From positions 5,575,451 through 5,637,885 of the forward strand of contig NC_068981.1 of assembly GCF_001194135.2 (NCBI RefSeq): a stretch of DNA of 62,435 bases, written 5' to 3'. Positions within the stretch are counted from its first letter, which is position 1; each line of letters begins with the position of its first letter. Made by a program: the position numbers and the translations under genes. Under the pieces are notes generated by a model that worked only from the letters and a program-made list of their open reading frames with translations, did not search any database and was not told where the DNA came from. The DNA comes from Octopus bimaculoides (taxonomy: Eukaryota). Below are positions 1 to 62,435 of the stretch, piece after piece.

Positions 1-449
1 AAGAAGAAGAAGAAGAAGAAGAAGGAGGAGGAGGTGGAGGAGAATGCGGGAGTGCCATGATAGTAGTAGGATGTTAAATGGTCAAGTGCCCTGAAAGTGG
101 CTTGTTGTGGATGGTAGCAGTGATTGGATTCTTGAGACATCTCTTTTGAATGTATTGTTTATAAAATTCGCGTAGGTGTTATTCTAAACAGCAATAGTGG
201 TAAAATTAGGTGGCGGAGAGGAAGAAAACGAAGAAAGAGAAAGAGAAGGAACAATAAGAGAAGAATGTAGGTGGTATGATAGTAGTAGGATGTTAAATGG
301 TCAGGTGACCTAAAAGTGACTCGTTATGGATTAGAGCAGTGATTGGGACTGTTTTTTAATGAACTCTTGGGAATCTCTTGAGTGTATCATTTTTAATATT
401 TGTGTGAGTGTTTGTGTTATTCTAAGGGCATGATGGATATGTCATTTGT

Positions 450-837
450 TGTAGATGCATTCAAAAGGGGTCTGTATTTTGTAACAAGGAGAGTCTCTTT
501 ACTAATTCGTTGGCTCCAGGTTGTATCGTTCCTGAATTGGTAGAGGGGAAAAATTCTGAAGCTTGGATTTTTGTTATTGGCGCAAATGTCAGTGTGCTGG
601 CTGAATGCTACTTTTTCTGTTTTGGGGAATTTTGATCTGGGATCTGTACAGAACCATTCTTTTAAACAGACTGTTTTTTGTTTGGCCTATGTATTGCTCT
701 TGACACCCAGAGCAGGTTAGTGCGTATATCAGATTCTCCGAAGCACATGTGAAGTTGCTTTTTACTGTGAAATGTTGTCCCTGTTTGAAGGAGAACGCTG
801 ATCCCTCAATTAAATTGACGCATATCTCACAGTTGGG
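450..837 (-). pseudogene. PLE GIY-YIG endonuclease domain, degenerate
   Basis: LIYALTC..C..QYIGQT...L..R motif; stop codon upstream and frameshift downstream. Confidence 0.85.
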
Positions 838-1318
838 TTATCTCTTGCTTTTTATGATGGTGTTTGGAGGATTAAGTTCATTCTGTGGTCCTTTTTTAGC
901 AGGGGAATGTTTTGTAGGATGGTGTCGAAGGCTTCATTTCTTGAGAGGGTTGTGTGTGGAGATGTATGGTAGAGCTTTTGATTGTAAGACCTTCTTTAAT
1001 TTGGGATGTCTGAGTTTGTGGATGTTGAGTTGAAGGGCACGTTGAAAGCATATGTCAATTAGTGAAGGTGGGTACTTGACCATCTAACATCCTACTACTA
1101 TCATGGCACTCCAGCATTCTTCTTCTTCTCCTCCTCTTTCTTCTTTTCCTTCTCCCCTGCCAAGAATTCACAATGACCTCGAACCCACAAGAGTAAACAA
1201 GAGAGACAGAGACAGGCAGAAACAAGGAAAATGCCCCTTGTATTCGAATACTATGCAAATATCCCTTTAAAAACACATTCCTTTTAATTTTTCCCAAATC
1301 TAATTGTTTTCCACCCTT

Positions 1319-1355
1319 ACAGCTGGAAAAGCCTCAATGGCTGAAACCGGTACTG
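1319..1355 (+). ncRNA. degenerate minimal type I hammerhead motif in the PLE inverted 3' segment
   Basis: cag-CTGGAAA-AGCC/GGCT-GAAAC-CG-GTA-ctg. Stems I and II and the palindromic stem III are intact, but the CUGANGA core has 2 substitutions. Confidence 0.5.
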
Positions 1356-2428
1356 AAAATGTTTTTTATGATAAAATTATTTTAGCACTATCTACCATGA
1401 CTTTTTTTTTCCACACACACGCACGCACTTCTTTTTAAATTGCATCATATTTTGTTATTTAGGGCAGCAATTTTGTTATTTAGGGCAGCATTTTTGTCAG
1501 GCCTGCTTAGTCGGTAGTGGGATTGGAATTCGGAACTTGAATTGCTGAAATATATGTGGCACAGCAATTCGGTAAGCCTTAATTAAATTGGATTGGAAAG
1601 AAATAAGTTCCCCTGCGATGGGGCAAAGTGTTAATGCAAAGTTCCCTCAGTATTACACACCTGATTTATTTTCCCTCAACCCTACTCCCTGGACGTGTTT
1701 ATGTCACTAATTATAAACTGCGGTAAATTTTTATATTAACAACCACATGATTTTCACTAAGAAAAAAATAAAAACCTCAGATTTTTTGCGTGGAATCAAG
1801 TACTTTAACCCCCTAATATGCTGCAAATCCCTTATTTTGGTTTGGAAAAAGAGGTTGGGGACGAGGATGTACTATTCAACAAATTTTTTTTCTCTTCAGA
1901 CGAAGAAAACTATTTTGGCTCAGAAAATTGATACTTTTTAACGATTTTTTTTGTTACAAATACGTATCAGACGCTGTAGATAAATATGACATCAAAATTT
2001 GATGTGGAAAAAAAAAGTGGGGGAGATGCTATTTTCACAGACACCGACTTTGTTTCCTCATATATTTTGATGTAGATAACAACTATGTTTTTGCATGTAC
2101 GTTTGTATACACTTATGGACTTAGCTAAAACGAAAGATCGCCAGGGTGAAGGTAAAGAATATGCACACCTGATGTTTAGAGTTAGGGTCACTCTGAAAAC
2201 GGGTGCTGTGCGTATTCTTTACCTCCGCCTCAAAAGATGTATTTATGTATATATGTACATGAAAGATAATGGGTGTACGTGTGTTTTGTGTGTGTGTGTG
2301 ACTGACTACAAATACATAGAGTTGAACACGGCGCACGAAACCTAAATAAATAAGAAATTTTTTACAGAAATTAACGAACAATCATATGGTCCCATATACT
2401 CCCAAAATTCTTAGTGAGAATTTCAGGA

Positions 2429-2517
2429 GTGGCTGTGTGGTAAGTAGCTTGCTTACCAACCACATGCTCCTGGGTTCAGTCCCACTGCGTGGCACCTTGG
2501 GCAAGTGTCTTCTACTA
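2429..2517 (+). mobile_element. tRNA-derived SINE family S1, 5' part, truncated by a gap
   Basis: GGCTGTGTGGTAAG...GGGTTCAGTCCC...CCTTGGGCAAGTGTC; the same family recurs more than 10 times in the window. Confidence 0.8.
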
Positions 2518-2860
2518 NNNNNNNNNNNNNNNNNNNNNNNNNNNNNNNNNNNNNNNNNNNNNNNNNNNNNNNNNNNNNNNNNNNNNNNNNNNNNNNNNNN
2601 NNNNNNNNNNNNNNNNNCAATCTATTGTAGTGGCATCTCCAGACCTCTTTCTTTGCAGCCTCATTTATGCAAGTGAACCATCATCCATGCAAACACATTT
2701 CTTTCCTCCAACATCACTATTCTCTCTCCTACACTGTATTGCAACACGAAATACCTCAAGTCTTTGGTCCTTTTCATTTATATATATATATGAAATTAAC
2801 AGAATGAGATAAAAAAAATCCAAGGCTGTGAATAGCTTTCAAAACATTTATAAAGAGAAA

Positions 2861-2908
2861 GTCTTACAGCTGTTTCTGGGATATTTTATATATCCCTTCA
2901 TCAGAGAC
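2861..2908 (-). ncRNA. minimal type I hammerhead ribozyme (GUA site)
   Basis: Minus strand: GTCT-CTGATGA-A-GGGATAT/ATATCCC-A-GAAAC-AGCT-GTA-AGAC. Core boxes intact, 4-bp stem I, 7-bp stem II, palindromic stem III ACAGCTGT. Confidence 0.75.
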
Positions 2909-3129
2909 AGTGCGAGAAAATGTTTAAGTAATAGTTATTATAGAGAAGATATGAAATAGAGAGTGAAGTGGAGGAATGAAAACAGACGTGAGATACGTAA
3001 GGATATTGTATCTGCAGTTCCATTATTTAAGCAGAATGGTATACATATAAGTTTCCTGTACCTTGTGTGCGAGTTCTAATGGTGTTTATAATTGGTCATT
3101 ATAAGCATAGAGTCTTGTAAATGGTGTCA

Positions 3130-3900
3130 TTCGATCAAGGGTTTTTTTTTTGAAGTGCCTTAAAAGTTGGGAATGTGTTTGTTTATGATTGCGTCCCAGT
3201 CAGCATCATTAGAGATCCATGGTATCAAGTGGGTGGGTTGGAGAGAGGTCCCTTGGGGATTGGTGGAATCTCAGGTTACAGAGAACTATGTTATGGTCTG
3301 AAAGAAGGGTTTTTTCCCCACTGAAATATTGTGTATTGTGTTAGTGGGGTTACTAAACACAAAGTCTAAAATGTTCTGATGTCTCGGTGCAAGGAGAAGT
3401 TGGGACAAGAAAAATTTGTTCATAAAGTCAAGAAGTGACTCTACGGCTTCTTTGTCAGCAGCTGAGGTGAGAGTGCTTGAATTCAGACTGTCTGTAGACC
3501 AATCAACAGAGGGTAGATCAAAATCTCCCATCATAATTATGTTATTAGAATGGCACTGTTGCATACTGCTGAGGCATTCTTTAAAGCGCAATACGGGTGT
3601 TTGAGGTGGCCTTTAGACCCCCAACTACTATCAGGTCATTGGTTTTGTTGTGCACGATGACCGATTCACAGTAGTCATTGGAGAATGTCATATTTCTATC
3701 TGCTGAAAAGGAATCGTGCAGGAAAACGGCAGTTCCACCTTTCCTTCTGTCGACTGGATCTGTGGGGATGGTTGTGAAACTCCTCACTTTCACTTTGACT
3801 TCCAATTGGTTGTTGTCAAAGTGGGTCTCAGTGAGAATGAAGAGAGGGATGTGGTGTGGATGGTTACCTACCCAGTCCACAATGAATTGGATCTTCCATT
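3130..3900 (-). mobile_element. CR1/L2-type LINE ORF2 fragment (APE endonuclease), frameshifted
   Basis: Motifs ILTETH, KGGTAVFLH, MGDFDLPSVDW, NILDFVFSN and SDHNIV across ORFs 3581-3880 and 3286-3591 and the next frame. Confidence 0.8.
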
Positions 3901-4043
3901 TTTGTGCATTGATGGAAAGGCTGACACATTGTGCATTGAGTAGAAATGGGGAGGCTAGCGTAGTGGCAGGTTTTGACTGTTGCAGGGGGCTTTTTTTTCT
4001 GATTTTCTGTTAATGATAGCAATATGGGGAATTGGAGCATACG

Positions 4044-4126
<83 letters not shown>

Positions 4127-4775
4127 NNNNNNNNNNNNNNNNNNNNNNNNNNNNNNNNNNNNNNNNNNNNNNNNNNNNNNNNNNNNNNNNNNNNNNNNNN
4201 NNNNNNNNNNNNNNNNNNNNNNNNNNNNNNNNNNNNNNNNNNNNNNNNNNNNNNNNNNNNNNNNNNNNNNNNNNNNNNNNNNNNNNNNNNNNNNNNNNNN
4301 NNNNNNNNNNNNNNNNNNNNNNNNNNNNNNNNNNNNNNNNNNNNNNNNNNNNNNNNNNNNNNNNNNNNNNNNNNNNNNNNNNNNNNNNNNNNNNNNNNNN
4401 NNNNNNNNNNNNNNNNNNNNNNNNNNNNNNNNNNNNNNNNNNNNNNNNNNNNNNNNNNNNNNNNNNNNNNNNNNNNNNNNNNNNNNNNNNNNNNNNNNNN
4501 NNNNNNNNNNNNNNNNNNNNNNNNNNNNNNNNNNNNNNNNNNNNNNNNNNNNNNNNNNNNNNNNNNNNNNNNNNNNNNNNNNNNNNNNNNNNNNNNNNNN
4601 NNNNNNNCAGTCCTCAGTAAAATCGTTCAACCCATGCTAGCATGGAAAGCAGACGTTAAACGATGATGATGATGATGATGATGATGTAAGGTTAGTTGAG
4701 TTACAGGTTAAAATAACTGTTATCTCCATTTTCTGTTTTCTTTATATATGTATGTATATATATATATATATATAT

Positions 4776-5000
4776 AAAACTGAGAATGTGGTTCTCTCTG
4801 TATGTGTACATCACTAAAACTCGAGAACTACCCAACTGATTTCATTCAAATTTTACACATGCCTTACGTAGGGTCCATGCAGTGTCATGGGCCAAAAGAA
4901 TATTCAACTTCTTGCTTGATGCGAGCTTAGAGCAGCTCTTATCTCTTATACTATTTCAGTATTATGTCAAAAGTGAAACAATAACATCTCTATTGTAATG
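4776..5000 (+). mobile_element. probable non-autonomous Helitron-like element fragment
   Basis: Follows a (TA)n tract; AAAACTGAGAATG...CTAAAACTCGAGAACTAC...CAAATTTTACACATG resembles recalled Helitron-N 5' regions. No terminus verified. Confidence 0.3.
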
Positions 5001-5434
5001 TGCAATAATACTTTTAGTTTTAATAGTTTCACTATGTATATAATATATACATTGTGAAACTATTAATACTGAAACTATCATCACCAATATTGAGCAATAA
5101 TTTTTTGGTGAAGGAAGGCATTTGATAGCCTGACCCTATTTTGGAATTCTTGCTTCTTGAAAACATCCCCCTCCTCCACCATGTAGATATCCCAGCTTTT
5201 TAAATCTGTGGGCCTTTGAATCCCAATAGTAGCCTGGTTCTCACTCTGAGGGTGGGTGGGATATTTTGAACATCATCATAGTTTAACGTCCACCTTCCAT
5301 GCTGGCATGGGTTGGATGGTTTGACAGGAGCTGGCCAGCCAGAAGCCTGCACCAAACTTCTGTGACTGTTTTAGAAAGATTTTTACAGCCGGATGCCCTT
5401 CTTAATACCAACCACTCTGCAGAGTGGACAGCTC

Positions 5435-5625
5435 GGAGGCTGTTGTAACTCTCTGTTTAGTGCCCACCCTTCTGGAATCCCCTGTAAGTTTATCACATAA
5501 TATCTCACCTGTCTTCACTTTAGGGACTAGTCGTAATTCTTCTAGTTTCTCCCTGTAGTTCAGCTGTTTCACTGATGTACCACTGCTTCATGTTTCGCTA
5601 TAAGATACTATGGGGTGATCAGAGT
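5435..5625 (-). mobile_element. CR1-like LINE ORF2 C-terminal remnant
   Basis: Degenerate L.Y.E.LE.L.L.SL-type motif on the minus strand. Confidence 0.4.
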
Positions 5626-6963
5626 TGAGAGCATGGTCGTATGTACACATGTGTAAACACACTTAGATGTATATGAATGTATTCGTATATGTTTATACAC
5701 CTCTGGGAAGCAGATAGACACATGTATATACCTGCACGTATACAGCTATTGTTGAGACATATTAGTGCAATATTCTGAATGATTTATGTAACATTTCAGC
5801 AATTAACAGCTGATAATGCTGTGCTGAAACAATTGTAGTGATTTGCAATTAAGCCTGTTCATTCCATCTTCTCATATTGGTTTCAAATATTGGCACAAAG
5901 CCAGCAATTTCCGGGGATTACATTGTAGGTGAAGTTACTTACCCTAACAGTGTCTGCTTAAATAGCTCGCTAGTAGGTGGCAGTCAGCTCTTCTTTGTCA
6001 TCACGACACCAGTACATGGCTCTCGTACGACACCTGCGACAGCTAGCAGACATGAGGTAATACACAGATGAACATGGCCTTCATTTGTAAACACTTTTCC
6101 TGATTATTCAACTTGTATGTGTTTGTGACCTAGAGTAAAGGCATTTAGAAGTCACAACTTGGTTCTATGAATTCATTGTACAGTGTTCCTTTATCGAATG
6201 ACATATTCCAGCTTTCTGACTGGAGTCATCATTAGATGGTTTCACCTCATGACACCATGACTGTCTATAACAACCTCAGTGTTCAACTGATATTTATTTT
6301 GACCCTGGTGGAATTTGAACCCAGAACATAAAGACAGATTCTAGAATGATTCTACCAGCTTGTGTTGCCTTAGTTTTCTATAGGCACAAAGCCTGAAATT
6401 TAGTGAAAGGGTATAATTGATTACATCAATTCCAATACATGACCGGGGCTTGTTTTATCTGCCAACCTTGGCAGAACATAAAAGCAGATGAAATGCCACT
6501 AACCATTTTACTCGGTGTGCCAACAACTCTGATGGTTCACCACTTTAGTCTATTAAAATTCTTTTACACATATATATGGATTGTTTTACTTACTTTTGTG
6601 TTTCAGCTGAAAGGGGCACTGGCAGTATTGTAATGTACACCATTTGAAAAGTATATAGGTGAAAACTTTATTAAAAATATCTATTTTTCTACAAGTTGGA
6701 CAATGGTGGCGGACACACTGAATAAATGGTCTCTTTATACCTCTATAAAGTTGTGTTAAAATTATATTTGTCAGTTTGCTGGTTGTTGTAAAATAAACAA
6801 TTTGGTGAATTATCTATTATTTTCCAAGATTTGATTCCCCAACCTGTGTGTGTGTGTGTGTGTATATAAAAAATTTAGATTCAAGGTGAATATGGTACTT
6901 AAGTTTAGGCACCAGAATTAAGTATGGTATTATCCATACACTTTCAAAATAAGGTGATTAAAA

Positions 6964-7434
6964 TCAAAATAAGCAACAAGGATATCCAGAGGCAATGCAG
7001 TATGATAGTTTCATGCGACTACATTTAATTAAGCAATGTGAGCTTTCCATCAAATGTACAATACAGAGCAATCCTCAGCTGCACAAAGATATAGAAATTT
7101 AATGAAATTTCATTTCAACAGGACATATTTTTGTAACTACATTTAAACTCTCCAAGTGGAAAGGAAGAATACAAAAAACCATTTTGACTTAGCCAGGCCA
7201 CACAGGCCAGTCTGTATGGCCTGGCTAAGTCAAAATGGTTTTTTTGTATTCCTCCTTTTCCACTTGGAGAGTTTAAATGTAGTTATAAAAATATGTCCTT
7301 CTGTTGAGATGAGATTTCAGTAAATTTCTATATCTTTGTGCAGCTGAGGATTGCTCTGTATTTTACATTTGATGTAATGGTCACATTAAACGATCGTACT
7401 GCATTAACTTTGGATATCCTTGTTGTTTATTTTG

Positions 7435-7435
<1 letters not shown>
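6964..7435. repeat. long foldback palindrome (arms ~220-235 bp, 16-nt spacer)
   Basis: 6964-7200 is the reverse complement of 7217-7435; the inner ~60 bp pair almost perfectly. Confidence 0.9.
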
Positions 7436-7475
<40 letters not shown>

Positions 7476-7912
7476 GTTTGTGTAGATGATAATCTTCCAT
7501 CTCGACATTACAACTGTAATTATGTGTCTGTACAAATATTTTACCCGATTGCCGACATTTATCAAGGTTTCTCCCATTGTTTTTGATGCTCCAAAAGGAG
7601 CCCATATAAGTTGGATTTTCTCCATTTCCATAAGGATTTTTTTTCTTGATCACACACACTTCAGAATGCTGAGGTGGACAGCTTTTTAAGAAAAAAAAAT
7701 ATCGGAACATTATTCACCCTGTATTTTTGAATTTTTTCAACACCAACACAAAATGGTATGTGTAAGCTTGGTGTTGTGAAACACAATTTAACTTTTTCTT
7801 TTACTTGTTTCAGTCATTTTCACTGTGGCCATGCTGGAGCACTGCCTTTTAGTTCAACAGATTACCCCAGAACTTATTCTATTGATCTCTTTGCTGAATC
7901 GCTAATATATAT

Positions 7913-8076
7913 GACGGGCTTCTTCCAGTTTCCATCTACCAAATCCACTCACAAGGCTTTGGTCAGCCTGAGACTATAGTAGAAGACACTTACCCAAGGT
8001 GCCACGCAGTGGGACTGAACCCAGGACCATGTGGTTTGGAAGCAAGCTTCTTACCACATAACCACGCCTGTGCCTA
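7913..8076 (-). mobile_element. tRNA-derived SINE S1
   Basis: Reverse complement of the S1 head and body. Confidence 0.8.
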
Positions 8077-8331
8077 TTGTAAACTTTTTTTTTTTTAAAA
8101 TTTCCTTCAGATTTCACAAATGAATTCTATCAGTAAGTATAATGTAGGTTTCCAATTTCGGCACAAGACCAGCAATTGTGGGGGCAGGAGCCGAGTAGAT
8201 TGAATCAACCCCAATGCTCAAGGGGGACTATTTTATCAACGTTAGCAACATTTTGAAACCAGAATGTAAAAGATGGACAAAATGCTTGCTCTTTTATCTT
8301 TGTTCGTTTCAGTCATTTCAAACCCATCATG

Positions 8332-8365
<34 letters not shown>

Positions 8366-8368
<3 letters not shown>

Positions 8369-8515
8369 GACAGGCTTCTTTCAGTTCCCGTCTACCAAAT
8401 CCACCCACAAGGCTATAGTAGAAGACACTTGCCCAAGGTGCCATGCAGTGGGAATAAATCTGGAAGCATCTGGCTGGTAAGCAAGCTACTTACCACACAG
8501 CCACTCCTGCGCCTG
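8366..8515 (-). mobile_element. tRNA-derived SINE S1
   Basis: As for the other S1 copies. Confidence 0.75.
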
Positions 8516-8520
8516 GCAGC

Positions 8521-8715
8521 TCATCACCTTCATCATCGTTTAACATCCACTTTTCACGCTGGCATGGGTTGGACGGTTTAACTAAGGACTGGCAAGCCAG
8601 ATGGCTGCACCAGGTTCCAATCTGTTCTGGCAAAGTTTCGACAGCTGGATGCCCTTTCTAATGCCAACCATCCCAAGAGTGTTGTGGGTGCTTTTTATAT
8701 ACCACTGGCACGGGC
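8521..8715 (-). mobile_element. RTE 3'-end derived repeat
   Basis: CATCATCGTTTAACATCC...CCATGCTGGCATGGGTTGG...GGATGCCCTT, the family ending in (GAT)n. Confidence 0.8.
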
Positions 8716-9188
8716 ATCAACAGTAATATCAATGTTATGGTGTTTATTCATGCTAGTGTGGTTGTGTAGGTATAAACACAAGACTTACAACGGAAAACAT
8801 TCAAGTTATTTCTCTCATTCTGTATGTATACCTGCTGGCAGCAGGGGTGGGAGTGGTGATGATTCTGCGACGATGGATTTTCACAGATTTCAATTTTTTC
8901 TTTTCAGTGCAAAGAAAAAGTCCATCCTAAGGACCCCAGGAAGGGGTGGAGGGCAGCAGATAAAAAAAAAAAAAATCAAATTTTTCATGACAAGCTTCCC
9001 ACCATAGTTTTGAAATGTGTGGTGGGAATAAAAAAATTGTAAAATCCCGTCACAATGGTGAAAATTCAATTTTCTATAGGAAGAGAATTGTTGAGACCGT
9101 AACACTTCCTTTTGTACCCCTCCCCCCTTAAAAAAAAAATTTCCTACACAAACCCCCGTTTCCGGCTACGGAGAATACAAATCGGCTC

Positions 9189-9688
9189 TTTTTTAAAACA
9201 GGGGCCACATTTTTCATTAACGAAACACTTTGAAACTTGGAACACTGGTAGAATGTGTCATATAAAACATCTTTTTCTCTTAGTCTTCTTTTAAAAAAAA
9301 GAAATTCATAAGTTTTTCCATGTTAAAGTAGTATTTCTGTAATTTCAACCAATCACTGACGTCCATTCAGCCAATATACATAAACAAACGATTCTGAAAC
9401 AATTAACCCTAACCGTAGGGTTAGGGTTAAAGCAAATAAAACGAAGGTATGGAGATTAAATACGCTTTACATCGCTTAATCAGCCAAAGGAGTAAATGTA
9501 AACAACTGAATACTTGTCAGTGATTGGTTGAAATAAGACAATTTTTTACATGAAATAAATTCGAATACAAAAATATTTTTCTGTTCTATAACACAAAATA
9601 GATAAGTATACGAAGATTGAAAGTCTTTCCATACCAAAAACACTACGTAAAACATTAATGAAAAATGTGGCCCCCGTTTTAAAATAGA
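9189..9688. mobile_element. MITE with ~34-bp inverted repeats and a TTAGGG-containing palindromic core
   Basis: 9189-9222 vs 9653-9688 inverted; inner IR ATTTCAACCAATCACTGAC vs GTCAGTGATTGGTTGAAAT; centre AACCCTAACCGTAGGGTTAGGGTT. Confidence 0.7.
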
Positions 9689-12600
9689 TCCTACGAATCT
9701 GCAAAAATAGGTATCTTGAACTTTTTTCAGAATTTTTTTCTCTCAAAATATGCTGAAAAAAGTTTATCTACTAAGGGTTGGGGTTTTAGGGCGAGGGTGT
9801 TAGGGTTACGGTTTCGGGAAAAAGTGAAAAATGAAGAAATGGGGAGGCAAGAAAATTTTTAAAAAAAGGACACTAATTTGCGAGAAAATGGGGAAGGAAG
9901 TATTTCCGTCCACATCTTTGACGACACGGGTATACTACTTTTATATATAAAATATGTACATCTGTATATACACACATATATACGCAAGTACTTTCCTTTG
10001 TTGTTTTTAATATGAATTGTAACGGCGAATACGAATTCAACTGATCTTTATATGTCCAGCTTATGACGTGTTCGCGCTTGTTCACATCCTGAAACTTATG
10101 AAATTCGTTATTTTGACCTGATTTAAGTTAGTCTCCCTAGAACTGCCTTAACATCAAAGACCTTCAACTTTTAACAATCTCCATTTATATATTTAAGTAA
10201 TTTATACACACACACATTATATATATATATATAAATAGTAAGTTATCGATTTAGGTTTGGTTAGTATTTCTAGCAAGGCAAGGTTACATGGATACTTCTT
10301 TGTTTTACCTGAAAAACTTTCCGTAAACAATTACATAACTTCCAAGCAAATGATATTAGCTAGATTACTGTTTTCTAATTTCATTGTACGTTCCATGATT
10401 TAATTCAAGATACAGATAAAAAGTAGGTGTGATAATTTTCCCCAAAAGAAAGCTTAAATATTTTTCAAAAATTCATCGGTTTCATTATTTTCCTTGTCGC
10501 GAAGCCCGTCAGTTCATAGTAGACAAGTCACACTGATATTCTAGGTTTGCTAAAATAATTAAACTGAATTTTTTGTCTGTCGATTGATGTTACAAGAAGA
10601 TTTCGATTATATGAAAGATTTTGAAAATATAGAAATAAGTGGTTTTACTGACCCGATGTGATACTGTGATTTCATTGCCGAATATACTTAGAGCTTTGGA
10701 GGGAGTGCGATACGAAGTCAAATATTACGTCCTTTTTTTTTTTTTCAATGTAATTTATTATAAATTTATTACGAAGAAATATATAAATTCAAAAAATGAT
10801 TTTTTATCAAGTTAAGAATAAATTTTTAGTTGTATTCCAACTTTTTGTTTTTTTCTGCACAACGAGGAAACAAAAAAAATAACCTACAAGTATGATGCTA
10901 AATAAACAATACAAAAAGAGAATTTTTATTAATTTTGTAAGGCATTGTTTTAAATATGAATCAACTCGAAGTCGTCCTCCTCCACTTCTTAATTGTCTGA
11001 AACAGTTATGATTTTCTGGTCTTTTATTCTGCTTCTGTTATCCAGTTTTGCAGAACACGCCTTAATTTAAAACTACGTCATCTGATACGAAACTCCGTTC
11101 GTCGTTGTGGTGGCTGAACAAGTGCGTAATTAAAATTATTTCACCAAACAGAAAGAAAAATACCCACCTTTTTTGGGCATTATTAATCCAATAAAATGCA
11201 ATCGGCTGAATCGTGTGTTGCGCTCTGTCCAATAATATATAATGCACATCTTTTAAGAAAACTCTTGACGGAGAACAGAAAAAAAAATTATTTATATATT
11301 AGTAACAGACGAAAAGAACATTAACATTGATTCGTTGCAGTCACTATTGTTCACAAAAAAATGCAAAAGCTCGGGTAGAATAGGTACAATGAAAACGCTT
11401 TGAACATCATCCCGAAAAACTCCATTGCCAAAAATTAGAATTATTTTTGGACTGATTTGAAACATTACTTTTCCATTATTGGATTCAACTAATATTCAGA
11501 TATAACAATATTGATTGTTATTATAATACCACCTGTTTGTTTTGATTTACGCTTAAATGGACATAGAATGTAAACAGTTTAAAGTTTTTGATAAATAAAA
11601 TTCTTTCACACAAATAAACAAATGCATAACCAATCCCTTCTTCACGAGGTTGTGATATTTATTCCGTAATTCAATCGACCATAGTTTGAAAATGGGTACA
11701 TTTTTTGGTAAAAAAAAAAAAAAAAAAAAAATTACTAAAACGAAAAATAAAAACGAATTGAGATTTGTAAATCTTTGAAGAATTTATTAAAGAAATAGAT
11801 TAAACTAGAAATAATTCACGAGATGTACATAGAAATAGCGAGGATTTAGTGGCTCTCGGTGAAGGTTCATGTAAGGTTTTGTTAAAGAATAGAATTCCTA
11901 ATAATATTTGATAATAAAAATATAATGGGATTTTTGAACCATGAAATGGCTTTGAGGGTCCGGCAGAATAGAATAGAAATCAAACGGGGTTCATTTGGCA
12001 AAAAAAGGTTGAGAACCACTGAATCTAAACAATAACATACCTTATTCTTTGTCGCTGCATTCTGGCTGATTCGAACGTGAACATGGAGAATATCTTTTTG
12101 TTTTTAAGCAGAAAACGAGAATGTAGAAACTTATAAGAAAATTAGATTACGCGAAAGATAAATGATAGACTGTTTTTGTAATCGTTAAAATAAAATTGAA
12201 CTTCGTTAGAATATAGCAAAAAAAAAAAATGGTTGAGTATACTTACAGTAAAAGAGAATATTAGAACTTGTCTATAAATAGTAAACTATCATAAGATAAT
12301 TTGTCTTCTTTTTGCACAGGAATTAAATAAGTTTCACGAGATATCTTCAGAGGATAGTTTTGTACGAATAACCTACGAAAGGCAGCGGCATGTGTCTTCG
12401 TCTCTTCGAATTGCTGATATTTAAATAGTGCAGCATCACACAAACGATGCTGCATCCAACACCACCCGAAGCCAGGCAACAAATAAATGCGCGCCCCCCC
12501 CAATCCACCCCTTTCTCACACGACTTGGCGTTGTCTCAAACGGTTTTTTCGCTCTTCGTTTTCTTCTGTCAATGCACGAAATGCCTTGAGCAATCCCTGC

Positions 12601-13011
12601 ACACACACACACACAAGCACATTTGAGTCATTAAAAAATAAAGCAATTATTTAATTTAAAACATTGAATAAACCTATTTCAATTCGTACATACTTCTAAA
12701 ACCGTTATATAAATTAGTGTCACCGTGTACAATTTAATTAACAAGATACTTAAAAATAATTAATCAAAAATACTTTCCACGTATTGTGACGTTTTTTGGT
12801 TTTTTTTTCGAAGTCACATTTGGGGCTGTTTTTGTTATTTTTTTCTCCCTCTGATTATATTTTCGTCATCTTTTAATGTTTTTTATTTTGCAAAACAGAC
12901 ATTTTACCAGTCGTAACTATTTTTAGCTTCGTTTTTTTTTTGTGAAAATACCAAAAACTATTTTCCCCAAATTTCCCCATTTTGCTTATCCGAATGGGGC
13001 CCTCCCTGTTG

Positions 13012-13135
13012 GGTAAATTTTCAGATTAACACCCGCACGATTTTCACTAGGGAGTTAGGGTTAGTGAATTCCGTCCCTAACCCTGACCCTAAAACCCTAG
13101 TGACAATCGTGCGGGTGTTAATCTGAAAATTTACC
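13012..13135. mobile_element. Merlin-like MITE (124 bp)
   Basis: ~41-bp TIR starting GGTAA (fits the Merlin GGNRM terminus), one mismatch; flanks CCCTGTTG/TCCTGTTG form an 8-bp TSD at 7/8; telomere-like centre. Confidence 0.65.
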
Positions 13136-13845
13136 TCCTGTTGTTTCTGATCGATTTTTTAATTTTAATTTGTCCCAAATAATTATTTCATCCAAATAAT
13201 ACGCTATTCATATATCTTCCAAGCGATCGCTTTTCTTTGTCCCACATTACCCTCCAATTTTGAAAATTTCAGAGGCGGGATGGGGTTGATGAAAAAATTT
13301 TAATCAAAAATTTGTTTGCTTAATCGTAAGAGACAGAGTTTGTAAAACACAAATTCGAACAAAAATTCTGAAAATACCAAAAACTAAAAAAGTTACGACC
13401 GGTAAAATGGTGTAACGAGATATTAAAACAAGCTCAATTAATGTCAGATATCCCCTTAATAGGGTTATCCAATATCAATAGATTAATATACGGTTTACCT
13501 TTTCGATTAGAAGCTGGTGCCCAGTGTTTAGTTTATTCCTTAACGTTATGGAGATTGAGGACCCCTTGCCTGTAAAGCTAAATAAAATGCAGGTAAAATA
13601 AAGGCCACGAAATCCTTAATTTGTCAAATTACTTCAACTCGGGCTCCCGAAAGATTTTGTTATGGTTAACGCCTCGATTCTCACCGAAATGTCAGGCAGT
13701 GTTAATGAAGATAATCGTACGTTCATGTGGACCGGCTTCACAACAATCTCGCATGATGATGATGCGGTCAGTTCTTTGGATGGTCACAAATTTACAGATG
13801 GAGATAAAGGTTTTGGAATGAATAAGAAACATACACACACTTTCA

Positions 13846-14691
13846 ACCGCTTAGTTCGATTTATATATATACACACACGCTTCGTTTATATNNNNNNNNN
13901 NNNNNNNNNNNNNNNNNNNNNNNNNNNNNNNNNNNNNNNNNNNNNNNNNNNNNNNNNNNNNNNNNNNNNNNNNNNNNNNNNNNNNNNNNNNNNNNNNNNN
14001 NNNNNNNNNNNNNNNNNNNNNNNNNNNNNNNNNNNNNNNNNNNNNNNNNNNNNNNNNNNNNNNNNNNNNNNNNNNNNNNNNNNNNNNNNNNNNNNNNNNN
14101 NNNNNNNNNNNNNNNNNNNNNNNNNNNNNNNNNNNNNNNNNNNNNNNNNNNNNNNNNNNNNNNNNNNNNNNNNNNNNNNNNNNNNNNNNNNNNNNNNNNN
14201 NNNNNNNNNNNNNNNNNNNNNNNNNNNNNNNNNNNNNNNNNNNNNNNNNNNNNNNNNNNNNNNNNNNNNNNNNNNNNNNNNNNNNNNNNNNNNNNNNNNN
14301 NNNNNNNNNNNNNNNNNNNNNNNNNNNNNNNNNNNNNNNNNNNNNNNNNNNNNNNNNNNNNNNNNNNNNNNNNNNNNNNNNNNNNNNNNNNNNNNNNNNN
14401 NNNNNNNNNNNNNNNNNNNNNNNNNNNNNNNNNNNNNNNNNNNNNNNNNNNNNNNNNNNNNNNNNNNNNNNNNNNNNNNNNNNNNNNNNNNNNNNNNNNN
14501 NNNNNNNNNNNNNNNNNNNNNNNNNNNNNNNNNNNNNNNNNNNNNNNNNNNNNNNNNNNNNNNNNNNNNNNNNNNNNNNNNNNNNNNNNNNNNNNNNNNN
14601 NNNNNNNNNNNNNNNNNNNNNNNNNNNNNNNNNNNNNNNNNNNNNNNNNNNNNNNNNNNNNNNNNNNNNNNTATATATATATATACGCTTC

Positions 14692-14729
<38 letters not shown>

Positions 14730-14815
14730 GCTTCGTTTATATATATATATATATACGCTTCGTTTATATATATACGCTTCGTTTATATATATACAAACAC
14801 ACGCGCTTCGTTTAT
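13846..14815. repeat. minisatellite, core ACGCTTCGTTT separated by variable (TA)n, spanning an N-gap
   Basis: Core seen at ~13877, 14685, 14728, 14755, 14774 and a variant at ~14803. Confidence 0.85.
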
Positions 14816-15944
14816 ATATATAGTTTTTACTTACAAAAGTAGATGTATTGATTGATCTCGGCTCATCGAAAATTTTCAAGGAGTCTTTCTGAAATTAATA
14901 CTTGTAAGATGTTGAAGCTGTTTAAGGATAATAGTCCCGAGACCCACTGTTGAACTCTGCAGCCATAAAAGCCCCAGGCTGGTCACCAATGAAATCTGAC
15001 AAGTTCCCCTCATATATATTCATGCACGTTTTTGACACACACGGTCTTCTGTAATTTGTTCCACTCATCTTGAATACTGCAGCTTCTCGTTTTTCTCTTT
15101 TATAATTCCTCTTGTAAAGTGTGTATTAAATAAGGGCGATGATAACTGTTTATAACCGTATAAGATCGAAATGTTCGATATAATTACTTGACTACCAGTG
15201 CGCACGCGCAGCTTTCTTACGAAACTATTCTCTGAAGATATTTCGTGAAACTTATTTAATTCCTCTGCATACAATACGAAAAAGGCGAGAATAATTGCCA
15301 CCAAATTTGTCGGAGGCTTCTTTCTTTCTTTGGGCCACTCATTCGTGTATATATTAGTCAATACTTAACTACCCCTTTCATATATAGCCGTCTAAGTATC
15401 TATACTTAGAAAAAATATACACGTATATTTGTCAATATAGACAAACAGCAGCAGCAGTAGTTTTTTATTCTCGTTAATGCAGAAGTTATAGAAGTGAGAG
15501 TGATACCGAAGTCAGTGGAGAGGTTAAGAACAATAAATAATTAATCTAAAAAAATAAATAAATAAATGAAACACGTTTGTGTATGTTTATGAAACAAGTA
15601 AAAGTATAATATTAAAACGAAAATATCTTTTTCATATTTGTTAGTATCACTGGATATAATATATATAAGATATAATAATCCCAGATTGCAGAATAGACTT
15701 GAAACACCAAAGCAGTTTCCCCTTTGCAATTTTTGGTGCCGAAATCTCGTTTAATTTTCGTGTGGGTGGAGCTGTTATTCGAGCCCCTACAGGTGGGTGA
15801 AACAAGCTGAAGAGTTAAGGATTAGAGATATCCTTTCTTAAAGTGCATGCATCAACTAAATGCACGTATTGGCTATATCAAAGGAGACCGGAGCACTTAT
15901 CCAACTGATGGCAGAATGGAATAAGAAAATATTCTTTCATTCCT

Positions 15945-16135
15945 TTACGCGTTTCAGTCATTTGACTGTGGCCATGCTGGAGCACCGTCTTAAAGGATTT
16001 TAGTCGGAGAAATCGACCCCAGAACTTATTCTATCGGTCTCTCTTTTGCCGAACCGATAAGTTACGGGGACATAAACACACTGACATTGGTTGTAAAACG
16101 ATGTTCGGGGAACAAATAAAGACACACACTCACAC
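15945..16135 (-). mobile_element. 3' portion of the long form of SINE S1
   Basis: TTTCAGTCATTTGACTGTGGCCATGCTGGAGCACC...GACCCCAGAACTTATTC; also at ~7800, 37425, 40480, 45280 and 46930. Confidence 0.75.
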
Positions 16136-16312
16136 ATAAATATATATATATATATATGTGTGATTGTATGTATGTATACAAGGTATATATATACATGCGT
16201 GTACAGGGGCGTTAAGACATACAGATACACGTATATGTGGGTGTGCACGTATCCATATACATGAGTACCAGTTATATGTGTAGATATTGATATGCATAAA
16301 CATCAATATAAA

Positions 16313-16343
<31 letters not shown>

Positions 16344-17294
16344 NNNNNNNNNNNNNNNNNNNNNNNNNNNNNNNNNNNNNNNNNNNNNNNNNNNNNNNNN
16401 NNNNNNNNNNNNNNNNNNNNNNNNNNNNNNNNNNNNNNNNNNNNNNNNNNNNNNNNNNNNNNNNNNNNNNNNNNNNNNNNNNNNNNNNNNNNNNNNNNNN
16501 NNNNNNNNNNNNNNNNNNNNNNNNNNNNNNNNNNNNNNNNNNNNNNNNNNNNNNNNNNNNNNNNNNNNNNNNNNNNNNNNNNNNNNNNNNNNNNNNNNNN
16601 NNNNNNNNNNNNNNNNNNNNNNNNNNNNNNNNNNNNNNNNNNNNNNNNNNNNNNNNNNNNNNNNNNNNNNNNNNNNNNNNNNNNNNNNNNNNNNNNNNNN
16701 NNNNNNNNNNNNNNNNNNNNNNNNNNNNNNNNNNNNNNNNNNNNNNNNNNNNNNNNNNNNNNNNNNNNNNNNNNNNNNNNNNNNNNNNNNNNNNNNNNNN
16801 NNNNNNNNNNNNNNNNNNNNNNNNNNNNNNNNNNNNNNNNNNNNNNNNNNNNNNNNNNNNNNNNNNNNNNNNNNNNNNNNNNNNNNNNNNNNNNNNNNNN
16901 NNNNNNNNNNNNNNNNNNNNNNNNNNNNNNNNNNNNNNNNNNNNNNNNNNNNNNNNNNNNNNNNNNNNNNNNNNNNNNNNNNNNNNNNNNNNNNNNNNNN
17001 NNNNNNNNNNNNNNNNNNNNNNNNNNNNNNNNNNNNNNNNNNNNNNNNNNNNNNNNNNNNNNNNNNNNNNNNNNNNNNNNNNNNNNNNNNNNNNNNNNNN
17101 NNNNNNNNNNNNNNNNNNNNNNNNNNNNNNNNNNNNNNNNNNNNNNNNNNNNNNNNNNNNNNNNNNNNNNNNNNNNNNNNNNNNNNNNNNNNNNNNNNNN
17201 NNNNNNNNNNNNNNNNNNNNNNNNNNNNNNNNNNNNNNNNNNNNNNNNNNNNNNCCCCGCTTTTTTTCTTTCCTATTCCTTTATTCCTCTCTTC

Positions 17295-17331
<37 letters not shown>

Positions 17332-17949
17332 TATATACAAAGTATAGGGGTTTAGTTCACAGGCTTTCTAAACGATTACGTACGCTAAGTAAGCGCTGTA
17401 ATGGATTACTAGGGCTCCAAAGTTTTAGCCAAGACAGTAGTTATGGAACCATTGCACATTTCCGATGCTGTGGATATATAATAGTTAAAGAGGACTTTGA
17501 CATATTTTCTGCTATTTTGTTCTAAACCAGTTGTATTTAATGAGCTTTCTGCAGTCAGGGCAGACGAGGATCTTAGTTCTTTTTTTCCTTTCATTTTTCA
17601 CATTCCATTTTTTGCACCAACCTTTATCGTGTTTTTTTTCTTCTTATTTTCTTATTATCCAGCATACTTGTTTTTAAGAAATATATATAAAGCATAAACA
17701 GATCCTGAAATATTACTTTAAGTTATCATCATCATTATCATTTAACGTCCGTTGTCCACGCTGGCATGGGTTGGATGGTTTGACATCTGAGTTCAAAGAA
17801 TAATTTTATAATTCCTTGGACTTGTCCTTTTATCAAATAATTTTCAGACCACAATTTATTATTTTCAGACCAACTGTCATTCCATAAACAAAAGATACTT
17901 CTTCATCCTCGCATGTAAACTCTATGATTTATACAAAACAACACAATTG

Positions 17950-18132
17950 ATGTTCTATATTTAAGAGATGAGGAATTATGTACATTATTTACATTCGACG
18001 GATATTTGTCCTCATCTTGTTTGTTGTTATCACAACACAAGACACCTGATGAAGGCTGGAGGGTATATCAGCCGAAGCATTGTGTTAACAACAAACAAGA
18101 TGAGGACAAATATCTGTCAAATGTAAATAATG
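17950..18132. mobile_element. HHR-SINE foldback, locus 1 (degenerate HHR)
   Basis: Inverted arms; TSD AACACAATTG at 17940-17949 and 18133-18142; core mutated (GAAGC, ATT). Confidence 0.85.
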
Positions 18133-18649
18133 AACACAATTGCTGTCTATCGCAAGCGATATTTTTTTCCTTTTCAACTAAAAATAGCTCAGTTGCCGGT
18201 GGGTTTATGTTAATGTGTTACAAAGGGTTTGACTGGGTCAACTTTTAAACATACAAAAATTATTTTTGTATTATTCTTGTCGTAAAATACTGAAAATTAT
18301 TCAAACTTACGCAGATATGGAAATATCATGGAAATGACTCAGCAATTTTTCAAAGGACAGGTGCTCAATAATGAAATAAAATGGTGTCTATTAATGCTAC
18401 ACAGTGTTACTTGTTTGGCCGAAGCCAGTTAAAATTTAAAAGAATTTTATTTCTGTAAATTAATATTCAGTTATTATTTTATTAACACACCCACCATACA
18501 CACACACAAACTGTAAAGGAACACAAATGAGGTTTAAAAATTGATGACACCTGTAACGGCCGAGTCACCCATTTGTAACGGTTGAAGTTTTTATGAGTTT
18601 GTACGGTTGAAATTAAATTGTAAACAATAACATAAATCATTCGAACGAG

Positions 18650-18928
18650 ATCGTTGCCAGTGCCGCTGGACAGGCTCCTGTGCAGGTGGCACGTAAAAAA
18701 CACCATTTGAGCGTGGCCGTTGCCAGTACCGTGTGACTGGCCCTCGTGCTGGTGACACGTAAAAAGCACCCACTACACTCTCGGAGTGGTTGGCGTTAAG
18801 AAGGGCATCCAGCTGTAGAAACTCTGCCAGATCAGATTGGAGCCTGGTGTCGCCTCCTGGTCCACCAGACCTCAGTCAAATCGTCCAACCCATGCTAGCA
18901 TGGAAAGCGGACGTTAAACGACGATGAA
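18650..18928 (+). mobile_element. young RTE 3'-end derived repeat
   Basis: GTTGGCGTTAAGAAGGGCATCCAGC...CCCATGCTAGCATGGAAAGCGGACGTTAAACGACGATGA. Confidence 0.85.
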
Positions 18929-19679
18929 CATGGAACGTCGGAGTCGTAATCAGTTTGTAAGAATTGGTTCTTCATTGATTGCCGTTATGTAAAGATGAAA
19001 GAACAGTGATTGAAATTGTGAAGAAAATATTTATTTTACCGTTACATTGTATACACCTTGCCTCGACAGGTAGGTGATAAAATCCAAAAGCATGCGAAGT
19101 AAAGATAGATGTCGTAGATTCTCCTTGTATAGTTTGTGTTTATGTTCTCGTCACTGTGTAGTAGTAATTACGGAGAGAGATAGAATGATGTTGTAAGAGA
19201 AAATAAAGTGAACCAGTGAGAGTGTGGGACGAAACAACTGCTTCGTTGGTGAGTTACCATAGTTGTCATTTTTATGCCCTTATCTTTAGAGATGGTGTTT
19301 TGTTCAGTCGGTCAGCTAGACACCCTTCTCACCAACTCTCTCGAGTTAGCTACTAACTTTTGCTTGGGAGTTCTTGTTTTTATAACAATCCAGAAGGATG
19401 GACATATCGTTGAGAGCAATGAATTTAGTTGGTGGTTTGTGAATTAATTCTAGCTTTTGGTAACTTATAAGAGGTTAAAGGGTCAAGTGCTGGAGACATT
19501 ATTTCAGGCTAGCCAAGGCATCTGGCAAATGTAAACGGCTGTCACAGAAAAATTATTGTTTTACTGTAAGAAAAATGCTGTTGAAGTGTTAATTTAAATT
19601 TGGCTATCTAGGATCGAATCTACTTCATGCCTGCAAGATCCACTATACACCTGTTTCAGTAAAATTTTATTGATGCATT

Positions 19680-20800
19680 TATAGGCTACCTTAATAAAAT
19701 TCTGCCATTACAACTGTCACGGTCCTTTTCTCCCCACCAGATGAGGAAGCAAAGGATCCTGTTAAAGGCTCCCTCTATGTCAACAAAGGTCAAGTGTAGC
19801 AACTTATTTTTGGCTAAACACTTCTCTTGTCGTTGCTTTTCTAGAAAGCCACCATCAGTAATACTTCTCCCTGGCACAAAACCAAACTGTCTCATTCAGG
19901 TTAACTCTCTTCTTAATTAAGTCCAATTATGACCCTTTCTGTAACTTTCATGATGTGATCCAGCAGTTTGATGCTTCAATTCGCTTCTGTTTAAGGTATC
20001 TCCTGTACCATTGTAGCAGTTGACTACATTATTATTTTTACACGTGACTAGGCTGTGTCTCTCTAGATATTTTAAGCATCAGCAATTCCTGATGGGCCAG
20101 AACCTTTCGCTGTTTTCCTATCTTTAATTGCTTTATCTATCAAGCTACTGTCAACTCAGGTAGCTGGCTCTTCTGTCGGATCCACATTAGAAAGACTTTC
20201 CTTTCCCTATGCGTTCTCCATATTTAACAGCCTTTCATTGTGGGACTTCTATACCTCTTTCTTTTCAGAGTCTCTAAGTATCCCATCATCCACCTGAACT
20301 CACTTCTCTCCTACAGCATTATGGTTTTCTCTGACTCACTGTCTTGCAATCTGGAACCTCTTCAAGCCTCTGGTCCTCATGCTGCAAAACATTGGCAAAC
20401 TTCTTCCTTTCTGCCTCTTCCCCCTCCCTAAACATGCCTGGTGCTTAACTTCTTTTCTAGCCACCTGCTCTACTTTTCTGCTACACAATCTCTTCTAGGC
20501 TTTCCAAGTATCTTTCTTTGCTCTTGTGGTACTGTCTACTGCTTCACCACCATGTTACTCTATATCTGGCTGCAACTTTGCACCAGCCACACATTTGGTC
20601 TATGACCCTTAGGGTATTCTTTAGGAACTTCCAGTTGTCCTTTTTACACATCTCAACATCCTTATAAAATGCTACACTTAGGACGTCTCTAAATCTTTGA
20701 CCATTCAAAGGAACCTTAAGCTTCCATATCTTCCTTTTCCAGACTGGTTTACTTCTTAGGGTTCTTCTAGCCCACAGTCTCAAAAGACTAACCTATGTTG
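19680..20800 (-). mobile_element. degenerate RTE-clade LINE ORF2 (linker and RT N-terminal part)
   Basis: QFGFVPGRSITD, LHLTFVDIEGAFNRI, DNWKFL...DQMCGWCK...RVTWW. Confidence 0.8.
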
Positions 20801-23039
20801 AGGAGTTCATTCTTCACCTGCTTTTGTTAGCAACCGTCTCCCACTTCCTAGTGAGAATGTAGTCAATTTGGTTTGTGTGGCCACCAGATTAATAAGCAAT
20901 CAGCTGATTTCACACATAAATACACACACACACACACACTTCTTTCAGTTTTCATCTATCAAGTCCACTTACAAGGCTTAACTTAGGCAATTAAGACAAA
21001 CACTGACCATATTCATAACTGTCTGTAGTATTTCGGAAGAATTATAGGAAATCAATTAAGGCAGAAACAATTAATCTTGAGTTTGAATCTTCATCATCAA
21101 TGAATTGTAATTTTATTTTATTTTATTTTTTGTTCCTTTCAGGTGCAGAAGATGGGTACAAACCAATGGAATTCCCTGCAGAAACTTTCCCCTATCCCAG
21201 CTCTTCCTGTCAGGCCAACATATTTATGGCTGCCACCATCTAAAATCGTTGAGATAAAAGGTAGGTTAGGAGAGATTATGGAGTTGAGGAGATGTGCACT
21301 TGCATGGATCAGATGGAGTCGCGGAGGTAGATTTTCTGTAACCTGATGGTCTTCTTGTTGCCAACCTTCATCTATTCCCCATGAGACAATAATCGAATTT
21401 TATCGACAAAATCAATGATTTGTTGTGCTCTATCTAACCCAAGGGGCCTGGCATTTGTCATTTTGGGGCCAGGTAGCCACCATCTAAACAAGTAATACTC
21501 AACTTATTCCAGTGGTTTGAACATCAGGGGGGGGGGGGACTCTATTTACTTTGTGCGGGAAGGAGGCCAGCTTATAACTTCTTTGGAACTCCAAAAACTG
21601 AAGTGCAGTTTTATTTTGGGGAAGCATTTCTCTAAGTGGCAAACACCAATGAAATGTAGAATTGTGTTTGAAGGGGAAAAAGCCCTCTCAGAAACACATT
21701 GATTTAGATGAATGGTTCCCAGCCAGGGTCCGTATCAGATCTTTTGGGGTCTACACAATAGTAAATTGGGGATCCTTGGTAGTATTTGAAGGGTCCATGA
21801 AAAAACATTTTTGATTTTGATGTATTTATTGCAAAAGACAGCTTGATTTCTTTCTCTGATGTTTTACAGAATTTAAGGTTTCCGGCCACTGAAACATGTT
21901 CTCTCAGAGAGTGTTATTATTGCAAAGCCATACAAGTGAATATGGGGGGCATCACGAAATAGGAATTTTGAAAGAAGTATCTATAAATCTCTATGAGGGC
22001 CCACCAGGATAAAATACTACTTGAAGAAGTCCATAGGTAAAACCATAGGTTGAGAACCACTAACTATGAATATATATATATATATATATATATACGAATA
22101 ATAAATGAGTATATGCATATATACGTACATGTATGTGCATATCTACATCTACCTGTATATATAGGTGCATATCTGGGTACAGGACGTTGCAAAAAAAACG
22201 TAAACAAAAAAATAATAACCAGAGTACAGAAAACACACAGGCCACATAGAGAACATTTCCTTCATCAGCTGCCCCCATTCTAACATTGGCGTTTCGAAGA
22301 GTTAGGGCAAGACGCATCGTTAAAATGGCTCTTCCCACGGACCACAAATTAAATTTGTATCATGGAGGAATGTAGTGGCGGACAAAAAAACAAAACAGGA
22401 AAACAAACGGAAAAGGCTATATGGCCAGACGTGAAAAATTATGTGTATATTGAACGCTGTGAAGCAACAAACTGGAAGGAAGCGGGACGAAGTATGTTCG
22501 TATGCGTGCTTGGTGATAGCCAAGGAAGAAAAGAATTAGTAGCTGGACACATGTGACCAGCAAGGGGTAAGGAGAAAGAGTGGTAGAGGNNNNNNNNNNN
22601 NNNNNNNNNNNNNNNNNNNNNNNNNNNNNNNNNNNNNNNNNNNNNNNNNNNTATATATATATATATATAATATATCGTCGTCATTTAACGTCCGCTTTCC
22701 ATGCTAGCATGGGTTGGACGATTTGACTGAGGACTGGTGAAACCAGATGGCTACACCAGGCTCATATATATATATATATATAGAATGAAAAATAAATTAA
22801 TCAGAGATGTCATCTGCATGAAAATAATAATGAAGGTAGTAATAACATATTTAATACAAGAGAATAGTTAGGTAAGAGATCAAAGTTTGAACTAGGGGTT
22901 AGGCTTTGTGGTGATGGGGAGGGTAGAGATTAAACAGGATCAGTATTGAAGATGAAGGCTTATTGCAAGTGTTGATCATGGTTTAATGTTGGGTTTAGCA
23001 GTGAAAGACAGGGATGAGGGCTAAGGTTAGTGTTTTGTG

Positions 23040-23832
23040 CGATGATGCCTCATCCTCTACTAGAATAGGAGGGAAAAGGTAGGTCCAGGAAGACCTGGGA
23101 TGAGGTGGTGAGGCACGACCTTCGAACATTGGGCCTCACCGAGGCGATGACTTCTGACCGAGACCTTTGGAAATATGCTGTGCGTGAGAAGGCTCGGAAA
23201 GCCAAGTGAGACCTAAATCTAAGGCCTCAACCAGTCCATTTATGCGTACCTTCCTTCATTGGACACTAAACTCCACTTGTGAAGACATGTTGAGGTAAGT
23301 GAAATTGAAATCGAGATAAATTGGACGCAAAACTCCACTTGCGAAGACCGGTTGAGGCAACTGAAATCAAAATCGAAATCGAGTTAAATTCGACAACTGG
23401 CACCCATGCCAACGTCGTCTCCTTCATTAGACACGAAACTCAGCTTGTGAAGACGTATTGGGGAAAGCGAAATCGTGAAGGCACCTGTGCCCAGCGTCGC
23501 CTTTCTGGCACTTGTGCCCGCGGCATGTATAAGGACTTTCGAGAGAGATCGTTGCCAGTGCCCCTGGACTGGCTCTTGTGCGGGTGGCACATAAAATACA
23601 CCATTTTGAGCGTGGCCATTGCCAGTACTGCCTGACTGGCCTTTGTGCCGGTGGCACGTAAAAGCACCCACTACACTCTCAGAGTGGTTGGCGTTAGGAA
23701 GGGCATCCAGCTGTAGAAACTCTGCCAAATCAGATTGGAGCTTGGTGTAGCCATCTGGTTTCACCAGTCCTCAGTCAAATCGTCCAACCCATGCTAGCAT
23801 GGAAAGCGGACGTTAAACGACGACGACGACGA
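23040..23832 (+). mobile_element. RTE LINE 3' end (ORF2 C-terminus, 3' UTR, (GAC)n tail)
   Basis: RGKGRSRKTWDEVVRHDLRTLGL-type frame followed by the repeat-family 3' UTR. Confidence 0.85.
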
Positions 23833-24204
23833 GCATTTTTAATGCTAATTAACAGTAATAATAATTATCATTGTATGACGAGAAAAAGACAGGAGTTAAC
23901 GGCAAATATTCAAATACTGGGACAAGGGAGGTAACTCCGTTTTCACTGTTTTGTTACGATACAAACGTTGAGTGTGAGGTTTCTCATATTTACTGAAATG
24001 AAATTTTAAAAATTAGTTGAGGTTTTTTGGGGTTTTGTTTAGGTTTATAAATAAAACTTTCATAAAAGCAGAATAATGCCGCCTTCCTGTGGTTGAAGCA
24101 TGGCAAGTTGGAGAGATTTACTGAGTCCTGTGGCTTTGAGGTTTATCTGGAATAAAATTTAGCCATGGACTTGAATAAAGGTTTGAGGAAGGTGACACTT
24201 TTGT

Positions 24205-24535
24205 TATCATATTTCTGTTGAAATGCATTGTCTATGTTTCAATTAATTTTGAAAATAATGAAAAATTTAGTAAAATACCTTTGTCCTAATTAAACTGGTG
24301 TTTGGAACATAAATTAATGTGAAATGTTGGTGGAAGATGGTTTTAATTTAAATTACTTTAACCCTTTTATTACCATATTTTCGTTGACACACACTAACGT
24401 TGTTTCAATTAATTCTGAAAACAATGGTGAAGAATTTAGTAAAATTACTTCATCATTTTTAAACTGGTATTTTGGAACATAGATTAACATGAAATTTTAA
24501 TGGAAATTTTTAATTTAAATCATTTTAAACAGGAA
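24205..24535. repeat. two tandem ~165-bp units of an AT-rich DNA element
   Basis: TGTTTCAATTAATT.TGAAAA.AAT...AATTTAGTAAAAT...AAACTGGT.TTTGGAACATA.ATTAA occurs twice. Confidence 0.65.
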
Positions 24536-26235
24536 GTATGTAGCATAGAACCAGGAACTGTCTCAGGTAGGTTGGCATGAAAAGGGTGAAAGAATCTTCT
24601 ACAGTTTTGGAGCAATTTGGATTAATATTGTACAGAGATATTGCAATAAAGAACCTTAACACTTACCTACCAGACTTGTTCTTTATATCTTTTCCCACCA
24701 TTTGGTCAGTATTTGCAACAAAACAATTGGGGTTTTTTTCCATTATTATTATTAAAGCAGTGATTATTTTTTGAGAGCATTTCAAAGACATCAAATTTCA
24801 TTCCAGCTTCTATGTTAAAGCCTACTTCCAATTCCAAGTTACATCTCACGGATGCTCTGAGATGCATCATTAGTGATGTTTCTGGGGGTCTTTTTTAACA
24901 CCAGGCTCCCTCCAAGTTGATCCAGCTGGGGTGGATTAAATCCCTTCTTGCATCTCACTAACAAACCACTGTCTTCTCTTTTTAAAGCAGGTGTCCCCAA
25001 ACGTTTTAGACCATCGACCCCAGGCATGTACAAGAAAATAAATAATAATAATAAGTAGATGTGCAGTTTCCAGGCATTTATCAACCCCTTGAATAGTTCC
25101 ATCAACCCCCAGGAATCAGTATTGACCTCTTTGGACCTTCTCTGAAGCTTTGCTGATGGAATTTATGGCCCTGTTTGCTGCAATAGAAACTCTAAGCACA
25201 GTCAGAGTAGAGTGACTGCCCCACAAAACCCCAGGGCTTACTTCAATTGCTTTGCAATGTGCCAGCCCCGGTTTCTGCACTGCTCCACCAGATCCTGGTA
25301 TTAAGCAAGCTTTCTCTCAACAATTCCTCCATTTGTTCTTCCCAGAGTAAAATCAGCTCCCATTGTGGTCACTTGTTTGGTGGAATTTAAGAAGATCTCT
25401 ATTTCTGGATGGAGTGATATTGGTACGACATGCTTTGAAGATAGGAGAGTATTGTAGTTCACTTGAAGCATTGTGTATTGTTTGTAAAGAATGTAAAGTT
25501 TTGAATGGTACAACAATGCACTGAAGACTTTAACTGTTCAACAAGTTCTATTGTCAGTTACCAATATTTGAGCTGAGAGTGAAACAATTTTAAGAGTTGT
25601 GGTGCCACGTAAAAAGCACTCATTGGACTCTGTAAAGTGGTTGGCATGAGGAGGAGGGCATCTAGCTGTAGACACCATGCCACGACAGGCAATTGGAGTC
25701 TGGCCAGCTCCTGTCAAATTGTTCAACCCATGCCAGCATGGAAAACAGACATTACATGATGATGATCTTGGAGAAGGCTGCTATTTCTTGCAAGTCGAGC
25801 AACTGCATAGAGGAAACTTGTTGGTTTCTCCTAGGGATGGAAGAATAAAAAAACCCTATCATTACCACTGTCCACTGCAAGAGAACTGAGGAATACACAC
25901 ACACACACACACACACGTGTGTGGAAAGTAGACTCAGTTGTTGTTGTTTTAGTGAGCTGGGATTCTCCCCAGTTACCCTCAGGTGAATGTAGTCTTTAGT
26001 TTTACTATATCGTTAGTGGATTAGTCATTACTATAATCATTATATTTGAGAGAAAGTTGAAGGCTGCTATTTCTTGCAAGTCCTCTACAGCCCTTAAACA
26101 TTTGTTGGTTTGCATGATGTTCCACAGGTGAAGAATCCTTTTCTTACCATATTCCTGTTGAAATACATTGCCTTCCTTTCAAATTAGAAATAATATATTT
26201 CTAAATCTTTGAGAGATGTATGCTGTAGCAGCATG

Positions 26236-26477
26236 ATAAAGTGATAGTATGTTGTCAACTTAATATTCCATAAAAGGAAGAATGCTACTGTTATTTAGCC
26301 CTAGGAAACACTGTTGGTTTTGCTGGGTGGAGGTGTTTATCTCCCCTTTGAAAACATAAGGACAGAGGAAATGTGTCAAGTCCAGCAGGAAACGGTGTTT
26401 CCTAGGGCTAAATAACAGTAGCATTCTTCCCTTTTATGGGACTGTCACATTAAGTTGACAACATACTATCACTTTAT
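26236..26477. mobile_element. MITE-like hairpin (~75-bp arms)
   Basis: ATAAAGTGATAGTATGTTGTCAACTTAAT...GGAAGAATGCTACTGTTATTTAGCCCTAGGAAACAC and its reverse complement. Confidence 0.8.
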
Positions 26478-27192
26478 TCAACTGGTGTTTAGGAAAAGTG
26501 AAATTGTGACCACGTGGCTGACCAGACTATTGGATAATGTTATACATCATCAGTCACAATGAATTTCACAAATGATGCCACCCCACTGGCTGGTCGAGTA
26601 GGCCAACATTTCCCCGAAGGTTAGTCTGTTGCAGGGTGACACATTTACAGCTGAATGGACTGGAGCAAAGTGAAGTGTTTTGCTGAAGAACACAAGACAC
26701 TACTGGTCTAGCAATTAATTTAAATTACCTCCTCAATGTCTTCAGCTCAGATTTCGATACAGGTAGTTGAAGTTTTCTCTTCTTGGTAACACATACTGAA
26801 GATGTTGAGGTAATTTAATTTAAATTAATTTATTTATTTTGCCAGTACAGAAACTGGTCCATGTGAGTCCTTATACTTAAATGTATATTAAGAGATTTTA
26901 TTAACCTAATCTGCTTTCGGTTGATTTCTATAGTTACCATCAGTGTATTTTTGGTGATTTAAATAAGAGTTTTGACTGTTATTTCCAGCAGGTAGACATA
27001 CTTAGTACGTCCTTTGATTAATTTTAATCCTGCAGCTATTAAATGCTTTTCTTGGGCCTGTGATAGCTTATATTATAAATTCTGTTATTATCATTTTTTT
27101 AAAGTCATTTCAGATGATAACAAAATTAATATCTTAGCAAATTAATTTCCAAGGATTTATATTTTTTCTCGCGAATTGTTTGTCCCTGTATG

Positions 27193-27231
<39 letters not shown>

Positions 27232-27361
27232 GGACAAACAATTCGCGAGAAAAAATATAAATTCATGAATTTGAAGATGCTGGTTCTCTTATGTGATGTT
27301 CAATGTCGCATGGTCGAATGTACATAGGTTTATTAGCATTTTCAAATTTATAATCTAGAAT

Positions 27362-27422
27362 ATCATGCTGAAGAGTGGAAGTGAATTTTTACAAAATTCT
27401 GATCCCGAAACGCGTCCATGAT
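27362..27422 (+). ncRNA. minimal type I hammerhead ribozyme (GUC site after 27416)
   Basis: ATCATG-CTGAAGA-(stem II containing GAATTTT/AAAATTC)-GAAAC-GC-GTC-CATGAT: 6-bp stem I, intact core, palindromic stem III ACGCGT. Confidence 0.85.
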
Positions 27423-27706
27423 TAACTAACGAAAGGTTTGTTATTTCTCTTCTTTTACCTATGTGAGTCATGAATATCGCTATCTGTTGGAGATATATTG
27501 TAGTAGTAGAATTAGTAGTTTAACTGCTATTTCTAAATTTTCGGTATGTTGGTGAAGCAACTTTTGCTGATCCCTAAATTATGTTTTATAATTATAAAAG
27601 TTTTACTGATAATGGTTTTTTGCATACCGAACTACTTGGCAGAATTATTAATTATTACTTTATTAATTAATTGACAATTCCATGCCCTATATCTATAATG
27701 ATATAT

Positions 27707-28192
27707 CATCATCATCATCGTTTAACGTCCGCTTTCCATGCTAGCATGGGTTGGACGATTTGACTGAGGACTGGTGAAACCGGATGGCAACACCAGGCTC
27801 CAGTCTAATTTGGCAGAGTTTCTACAGCTGGATGCCCTTCCTAACGCCAACCACTCAGAGAGTGTAGTGGGTGCTTTTACGTGTCACCCGCACGAAAACG
27901 GCCACGCTCGAAATGGTGTCTTTTATGTGCCACCCGCACAAGCCAGTCCAGGGGCACTGGCAACGATCTTGCTCGAAAATCCTACGGGAGCCAGTCAGGC
28001 GGTACTGGCAACGGCCACGCTCAAAATGGTGCATCTCATGTGCCACCTGCACAAGAACCAGTCCATGGGCACTGGCAACGATCTTACTTGGCTTGCAAGG
28101 TCTTCTCACGCACAGCACATTTCCAAAGGTCTCGGTCAGTAGTCATCGCCTCGGTGAGGCCCAATGTAGTCATCGCCTCGGTGAGGCCCAAT
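27707..28192 (-). mobile_element. young RTE 3'-end derived element with internal repeats and a 27-bp tandem duplication (28139-28192)
   Basis: Near-identical to 42251-42640. Confidence 0.85.
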
Positions 28193-28242
28193 ATATATAT
28201 ATATATATATATATCTGTAAAAATATGTGACAATTATTCAGT

Positions 28243-28297
28243 AGCCATGATAAAACTCAAGAGTTTCGGATGCCGCCATCTCTTCAGTTATCTGGCC
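28243..28297 (-). ncRNA. minimal type I hammerhead ribozyme (GUU site)
   Basis: GGCCA-GATAA-CTGAAGA-GATG/CATC-C-GAAAC-TCTTGA-GTT-TTATC-A-TGGCT: stem I ~10 bp with one bulge. Confidence 0.75.
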
Positions 28298-28598
28298 ATT
28301 GAAAATTCCTATGAAAATGACCGTTAAACAAAGGGAAATTACTGTGTAATTGACCGTTATTAAGACAAAAGAGCTATTAGAATGACCACTAAGTAAGGGA
28401 AGGATGAGTATATACATATAGGTGCATGTACTGATTGGTGCGCTTACGCGAATACTATGGACTTTTTTACTCCCTCCCCTTACTTTACGGTCATTCTAAT
28501 AGCTCTATTGTCTTAATAACGGTCAACCACACAGTAATTTCCCTTTGTTTAACAGTCATTTTCCTAGGAATTTTCAATGGCCGGATAACTGAAGAGAT

Positions 28599-28865
28599 AA
28601 TACAGTTCTATATTTAAGAGATGAGGAATTATTTACATTATTTACATTATTTACATTTGACGGATATTCGTCTTCATCTTGTTTGTTGTTAACACAACGT
28701 TTCGGGTGATATTCCCTCCAGCCTTCGATAGGAATGAGAACCCAGGTTCGAAATTTCCCCAAGACACCTGACGAAGGCTGGAGGGTATATCAGCCGAAAC
28801 GTTGTGTTAACAACAAACAAGATGAGGACGAATATCCGTCAAATGTAGATAATGTAAATAATGTA
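28599..28865. mobile_element. HHR-SINE foldback, locus 2
   Basis: TSD AACTGAAGAGAT at 28587-28598 and 28866-28877. Confidence 0.9.
28763..28808 (+). ncRNA. intact minimal type I HHR of the HHR-SINE
   Basis: GACAC-CTGACGA-A-GGCTG/CAGCC-GAAAC-GTT-GTGTT. Confidence 0.8.
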
Positions 28866-29018
28866 AACTGAAGAGATGTTTGGCGTGGGTTCCCACCCCG
28901 GCATCCAAAACTCGGAGTTGTATCATGGCTACCGAATAAGTGTCACATATTTTTACAGATAAATTCCTCTATTTACATAATATCGAGGTCTCTTTCTTTC
29001 TTTTGTTGTCTTTTCTAT

Positions 29019-29062
<44 letters not shown>

Positions 29063-29556
29063 CTGACAGGCCTCTTTCAGTTTTCATCTACCAAATCCAC
29101 TCACATGGCTTTGGTCAGCCTGTGGCTGTAGAAGACACTTTCTCAAGTTACCTTGCAGTGGGATTGAACCTGTGATCTTCTTAATTACACACCCACTCCT
29201 GCATATTTTTATTGTTATAAACTCACAACTTGTAATCTTATGTGATATCATATAAGTTCATAAAAAGAATCATAATTTCAGATTTAGGCCAGCAATTTTG
29301 AGGGGAGGGGCATAGTCGATTACATCACTCCCAAAGTTCTCAACTGGAATTTATTTCATCAAGTCCAAAACGATGAAAGGCAAAGTCGGCCTTTCTGGAA
29401 TTTGAACTTGGAATATAAATAGCTGGAAGAAAGGTTGCTTAGCATTTTATCCAGCATTAATAATTCTGCCAGATTGCTGCTTTCTGGATCTGGAAAATTC
29501 ACTGCAACACAAATTCATTGTATGGACAGTGATAAAGTGTATTACAGTAGCATTTT

Positions 29557-29937
29557 GTTTACATTATTTACATTTGACTGATATTTGTCCTCAACTTGTT
29601 TGTTAACACAACGTTTCGGCTGATATACCCTCCAGCCTTCATCAGGTGTTTTGGGGAAATTTCGAACCTGGGTTCTCAGTCCTAAGGTGTTTTCTGATGT
29701 CATTATTATTATTATTATTATTATTCAGGTCACTGCCTGGAATCGAACTCAGACCTGAATAATAATATCGAAAAATACCTTAAGAATGAGAACCCAGGTT
29801 TGAAATTTCCCCAAGATACCTGATGAAGGCTGGAGGCTATATCAGCCGAAATGTTGTGTTAACAACAAACAAGATGAGAACAAATATCCGTCAAATGTAA
29901 ATAATGTAAATAATTCCTCATCTCTTAAATATAGAAC
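29557..29937. mobile_element. HHR-SINE foldback, locus 3
   Basis: TSD AGCATTTT at 29549-29556 and 29938-29945; HHR on both arms (29605-29650 minus, 29815-29860 plus). Confidence 0.9.
29605..29650 (-). ncRNA. intact minimal type I HHR of the HHR-SINE
   Basis: AACAC-CTGATGA-A-GGCTG/CAGCC-GAAAC-GTT-GTGTT with a perfect 5-bp stem I. Confidence 0.8.
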
Positions 29938-31306
29938 AGCATTTTTTTAAATAAAATAAAAATGATTGATAAAATTTCTTTATAAAAGCATTTAATAGGC
30001 AAGTCTTTATTCAATGTCAAACATTAAGAAAACGTGATGAAGCTATTTAAAATGAAATGTCTTATGGCGAATTTTAGGCAAAAACGTTCACAGCAAAATT
30101 TCCTACAACCACTGCCATAATAATTCTTTCTGTAATAGGTACAAGGCTAGAAATTTTGAGGTGTCTAGTTGATTAGATTAAGCCCAGTATTCAACTGGTA
30201 CTTTATCAACCCTGAAAGAATGAAAGGTAAAGTTGGCTTCAATGGGATTTGAGATTGGAAGAGACATTTTGTCCAACACCCAAATTGTATTAGTGCCAGT
30301 GGCACATGGAAAGCACTCGATAAGCAGGGCAAGGCGGTTGGCATTAAGAATGGCAACCTGCCAAAGCTTACACTGGTACAGGAGGCCACCCTGTGGCACA
30401 AAGGATTCTCCCAAACCATTCAACCCTTACTTGTAAGCTTTGGCAGGTACTGTTGTCTGTTTTTGCCTGGTTTTTATGGCTTGCAGCCCTTCCTAATGCC
30501 AACCACTTTACAGAGTGTGCTGGGTGCTTTTTATATCACACCATCACCTGTTTAGTTATAGATTATTGGAGTTCATAACATCTGATACAACCATTGCATA
30601 TAGATCCTGGTAATCCCTTGTACGTCAGTTTTACTGCTGGAATAATGTCAGCCTCCACCCACCCCGTCATCATCATTTAACGTCTGCCTTCCATGCTGGT
30701 ATGGGTGGGATGATTTGACAGGAGCTGGTCAAGAAGAAGCCTACACTAGACTTCTCTGTTTTGGCAGGATTTTTACAACTGGATGCCCTTCCAAACGCCA
30801 ACCACTCAGTAGAGTGGACTTAGTGCTTTTTATGTGGCACCTGCACTGACAGGGTCACCAAGTATCTTGCATGACACAAAAAACATCTTTTGAGAGGAGG
30901 AGGGGGCATTGGAGGAGATCTTATTCATATTGCTTTGAATTAATCCTGCATTATCTTGTAGCATCAAAAATTTGTTGATGTATGTTTATTAGAATGACAT
31001 TGTCCGGTAGGTGTGAAAGGCTGAATCTGGCCAGTTTGAACATAAAACAGGTAGAGTACATTGGCCCAACATAGCGGGTTTAAATGCTAAACGAAAAATA
31101 TACAAACATCAAAGCCATCATCATTTGTGGCAAGACACAAAGCAAACCCAATGTGAATTTGTCTGATTCCTTAAAAGCAACTAAAATTTTTGATTTTCAG
31201 TTTAACCAAAAATACTCCCTTAAAGAAATACGATTTCTTGGTCACATTGTGAAGAAATAGAACATTGATTGGCTCTGATGCAAAAGGCCATGCTAGGAAT
31301 ATCAGT

Positions 31307-31765
31307 CATCATCATCGTTGTTTAACATCTGCTTTCTATGCTAGCATGCGTTGGACGATTTGACTGAGGACTGGTGAACCGGATGGCTACACCAGGCTCC
31401 AATCTGATCTGGCAAAGTTTCTACAGCTGGATGCCCTTCCTAATGCCAACCACTCCAAGAGTGTAGTGGGTGCTTTTACGTGCCACTGGCACGAGGGCCA
31501 GTCAGGTGGTTCTGGCAATGACCACGCTCAAAATGGTGTATTTTACGTGCCACCTGCACAGGAGCCAGTCCAGCAGCACTGGCAACGACCTCGCTCGAAT
31601 GTTTCTTCACGTGCCAGTAAGGCGATGCTGGTAACGATCACGCTCAAATGGTGCTATTTATGTGCCACTGGCACGGAAGCCAGACAGCTGCTCTGGCAAC
31701 GATCACGCTCGGATGGTGCTCTTAGCGCTCCACTGGCACAGGTGAGTAAGGTGATGCTGGTAACG
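31307..31765 (-). mobile_element. RTE 3'-end derived repeat with internal tandem subunits
   Basis: Same family as 27707 and 42251. Confidence 0.8.
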
Positions 31766-32045
31766 ATCAGATTAAGAGAACATATTCAGAATGAGATAAT
31801 TAGGGAATGGAGTGGAGTAAACAATGTGATCGCAGAGTACCGAAAGCCTAAGTTCTGCTGAGTCAGACATGATGCAAGGTTCACATACAACAGGTGGAGC
31901 CATGCAGTTGCCAAATGGTATCCAAGAAATCAGAAAAGGCCTTCATAATGATCAGATGATGATTTGGTCAAACAATTTGGATCCAGATGGAAAAGAATGG
32001 CACAATTAAGACAGAATGGGAAGCGCATTGTAATCAGTGGTGTGT
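31745..32045 (+). mobile_element. second RTE-type LINE C-terminal fragment
   Basis: IRLREHIQNEIIREWSGV...RWSHAVAKWYPRNQKRP...DDLVKQFGSRWKRMAQ motif. Confidence 0.7.
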
Positions 32046-33947
32046 AACAGCTTTGGTACTGTGATACTCAATTATAAAGAAATGGTACATTAACACCAAA
32101 AGACTCCATAGTTGGGAAGCAAGCTTCTTAATCAGTCACATTTACAGCTATAAGATCTCAGCCATGGCTGATGCCAGTGTCGCATAATTGGCCCATTTAA
32201 AAGTACCCTTTAACCATTGGGTGATAAGATGTGCTTGAGAAGACCTGTTGAGTCAAGTGAAATCAAAATCATAGTCGTAGCCAGTGCCACCTGACTGGCA
32301 CCCGTGCTGGTGGCACGTAATAAGCACCATTTGTGCGGGGGTCGATGCCAGTGCCGCCCAACTGGTTCCCCGTGCTGATGGCACATAAAAAGCACCCACT
32401 ACACTCTCAGAGTGGTTGGTGTTAGGAAGGGCATCCAGCTGTAGAAACCATGCCAGCTCAGACTGGAGCCCGGTGCAGCCTCCTGGCTTCCCAGACCCCA
32501 GTCAAACCATCCAACCCATGCCAGCATGGAAAGTGGACGTTAAACGATGATGATGATGATGATGAATATAGGAGGAATGTTACTTACCTGGAACACTACT
32601 TTAAAATGATTTTACTTTATCATGGTTAGAAATATTCCTTTCTCTCTGCAAATGTTATGTGTTTCCAAGGTAGTTCTTCCGTCACACTTTAACCCCTCAT
32701 CTCTTAGTCTAAATCTACACCTCTTCTTACTGTAGCCGCAGTCAAAGGCAACCTTTATCATGAAGGCTGCATGGTGACCTCACAAGTGCTGGTATCATGA
32801 AAAAAATAAGTGACCAGTCCACTCTGTAAAGTGGTTGGCATTAGGCTGGGCATCCAGCTGTGGAAACCATGTCAAAATAGACATTGGAGTAGAATGCAAT
32901 CATCTGATCTATTCGATCCTATCAAACCATCCAATCCATACGAACATGGAAGACATGTTAAAAGGTGATGATGATGATGATAATTCAAAGACAAGACTGT
33001 GAAGTTGAGACCAGAAATTATAAGCTGATACTTTGAGCCAAAGAAAAAGACATTACGAGACTCTGTGGACAGAGACCTTTGGAGGCCAGTTATTTTGTGT
33101 GGTGTGTGTGTGTGTGGAGAGAGCTTCAAGTGATTCATGTAACATTGACAATGAAAGTTTATTAAAACAAGATGTCAGGTATTAAAATTTTATTACATTA
33201 CAAAATAATTCTGATATGCAGGTAATTTTTTTAAAAATAGTTTATTCCGAAATGTAGTTCCATATTTTACACCAAAGTCAACTATTAACAAATGGAGGGT
33301 GTGGGTCACATACACACATATATTACACACACACACACAGAGTTCCTATTTCGTTCCACTTTTCCAATCATTCATCTGATTCATGGATTTTCAACCCACA
33401 CTCTTTTGGGTTTTTTCCTTTATTTATTTATTTTTTTTGTATTTTTAAAATTTCTACAAACAGTGATTGACTTCAAATATATTTGAACAATCAAAGAAAC
33501 CATAAAACTATACAATGTTGTCCACAGATTACAGACCATGGATCATACAAAATCGGAATCCCTCACATGATAAATTTAACCTCTTCAAATTTTTTTATCA
33601 CCAGAATTTATATTTTTCATTTTTATTAGAAGAGAAAGCTGAACGACAGAGGTTTGGAAAATATTGTTCTCTTCCTAAAAAAAAAAATCTACCATATTAA
33701 TTCAGTTTAAATATAATTAAAAGAGTAACATTTGATTAATTAATGTGTTGAATGATGGGGAAACATGTAACAGACTGAAGCAAAGGCCCCCCCTTCCACC
33801 AAAATGAACAATCCTCTTCAAAGTACAAACATACACATAACATTCTCTATCTTAGCAGTTCATGTTTATTCTTATCTTAATTGATCCTAACTTAGAGAAT
33901 GAGATGTGTTCTAGTTCTGTTATACACACACACACATACATATATAC

Positions 33948-33997
<50 letters not shown>

Positions 33998-34212
33998 TAA
34001 CATAGGGTAAAAATCATATATTAATTAATATCGATTAATTACCAGGAAGCTAGCACATTTAAAGAACCAAAGAGATTCAGAAACAATATCTGCAATCTCA
34101 GGGGATTAAAGTATATTTTTATATATAACGTTTTGAGAACAATTTAGGTCTTAGTAGACACAAGATGTGATCTATTTCTAGCACATTGAATGTCCACGTT
34201 AGTGGTCAACGT

Positions 34213-34260
<48 letters not shown>

Positions 34261-34842
34261 AACATACATAAATACATATATATATATAAATACATACATA
34301 CATATATAAATACATATATAAATATATATATACATATATAAATACATATATACATATATAAATACATATATATACATATATAAATACATAATATATATAT
34401 ATATATATAGATATATATAATATACCTATAGATATATATAATATACATATAGATAGTAACCGACTAAGGGATAAAATATTCATATATACTATTGGTATAC
34501 ATGTTGCCCGTGTTATCCCCGGGCAGTGGTATGCAGGCACACTATGCTCGTAGAGTACAGGTAACAACAGAATAAAACGTTTATCAGGAAACAAATATAA
34601 ATAATCAGAAAATGGAGAAAACCTCAGAATTTTATTTTTGCAATTATTTGTAAATACTGATCAGCACTGGATGCAGAAACAGCCGTAAGATCTGTTATGT
34701 CACATAAATGTTATGCCATGATTTGTATTAAATAATAAGCAATAAATGTGGTCCAATTGATGTGTTTGTTGATCTGAAGTTTCCTCCATTTTCTGATTAT
34801 TTATATATATATAAAAATACACACGCACATATATATATATAC

Positions 34843-34985
34843 CTTGCCAACATATGTGAGAGATTTACATGAAGTAAGGGTGGATGTTTTCAAGAAACAA
34901 TTTGACCTCTTGCTGTCCAATGTCCTGGATGAACCTATAGCACAGCAAGAAACTGAAAAGAAGGACAGCAATATCGAACTACCTC
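34843..34985 (+). mobile_element. CR1/L2-type LINE ORF2 extreme C-terminus
   Basis: LPTYVRDLHEVRVDVFKKQFDLLLSNVLDEP. Confidence 0.65.
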
Positions 34986-35101
34986 TTTCAGCAAAAGCAA
35001 TTATAAAAGAATGGCAATTGAAAAGGTGACGATGTTGGCAATGCCCCAGCATGGCCACAGTCTTTGGGCTGAAACACAAAGAATGAATATATATACATAT
35101 G

Positions 35102-35197
<96 letters not shown>

Positions 35198-35701
35198 GTT
35201 ACTTTATTAACACTCAAAATTTCATTATGCAGATGCAGTTTGGTGCTAAGGAGAAGCATGACTGATGCAGCTTCTTCATAAGGCAACTGCAAGAGATGTG
35301 TTTAGCCAAAAATAAACTGCTGTACTTGATATTTGTTGACATGGAAAAGCGTTTGATAGGGTCCCTCACTCCCTGATCTGCTGGTTGCTGTGGAAGCTAG
35401 TGGTAGATGAGTGGCTGGTGAGAGCCATCCAAGCCATGTACAGGAGTGCTGGCAGTAAGGTGGCAGATAGGAATTCACCAAGACTTGGTTCTCTTGCTTA
35501 TTGTAGTTCTCCAGGCTATAACAGGTAACAGAGGAATTTAAAACTGGCTACCCACAGGAGCTTGCTGAATCTATAGTAGAGTTAGAGAAGAAATTTCAGG
35601 TGTAGAAGCAAGGCCTAGAATCAAAGGGCTTTAGACACTAAGATTAACTTTAATCTAGAGTTAATCTAGCAAAAGTACTAGTGAGCAGGAAAGCAGACAT
35701 C

Positions 35702-35813
35702 TTAAAATATTGTCAGCGTATTTCACTACTACGGCTACTAGAAGACCACCGAAGGACTGTAAACAAATTGCTAACCACACAACCCAGTTGTAACCAAAGA
35801 CGAAACCTTTCTC
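35702..35813 (-). pseudogene. 112-bp copy of the SLC35A2 exon segment 38326-38437
   Basis: 107/112 identical; encodes EKGFVFGYNWVVWLAICLQSFGGLLVAVVVKYADNIL; no splice sites or start codon. Confidence 0.95.
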
Positions 35814-36115
35814 CAATCCCTTCAGTGAAATATCTTTGCTTGATATGGAGAAAAGATGAAGGTGGAAATTCCATACTGTATGCCCCATGAAAGCTATGGA
35901 TACATAAGAGGTGCAGGAAAAATAAACACCAAGAACACACAGGAAATAGATTTTCCCTAATTCCTAGAGATATCCTTAGAGGTAGTAGATAGTTTCTGTT
36001 ACCTAGGTGACCAAATTAACTATGGAGGAGGATGCTCTGAAATCATAGTTGCTCAAATAAAAACCAGCTGGGCAAAGTTCAGAGAACTATTGTCCTTTGT
36101 TGGTAACAAAATGTT

Positions 36116-36549
36116 CCTTACAGTTCTATATTTAAAAGATGAGGAATTATGTACAATATTTACATTTGACGGATATTTGTCCTCATCTTGTTTGTTGTTA
36201 ACAAGTTTCGGCTGATATACCCTCCAGCCTTCATCAGGTGTCTTGGGGAAACTTAGAACCTGGGTTCTCATTCCTAAGGTATTTTTCATTATTATTATTA
36301 TTATTCAAGTCACTGCCTGGAATCAAACTTGGAATCTTGGCGTAGTGGTTAAGAGCGTGGGCTACTAACCCCAAGATTCCGAGTTCAATTCCAGGCAGTG
36401 ACCTAAATAATAACAACATCGAAAAATACCTTAAGAATGAGAACCCAGGCTGGATGAAGGCTAATGAAGGCTGGAGGGTATATCAGCCGAAATGTTGTGT
36501 TAACAACAAACAAGATGAGGACAAATATCCGTCAGAATGTAAATAATGT
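36116..36549. mobile_element. HHR-SINE foldback, locus 4 (inside the RTE)
   Basis: TSD AAAATGTT at 36108-36115 and 36550-36557; right arm carries the tRNA-like head; both HHRs degenerate. Confidence 0.85.
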
Positions 36550-37779
36550 AAAATGTTTCTTCCTCAGAGTGAAAAGCAGATTGTATGATGCTTGAGGATG
36601 AACAGCTATGCTACATGGTGGTGAAACATGAACTGTGACTTCAGAGGACATGTGGAGGCTTGAAAGAAATGAAGCCAGCATGTTCTGTGGGATGCACAAT
36701 GTCAGTGAACATGTATAATGAAGTGTAAATGCGTTGAGAAAAAAAATACTCGATATAATAAGCATCAAATGTATTATGTTTACGTGATGCATGTGGATGA
36801 AGGCAGCAGCATGACGAAATGCCAATCACTTAATATGGAGAGAACTTGTGGAAGAGCAAGACCCAGGAGGATGCAGGATGAAGTGGTGAAAGAAGATCAT
36901 CAGATGACAAAGGACAGAGATGATTGGCAATTGGCTGTACCTGAAATGACTCATCCAGGTAAATAAAATCGAGACTATAAAGGTATGTCATTTATGTTCA
37001 CGAATCATAAGGCTAGGCTAACAATCTGGATAGTGCAATGCCCTCAATACTAGTCCCCACCTCCACTTGAGGGGGTTTTTGTCTTGTAAAGAACTTGGTG
37101 AGCCTGTCGGTGCTGGTGCCATGTAAAAAGCACTCAGTCCACACTGTAAAGTGGTTGGCATTAGGAAGGGCATCCAGCTGTAGGAACCATGCCAGAACAG
37201 GCTATGGAACCTGGTGTGGCTCTCAGCCTTACCAGTGCCTATGAAATCATCCAACCCATGCCAGCATGGAAAACTGATGATGATGATTTTTAGTCATGTT
37301 GAGAAAGAGGGAAACTATGAGGTTTTCTAGAGAAATGAAAGACAACAATGCACATCACATTCACCATCGTCATTTAATATCGTCCTTCCACACTGGCATG
37401 CAAAGGACGGTTTCTTTATAATTCATTTGTTTCAGTCGTTAGACTGTGGCCATGCTGGGGCATCACCTTGGAGAATTTTAGTCAGACACATCAACCCCAG
37501 TACTTATTCTTTTTAAAGCCTGGTACTCATCCTACTAGTCTCTTTTGCTAAACTGCTAGGTCACAGGGATGTAAACAAACCAACACCAGTTGTCAAATGG
37601 TAGAAGGGGCAGACACAGACACAAAGATATGCACATACACATACACACGCAATGGGCTTTCAGTTTCCATCAATCAAATACACTCACAAAGCTTTGGTCA
37701 GCCCAGTGTCACACAGTGGGACTGAACCTGGAATCAAGTGTTTGGGAGATAAACTTCTTACAACAGAGCCACATCTGCA

Positions 37780-37839
<60 letters not shown>

Positions 37840-38173
37840 TGAAGTTGTCAAATTGGCATAAATGCTGGGATCATATGAAACAATGTATGACCTAATTGAG
37901 GAGATTTTTAATAGAGCTAATTAGTTTTATCGCATGTAATTGTTGTCAATTAATAATAAATGATGTCTTTGCCTTTTCGTTTTCTTCTTCCAGAAGTTTC
38001 ATTATGAAAAAAAAAAACCCATTTAAAAAATGTCTTCCCATCATGCAATGGCCACTGAAAAAAGTCTTCCCACCATGCAATATCCCCATGAACACATTAT
38101 TTTCTGTTTAAATAAATACATAAAAAAATGCCTTTGTGTTTGTTGTTAACAACTGATTGTCATTGTCATTGGT

Positions 38174-38791
38174 TTACTGGGTCACAATTGCGTATTTGCT
38201 GTACATATAGACAGAACAAATGACTAAACTAGCTCCCGTTACAAACTGTATGGTTAGCTGGAAGTCAAAGAAATATATTGAAACAATGCATGATATAATG
38301 ATGGCTGCTGATGTAGCAAAACCTTTTAAGATATTGTCAGCGTATTTCACTACTACGGCTACTAGAAGACCACCGAAGGACTGTAAACAAATTGCTAACC
38401 ACACAACCCAGTCGTAACCGAAGAAGAATCCTTTCTCTTTTACTTGAAATCCGTCTTTAATTTCCATTGTGATTAATCCAATGATGGTTCCTAGAAAGCC
38501 AAGTTGAACATTGCGAAGCCATAAATTTGGTTTGGTTCCTTTTAGAATTTTTTCAAAGTAGACTCCAGCAAAACCAGACATTATACAGGAGATGATTACA
38601 GCAACGAGCCCTTTTAGGGGTTGTTGTGTTGTCGAAGCAGCAGACTTTGTAGATGATGTCGGTTGGAGTTGTACAAACGAGACCCCCATGAACAAGATGA
38701 CCAGCGAGATCCATTGCATGCGACTAAGCTTTTTGTTCAACATAAACACTGAGAACATGGCTGTAGTCAGTATTTTTAGTTGATATGTGAC
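38174..38791 (-). CDS. SLC35A2: UDP-galactose transporter, last recognised coding exon (205 aa plus stop)
   Basis: Acceptor ctctttcag|GTC. VTYQLKILTTAMFS, SGFAGVYFEKILK, GFFFGY and GGLLVAVVVKYADNILKGFATS match the SLC35A family and specifically SLC35A2/Ugalt. TAA at 38176-38174. Confidence 0.95.
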   Translation of the reverse strand, partial: VTYQLKILTTAMFSVFMLNKKLSRMQWISLVILFMGVSFVQLQPTSSTKSAASTTQQPLKGLVAVIISCIMSGFAGVYFEKILKGTKPNLWLRNVQLGFLGTIIGLITMEIKDGFQVKEKGFFFGYDWVVWLAICLQSFGGLLVAVVVKYADNILKGFATSAAIIISCIVSIYFFDFQLTIQFVTGASLVICSVYMYSKYAIVTQ

Positions 38792-40199
38792 CTGAAAGAG
38801 ATTGAGAGAAAGAAAAACATTTAGAGATGAATGGAGACAGTGACATTTAACCCTTTTCATACCAACCCACCAGAGACCACCAACCCTGATTCAATGACAC
38901 TTCTTGGAAACAACGTTCACCTGTTTCCAAGCAAGTTTAAGATATTTTCTCCTGGCCAGACATGTTTTTGCAGAATATTGGAAATGAATGACATTCGTTT
39001 ACAACAATCACACAATGTCAAGACAAGGGGACAGACAGACAGACACACACGTGTATACATATCACAGTCACTGTATTGACCAGACTATCAGGTGTTATAC
39101 ACTGCTGATCACAATGCGCTTCCTTGCATTGTTTTAGTCTTTGTAATGATATCACTCTGCTGGCTCGGCAGGCAGACCAACATTCTGTTGGAACGGAACA
39201 ACAGTCTGTTGCAGAGTTAACCAGCGAGAGTCTTGCTCAAGGACACAATGGTTGCTGGGAATCAAACTCACAGCCTAACAATTGCAAGCTGAATACCCTA
39301 ACCCCTAAGCCATGGGCCTTCACTTAGAGATTTATTTAACTACAAATGGTACTACGTAAAAAGCAGCGGGACCACTCTGTAAAATGGTTGGTGTTAGGAA
39401 GGGCGTCCAGCCATAGAAACCAGGCCAAAACAGACAAATGGAGCCTGGTACAGCTCTCCAGCTTGCCGTTTCCTCTCCAGCCATCCACTGGCTTTGGCCA
39501 CAACTACAATTTCCATTTTTGATTTCGATTTGATTGAATTGTGTGATAGGTGAAAATCGGTGAAGTAGAAACAGTACTGTAGTGTATATTTTTAAAATTA
39601 TTTTTATAATTTGTATATATTTATTTTAGCATTTTTATACATTTAAGCTTTATAAAAATTCTTCCCACACCCTTAAGAGTACCCGGGTCTTCTCTTTTTT
39701 TTTGCGGGTGAGGAACAAGGTGATGGGCAGTTGCTGGCGCTGCCTCTTTTTCTGTTTAAGGAGGGTTTTATAAACTTCCATGGCGCTGTCAATTGCATTT
39801 CTGAACTGCAATGCACGAATCATCAGAGTGGGGTGGGGTGTCCTAATCTGCTGCCATTCTTTGAAGTATTTTTGGCAGTCTACATCGACATCCACCATCT
39901 CCCTTAAGCATGTCAAGGAATCTCACCTTTTCTGCTATGGTAAGCATCTTCCTCTGGTACTTGGGTTCACTCCCAGAAGAAGCCTTGGAAGGTGCAGAAC
40001 GTTTGAACAACATCGTAGGGCTTGAAATATATTCACAATTTTACACCCAAATGCAAAACAACACCACACACACTCGCCTCCTGAGATTCGTTTTCCATAC
40101 AGGATGTGCGATTATTTGTTTATTCATCTACGGTACACAACGTATTTTCTTTTAATATATTTCAATTAATGTGTTATACAGAGCAGTACTGTACTGTAG

Positions 40200-40955
40200 T
40201 TTTACCTCCACCTTAGCGAAAATGGAGGTATTGTTTCAGTCATGTTTCTTTGTTTGTTTGTGGACAAGATATCTCAAGAACCACTGGATGGATTCGGATA
40301 AAACTTTCAGGGATGTTTGGCCTCGTGACTGGCATGAACTGATTAGATTTGGAAATCGATCCGGTTCCGGACAAGGATTCTAGATTATTTTTCCGTTTCT
40401 TTTTTACTTAATTTTTGAGAGCAGACTTTTAATATTCTCGTTTGTGAGAACAGCCAAGTTTATTTCAGATACTCTTTACTCTTTTATTTGTTTAAGTCAT
40501 TTGACTGTGGCCATGCTGGAGCACCGCCTTCAGTCAAACAAACTGACCCTGAGACTTATTCTTTGTAAGCCTAGTACTTATTCTATCGGTCTCTTTTGCC
40601 AAACCGCTAAGTGACGGTGACGTAAACACACCAGCATCAGTTGTCAAGCAATGCTAGGGGGACAAACACAGACGCACAAACACACACACACATGACGGGC
40701 TTCTTTCAGTTTCCGTCTACCAAATCCACTCACAAGGCTTTGGTCGGCCCGAGGCTATAGTAAAAGACACTTGCCCAAGATGCCACACAGTGGGACTGAA
40801 CCCGGAACCATGTGGTTGGTAAACAAGCTACTTACCACATAGCCACTCCTGCACCTATGATATAGATATCTTATTTTAAAAATCATCTCTGGCTAATCGT
40901 TGAGAGGACGTTGGTGTTGCCTTGGCAGAGGTTTGCGCTCTCTGAGTCCTCATTA
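40200..40955 (+). mobile_element. DINE-1/HINE-like (Helentron-associated) element, interrupted by SINE S1
   Basis: Subterminal IR ACCTCCACC / GGCAGAGGT and 3' hairpin GCGCTCTCTGAGTCCTC. Confidence 0.5.
40476..40858 (-). mobile_element. near full-length SINE S1
   Basis: Head, body, (TG)n and 3' domain contiguous. Confidence 0.8.
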
Positions 40956-41454
40956 TTTATTAATTTATAGGTATGAAAATGACAATTTTACCACAGAAAT
41001 AATTAAAAAAATATAAATACCTATTGGTCACAGATACCTGTGATATACTGAGGATTGCACGATATAAATTTACATATATTAACCAGAAAATCCTCAATGT
41101 ACTGAGGGCGCAAGAGGTGAACTGCGATATGGCAAGGGATTACTGTAATATTAATTAATGTTGAAATAATATAAGAAAGCTTAAAATGCTAATTACAAAT
41201 AATTATGCAGCGAGAAAACAAAACATAACAGAAAACACTACCAATTAACGACTGATACTAATTTAATTAGTTTCCTAGTAAGAATGTGAGACAACTCCAA
41301 ACCAGTTTCAGCTTTATTGTAACTTATCAGGAAAGGAGAGACTTTATTTGCAGAAATGAAGGTGGAACCACTCAGGAGCTGTTTGAGACTTACACCGTTT
41401 GCAAACTGAATGCCATAGCTTAGAAGTATGACTGCTTGTGGTTTTCATTCAGAT

Positions 41455-41790
41455 GATTGTGGTGGTTGTGGCGGTGGTGGTGATAGTAGTGCTGGTGGTA
41501 GTGATGGTGGTAATAGCGGTGGTAGTAGTAGTGGTGGCAATAGTAGTAGTGGTAGTAGTAGTGGTGGTGGTAGTAGTAGTGGTGGTGGTAGTAGTGGTGG
41601 TGGTGGTAGTAGTAGTAGTGGTGGTAGTAGTAGTGGTGGTAGTGGTGGTAGTAGTAGTAGCGGTGGTGATAGTAGTAGCGGTGGTGATAGTAGTAGCAGT
41701 GGTGGTAGTAGCAGTAGTAGTGGTGGTGGTAGTAGCAGTAATAGTATTGGTGGTAATAGTGGTGGTGGTAGTGGTGGTGGTGGTGACAAT
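41455..41790. repeat. imperfect (GGT/AGT)n trinucleotide tract
   Basis: Read directly from the sequence. Confidence 0.95.
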
Positions 41791-42250
41791 AAGGAGCGTT
41801 TGTAAAGGAGTTATTTTCTTTGACGAGACTAAAAGCTCAACTGTGAATATGTTAAGACAGAATGTTCTGAATGGCAGAGAGGGGGGACGAGAGAGGAGGG
41901 GAGAGAGAGGGAGAGAGAGGGAGAGAGAGGGAGAGAGAATGAGAGGGAGGAGGAGAAGGCCTTTGACATGCTAGATATAACTGTTAAATCTCTCTGAAAT
42001 CACTTGCTGCCATTCTTAGAAGGAAGTAACATCTGACAATGTATTCCTAGATACACATTATCTGATGGGAGTGGGTGGGATGGAAGTGAAACAAGAGATT
42101 AACAGGAGGAGGTCACAAGAACAAACTGGCTAAAAAACGAAAATAGGTCAACTAAATAGGTCAAATATGGTGATAAACGCCTGACGTACATGTACATAAA
42201 TACATGTATATACACACACACACACACACACACAAACATGCACATACATA

Positions 42251-42640
42251 CATCATCATCATCATCATCGTCGTTTCACGTCCGCTTTCCATGCTAGCAT
42301 GGGTTGGACGATTTGACTGAGGACTGGTGAAACCGGATGGCAACACCAGGCTCCAGTCTGATTTGGCAGAGTTTCTACAGCTGGATGCCCTTCCTAACGC
42401 CAACCACTCAGAGAGTGTAGTGGGTGCTTTTACGTGTCACCCGCACGAAAACGGCCACGCTCGAAATGGTGTCTTTTATGTGCCACCCGCACAAGCCAGT
42501 CCAGGGGCACTGGCAACGATCTCACACGAAAATTCTACGGGAGCCAGTCAGGCGGTACTGGCAACGGCCACGCTCAAAATGGTGCATCTCATGTGCCACC
42601 CGCACAAGAACCAGTCCAGGGGCACTGGCAACGATCTTAC
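42251..42640 (-). mobile_element. young RTE 3'-end derived element
   Basis: Near-identical to 27707-28087. Confidence 0.85.
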
Positions 42641-42817
42641 ATAGATATACACATGCATATATATGGTGGGGGAGTATTTCTTTATGTTTCAGCCCTGAGA
42701 CAGTGGCCATGCTGGGGCACCGCCATTGAAGACATGGGAAGGCTTGAAAGAAATGAAGCCAGCGTGCTCCACTGGATGGGTGATGTCAGTGTGCAGCTAC
42801 GACAGAGTGTAAGTGAT

Positions 42818-43002
42818 ACAGTTCGATATTTGAGAGATGAGGAATTATGTACATTATTTACATTATTTACATTTGATGGATATTTGTCCTCATCTTGTTT
42901 AACACAATGTTTTGGCTGATTACCCTCCAGCCTTCATATGGTATAGTGGTTAAGAGTGCGGGCTTCTAACCCCAAGATTCTGAGTTTGATACCAAGCAGT
43001 GA

Positions 43003-43040
<38 letters not shown>

Positions 43041-43183
43041 TCAAAAAATACCTTAGGAATGAGAACACAGGTTTGAAATTTCCCAAAGACACCTGATGAA
43101 GGCTGGAGGGTATATCAGCTGAAACGTTGTGTTAACAACAAACAAGATGAGGACAAATATCCATCAAATGTAAATAATGTAGA
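42818..43183. mobile_element. HHR-SINE foldback, locus 5
   Basis: TSD GTAAGTGAT at 42809-42817 and 43184-43192; plus-strand HHR 43088-43133 nearly intact. Confidence 0.9.
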
Positions 43184-44554
43184 GTAAGTGATTTGAGAGG
43201 ATATAAGAGACATCAGATGTGTGCAAAACAGAAGACTGTGCTGGTATGGCCATGTTACCATCATCATTGTTTTACGTCCGCTTTCCATGCTGGCATGGGT
43301 TGGATGGTTTGACTGAGGTCTGGAGAGCCAGCGGCTGCACCAGGTTGCAATCTAATCTGGCAATGTTTCTACAGTTGGATGCCCTTCCTAATGTCAACCA
43401 CTCCGAGAGTGTAGTGAGTGCTTTTTACATGTCACTGGCACAAGAGCCAGTCAGGCGGACCTGGCACCAACCACGTTCAGACCGTGCTTTTTATGTGCCA
43501 CCAGCACGGGAGCCAGTCTTGGGGTACTGGCCATAGCTATGATATTGGTTTAACTTGACTCAAGAGGTCTTCTCAAGCATATCATATCGCCTGACGGATC
43601 AGGGGTACTCTTAACTGGGTCGGACATGCGTGGCTGCAATCTCACTTTTGTTGCTGGGTCTTCTCAATCACAGCATATCTCCAAAGGTTATGGTGTGAAT
43701 GAAGGCAGTCACATCAAGAGGTGTCAATCTCTAATTGTAGAGGGAACACGTGAAAGGGACAGATCCAGGAAGACATGGGACAAAGTGGTGAAAAAGGATT
43801 TTTAGTTGTTGGGACTCACAGAGGAGATGAAAGGGCAGCAAGGTTCTTGATAGTTTGATGTGCTAAGTAAAAGCATGGTTGTCCTTGTAAACAGGTTGTT
43901 CCCTACATCCATCTCCCTTGTGGGGTTGTGGGTGCTGGTTCCACATAAATGCACTCTTTGTACCCTCAGTAAAATGGTTAGCATTAAGGAAGGGTATCCA
44001 GCTGTAAAAACCTTGTCAAAACTGACCCAGTGTCACGTAAAAAGCACTCAGTCCACTCTGTGGAGTGGTTGGTGTTAGAAGGGCATCCAGCCATAAAACC
44101 GATGCCAAAACAGTCACAGAAGTCTGATGCAGTCTTCTAGCCTGACTGGCTCCTGTCAAACTGTCCAACCCATGCCAGCATGGAAAGTGGACGTTAAATG
44201 ATGATGATGATATATATATATGTATATATATGTGAGTGTGTAATAGTCACATGTGTATATAAACAAACTTACATTTGTATTTTAGAAGCACTGAATGTCT
44301 ATCATACAATACAGACCAGAAAATGATATTTTCAAATGCAGTATTGGTGTTAAAACAGCAGAAAAATTGGGCAATATTACCCTCACAAAGTGAAAAAAGT
44401 TGTCAACAAACACCCATGAGAGTTGAACCCACATCCCCTAAAACACCAGCTGAGTGTGCTACCATTAAGCTAAACTGGTGGTTCTTAAGCTATGGGACGC
44501 GACCCCAAATGGAGTCGCAATTGAATTTCAGTTTAAATGTTCTTTTCCACTCTA

Positions 44555-44975
44555 GGCACAACGCCTGAAATTTTGGGGGAGGGGGCCAGTCAATTAGATC
44601 GACCCCAGTACGCAACTGGTCCTTAATTTATCGACCCCGAAAAGATGAAAGGCAAAGTCGACCTTGGTAGAATTTGAACTCAGAACGTAAAGAGACAAAA
44701 TACTGCTAAGCATTTCGCCCGGCGTGCTAACCTTTCTGCCAGCTCCCCCCACCTTAACATTCTGTATATTCTTTTCTACTCTAAGAACAAGGTTTGCAAT
44801 TTTGGGGGAGGGAACCAGTCGATTAGATCAAGCCCAGGATGCAACTGGAACTTAATTTATCGACCCTGAAAGGATGAAAGGTAAAGTCGACCTCAACGGA
44901 GTTTGAACCCAGAACGTAAAGACAGATGAAACACTGCTAAGCATTTCGCCCAGCGTGCAAACATTTCAACCAACT
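44555..44975 (-). mobile_element. two adjacent copies of tRNA-derived SINE family S2
   Basis: Minus strand GAGCTGGCAGAAAGGTTAGCACGCCGGGCG...GAGTTCAAATTC...GGGGTCGATAAATTAAG twice; another copy at 55335-55525. Confidence 0.8.
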
Positions 44976-47770
44976 TGTTGCCTTATTTCAGTTTGTGTTA
45001 TTTCTGAAATGGCATTTCATGTTCTTTGGTCATTTAGCACTACATACATATCTGAAACAACTTTTCCAGCTTTAACCCTGATTAAAACCAAATATTGTTC
45101 AACGCTGAAAAACATAGAAGACATTTTACGTCCAGCAGTGTTGAATATTAATTACTCCAAGGTTTGATTTGTTCTGCAGCAAAAAAACCAGGAACATCCA
45201 TTGCAATAGTTTTTATTTTGGTTTATTTTTGAACTTGAAACAAGTTCTAAAACTATTTTTATTTTGACAAATATTCTTTTACTCTTTTACTTGTTTCAGT
45301 CATTTGACTGCAGCCGTGCTAGAGCACTGCCTTTAATCGAGCAAATCGACCCCAGGACTTATTCTATCAGTCTCTTTTGCCGAACGGCTAAGTTACGGGG
45401 ACGTAAACACACCAACATCGGTTGTCGAGTAATGTTGGGGGACAAACATATACACACACATGCATATATATGACGGGCTTCTTTCAGTTTCTGTCTACCA
45501 AATCCACTCACAAGGCCTTGGTCAGCCCAAGGCTATAGTAGAAGACACTTGCCCAAGGTGCCACGCTATTTACCACACAGCCACACCTGCGCTTATATAA
45601 CTATCTTTTTTAAATGTATACTGTTCAGCAAAAAAAAAAAACCAAAAAGATTTATGTATTTATTTGTATGTTTTATTTCATATTTAATACCAGGGGTCGC
45701 AAAAAATCTCATGAGGAAAAATGGGGTCATGAATGGAAAAAGCTAATGAAGCACTGAGCTAAACTTCATTTCCACCAATTTTAAATGGTAAATAGCTAAT
45801 TGAAATGTAACCACCACATGTGTATAGAAACAAACTTACAGTTGTTTTTTTACAAGTGCTGAATGAGTATCGTACGATACAGACAAGAAAGCAGTTAATT
45901 TCGAACACAGTATCGCTGTTAAAACAGTAGAAAAATTAGATTGAACAAGAAATCAAAAGTTTTCTCTTGTGACTTCCTTAATTTCAGTTGATTGGGAAGA
46001 AGGATTAGAAAGAACAAATATTAAATTACTTCTACTAAATGACTATTTACGGACTATTTATTTAATACAATGCTACTAATGAAATCCAATAGGACTATTG
46101 AAAAATATTTTTGCTGCTGCTTCTGTTAATGTATGAGATCTGCATTGTACAGCATTTCTGAAGGGCAAGTTACCATTTTCTGATTACAATGCTCACAGGA
46201 CAAGTGAATACACACCCATGTTTAATCAGCAGAAGTTACCAAATGACTTGAAGGTGAAGTGTTTGGCGGAGGTAAAAGACATGAACCACACCCCGCTTTC
46301 GGTTATTTTTTTCCTACAGAAACCAACCTTTTTGATTGCGGAGATTCCGAATCTCCAAAAAAAAAAAAATGAATCACCATTTCAAAGTTTTTAGGGTTTT
46401 CAAAATCTTCAATTTCTATGTACGCTATAACCGGAAAGTCTGACAAGCTAGAAATAACAGCTAAACCAAAGATCCACTTTCTAAATATGAATTACCGAAA
46501 AAGAAAAAAAATTTTTTAATGTCATTTTGCNNNNNNNNNNNNNNNNNNNNNNNNNNNNNNNNNNNNNNNNNNNNNNNNNNNNNNNNNNNNNNNNNNNNNN
46601 NNNNNNNNNNNNNNNNNNNNNNNNNNNNNNNNNNNNNNNNNNNNNNNNNNNNNNNNNNNNNNNNNNNNNNNNNNNNNNNNNCTAGATTTTACACACCTCT
46701 CTTAATTCCAAAAGACCCTCAACCAAACATGTTCACTTTCTGTCACAGATACGCTGGCAGAGTGGAGTGGTTGGCGTTAGGAAGGGCACCCAGCTGGAGA
46801 AACTTTGCCAGATCAGATTGGAGCCTGGTGCAGCCTTCTGGCTTGCCAGTCCTCAGTCAAACTGTCCAGCCCATGCTAGCATGGAAAGCGGACGTTAAAC
46901 GGTGATGATGATGATGATGATATGTATTTATTTGTTTCAGTCATTTGACTGCAGCCATGCTGGAGCACTACCTTTAGTTGAGCAAATCGACCCCAGGACT
47001 TATTCTTTGTAAGCCTAGTACTTATTCTATCAGTCTCTTTTGCCGAACTGCTAATTTACAGGGATGTAAACAGACCAGCATCAGTTGTCAAGCGATGGTG
47101 GAGGATTAAATACATACACACACACATACATGTCACACAAGTGGCACCCATACTGGTGGCATGTAAAAGCACCCATTACAGTCTCAGAGTGGTTGCCGTT
47201 AGGAAGGGCATCCAACCGTAGAAACCATGCCAAATCAGACTGGAGTCTGGTATAGCATACCAGCCCAGTCAAACTGTCCAACCCATGCCAGCATGGACAA
47301 TGGATGTTAAATGATGATGATGATATATATACAACTGGCTTCTTTCAGTTTCCGTCTACCAAACCCACTCATAAGGCTTTGGTCGCCTAGAGGCTATAGT
47401 AGAAAACACTTGCCCAAGGTGCCATGCAGTGGGACTGAACCCGGAACCATGTGGTTGGTAAGCAAGCTCCTAACCACTAAGCTGCACGCCTTCACTAATT
47501 CGTATTTAACTGAAGAAGAAGAACAAGTGTCATTGCTGTCATCACTACAAGAAGCATAAAAGAGAAGAGTNNNNNNNNNNNNNNNNNGATCAACTGAAAT
47601 ACTAGAAGACATTTTCTTGGCCACACCTTGTTATGCTAATCCAGTCCACTTGATATAATCTCAAGAGACACAATGTAAAGCAATAGATCTAGAAAACTGT
47701 TTATGTGGGACATTTGACTGACAAAAGAAATGTTAAAATCATGAATGTTTTTAATCAGAGAACAATTATT

Positions 47771-48078
47771 TACATTATTTACATTTGGCGGATGTTTGTC
47801 CTCATCTTGTTTGTTGTTAACACAACATTTCGGCTGATATACTCTCCAGCCTTCATCAGGTGTCTTGCAGAAATTTCGAACCTGGGTTCTCATTCCTAAG
47901 GTATTTTTCGATGTTATTATTATTATTATTCAGATCACTGCTTGGAATCAAACTTGGAATCTTGGGGTTAGTAGCCGGTGTTCTTAACCACTACGCCATA
48001 TGCCCATGGGTATATGGCGTAGTGGTTAAAAGCATGGGCTACTAACCTCAAAATTCCGAGTTCGATTCCAGACAGTGA

Positions 48079-48132
<54 letters not shown>

Positions 48133-48329
48133 TAACAATAATAATAATAATAATAATATTGAAAAATACCTTAGGAATGAGAACCCAGGTTCGAAATTTC
48201 CCCAAGACACATGATGAAGGCTGAAGAGTATATCAGCCAAAACAATTGTGTTAACAACAAACAAGATGAGGACAAATATCTGTCAAATGTAAATGATGTA
48301 CATAATTATTTATCTCTTAAATATAGAAC
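47771..48329. mobile_element. HHR-SINE foldback, locus 6, with both heads complete
   Basis: TSD AACAATTATT at 47761-47770 and 48330-48339; arms meet at the palindrome CCCATGGG (48003-48010). Confidence 0.92.
48008..48080 (+). promoter_or_regulatory. tRNA-like SINE head with Pol III A and B boxes
   Basis: GGGTATA-TGGCGTAGTGG (A box)...GAGTTCGATTCC (B box). Confidence 0.8.
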
Positions 48330-48530
48330 AACAATTATTAATTTAGAATTAATTAAGATAACACCCAAATATTCAGATGTCAAAATGTAACAAAGGAAAT
48401 ATATTCAAACTATATTCTCTGTCGTTCTTTCAATGAATATTGGTTTTCATGGCTGTGTGGTAAGATGCTAGCCCTAAATGTGATAATTCATTTCGGGTGG
48501 AAAGATTTAAAATGAATATCGAATACTTAC

Positions 48531-48865
48531 TTGGTATGTTGCAGCATCCAGATTAGATACAGCAACATAGAGAAGGTTATTTTGCAGTGTATACACAAGA
48601 GATGGAATGGAAACTTTCATACAATCAATTGGTTGTTTGATGATGTTCTCATTCAAATGTCGTAACCAATTTGAGACGCTACCTTCTTGGATAAAAATGA
48701 AGACAAGACAAGTCACAAATTTCAAAATCTCTGACATTATCACCGCTGTGGTCGACATGAACAGATCTCCTGGTCTTGTACGCACATATCGCATAACAAG
48801 TGCAAGCAGGGCATTTTGCAAAGTTAATGAGATCAAACTAATATATTTCATAGTTTTAGGTGATT
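48531..48865 (-). CDS. SLC35A2: UDP-galactose transporter, internal coding exon (335 nt); in-frame ATG at 48851
   Basis: Acceptor tttgatttcag|AA, donor CAA|GTAAGT. KYISL...QNA, TTAVIMSEILK and PSLVYTLQNNLLYVAVSNLDAATYQ join in frame to VTYQLK of the next exon. Confidence 0.95.
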
Positions 48866-49549
48866 CTGAAATCAAAAACAAAAAACAGGTTAAGAATCAA
48901 TCTTTTAGAAGTAATTGTAACAAAAACTACATAAATATAATTTATTTTATATCAGAGATCAGTAAGACCATCCTCATCATCATTTAATATCCATCTTTCC
49001 ACACTGGCATGGTTTGCACAGATTGATGGGATCCAATGAGCCAGAGGACTGTGTTGAGCTCCAATATCTGTTTTGGCATAAGAATAAGAGAGAACAAAAA
49101 GAATCAGGAAAGAGAAATATTTTTTCTGATATCCATAAAATATATTTCAAGTTTATATTACCTTTATATGGAACAGAAGGATTACATTTTAGAAGTTCTT
49201 AATTATATTACAAAGATAAAAACTTAGATTCTGGCAAATCAAACCTGAAATTTGATATCAATTTATTTTTGTTTTTAAATGTCTTAGAGAATGAAGAGCA
49301 GCTATTGTAACCCTCTTCAAAGCTTCAGGGGCTGGTGGGAGGGAGAAAGGTTACCTTTAGACTGGAGACCTGGCATAAATGCTTGCAACAAACATTAAAA
49401 GCATCAGGTGTTGGGATTCAACCAGAGAATTAAGTCTTCCATTTAAGAACAAGAATGTTCTTTTCTGACATGGTTCCAAACAGTTTCTGTCAACCAAATT
49501 TCATTCAGAAAGGTTAACATGGAAGATATTTCCCTCTCACTGCAGACAC

Positions 49550-49715
49550 AAGTGTGGCTGTGTGGTCAAGAAGCTTGTTTTCCAATAATATGGTCTTGGG
49601 TTCAGTCCCACCATACAGTACCTTCAACAAGTGTCTTCTATTACTGCCTTGGGTTTACCAAAACCGTGGAAGTGAATTTGGTAGATGGAAACTGAACGAA
49701 GCCGGTCGTCCCTCT
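49550..49715 (+). mobile_element. SINE S1
   Basis: As for the other S1 copies. Confidence 0.75.
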
Positions 49716-49717
49716 CT

Positions 49718-49774
<57 letters not shown>

Positions 49775-50129
49775 TATATATATACATACACACACACACA
49801 TATAATGAAGGTGCATGGCTTAGTGGTTAAGGTGTTGCATTCATGATTGCAAGGTCATGGTTTCGATTCCCAGACTGAGAGTTGTGTAATGCTTTTGAGC
49901 AAAGCACTTCATTTCTTGTTACTCTGACATCATTTTGTCACCTGACACGACACATTTGTGTACCTGTAAAGGTAATGGCTATTTGATGGAGAGAGTGAGT
50001 TTATGTGAATACAGACATTTGATCATCACTATAAATAAATCATCTGTGTGGTTGTTTGGCAAGAAATTGCCAAACCCTCGTGCGTCGTCTAACAACAGGA
50101 GAGTCCATGATATATAAATATATAATATA

Positions 50130-50725
50130 TGTACAGCTATGCTACATGGCAGTGAAACATGAGATTTGACTACAGAAGACTTGTGAAGGCTTGAAAGAAA
50201 TGAAGCTTACATGTTCCACTGGATGGGTAATGTCAGTGTGCACACATGGCCGAGTGTAAATGATTTAAGAGGAAAACTGTGTAGGTTTGGTCATGTGATG
50301 CATATGGATGAGGACAGCTGTGTAAAAAGAGTACCAAACTCTAATTGTGGGGGGTACCTGTGGAAGGGGCAGACCCACAATGACATGAGGCAAAGTGGTG
50401 AGGAAGGACCTTCAGATACTGGGCCTCATTGAGGAAATGATGAGGGGACCGAGAGATGTGGTGATTTGCTGTACTTGACAAGATGCGTCTCTTGTCTTCC
50501 ACACATACAGGCTTGTCCTTTGCAGGTGCCAGTGCCACTTAATAAGCACCTGTGCTGGTGGCACATAGAAAACACCCAACACACTCTGTTAAGTGGCTGG
50601 CATTAGGAAGGGCATCCAGCTGTGGAAACAATGTCACAGCAGACAATTGGAGTCAGGCCAGCTCCATGTCAAACTGTCCAACCCATGCCAGCATGGAAAG
50701 CACATGTTAAATGATGTTGCTGCTG
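50130..50725 (+). mobile_element. RTE LINE 3' end with UTR and tail
   Basis: MLHGSET-like, RFGHVMHMDEDSCVK and GRP..TW-like motifs, then the family 3' UTR. Confidence 0.8.
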
Positions 50726-51114
50726 ATACACACACACACACACATCTCATCAACATCATTTTATGTCCATGTTCCATGCTGACATGGGCTGGACATACAC
50801 ATGCACAAATATATATGTGTGTGTGTATATATGTTTATATATGTGTGCCTATATCTTGATATTATGTGATGGTAGTAAATGGCTTTTACTCTTATACAGG
50901 GGTGTTGTTCATTTACAGTGATCTGTGAAAGACATGTCTGGCCATGGGGAAATATTAGCTTGTGCTAAGACATATGTATTCCAACCACATTGTTTCAAGT
51001 TCAGTCCCACTGCATGGCAACTTCGGTAAGTGTCTTCTGCTAGAGCCCCAGGCCAACCAAAGCCTTGTGATTGGATTGGAGAGACAGAAACTAAAAGCCT
51101 ATTGTGTATGTATA

Positions 51115-51238
51115 CAGGGTGTGATGAATAAACTGTCGTCTAAATTACACAAAAATGAAAATAACACTGACCTCTCATTTTAACAGATATATTTACCAAA
51201 ATTACATAAAAATATCTCGAAATACTAAAGAGTAAATT

Positions 51239-51270
<32 letters not shown>

Positions 51271-51969
51271 TCGCCATTGGCTTCAACCATAGCCTCCAGA
51301 CGACTTTGGAATCTCCTGCAACTCTTCTGGAAGTTCTCCTTGTTTAAGTTGATGAATGCTGCCATAATCCTTGCCTTCAATTCATCTTTGGTAATCTCTC
51401 ACTCAACTGTGCCCCACATATAATAATCAAGAGGGTTGCAGTCTGGGGAGTTAGGTGGCAAGATGTTAGGGGTGATGTGGTTGCAGAAATTGTCTGATAG
51501 CCATGACTGGGTTCTTCTGCTTGTATGGCATGGTGCAGAGTCCTGTTGCCAGACATAGTGTGTTCCAGCAGCCACCCTGTTCACCCAGGGCAGCACTACC
51601 TCCTCCAGGCACTTGATGTAGGCTTTGGTGTTGAGTGTGAAGCCGTGTGGGAAGATGAATGGGGCATAATGTTGCCAACACTAGTGATCTCTCCAAACAC
51701 CATGGTGTTGACTGGATGTTTGATTTTTATCACTGTCCTCAGATTGACACCCAAACATTCTGAAATGTTCATACTGGAGCTTCTGGTGAGAATGCCAAGC
51801 ACTACAGCATGTCGTTTCCAAATTTCTGGCAGAATGAATTGCGTCATGGTGCTGTTTTTCTCACAGACAGTGCCCAACTGACCTGTGTAGTTGACAAACC
51901 AAAAAGCAAACAATGCGCATGTGTGAAATTAAAAATATAAAATGGCAACAATTTACTCATCGCACCCTG
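51115..51969 (-). mobile_element. internally deleted Tc1/mariner element, DD37D (maT) type
   Basis: TA-CAGGGTGTGATGAATAAACTGT ... ACAATTTACTCATCGCACCCTG-TA. Transposase remnant WQQDSAP...SPDCNPLD has 37 residues between the last two catalytic Asp. Confidence 0.85.
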
Positions 51970-53254
51970 TATGTACATATGTGATGATTGGAGATGATCA
52001 TCAACCATCCTATAAATGATGTTGTTTGATTCCAGTCATCTGTGGGGGAAATTATTACCTTCCTTGGGAAACAGGTGAGGGTTGGTGGCAAGAAGGGCAT
52101 TTTGTTGTAGAAAAATGTGTCTCAAAGAATTCCCTCTGACTCTTGTAAATATGTAAAAATGGACGTTAAAATGCTGACTGTGTGGTTTAACTTCATTTTG
52201 GCTATTTCTACTCTGAGCATGAGTTAACCACTTTGTATGAAACAAATTTGGGTTAAATATCCTTAAACCTGCTGGCAAACATCGAGATTTCTACTTAAAT
52301 ATATTTTATGCTACTCTGAATGATATAAATATCAAAGAGATACTGAAACATCTACAACAATAGCCATCTGTTTATCATATTTAATGTAGACACACTATTG
52401 ATAGGCCAGTTAGTGCAGTGTGTCCCGAGGTAACATCTATTACACATGTGATGTGTTAAAAATTCAAATATCAAAGAGAGATAAAAATTTGTCCTAGCAA
52501 ATGTCACCAAGAGCCTGCACCAGACTTCTGTGCCTGTTTTGGCAGGATTTTTACAGCTGGATGCCCTTCCTAACACCAACCACTCAGCAGAGTGGACTCA
52601 GTGCATTTACTATGGCACAAGCACAGGAGAGGTCAGTTTCGGCAAGGTTTTTACAGCTGGTTGCCCTTCCTAACACCAATCACTTTACAATGTGGACTGA
52701 ATGCTTTTTAAGTGGCACCCGAACTGACAGGGTCACCAAGTACTTGCAAGACAAAAAAAAACAAAAGAAAAACCTCTTTTGAGAGGGGAGGAGGCATTGG
52801 AGGAGGTGATCTTGTGTCAGGTGATGAAAGGTTAGAAAGAAACAGAGAGACAGAAACAAGGTTACCTGGCTCGGGGGTTGGGGGAAGGAGGGAGATCAGA
52901 AATGAAGATAGAATCAGGTGCAATGCTGCAAAGGAAATGCATGGTTACCCAACCCGAGTGAAGGGCAGGAGGAGACAGAGACAGAGAGAGGGAGGGAGAC
53001 AACAGGATAAAGATGGTGGCAAAATGCTGGGCATATGTAATGTTACAGTGAGACAGGGCATGGGTGGAACATGCAGGTTGGAAGCTAGTGGATGGCAATG
53101 ATACAGTGGCACGGGGCCAAAGAGGGCAGGATTGGGGAGTGGGAGGTAAGCCTAGTGCATGAAGCGGAGATGTGAGGAAGAGAAGAGATGTAGTTTGGTT
53201 TGTTGTGGTGGAGTGTGCGAGAAGTTTTCTTGTTAAGGGTAGGTGGGACACTCA

Positions 53255-54235
53255 GTGCTTCTAGAACTCAAGGCCCAACATCCTGAGATCGGTCCTTACC
53301 ACTTCATCCCACTTCTTTCTGGGTTTCCCTCTTCCATGGATACCATTTACTTTCAGTGATCGGCACTTCTTTATGCAGCTGTCCTCATTCATACACATCA
53401 CATCTCCAAACCAATGTAGTCTTCTCTCTTGCATGCTACATTTGATTCCTCTTATGCCCAACTTTTCTTTCAATACATTTGCACTTTTATCATACATGCA
53501 CACTGATGTTGCACATCCAACGGAGCATACTACCTTCATTTCTCTCCAGTCTGCACATCATCTGCATTCAGAGCCCATATCTCACTAACAATGGCATATA
53601 GCTGTTCACTCACAAGCATCATATAGTCTACCTTTCACTCAGAGAGAGTCCTTTTGTTGCCAACAGAGATAATAGCTCTTTGAACTTCCTCCACCCAATT
53701 CTTATTCTAGAAACAATACTTTCAGAAAATCCTCCACTATGGCTAATTTGGTCACCTAGGTAACAGAAAAACTATCTACAACCTCAAGAGAGCCTCCTGG
53801 GTATTTGAGAGAATCTAAATCCTACGTGTTCTTAATGCGTATTGTTCCTGCACACCTGCCACATATAAAGACAACTTTAACTGTTAATCTACCTGTGATT
53901 CCACTGCACCTCTTATGTATCCATAGTTTACACAGGGTGCAGCGAATAGAATTTCTTCCCACTCCTTTCCTACATATGGAGCAGGGCCATTTACCTGACA
54001 GAAAGAGAGTTTTACTAACAACAACTTTGATTTTTGCTAGGTTAACTTTAAGGCCCTTTGATTCCAGGTTTTGTTTCCATACCTGGAATTTCTTCTCCAA
54101 TTCTGCTAAAGATTCTGCAATAAGAGCAAGGTCATCAGCATATAGCAGTTCCCATGGACACCCAGTTTTGAATTCCTGTTATGGTCTAGAGGACTATAAC
54201 AAATAAGAGTGGGTTGAGAACTGAGCCCTGGGGCC
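53255..54235 (-). mobile_element. RTE LINE ORF2 (RT C-terminal part with PHD-like Cys/His finger)
   Basis: LLYADDL, EKKFQVWKQNLESKGLKVN, CSICRKGVGRNSIRCTLCKLWIHKRC, RRLHWFGDV. Confidence 0.88.
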
Positions 54236-55562
54236 TTTTCAATGGTATGTAATTGTAGTCAGTCACATGTTCAGATGAGACCTCATTGACTCTGATATAG
54301 GGAAAAGTGAATAAAACATTCACAGCTGCCCAGCTGAATAAAACATTCAGTATGTGCAATTGGTTGAGTATTTAATTATAATAGCCATCTATGTATCATA
54401 CCCAATGTATGCAAACTGTTGACAGGCCAGTTACTGCAGTATTTATCCTGGGATAACATGTCTTATCGACTTGCTGAGTTAAAAACAGAATAATTCACCT
54501 CAGCAGTGTCCAATAAGAGCACCAGAAGCATTTTCATCTATTTATAATAATGCCTTGAATATAGCACAACAATAAAAGATGTCTCTAAATATTGCAGTAA
54601 CTGGCCAATTGACATTAAGTATGATATGCACATACGTGATGGGCTTCTTTCAGTTTCTATTGACGAAATCCACTGACAAGGCTTTGGTATAGAAGAAAAC
54701 ACTAGCCCAAGGCAGCATGCAGTGGGACCGAACCAAAAGCCATGTGGTTGGGAAGCAAACTTTTTAACCATACAGCTACACTTATGCTTTATTCTCAGTC
54801 TGAGATTCCAGGAACAATTTGGAAAAAAAAAACAACAACATAAAAACAGATATGCGATAGAAAAGATAAGCAAAAAAAAAAAAAAGACTAGAATGATATT
54901 GTTTTGTTTTTTGTGTTGAACATGTGAACTCTTTTATTTGTATGATGCAGAAAGGAGAGAGAGAAAGAGTCTGAGAGGCAGAACAAAGAAGTGGCCAGCA
55001 ATGCTGGAAGAGAACAAAACATACCAAAAGAAAAAAAGAAAAAAAAAGCAACAACATGAACCTTGGTGAAACTGATTCAGTCAATGACAAGAATGGTACC
55101 ATAAAACAGTAAACACTGAAATATGGATGTCTGGAATCATTAAATTATATAAAAAACATTTAACAATAACACACACACACACACACACTAGAATATATGG
55201 GGGATCGTTATTATTATAGAATGTTTTTGTCCAACCCATGCCAGCATAGAAAAGGGAAGCTAAACCATTCTGTCATCTCAAAAGTGAATGACATTTGAAA
55301 TTTCTTCATCTAAAGATGCATATATTCTATCTTTTCTACTCTAGGCACAAGGTCCGAAATTTTTTGGGAGGTGGCCAGTCGATTAGATCTACCCCAGTAC
55401 ACAACTGGTACTTAATTTATCGACCCCAAAAGGATAAAAGGCAAACTCAGAACATAAATACAGATGAAATACCACTAAGCATTTTGCCCAGCGTGCTAAT
55501 GTTTCTGCCAGCTCCCCCACCCCCGCCTTATGCATATATTCTATCTACCTACCTATCTACTG

Positions 55563-55601
<39 letters not shown>

Positions 55602-56964
55602 TACATACATACATACATGTACACACATGCATCATCCTTCAATGTTTGTTTTCAATGCTGGCATGGACTGAACAGTTCGACAGGAATTGGTCAGCTGAAA
55701 AGCTGCTCAGGGTCCATGTAAGTTCTGGAATGGTTTCTATGGCTGGATACTTTTATACAGCACTGGCATGGGTACCGATATGGGTGCTTTTTATGTGGCA
55801 CCAGCATCTGAGCCCACAAGATTAGAAATGCTCAGCTGAAGAGGGATACTGGGGACAAGCCTGTATGCAAAGAGAGCCTTGCTCTTACTTAGCTTGGTCC
55901 CTTGTCATCCCCTATGTGAGGCCCAACATCTAAAGATCCTTTCTCACCAATGTCTACACACACACACACGCACAATAGACTTCTCATTAGTTTACGTCCA
56001 CCATTTCAATGGACCAAAGGTACAGTCAATGGCAGACACCTACCCAAGGCGCCATACAGTTGAACCAAACCCTGAACCCCATGGCTGTGAGGTGAACTTC
56101 ATTCTCTCCTCAGTCATGTCTGCATCCAGACGAGAAAGTTTCTTAACGTCCACACCCCATATTCCAATCATTCAAGTTTAAGTCTGCATTACACACCACG
56201 CCCCTGCCCTTGTTTAGGAAAGAGCAACATGATCTCTTTACAACACATTATATCAGTTACACCCAACAAATTCCCAATCAGGTTACCAAATAACAAGACA
56301 AGTAACAAGTGAGGGAGTCAGTCATCATTGTCTTTCTTTTATCTTTCTTGTGTTTCTTCAAATTCTTCCAAGGTTGACTTTGCCTTTTGTCCTTCCAAGG
56401 TTGACTAAATAAGTACCAGTTATGCACTGAGGTCAATGTACTGGACTTAACCCTTCCCCCAACTTGCTAGCCTTGTGCCAAATTTTGAAACCATTCTTAT
56501 TAGTGTAGTGGCTTGGCAGAATTGTGATTCAGGGACAGCCACACCAACCACTGAGTGTTGGTTTCCATTGACGATATTGGTAACGGCTTATTCATACAAC
56601 AACAATGAGAAAATACACAATTGATATATGACAATGAACCAGCTTAGTTTAGATTTAGTGAGCAAAATTTGAAGAAAAAAACATTTCTCAATCCAAATAC
56701 TTTTCATACTAAATCAGAAAGACCTTGAATGTTTTACATTTGTTCATAGCTGGAAAAAGAGACAGATTGAAAATAATACTATCAGATATCAAAGTAACAT
56801 TATAACGAACAATGACAATGTACGACCAGCACGTCTAGCCTCGTCATTCATGACACTCAACAGCATATTTTTTTTTAAGGAATGGAGTCTTATATCTTCA
56901 ATAGCAAAAGCAAGATAGAATCAAACCACTGCACATAAATACAAGGTGCTTCATTTTGTTTGTA

Positions 56965-57230
56965 GTCCTTGTGTGGGTGGCACATAAAAGACACCATTTC
57001 GAACGTGACCGTTGCCAGTATCGCCTGACTGGCCTTCGTGCAGGTGACACGTAAAAGCACCTACTACACTCTCTGAGTGGTTGGCGTTAGGAAGGGCATC
57101 CAGCTGTAGAAACTCTGCCAAATTTAGATTGGAGTATGGTGTAGCCACCCGGTTTCACCAGTCCTCAGTCAAGTCGTCCAACCCATGCTAGCATGGAAAG
57201 CGGACGTTAAACGACGATGATGATGATGAT
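56965..57230 (+). mobile_element. young RTE 3'-end derived repeat
   Basis: Family consensus with (GAT)n tail. Confidence 0.85.
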
Positions 57231-58137
57231 GTATGAATTTAGAAAAAAACAAAAAAAAAAAAAAGCAAAAACGCATAGCTCATTAAAGGAAAGCTGTATT
57301 TGAAAACAAATTGGTCCAAATAATCTTGAGAATCCGTTAATCATACTTATCCAATAAACCCATTGTTAGCATCAATGGCTGCTCAATATAGGGGTGGAAA
57401 CACTGATATGCTTGAATCAGATGATCGTTATCAATTTTGGACATAGTGCTGGTTATGGTGGACTTGAGAGACTGTACGGTGTTATGGGGGGGGGTGTTAA
57501 TTGACCTCTCCTCTTGACTATGCCCCATACGTAACAGTCCAGCACACTGAAGTGAGCTAGGACACTATGTGTCTGGGAGCACATGATCCTGGAGATTGGT
57601 AGACATCTATGCTTGGGCTCTCCTAGCTTCAAGAGATGGTGCAGAATCTTGTTGGAAGATGTACGGTTATTGTTTTAACGTCTACTTTTCCATACCAAAC
57701 ATGGGTCAGACAACATTCACTGAAGCAGGTTTTCTATGGTCAGGTGCCTTTCCAAATTGCCAACAATTACCCGTTACCAAGCAAGTTAATATTTTCCTTG
57801 AGTCTAGGCATGTTTTCTAGATTTCAAACAGGCATTACTAGCTGGACGATAGTGAAGTTTCTGTGCAATTAGAATATAATGCCAAGACAAGGTCACACAC
57901 ACACACAATGGGCTTCTTTCCAGTTTCCATCTACTAAATTCACTCACAAATCTTTGGTTGGCCCAAGGCTATGGTGGTAGACACTTATGCAATGTGATGT
58001 GTAGTGGGACTACTGTCAGGTTGCTCTAAGATGGTTGGGTCATTGGTGGCTAAACTGGTAACCTCACCAAGCTTGCTTGGTGAAGAGGGTGATGTATTGG
58101 ACAGCCTGTGGGAGAAAAAGTATTTAAAAAAAAACCC

Positions 58138-58492
58138 GCTCTATATTTAAGAGAAGAGGAATTATGTACATTATTTACATTTGACGGATATTTGTCCTCA
58201 TCTTGTTTGTTGTTAGCACAACGTTTCGGCTGATATACCCTCCAGCCTTCATCAGGTGTCTTGGAGAAATTTTTGAACCTGGATTCTCATTCCTAAGGTA
58301 TTTTTCAATGTTATTATTATTATCATTATTATTATTCAGGCCACTGCTTTGAATCGAACTCGGAATCTTGGGGTTAATAGCCCGCGCTCTTAACCACTAC
58401 GCCATATGACCTGATGCAGGCTGGAGGGTAAATCAGCTGAAACGTTAACAACAAACAAGATGAGGACAAATATCCATCAAATGTAAATAATA
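58138..58492. mobile_element. HHR-SINE foldback, locus 7
   Basis: TSD T(A)9CCC at 58125-58137 and T(A)10CCC at 58493-58506; minus-strand HHR core intact at 58215-58260; left arm carries the head. Confidence 0.88.
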
Positions 58493-60757
58493 TAAAAAAA
58501 AAACCCATCAAAGATTGGAGGAAGTCAAGAGAGTCAACAGTCATCCAATAAAGTGTGAAAGCATGTGGCATAGTGGTTAGGGTGTTGCACCCATGATCAC
58601 ATGATCATGGTTTCAATTTCTAGACCGAGCTGTATGTTGTGCTCTTGAGCAAGACCTTTCATTTCCTGTTAATCCAGTCCACTCAGCTGTAGATGGGTCA
58701 CCTTGAGACAGATTGGTGTACAAGGGTGAGAGGGTGGCCCAGNNNNNNNNNNNNNNNNNNNNNNNNNNNNNNNNNNNNNNNNNNNNNNNNNNNNNNNNNN
58801 NNNNNNNNNNNNNNNNNNNNNNNNNNNNNNNNNNNNNNNNNNNNNNNNNNNNNNNNNNNNNNNNNNNNNNNNNNNNNNNNNNNNNNNNNNNNNNNNNNNN
58901 NNNNNNNNNNNNNNNNNNNNNNNNNNNNNNNNNNNNNNNNNNNNNNNNNNNNNNNNNNNNNNNNNNNNNNNNNNNNNNNNNNNNNNNNNNNNNNNATATA
59001 TATATTATGGGTTTTAAGCTAATATTTTGGTGGAGGTGCAGGGCTTAGTGGTGAGGGTACTGGACTTAGGATTGTAAGATTGTGGTCTGTAGTACAAATG
59101 TCTTGTTTTCAAAAGTTCTGAATTAAAATCTTCTACAAACCTTAGTTACAATTTATGTTCCTAACACTAGCTTAATGATAACTAAGTTATTTTACTAAAT
59201 TCTTTGTTATATTTAAAATTAATTGAAAGAAACACAGAGCATCTCAACAGAAATACGGATATGAAAGGGTTAAACTATATTCCATCACAGATTGTAGAAA
59301 ATTCACAAAGGCAATGACCAAGACCTTTGGTATTATGTTGTGCTTGAGAAGACCCATCAAACTGAGCAAAATGGCAGTCGTGGCAGATACCAGTGTCATG
59401 CAAATTGGCACCTGTGCTCGTGGTACAAAAACACAGCCCGGTGTCATGCCAGTGGCACATAAAAGCACCCATTACACCCTCAGAATGGTTGGTGTTAGGA
59501 AGGACATCCAGCCATAGAAACCTTGCCAAAACAGACATGGTGTGGATCTTGGCCTTGCCAGCTTCTGCCAAACTATCCAACCCATGCCAGCATGGAAAAT
59601 GGATGTTAAATGGTAATAATTGTGGAAGCTATTGAGAATTTTAGGGTGAAATTTGTTCTAAAGTAAAAACTATCAATCTGTGTGTTTGAGAGAGAGGGGG
59701 GGGGGGGGAATGACATTTTGAAATTAGTCTTCAAAATGTTACTATGGTAACCTTTTTGAAGATACAGTTGCACCAAGATCTCTCAATTTATGGAATCTAC
59801 AGAAAGATTTACAACAGAAAAGTTTAGCAGTTTTTTGTCTTCTCTGCCTTTATCAGTTGTCTAATTTAAAGCAACTCATCAAATAAACAGAGTATAATTT
59901 ATTGAGTAAACACACATATACACAATGTAGTTTATCAAAAGCCACACATTTTCATATACATTTCAAATATTCCCCATGGAAAAGAAAAATGAAACCCAAC
60001 ACATGTTTTAGAGAGAGAAATGTATTTTAAAACAGCTGCAGTGTGTATATGTAAGTTTTATCTTATAAACACTCTTAGCACATACACAAACATACAGAGC
60101 AAATATATACAAAACAACCAGTCCACCACCAAAAATTCTCCTCATTCTGTTGGGTTGAAAACTTTATGATTGGCACCATCAACAATGTCACAATAAAAGT
60201 TAAATTTGGTGAAATGGCATGGCGCTACATAAACGCATCTGTACAGTACCATGCAAAAGTGACGTCACACAAAAGCACCTGTGCAGCATCATGTAAAAGT
60301 GCCCTTGTGGTGTCACGGCAAAGCACTCATATGATGTCACTTAAAAGTGCCTGTGATGTGCCACGTAAAAGCACCCAGCACACTCTGTAAAGTGGTTGGC
60401 GTTAGGAAGGGCATCCAGCCGTAGAAACTATGCCAAAACAGACTGGAGTCTGGTGCAGCTCCCCAGCGTGCCAGCTCTGGTCACACTGTTCAAGCCATGC
60501 CAGCATGGACGATGGATATTAAATGATGATGATGAAATGAAGGTGGGTAGATGTGTACTGCATACATGAAATAAGATGGTGGGAAGACCCAGTCAGATTC
60601 TTCAAAGTACAGACTCTAGGTAGGTAACAGTGCTAGAGCAGGCATATTTTTGCAGAGAAATGGCTGAAGCAATTGTAGTCAAAGGCGGTGAGAAAATAAT
60701 TCAGTGTTGGCAGACAACATGGCAACAATAGTGATCTCTGTATAAGCACCACATTAA

Positions 60758-60961
60758 CCCTTTTGATACCAATCTGCCTGAAACTGCCCTTGATTCTATA
60801 TAGAAACTCCATCTTAATTTAATTCTATCAAAATTTCATGCTAATTTGTTCTAGATACCAGCTTAACAACAACAAAGGCATTTTAATAAATTACTTATTG
60901 TTTTCAAAATTAATTCATACAAAAACTAAGTATTTCAATAGGAATAGAGTAACAAAATGGT
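60758..60961. mobile_element. possible piggyBac-type MITE
   Basis: TTAA-CCCTTT ... AAATGGT-TTAA; related TTAACCCTT/AAGGGTTAA ends at ~24358, ~38846 and ~59265. Confidence 0.4.
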
Positions 60962-62102
60962 TTAAATGATTGACAGATGAGTAAAAAACTTGTTTCAATC
61001 CGGTTGTCTTGTAGATTACCCAGATAATAAAATGACAGCAACCTTGTTATCACAACAACCGACTGGTGTAATATTTCCATCAAGCTTTGCTCTTCTTACA
61101 TTTATTCAAACCCCAAAGAATCCCTTTCAACACATGGCTATGATGCCCCCCCCCCACTACTCCTGCTCGTGATCAGAGATGCACATATTGTCAGCCACCA
61201 AGGGTCATACTCAAGTGGTTAAGGTCAAGCAACTGACCAGCAAATCTATGGCATTGAGCAGAATATTTGCTATAACGATATTTCTGCTTCAGCAACTCAG
61301 CGCTGAATCTGTCTGAAACGTAATGGAAAATAAGTCAGTTTCAAAACATTGATGTCTAGGTGACAAAAACAATGTTTGAAGGGAATAGTAGTCATTTCCT
61401 TTGATTTCTAGATAAAAGCAAATAGGGAATAACCCTTACTGACCAGAAGACAAAAAAAAATAAAATTGTTACAAAGTTTTATATTTATTCTTGAGAGAGA
61501 AAAAAGATTCTCCTTACACAGACAACAACAGTGATTCAGACAATCAAACTGGTGGAATGTAGCAATTCAGTTGAACAAATACAGTCATTAAGAGACAGGC
61601 CTATTATTGTTGTCCTCCTGAATGTTTTTTGTGATTCCGTCCATTAGTGTGCTTGTAATTGTTACTCTTCAGCTGTGAATGCAAATATTTATTTTGTTTT
61701 TGCTTAGGAGCCCAAGTGGAGAGTAAAGTTAGACACAGGTGGTCCAGGTTTGAAAGAGTTAACGAGATGAACAGCAACAGCTAAACAAACCATTAGCAGA
61801 GAATCCATAAGACGACAGTGGTTGAGTTAGTGAAAATATCTGGCGAAGTAGGTCAGACATATTGTCACGTGACTAGTCAATGCTTGCCATCACGTCAACT
61901 GCTTCAAGGATGAAGGAAACACTCTGGAGACAAGAAGCAACTATTGAGACACCAACCGAATAGACCAAGTTAGGCAAGAGACAGAAAGAGTTACAGCACA
62001 ATTAATTAGGAAGGAAATTAGCTGAGATGAGATGTAGTTTAGGTTTCTGATGGGACAGTGTTTCATTAATGCCCTCTCCCTAGTGTTATCTGGCTGACAC
62101 TA

Positions 62103-62153
<51 letters not shown>

Positions 62154-62156
<3 letters not shown>

Positions 62157-62435
62157 GGGGATATAGCATCATACAACGTGGAAGACAATTGGAGATTTCT
62201 GCGGGACAACCTGTTGAGAGCCACAGACCAGATCTGTGGCTGGTGTAAAGTCCCCTCTCGACCCAGAGTAACGTGGTGGTGGAACAAGGATGTAGACGGG
62301 GCTATTAGACAAAAGAAACAGGCTTGGAAGGACTGGAAGAACGGTGGTAGCAGGGAATTGTACCAATCTGCCAGAAGGGAAGCTAGGCGACAGGTTTATT
62401 TAGCCAGAGGGGAAGCAGATAAGAAAAGATTTGCC
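62154..62435 (+). mobile_element. young RTE LINE ORF2 segment, running off the window end
   Basis: 94 uninterrupted codons (EGDIASYNVEDNWRFLRDNLLRATDQICGWCK...RVTWWWNK...), homologous to the degenerate copy at 20544-20783. Confidence 0.85.

Follow-up and report, generated by a model that had tools for sequence, protein, structure and literature searches.

The window analysed here comprises 62,435 nt of Octopus bimaculoides DNA surrounding the UDP-galactose translocator gene, an exon of which (38174-38860, minus strand) shows 100% identity to the O. bimaculoides UDP-galactose translocator. Dispersed through it are copies of a short non-coding repeat family, three loci of which are intronic and lie within a transcribed gene. 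RTE-type LINE fragments and classical CORE-type SINEs are present in the same region. An earlier note, made from the sequence alone, had described a complete unit at 48008-48329 and counted seven loci; the unit is present as described, and a BLAST search of the window with it returned exactly seven. A consensus built from 14 arms gives the family a length of about 267 nt. It starts with a head carrying the A and B boxes and continues through (AAT)n and a linker to a minimal type I hammerhead; the 3' module that follows (consensus 191-267) lacks poly(A) and measures 77 nt instead of the roughly 90 nt first estimated. The (AAT)n tract differs in length among copies and between species. The final ~30 nt of the 3' module form a tail that is found on only one arm per locus, and the shorter 3' end of the other arm is enclosed by the stem AGAUGAGGA/UCCUCAUCU of the module. 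Each locus is not one unit, as had been assumed, but a head-to-head inverted pair of two copies (Table 1).

Table 1. Features of the repeat family in the window, with orthologous pairs of O. sinensis (sequence L003); TSD, target-site duplication
Feature	Position	Strand	Remarks
Head, Pol III-type boxes	48008-48081	+	A box and B box in tRNA register (T8 ... G53)
A box	48015-48025	+	TGGCGTAGTGG
B box	48059-48069	+	AGTTCGATTCC
Internal (AAT)n microsatellite	48083-48157	+	
Linker	48158-48205	+	
Hammerhead, minimal type I	48206-48252	+	this copy: C3A, G12A, an insertion
3' module	48253-48329	+	AC-rich stretch, then stem; end CTCTTAAATATAGAAC
Locus 1 long-tail arm	17952-18036	-	consensus 267 to 183
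Locus 1 short-tail arm	18038-18132	+	consensus 142 to ~236; GAAG replaces GAAA in hammerhead
Locus 1 TSD	17940-17949, 18133-18142		AACACAATTG; 2 extra nt (AT) before long-tail arm
Locus 2 long-tail arm	28605-28728	-	consensus 267 to 155; 5' truncation inside hammerhead
Locus 2 tail extension	28599-28604		TGTATT (reverse complement)
Locus 2 short-tail arm	28729-28866	+	consensus 111 to ~241; intact hammerhead 28763-28808
Locus 2 TSD	28588-28598, 28867-28877		ACTGAAGAGAT
Locus 3 short-tail arm	29557-29753	-	consensus ~241 to 48; intact hammerhead 29605-29650
Locus 3 long-tail arm	29754-29937	+	consensus ~71 to 267; hammerhead 29815-29860 matches descriptor
Locus 3 TSD	29549-29556, 29938-29945		AGCATTTT
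Locus 3 orthologous pair	L003:91085-91515		
Locus 4 long-tail arm	36123-36337	-	consensus 267 to ~43
Locus 4 extension	36116-36122		CCTTACA
Locus 4 short-tail arm	36338-36549	+	consensus 8 to ~238; hammerhead damaged by deletion
Locus 4 TSD	36108-36115, 36550-36557		AAAATGTT
Locus 4 orthologue	L003:86108-86584		
Locus 5 long-tail arm	42821-42935	-	consensus 267 to ~153; 5' truncation inside hammerhead
Locus 5 short-tail arm	42936-43180	+	consensus 4 to 238; intact hammerhead 43088-43133
Locus 5 TSD	42806-42817, 43181-43192		AG(T/A)GTAAGTGAT
Locus 6 short-tail arm	47771-48007	-	full-length 5' end; hammerhead 47819-47864 matches descriptor
Locus 6 long-tail arm	48008-48329	+	unit of the earlier note; consensus 1 to 267, (AAT)n expanded; hammerhead core decayed
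Locus 6 TSD	47761-47770, 48330-48339		AACAATTATT
Locus 7 long-tail arm	58138-58411	-	full length, consensus 267 to 1
Locus 7 short-tail arm	58412-58494	+	consensus 151 to ~237; 5' truncation inside hammerhead
Locus 7 TSD	58126-58137, 58495-58506		AAAAAAAAACCC
Locus 7 orthologue	L003:62057-62403		
Assembly gaps	22590-22651, 46531-46681, 47571-47587		all between loci

We rejected the explanation that the inverted pairs are an assembly artefact, because pairs 3, 4 and 7 are kept with identical junctions (91-93% identity) in the gapless O. sinensis orthologue and the gaps of the O. bimaculoides assembly lie outside the loci. The closest approach of a gap to a locus is at locus 6, 173 nt from its left TSD, and contiguous sequence holds both TSD copies at each locus. 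A search for an empty site in O. sinensis recovered none.

All seven loci combine one long and one short 3' end, about 30 nt apart. The long ends lie at consensus ~267, plus 0-7 nt, and the short ends at ~236-241 in the window loci and at 229-233 in two arms of a further sequence, L001. The 5' truncation points of paired arms differ (183/142, 155/111, 48/~71, ~43/8, ~153/4, 1/1 and 1/151 for loci 1-7), and an exact TSD of 8-12 bp brackets the whole pair at every locus, compared with at most 7 bp between mismatched flanks (0 of 42 reached 8). With the long arm read as the plus strand, the terminal base of the TSD is T in 7/7 loci and TT in 5/7. Published insertions of Penelope-like elements (PLEs) comprise an inverted 5'-truncated copy, and only one of their ends bears a tail, of 30-40 bp (PMC8557442). 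The PLE protein acts on both strands, which it nicks and extends; its endonuclease cuts at 5'-ATT-3', and its reverse transcriptase (RT) has two internal start sites, the sequence between which forms a tail 'unique to PLEs' (PMC11167929). All seven insertions carry this PLE-type integration signature of truncation, inverted copy, one-ended tail and variable TSDs. In vitro, the PLE protein used its two RT start sites without regard to strand (PMC11167929), which does not account for the strict rule of one long and one short end.

The loci fold as hairpins of 44-196 bp, and long terminal inverted repeats with a TSD at every locus would also suit a MITE or foldback DNA transposon, whose arms would be moved by a transposase. 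Such a cut-and-paste element would, however, show fixed ends, internal sequence and TSD length, whereas here the internal junction is unlike in every copy, arm length runs from 83 to 322 nt, one terminus is systematically long and the other short, and the TSDs vary from 8 to 12 bp; we consider this origin extremely improbable. An ordinary SINE mobilised by an RTE, CR1 or similar LINE, inverted by twin priming and carrying the hammerhead fortuitously or as a passenger, appears highly improbable. LINE endonucleases are compatible with 8-12 bp TSDs, and the region does hold LINE fragments and CORE-type SINEs, but neither poly(A) nor a simple-repeat 3' end occurs on any arm. Furthermore, twin priming accounts for a minority of insertions, and what it inverts is another portion of the template, farther upstream, whereas both arms carry the 3' module in 7/7 loci and end at two discrete positions. 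Four separate features of the hammerhead, described below, also match an architecture specific to PLEs.

The A box matches at 11/11 positions and the B box at 10/11, with canonical tRNA spacing. In four copies the 5' end, equivalent to tRNA position +1, reads GGG(C/T)ATATGG; the element starts there with GGGCAUAUGG, and TTTT is absent from the sense strand of the consensus. The description of the head as tRNA-like thus stands for the boxes and their register and fails for the fold: ARAGORN found no tRNA in the head, even with thresholds of 80% applied to the consensus, and no match to the Rfam tRNA model was obtained at E<=10, so the case for a tRNA origin comes down to the two boxes. The boxes, the shared 5' end and the lack of TTTT suggest transcription of the element by Pol III. 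It is unlikely, in our estimation, that the family is instead a non-autonomous PLE derivative with a captured SINE or tRNA-pseudogene fragment as its head, transcribed by read-through or by Pol II and hence not a true SINE. Such a derivative would account for the head lacking a tRNA fold and for the three intronic loci, and short non-autonomous Penelope elements that lack a Pol III head are known from butterflies and Chlamydomonas; against it stand the near-complete boxes in exact tRNA register, the four independent full-length arms that stop at the one nucleotide equivalent to tRNA +1, and the missing TTTT.

The hammerhead string quoted in the earlier note holds as the family consensus (GACAC CUGAUGA A GGCUGG-N8-UCAGCC GAAAC GUU/GUGUU, the slash marking the predicted cut), in which all invariant core positions are present, and does not hold for the copy at 48008-48329, whose core has decayed (ATGATGA, AAAAC, AATT). 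The consensus has 5 bp in helix I and 6 bp in helix II, with a single unpaired A on the 5' side of helix II, and it lacks helix III (palindrome AACGUU). A descriptor for minimal hammerheads (min-HHRs) that demanded the core, 4 bp or more in each of helices I and II, and a minimal helix III yielded five matches in the window, all within family copies, versus 0.01 per dinucleotide shuffle. The hammerhead agrees with the published PLE min-HHR in the 5-bp helix I, the unpaired nucleotide 5' of helix II, the lack of helix III and the paired motifs, which lie on opposite strands 100-700 bp apart. The Rfam hammerhead models did not match the element, as is expected because helix III is lacking, so these models give no independent support. 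Covariation amounted to 0 compensatory pairs, and the excess conservation of the core that the earlier note had proposed looking for was not found (3.9% divergence at non-CpG sites in the hammerhead versus 4.2% elsewhere in the element), because decay of the copies is neutral. The AUG inside CUGAUGA lies ~33 nt upstream of the cut site and ~115 nt upstream of the long 3' end; the corresponding distances in the lizard PLE PAc are 26 nt and 111-118 nt (PMC11167929). The architecture is that of a putative ribozyme, whose activity would need a dimer or a protein. Since full-length copies exist, the template RNA was uncleaved, and the hammerhead was probably retained as part of a module used by the PLE protein.

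The type I hammerhead, probably dimer-dependent, would also be at home in a metazoan non-LTR retrozyme, in which tandem hammerhead repeats give rise to circular RNA and rolling-circle reverse transcription; retrozymes have been proposed to be non-autonomous PLE derivatives. An eighth locus (L001:32001-32393) contains, in addition, a partial head-to-tail tandem in a pLTR-like arrangement. The seven window loci are, however, inverted pairs and not tandem arrays, the predicted cleavage product (G186) starts no arm, and full-length arms run from the head straight across the cleavage site, with the sequence on either side of it in linear order, which makes a retrozyme very unlikely.

We consider it likely that the family is a non-autonomous Octopus retroposon in which a Pol III head of tRNA-gene type is fused to a hammerhead-plus-RT-initiation module of a PLE, and thus probably an abundant octopus SINE spread by unusual copying machinery. 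The earlier proposal of a PLE-derived 3' half copied by PLE RT/GIY-YIG is supported by the insertion signature in 7/7 loci and by the min-HHR architecture, and the copying enzyme would accordingly be a PLE protein. Pol III would start at the G equivalent to tRNA position +1 and read through the element, whose sense strand is free of TTTT. The 3' module would be recognised by a PLE RT/GIY-YIG protein provided in trans, whose endonuclease would nick the two target strands 8-12 bp apart, always after T. Each DNA end may then prime reverse transcription at one of the two internal start sites, ~30 nt apart, and the two cDNAs, with different 5' truncation points, would be joined head to head. The predicted product is an inverted pair with a long-tailed and a short-tailed arm and a single shared TSD. 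A search for an autonomous PLE sharing the module, as advised in the earlier note, found none in ~215 kb of octopus DNA (~200 kb without gaps) or in protein space: the window, L001 and L003 contain no PLE open reading frame (RT or GIY-YIG), the peptide that starts at the AUG within the hammerhead had no match as a query, and neither did a 21-mer of the 3' module in a metagenome scan. O. vulgaris has 31 PLE families, and octopus genomes carry recently active PLEs (PMC13282606).

The suggestion that such a class is undescribed holds only in part, as SINE-like elements with a Pol III promoter and a hammerhead, and non-autonomous PLE derivatives, have already been published. SMalpha/Sjalpha of Schistosoma (Ferbeyre et al. 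1998; Laha et al. 2000) are hammerhead-bearing SINE-like retroposons and, as summarised in PMC6765202 and PMC8490949, are likewise dispersed, non-coding and ~330 bp long, with a type I hammerhead downstream of a Pol III-type promoter. The hammerhead of SMalpha is classed with the 'canonical' schistosome HHRs, apart from the min-HHRs, whereas that of octopus is of the minimal, helix-III-less type; judged by description only, SMalpha also differs in often forming tandem or satellite arrays. The same summaries report neither an inverted-pair/tail signature nor a PLE partner for SMalpha. With PLEs (Penelope/Poseidon/Neptune type; PMC4209133, PMC8557442, PMC11167929) the octopus family shares the hammerhead architecture, the inverted 5'-truncated partner, the one-ended 30-40 bp tail, variable TSDs, T-rich nick sites and an AUG inside CUGAUGA at similar distances to the cut site and RT start. 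Unlike PLEs, it has no RT/GIY-YIG open reading frame, is only ~270 nt long, carries a Pol III-type head in place of a pLTR promoter and shows a tandem (pLTR) arrangement at only 1/8 loci.

Metazoan non-LTR retrozymes and short non-autonomous PLEs (Chlamys MRC1, Heliconius short Penelope elements) are also non-coding and thought to borrow PLE machinery, and no tRNA-type A/B-box head is reported for any of them; retrozymes have type I hammerheads as in octopus, but tandem arrays and circular RNAs are their defining features. Among the small-RNA-derived mobile elements surveyed in 2024, no PLE-dependent kind is mentioned (PMC10886601). LINE-dependent tRNA-derived SINEs, such as the octopus CORE-SINEs OR1/OR2, likewise join a Pol III head from a small-RNA gene to a module of an autonomous retroelement, and a comparable design is found in the Pol III-headed LTR elements TRIMp3 (Helenus, Ajax, Cassandra; PMC10886601). 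The borrowed module and insertion scars are of PLE type in the octopus family, whereas they are of LINE type in CORE-SINEs and of LTR type in TRIMp3.

The window has a G+C content of 38% and contains eight runs of N. An open reading frame at 38174-38860 (-) shows 100% identity to the UDP-galactose translocator of Octopus bimaculoides; loci 5-7 of the hammerhead SINE lie in introns of this gene, and loci 1-4 lie downstream of it. A BLAST search with the unit at 48008-48329 as the query returned seven loci and no other matches in the window, in agreement with the number given in the earlier note, and the family occupies about 4% of the window. The assembly gaps at 22590-22651, 46531-46681 and 47571-47587 all fall between loci, and all seven loci and both copies of each target-site duplication (TSD) are located in uninterrupted sequence. 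The chromosome-scale O. bimaculoides record that we also used (L001) is built from the same contigs: window 28174-62435 corresponds to L001 90468-56207 in reverse orientation, gaps included.

Alignment of all pieces yielded a consensus of 267 nt. The unit at 48008-48329 is present with the parts that the earlier note described, including a tail without poly(A). The 3' end also lacks a terminal repeat and ends in the pattern of Penelope-like elements (PLEs), which in these copies speaks against the LINE-derived, A-rich or simple-repeat 3' end and the mobilization by a LINE expected of a SINE. The hammerhead string quoted earlier equals the family consensus, whereas the supposedly complete copy at 48008-48329 has a decayed core. 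The internal (AAT)n tract contains between 2 and ~27 repeats in different copies and differs between orthologues (window 48083-48157 vs ~91240-91300 in L003, the gapless orthologous region of O. sinensis), and therefore behaves as an active microsatellite.

Coordinates of the hammerhead SINE, its seven loci and neighbouring repeats (window positions unless stated otherwise)
Feature	Coordinates	Strand	5' ends of the arms (consensus) or remark
Head	consensus 1-74		
(AAT)n	between head and linker of consensus		
Linker	consensus 97-144		
Hammerhead	consensus 145-190		
3' module	consensus 191-267		ends in CTCTTAAATATAGAAC
Locus 1, hairpin-forming pair	17952-18132		truncated at 183/142
Locus 2, hairpin-forming pair	28605-28866		truncated at 155/111
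Locus 3, hairpin-forming pair	29557-29937		truncated at 48/~71
Locus 4, hairpin-forming pair	36123-36549		truncated at ~43/8
Locus 5, hairpin-forming pair	42821-43180		truncated at ~153/4
Locus 6, hairpin-forming pair	47771-48329		1/1
Locus 7, hairpin-forming pair	58138-58494		1/151
Second tRNA-headed SINE family	2430-2520	+	
Second tRNA-headed SINE family	40450-40870	-	
Second tRNA-headed SINE family	47150-47510	-	
Second tRNA-headed SINE family	49555-49730	+	
Second tRNA-headed SINE family	54400-54800	-	
~400-bp repeat	23384-23764	-	
~400-bp repeat	27706-28142	+	
~400-bp repeat	31301-31861	+	
~400-bp repeat	42255-42919	+	
~400-bp repeat	L001 53909	+	

The earlier note had read the insertions as single units. 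The unit is indeed present, but every locus (7/7) is in fact an inverted, head-to-head pair of two copies. Variable 5' truncation with an adjoining inverted, 5'-truncated copy was found at all seven window loci and at an eighth locus, L001:32001-32393. At each of the seven, one arm is long, ending at consensus 265-267 and in some cases followed by 2-7 nt of the form TGTATT, and the other is short, stopping ~30 nt earlier at consensus ~236-241 (229-233 in two L001 arms); no locus is double-long or double-short. The 3' ends thus cluster at consensus 229-241 and 265-267 (+0-7 nt), which places a tail at one end of the unit only. Direct repeats of 8-12 bp bracket the whole pairs; as listed for the seven loci, these are AACACAATTG, ACTGAAGAGAT, AGCATTTT, AAAATGTT, GTAAGTGAT (12 bp), AACAATTATT and AAAAAAAAACCC, all exact except for one mismatch in GTAAGTGAT. 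Left flanks set against the right flanks of other loci shared words of at most 7 bp, and none of the 42 comparisons reached 8. Oriented with the long arm as the plus strand, the duplicated target ends in T at all seven loci and in TT at five, consistent with T/AT-rich nick sites.

These features match what is known of PLE integration. Insertions of PLEs are strongly 5'-truncated, are often preceded by an inverted 5'-truncated copy, and bear a 'tail' of 30-40 bp that is confined to one end of the unit (Craig et al., PMC8557442). Purified PLE protein nicks and extends both target strands, its reverse transcriptase (RT) starts at two adjacent internal sites, the sequence between which forms the tail, and its endonuclease prefers to cut at 5'-ATT-3'; the signature is common to, and unique to, PLEs (Frangieh et al., PMC11167929). 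Every listed point is displayed by the octopus element. The PLE-type copying proposed earlier is therefore supported by independent evidence, namely a PLE insertion signature at 7/7 loci, and from the structure of the insertions we regard PLE machinery as the supported candidate for mobilizing the hammerhead SINE. The strict pairing of one long with one short arm is unexplained, and is potentially informative on PLE integration in vivo.

Other origins of the inverted pairs were considered. Snap-back copying of a single cDNA is ruled out by the different 5' ends and different 3' ends of the arms. The arms within a locus were no closer to each other than arms of different loci (0.096 vs 0.092, permutation p = 0.70), and few private variants are common to both arms of one locus. 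Twin priming by LINEs differs from the octopus pairs in that it inverts another stretch of the template, located upstream. A MITE or foldback DNA transposon, which would show constant terminal inverted repeats, internal sequence and TSD length, is ruled out by junctions that differ per locus, unequal termini and TSDs of 8-12 bp. Metazoan non-LTR retrozymes form head-to-tail arrays with one hammerhead per unit, from which circular RNA arises, whereas the window loci are inverted pairs and only one partial tandem was seen, in L001. This partial tandem is L001:32001-32393, which comprises a tail-only fragment in inverted orientation, a direct copy truncated at its 5' end and, beyond 8 nt of filler, a full-length direct copy. 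Independent 44-nt inverted 'tail-only' fragments with the same consensus end (224) occur at L001:32001-32044 and L003:54360-54403, and may be abortive cDNAs spanning the tail alone. The arms starting at 28728 (-), 42935 (-), 58412 (+) and L001:32045 are 5'-truncated within the hammerhead, just 5' of or in helix II (consensus 151-171); this region may be a pause or joining hotspot, four arms being too few for statistics.

The pairs at loci 3, 4 and 7 are kept in the O. sinensis region with identical junctions and long/short assignment, at an identity of 91-93%, which is about that of the flanking DNA. The structures are therefore older than the divergence of the two species, and an origin as assembly artefacts is excluded. 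The eighth locus is also present in O. sinensis, with a later deletion, and locus 5 is partly present. No clean empty site was found in L003, in which loci 3, 4, 7 and 8 are occupied and one flank is unalignable at loci 2 and 6. The orthologous region of Argonauta hians (L002) contains no copy of the hammerhead SINE.

The hammerhead consensus reads GACAC CUGAUGA A GGCUGG AGGGUAUA UCAGCC GAAAC GUU/GUGUU, the slash marking the predicted cleavage site, and contains all invariant core nucleotides of a minimal hammerhead (CUGANGA ... GAAA, the A15.1-U16.1 pair and a non-G cleavage site). Helix I (GACAC/GUGUU, 5 bp) is open, helix II (GGCUGG/UCAGCC, 6 bp) has one unpaired A on its 5' side, and helix III is absent, with the palindrome AACGUU in its place; pairing of AACGUU between two molecules could serve as helix III. 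Putative self-cleavage would take place in a dimer or with help from a protein. Exactly this architecture, including the unpaired nucleotide, is found in the minimal hammerheads of metazoan PLEs, in which dual motifs are found at a distance of 100-700 bp from each other, on opposite strands (Cervera and de la Pena, PMC4209133). A descriptor of the minimal type I hammerhead gave five matches in the window, all within copies of the hammerhead SINE, against a mean of 0.01 matches in 100 dinucleotide shuffles. In 16 copies from two species, 93.8% of the cells in the three helices are paired and compensatory changes number zero, giving no covariation support. The Rfam hammerhead models did not match the whole window or its 301-nt and 86-nt pieces, either at the gathering threshold or at E<=10, as expected in the absence of helix III. 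Both the lack of covariation and the lack of a covariance-model match are expected for one young family without this helix.

Copies diverge from the consensus by 5.6% overall, by 24% at CpG and by 4.1% at other sites. Changes in the hammerhead core are mostly CpG decay, in CCGAAACGUU. The excess conservation of the core across copies, for which the earlier note had asked, was not borne out, as non-CpG divergence is 3.9% in the hammerhead vs 4.2% in the rest of the element. Because dispersed copies decay neutrally, excess conservation is the wrong test; the informative point is the intact motif in the reconstructed source. Of the 16 arms in O. bimaculoides, of which 14 are in the window and 2 belong to the L001 locus, not one starts at G186, the predicted 3' cleavage product, and the full-length arms run across the cleavage site, which indicates that the template was uncleaved RNA. 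A lizard PLE likewise uses uncleaved RNA as template in vitro (PMC11167929).

The geometry of the 3' half also resembles that of the lizard PLE PAc. The AUG within CUGAUGA opens a frame of 25 codons; from this AUG it is ~33 nt to the cleavage site and ~115 nt to the long 3' end. The PAc ORF begins at this same point of the hammerhead, with its cut site 26 nt further downstream, and RT initiation takes place 111-118 nt into it. We regard these as parallels rather than proof of homology. A 9-bp stem (AGAUGAGGA/UCCUCAUCU) encloses the short 3' end, and since its 3' strand is in the tail, only long arms keep the complete stem-loop.

In the head, all positions of the A box (TGGCGTAGTGG) and 10 of the 11 positions of the B box (AGTTCGATTCC) fit their consensus, and the spacing puts T8 and G53 in tRNA register. 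Four independent full-length arms have the common 5' end GGG(C/T)ATATGG, equivalent to tRNA +1. The head therefore shows the A and B boxes, tRNA spacing and defined 5' end expected of a SINE. Recognizable tRNA homology, by cloverleaf or by sequence, was not detected: ARAGORN reported no tRNA in the window, the loci or the consensus head even at 80% thresholds, and the Rfam tRNA model did not match 86 nt of the head at E<=10. Of the tRNA-like head of the earlier note, the boxes in tRNA register thus stand, while neither program recognizes a tRNA, so that 'tRNA-derived' is a reading of the promoter boxes. The sole and indirect indication of putative Pol III transcription is that the sense-strand consensus is free of TTTT.

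No ORF for a PLE RT or GIY-YIG endonuclease was listed in the window, L001 or L003 (about 215 kb of octopus sequence), where the only RT was an RTE-like fragment. This fragment, of an RTE-type LINE, lies at L001:21951-23268 (-) and is split by an assembly gap. The peptide read from the hammerhead AUG (the 25-codon ORF, extended to 43 aa) has no relative in the protein collection, and a metagenome scan with a 21-mer from the 3' module returned 0 matches. Candidate partners do exist, as recently active PLEs have been reported in octopus genomes, with 31 families in O. vulgaris (PMC13282606).

The earlier note took a class of this kind to be possibly undescribed. The schistosome elements SMalpha and Sjalpha, SINE-like retroposons with a Pol III promoter and a hammerhead, have been known since 1998 (PMC6765202, PMC8490949), so this holds in a narrower form: in the full-text literature searched, we found no description of an A/B-box head of tRNA type fused to a PLE module. 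No paper in that search connected octopus SINEs with hammerheads or PLEs, and six sequence strings, two representing the head and four the hammerhead and 3' module, were absent from the full texts searched. The OK family, the non-CORE octopus SINE described in 1994 alongside OR1 and OR2, may be the hammerhead SINE family. Metazoan non-LTR retrozymes, which have been termed SINE-like, are proposed to derive from PLEs as non-autonomous elements, a 2026 preprint being the latest to do so; short non-autonomous PLEs have been noted in Chlamydomonas and Heliconius (PMC8557442 among the sources), and thousands of dispersed minimal hammerheads in animal genomes have been ascribed to truncated PLEs (PMC4209133).

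By definition, SINEs depend on LINEs. Only recently were Pol III-headed elements recognized that rely on LTR retrotransposons (PMC10886601), and a Pol III-headed element bearing the complete Penelope-type insertion signature would represent a third kind of dependency. We tentatively put forward, while considering it rather doubtful, that this is the first documented partnership of a Pol III (tRNA-type) SINE with a PLE, bringing with it a supply of inverted-repeat dsRNA and an in vivo constraint on integration. With two cDNAs produced in PLE integration, each insertion would be born as an inverted repeat and would make a long hairpin in host transcripts. If this is true, octopus genomes hold a built-in, abundant source of dsRNA, possibly a substrate for ADAR or small RNAs, and the rule of one long and one short arm is an in vivo constraint on PLE integration that was not seen in vitro. 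The hammerhead SINE would also be a short, abundant natural reporter for PLE biology, with thousands of independent integrations to show where RT starts, how the strands are coupled and which targets are chosen. SINEs are a leading repeat class in octopus, mostly 'unclassified', and make up 11.6% of O. vulgaris (PMC13282606). The divergence of the hammerhead SINE (5.6%) is near the SINE peak reported at a Jukes-Cantor distance of 0.065; the element may be among the families behind the SINE burst of the octopus lineage, and knowledge of the enzyme that spread these SINEs would change how their expansion is read.

If transcribed through, the pairs form hairpins of 44-196 bp (z = -16 to -37 vs shuffles), which are possible dsRNA substrates. 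Three of them are in translocator introns, with a distance of 178 nt between locus 6 and an exon. The sole Rfam matches, to miRNA models such as MIR841, MIR837 and MIR7533, are spurious and result from the inverted repeats of the SINE pairs. A second A/B-box SINE family with a CORE-like body (ggcaagtgtcttctactatagcctcgggccgaccaaagcc...) has neither hammerhead nor inverted pairing, and is probably an octopus CORE-SINE of the OR1/OR2 type. A/B-box heads of other, uncharacterized SINE-like repeats were seen at 49816-49870 (+) and 44419-44472 (-). The ~400-bp repeat family (80-86% identity) contains a pseudo-ORF (MKPDGNTRLQSNLAEFLQLDALPNANHSE...), and SINE locus 5 sits at the edge of one of its copies. 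Near-perfect hairpins at 27164-27253 and 26248-26467, one centred on a (TA)n run, gave sub-threshold scores against several miRNA covariance models, and are probably small inverted-repeat elements rather than miRNA genes.
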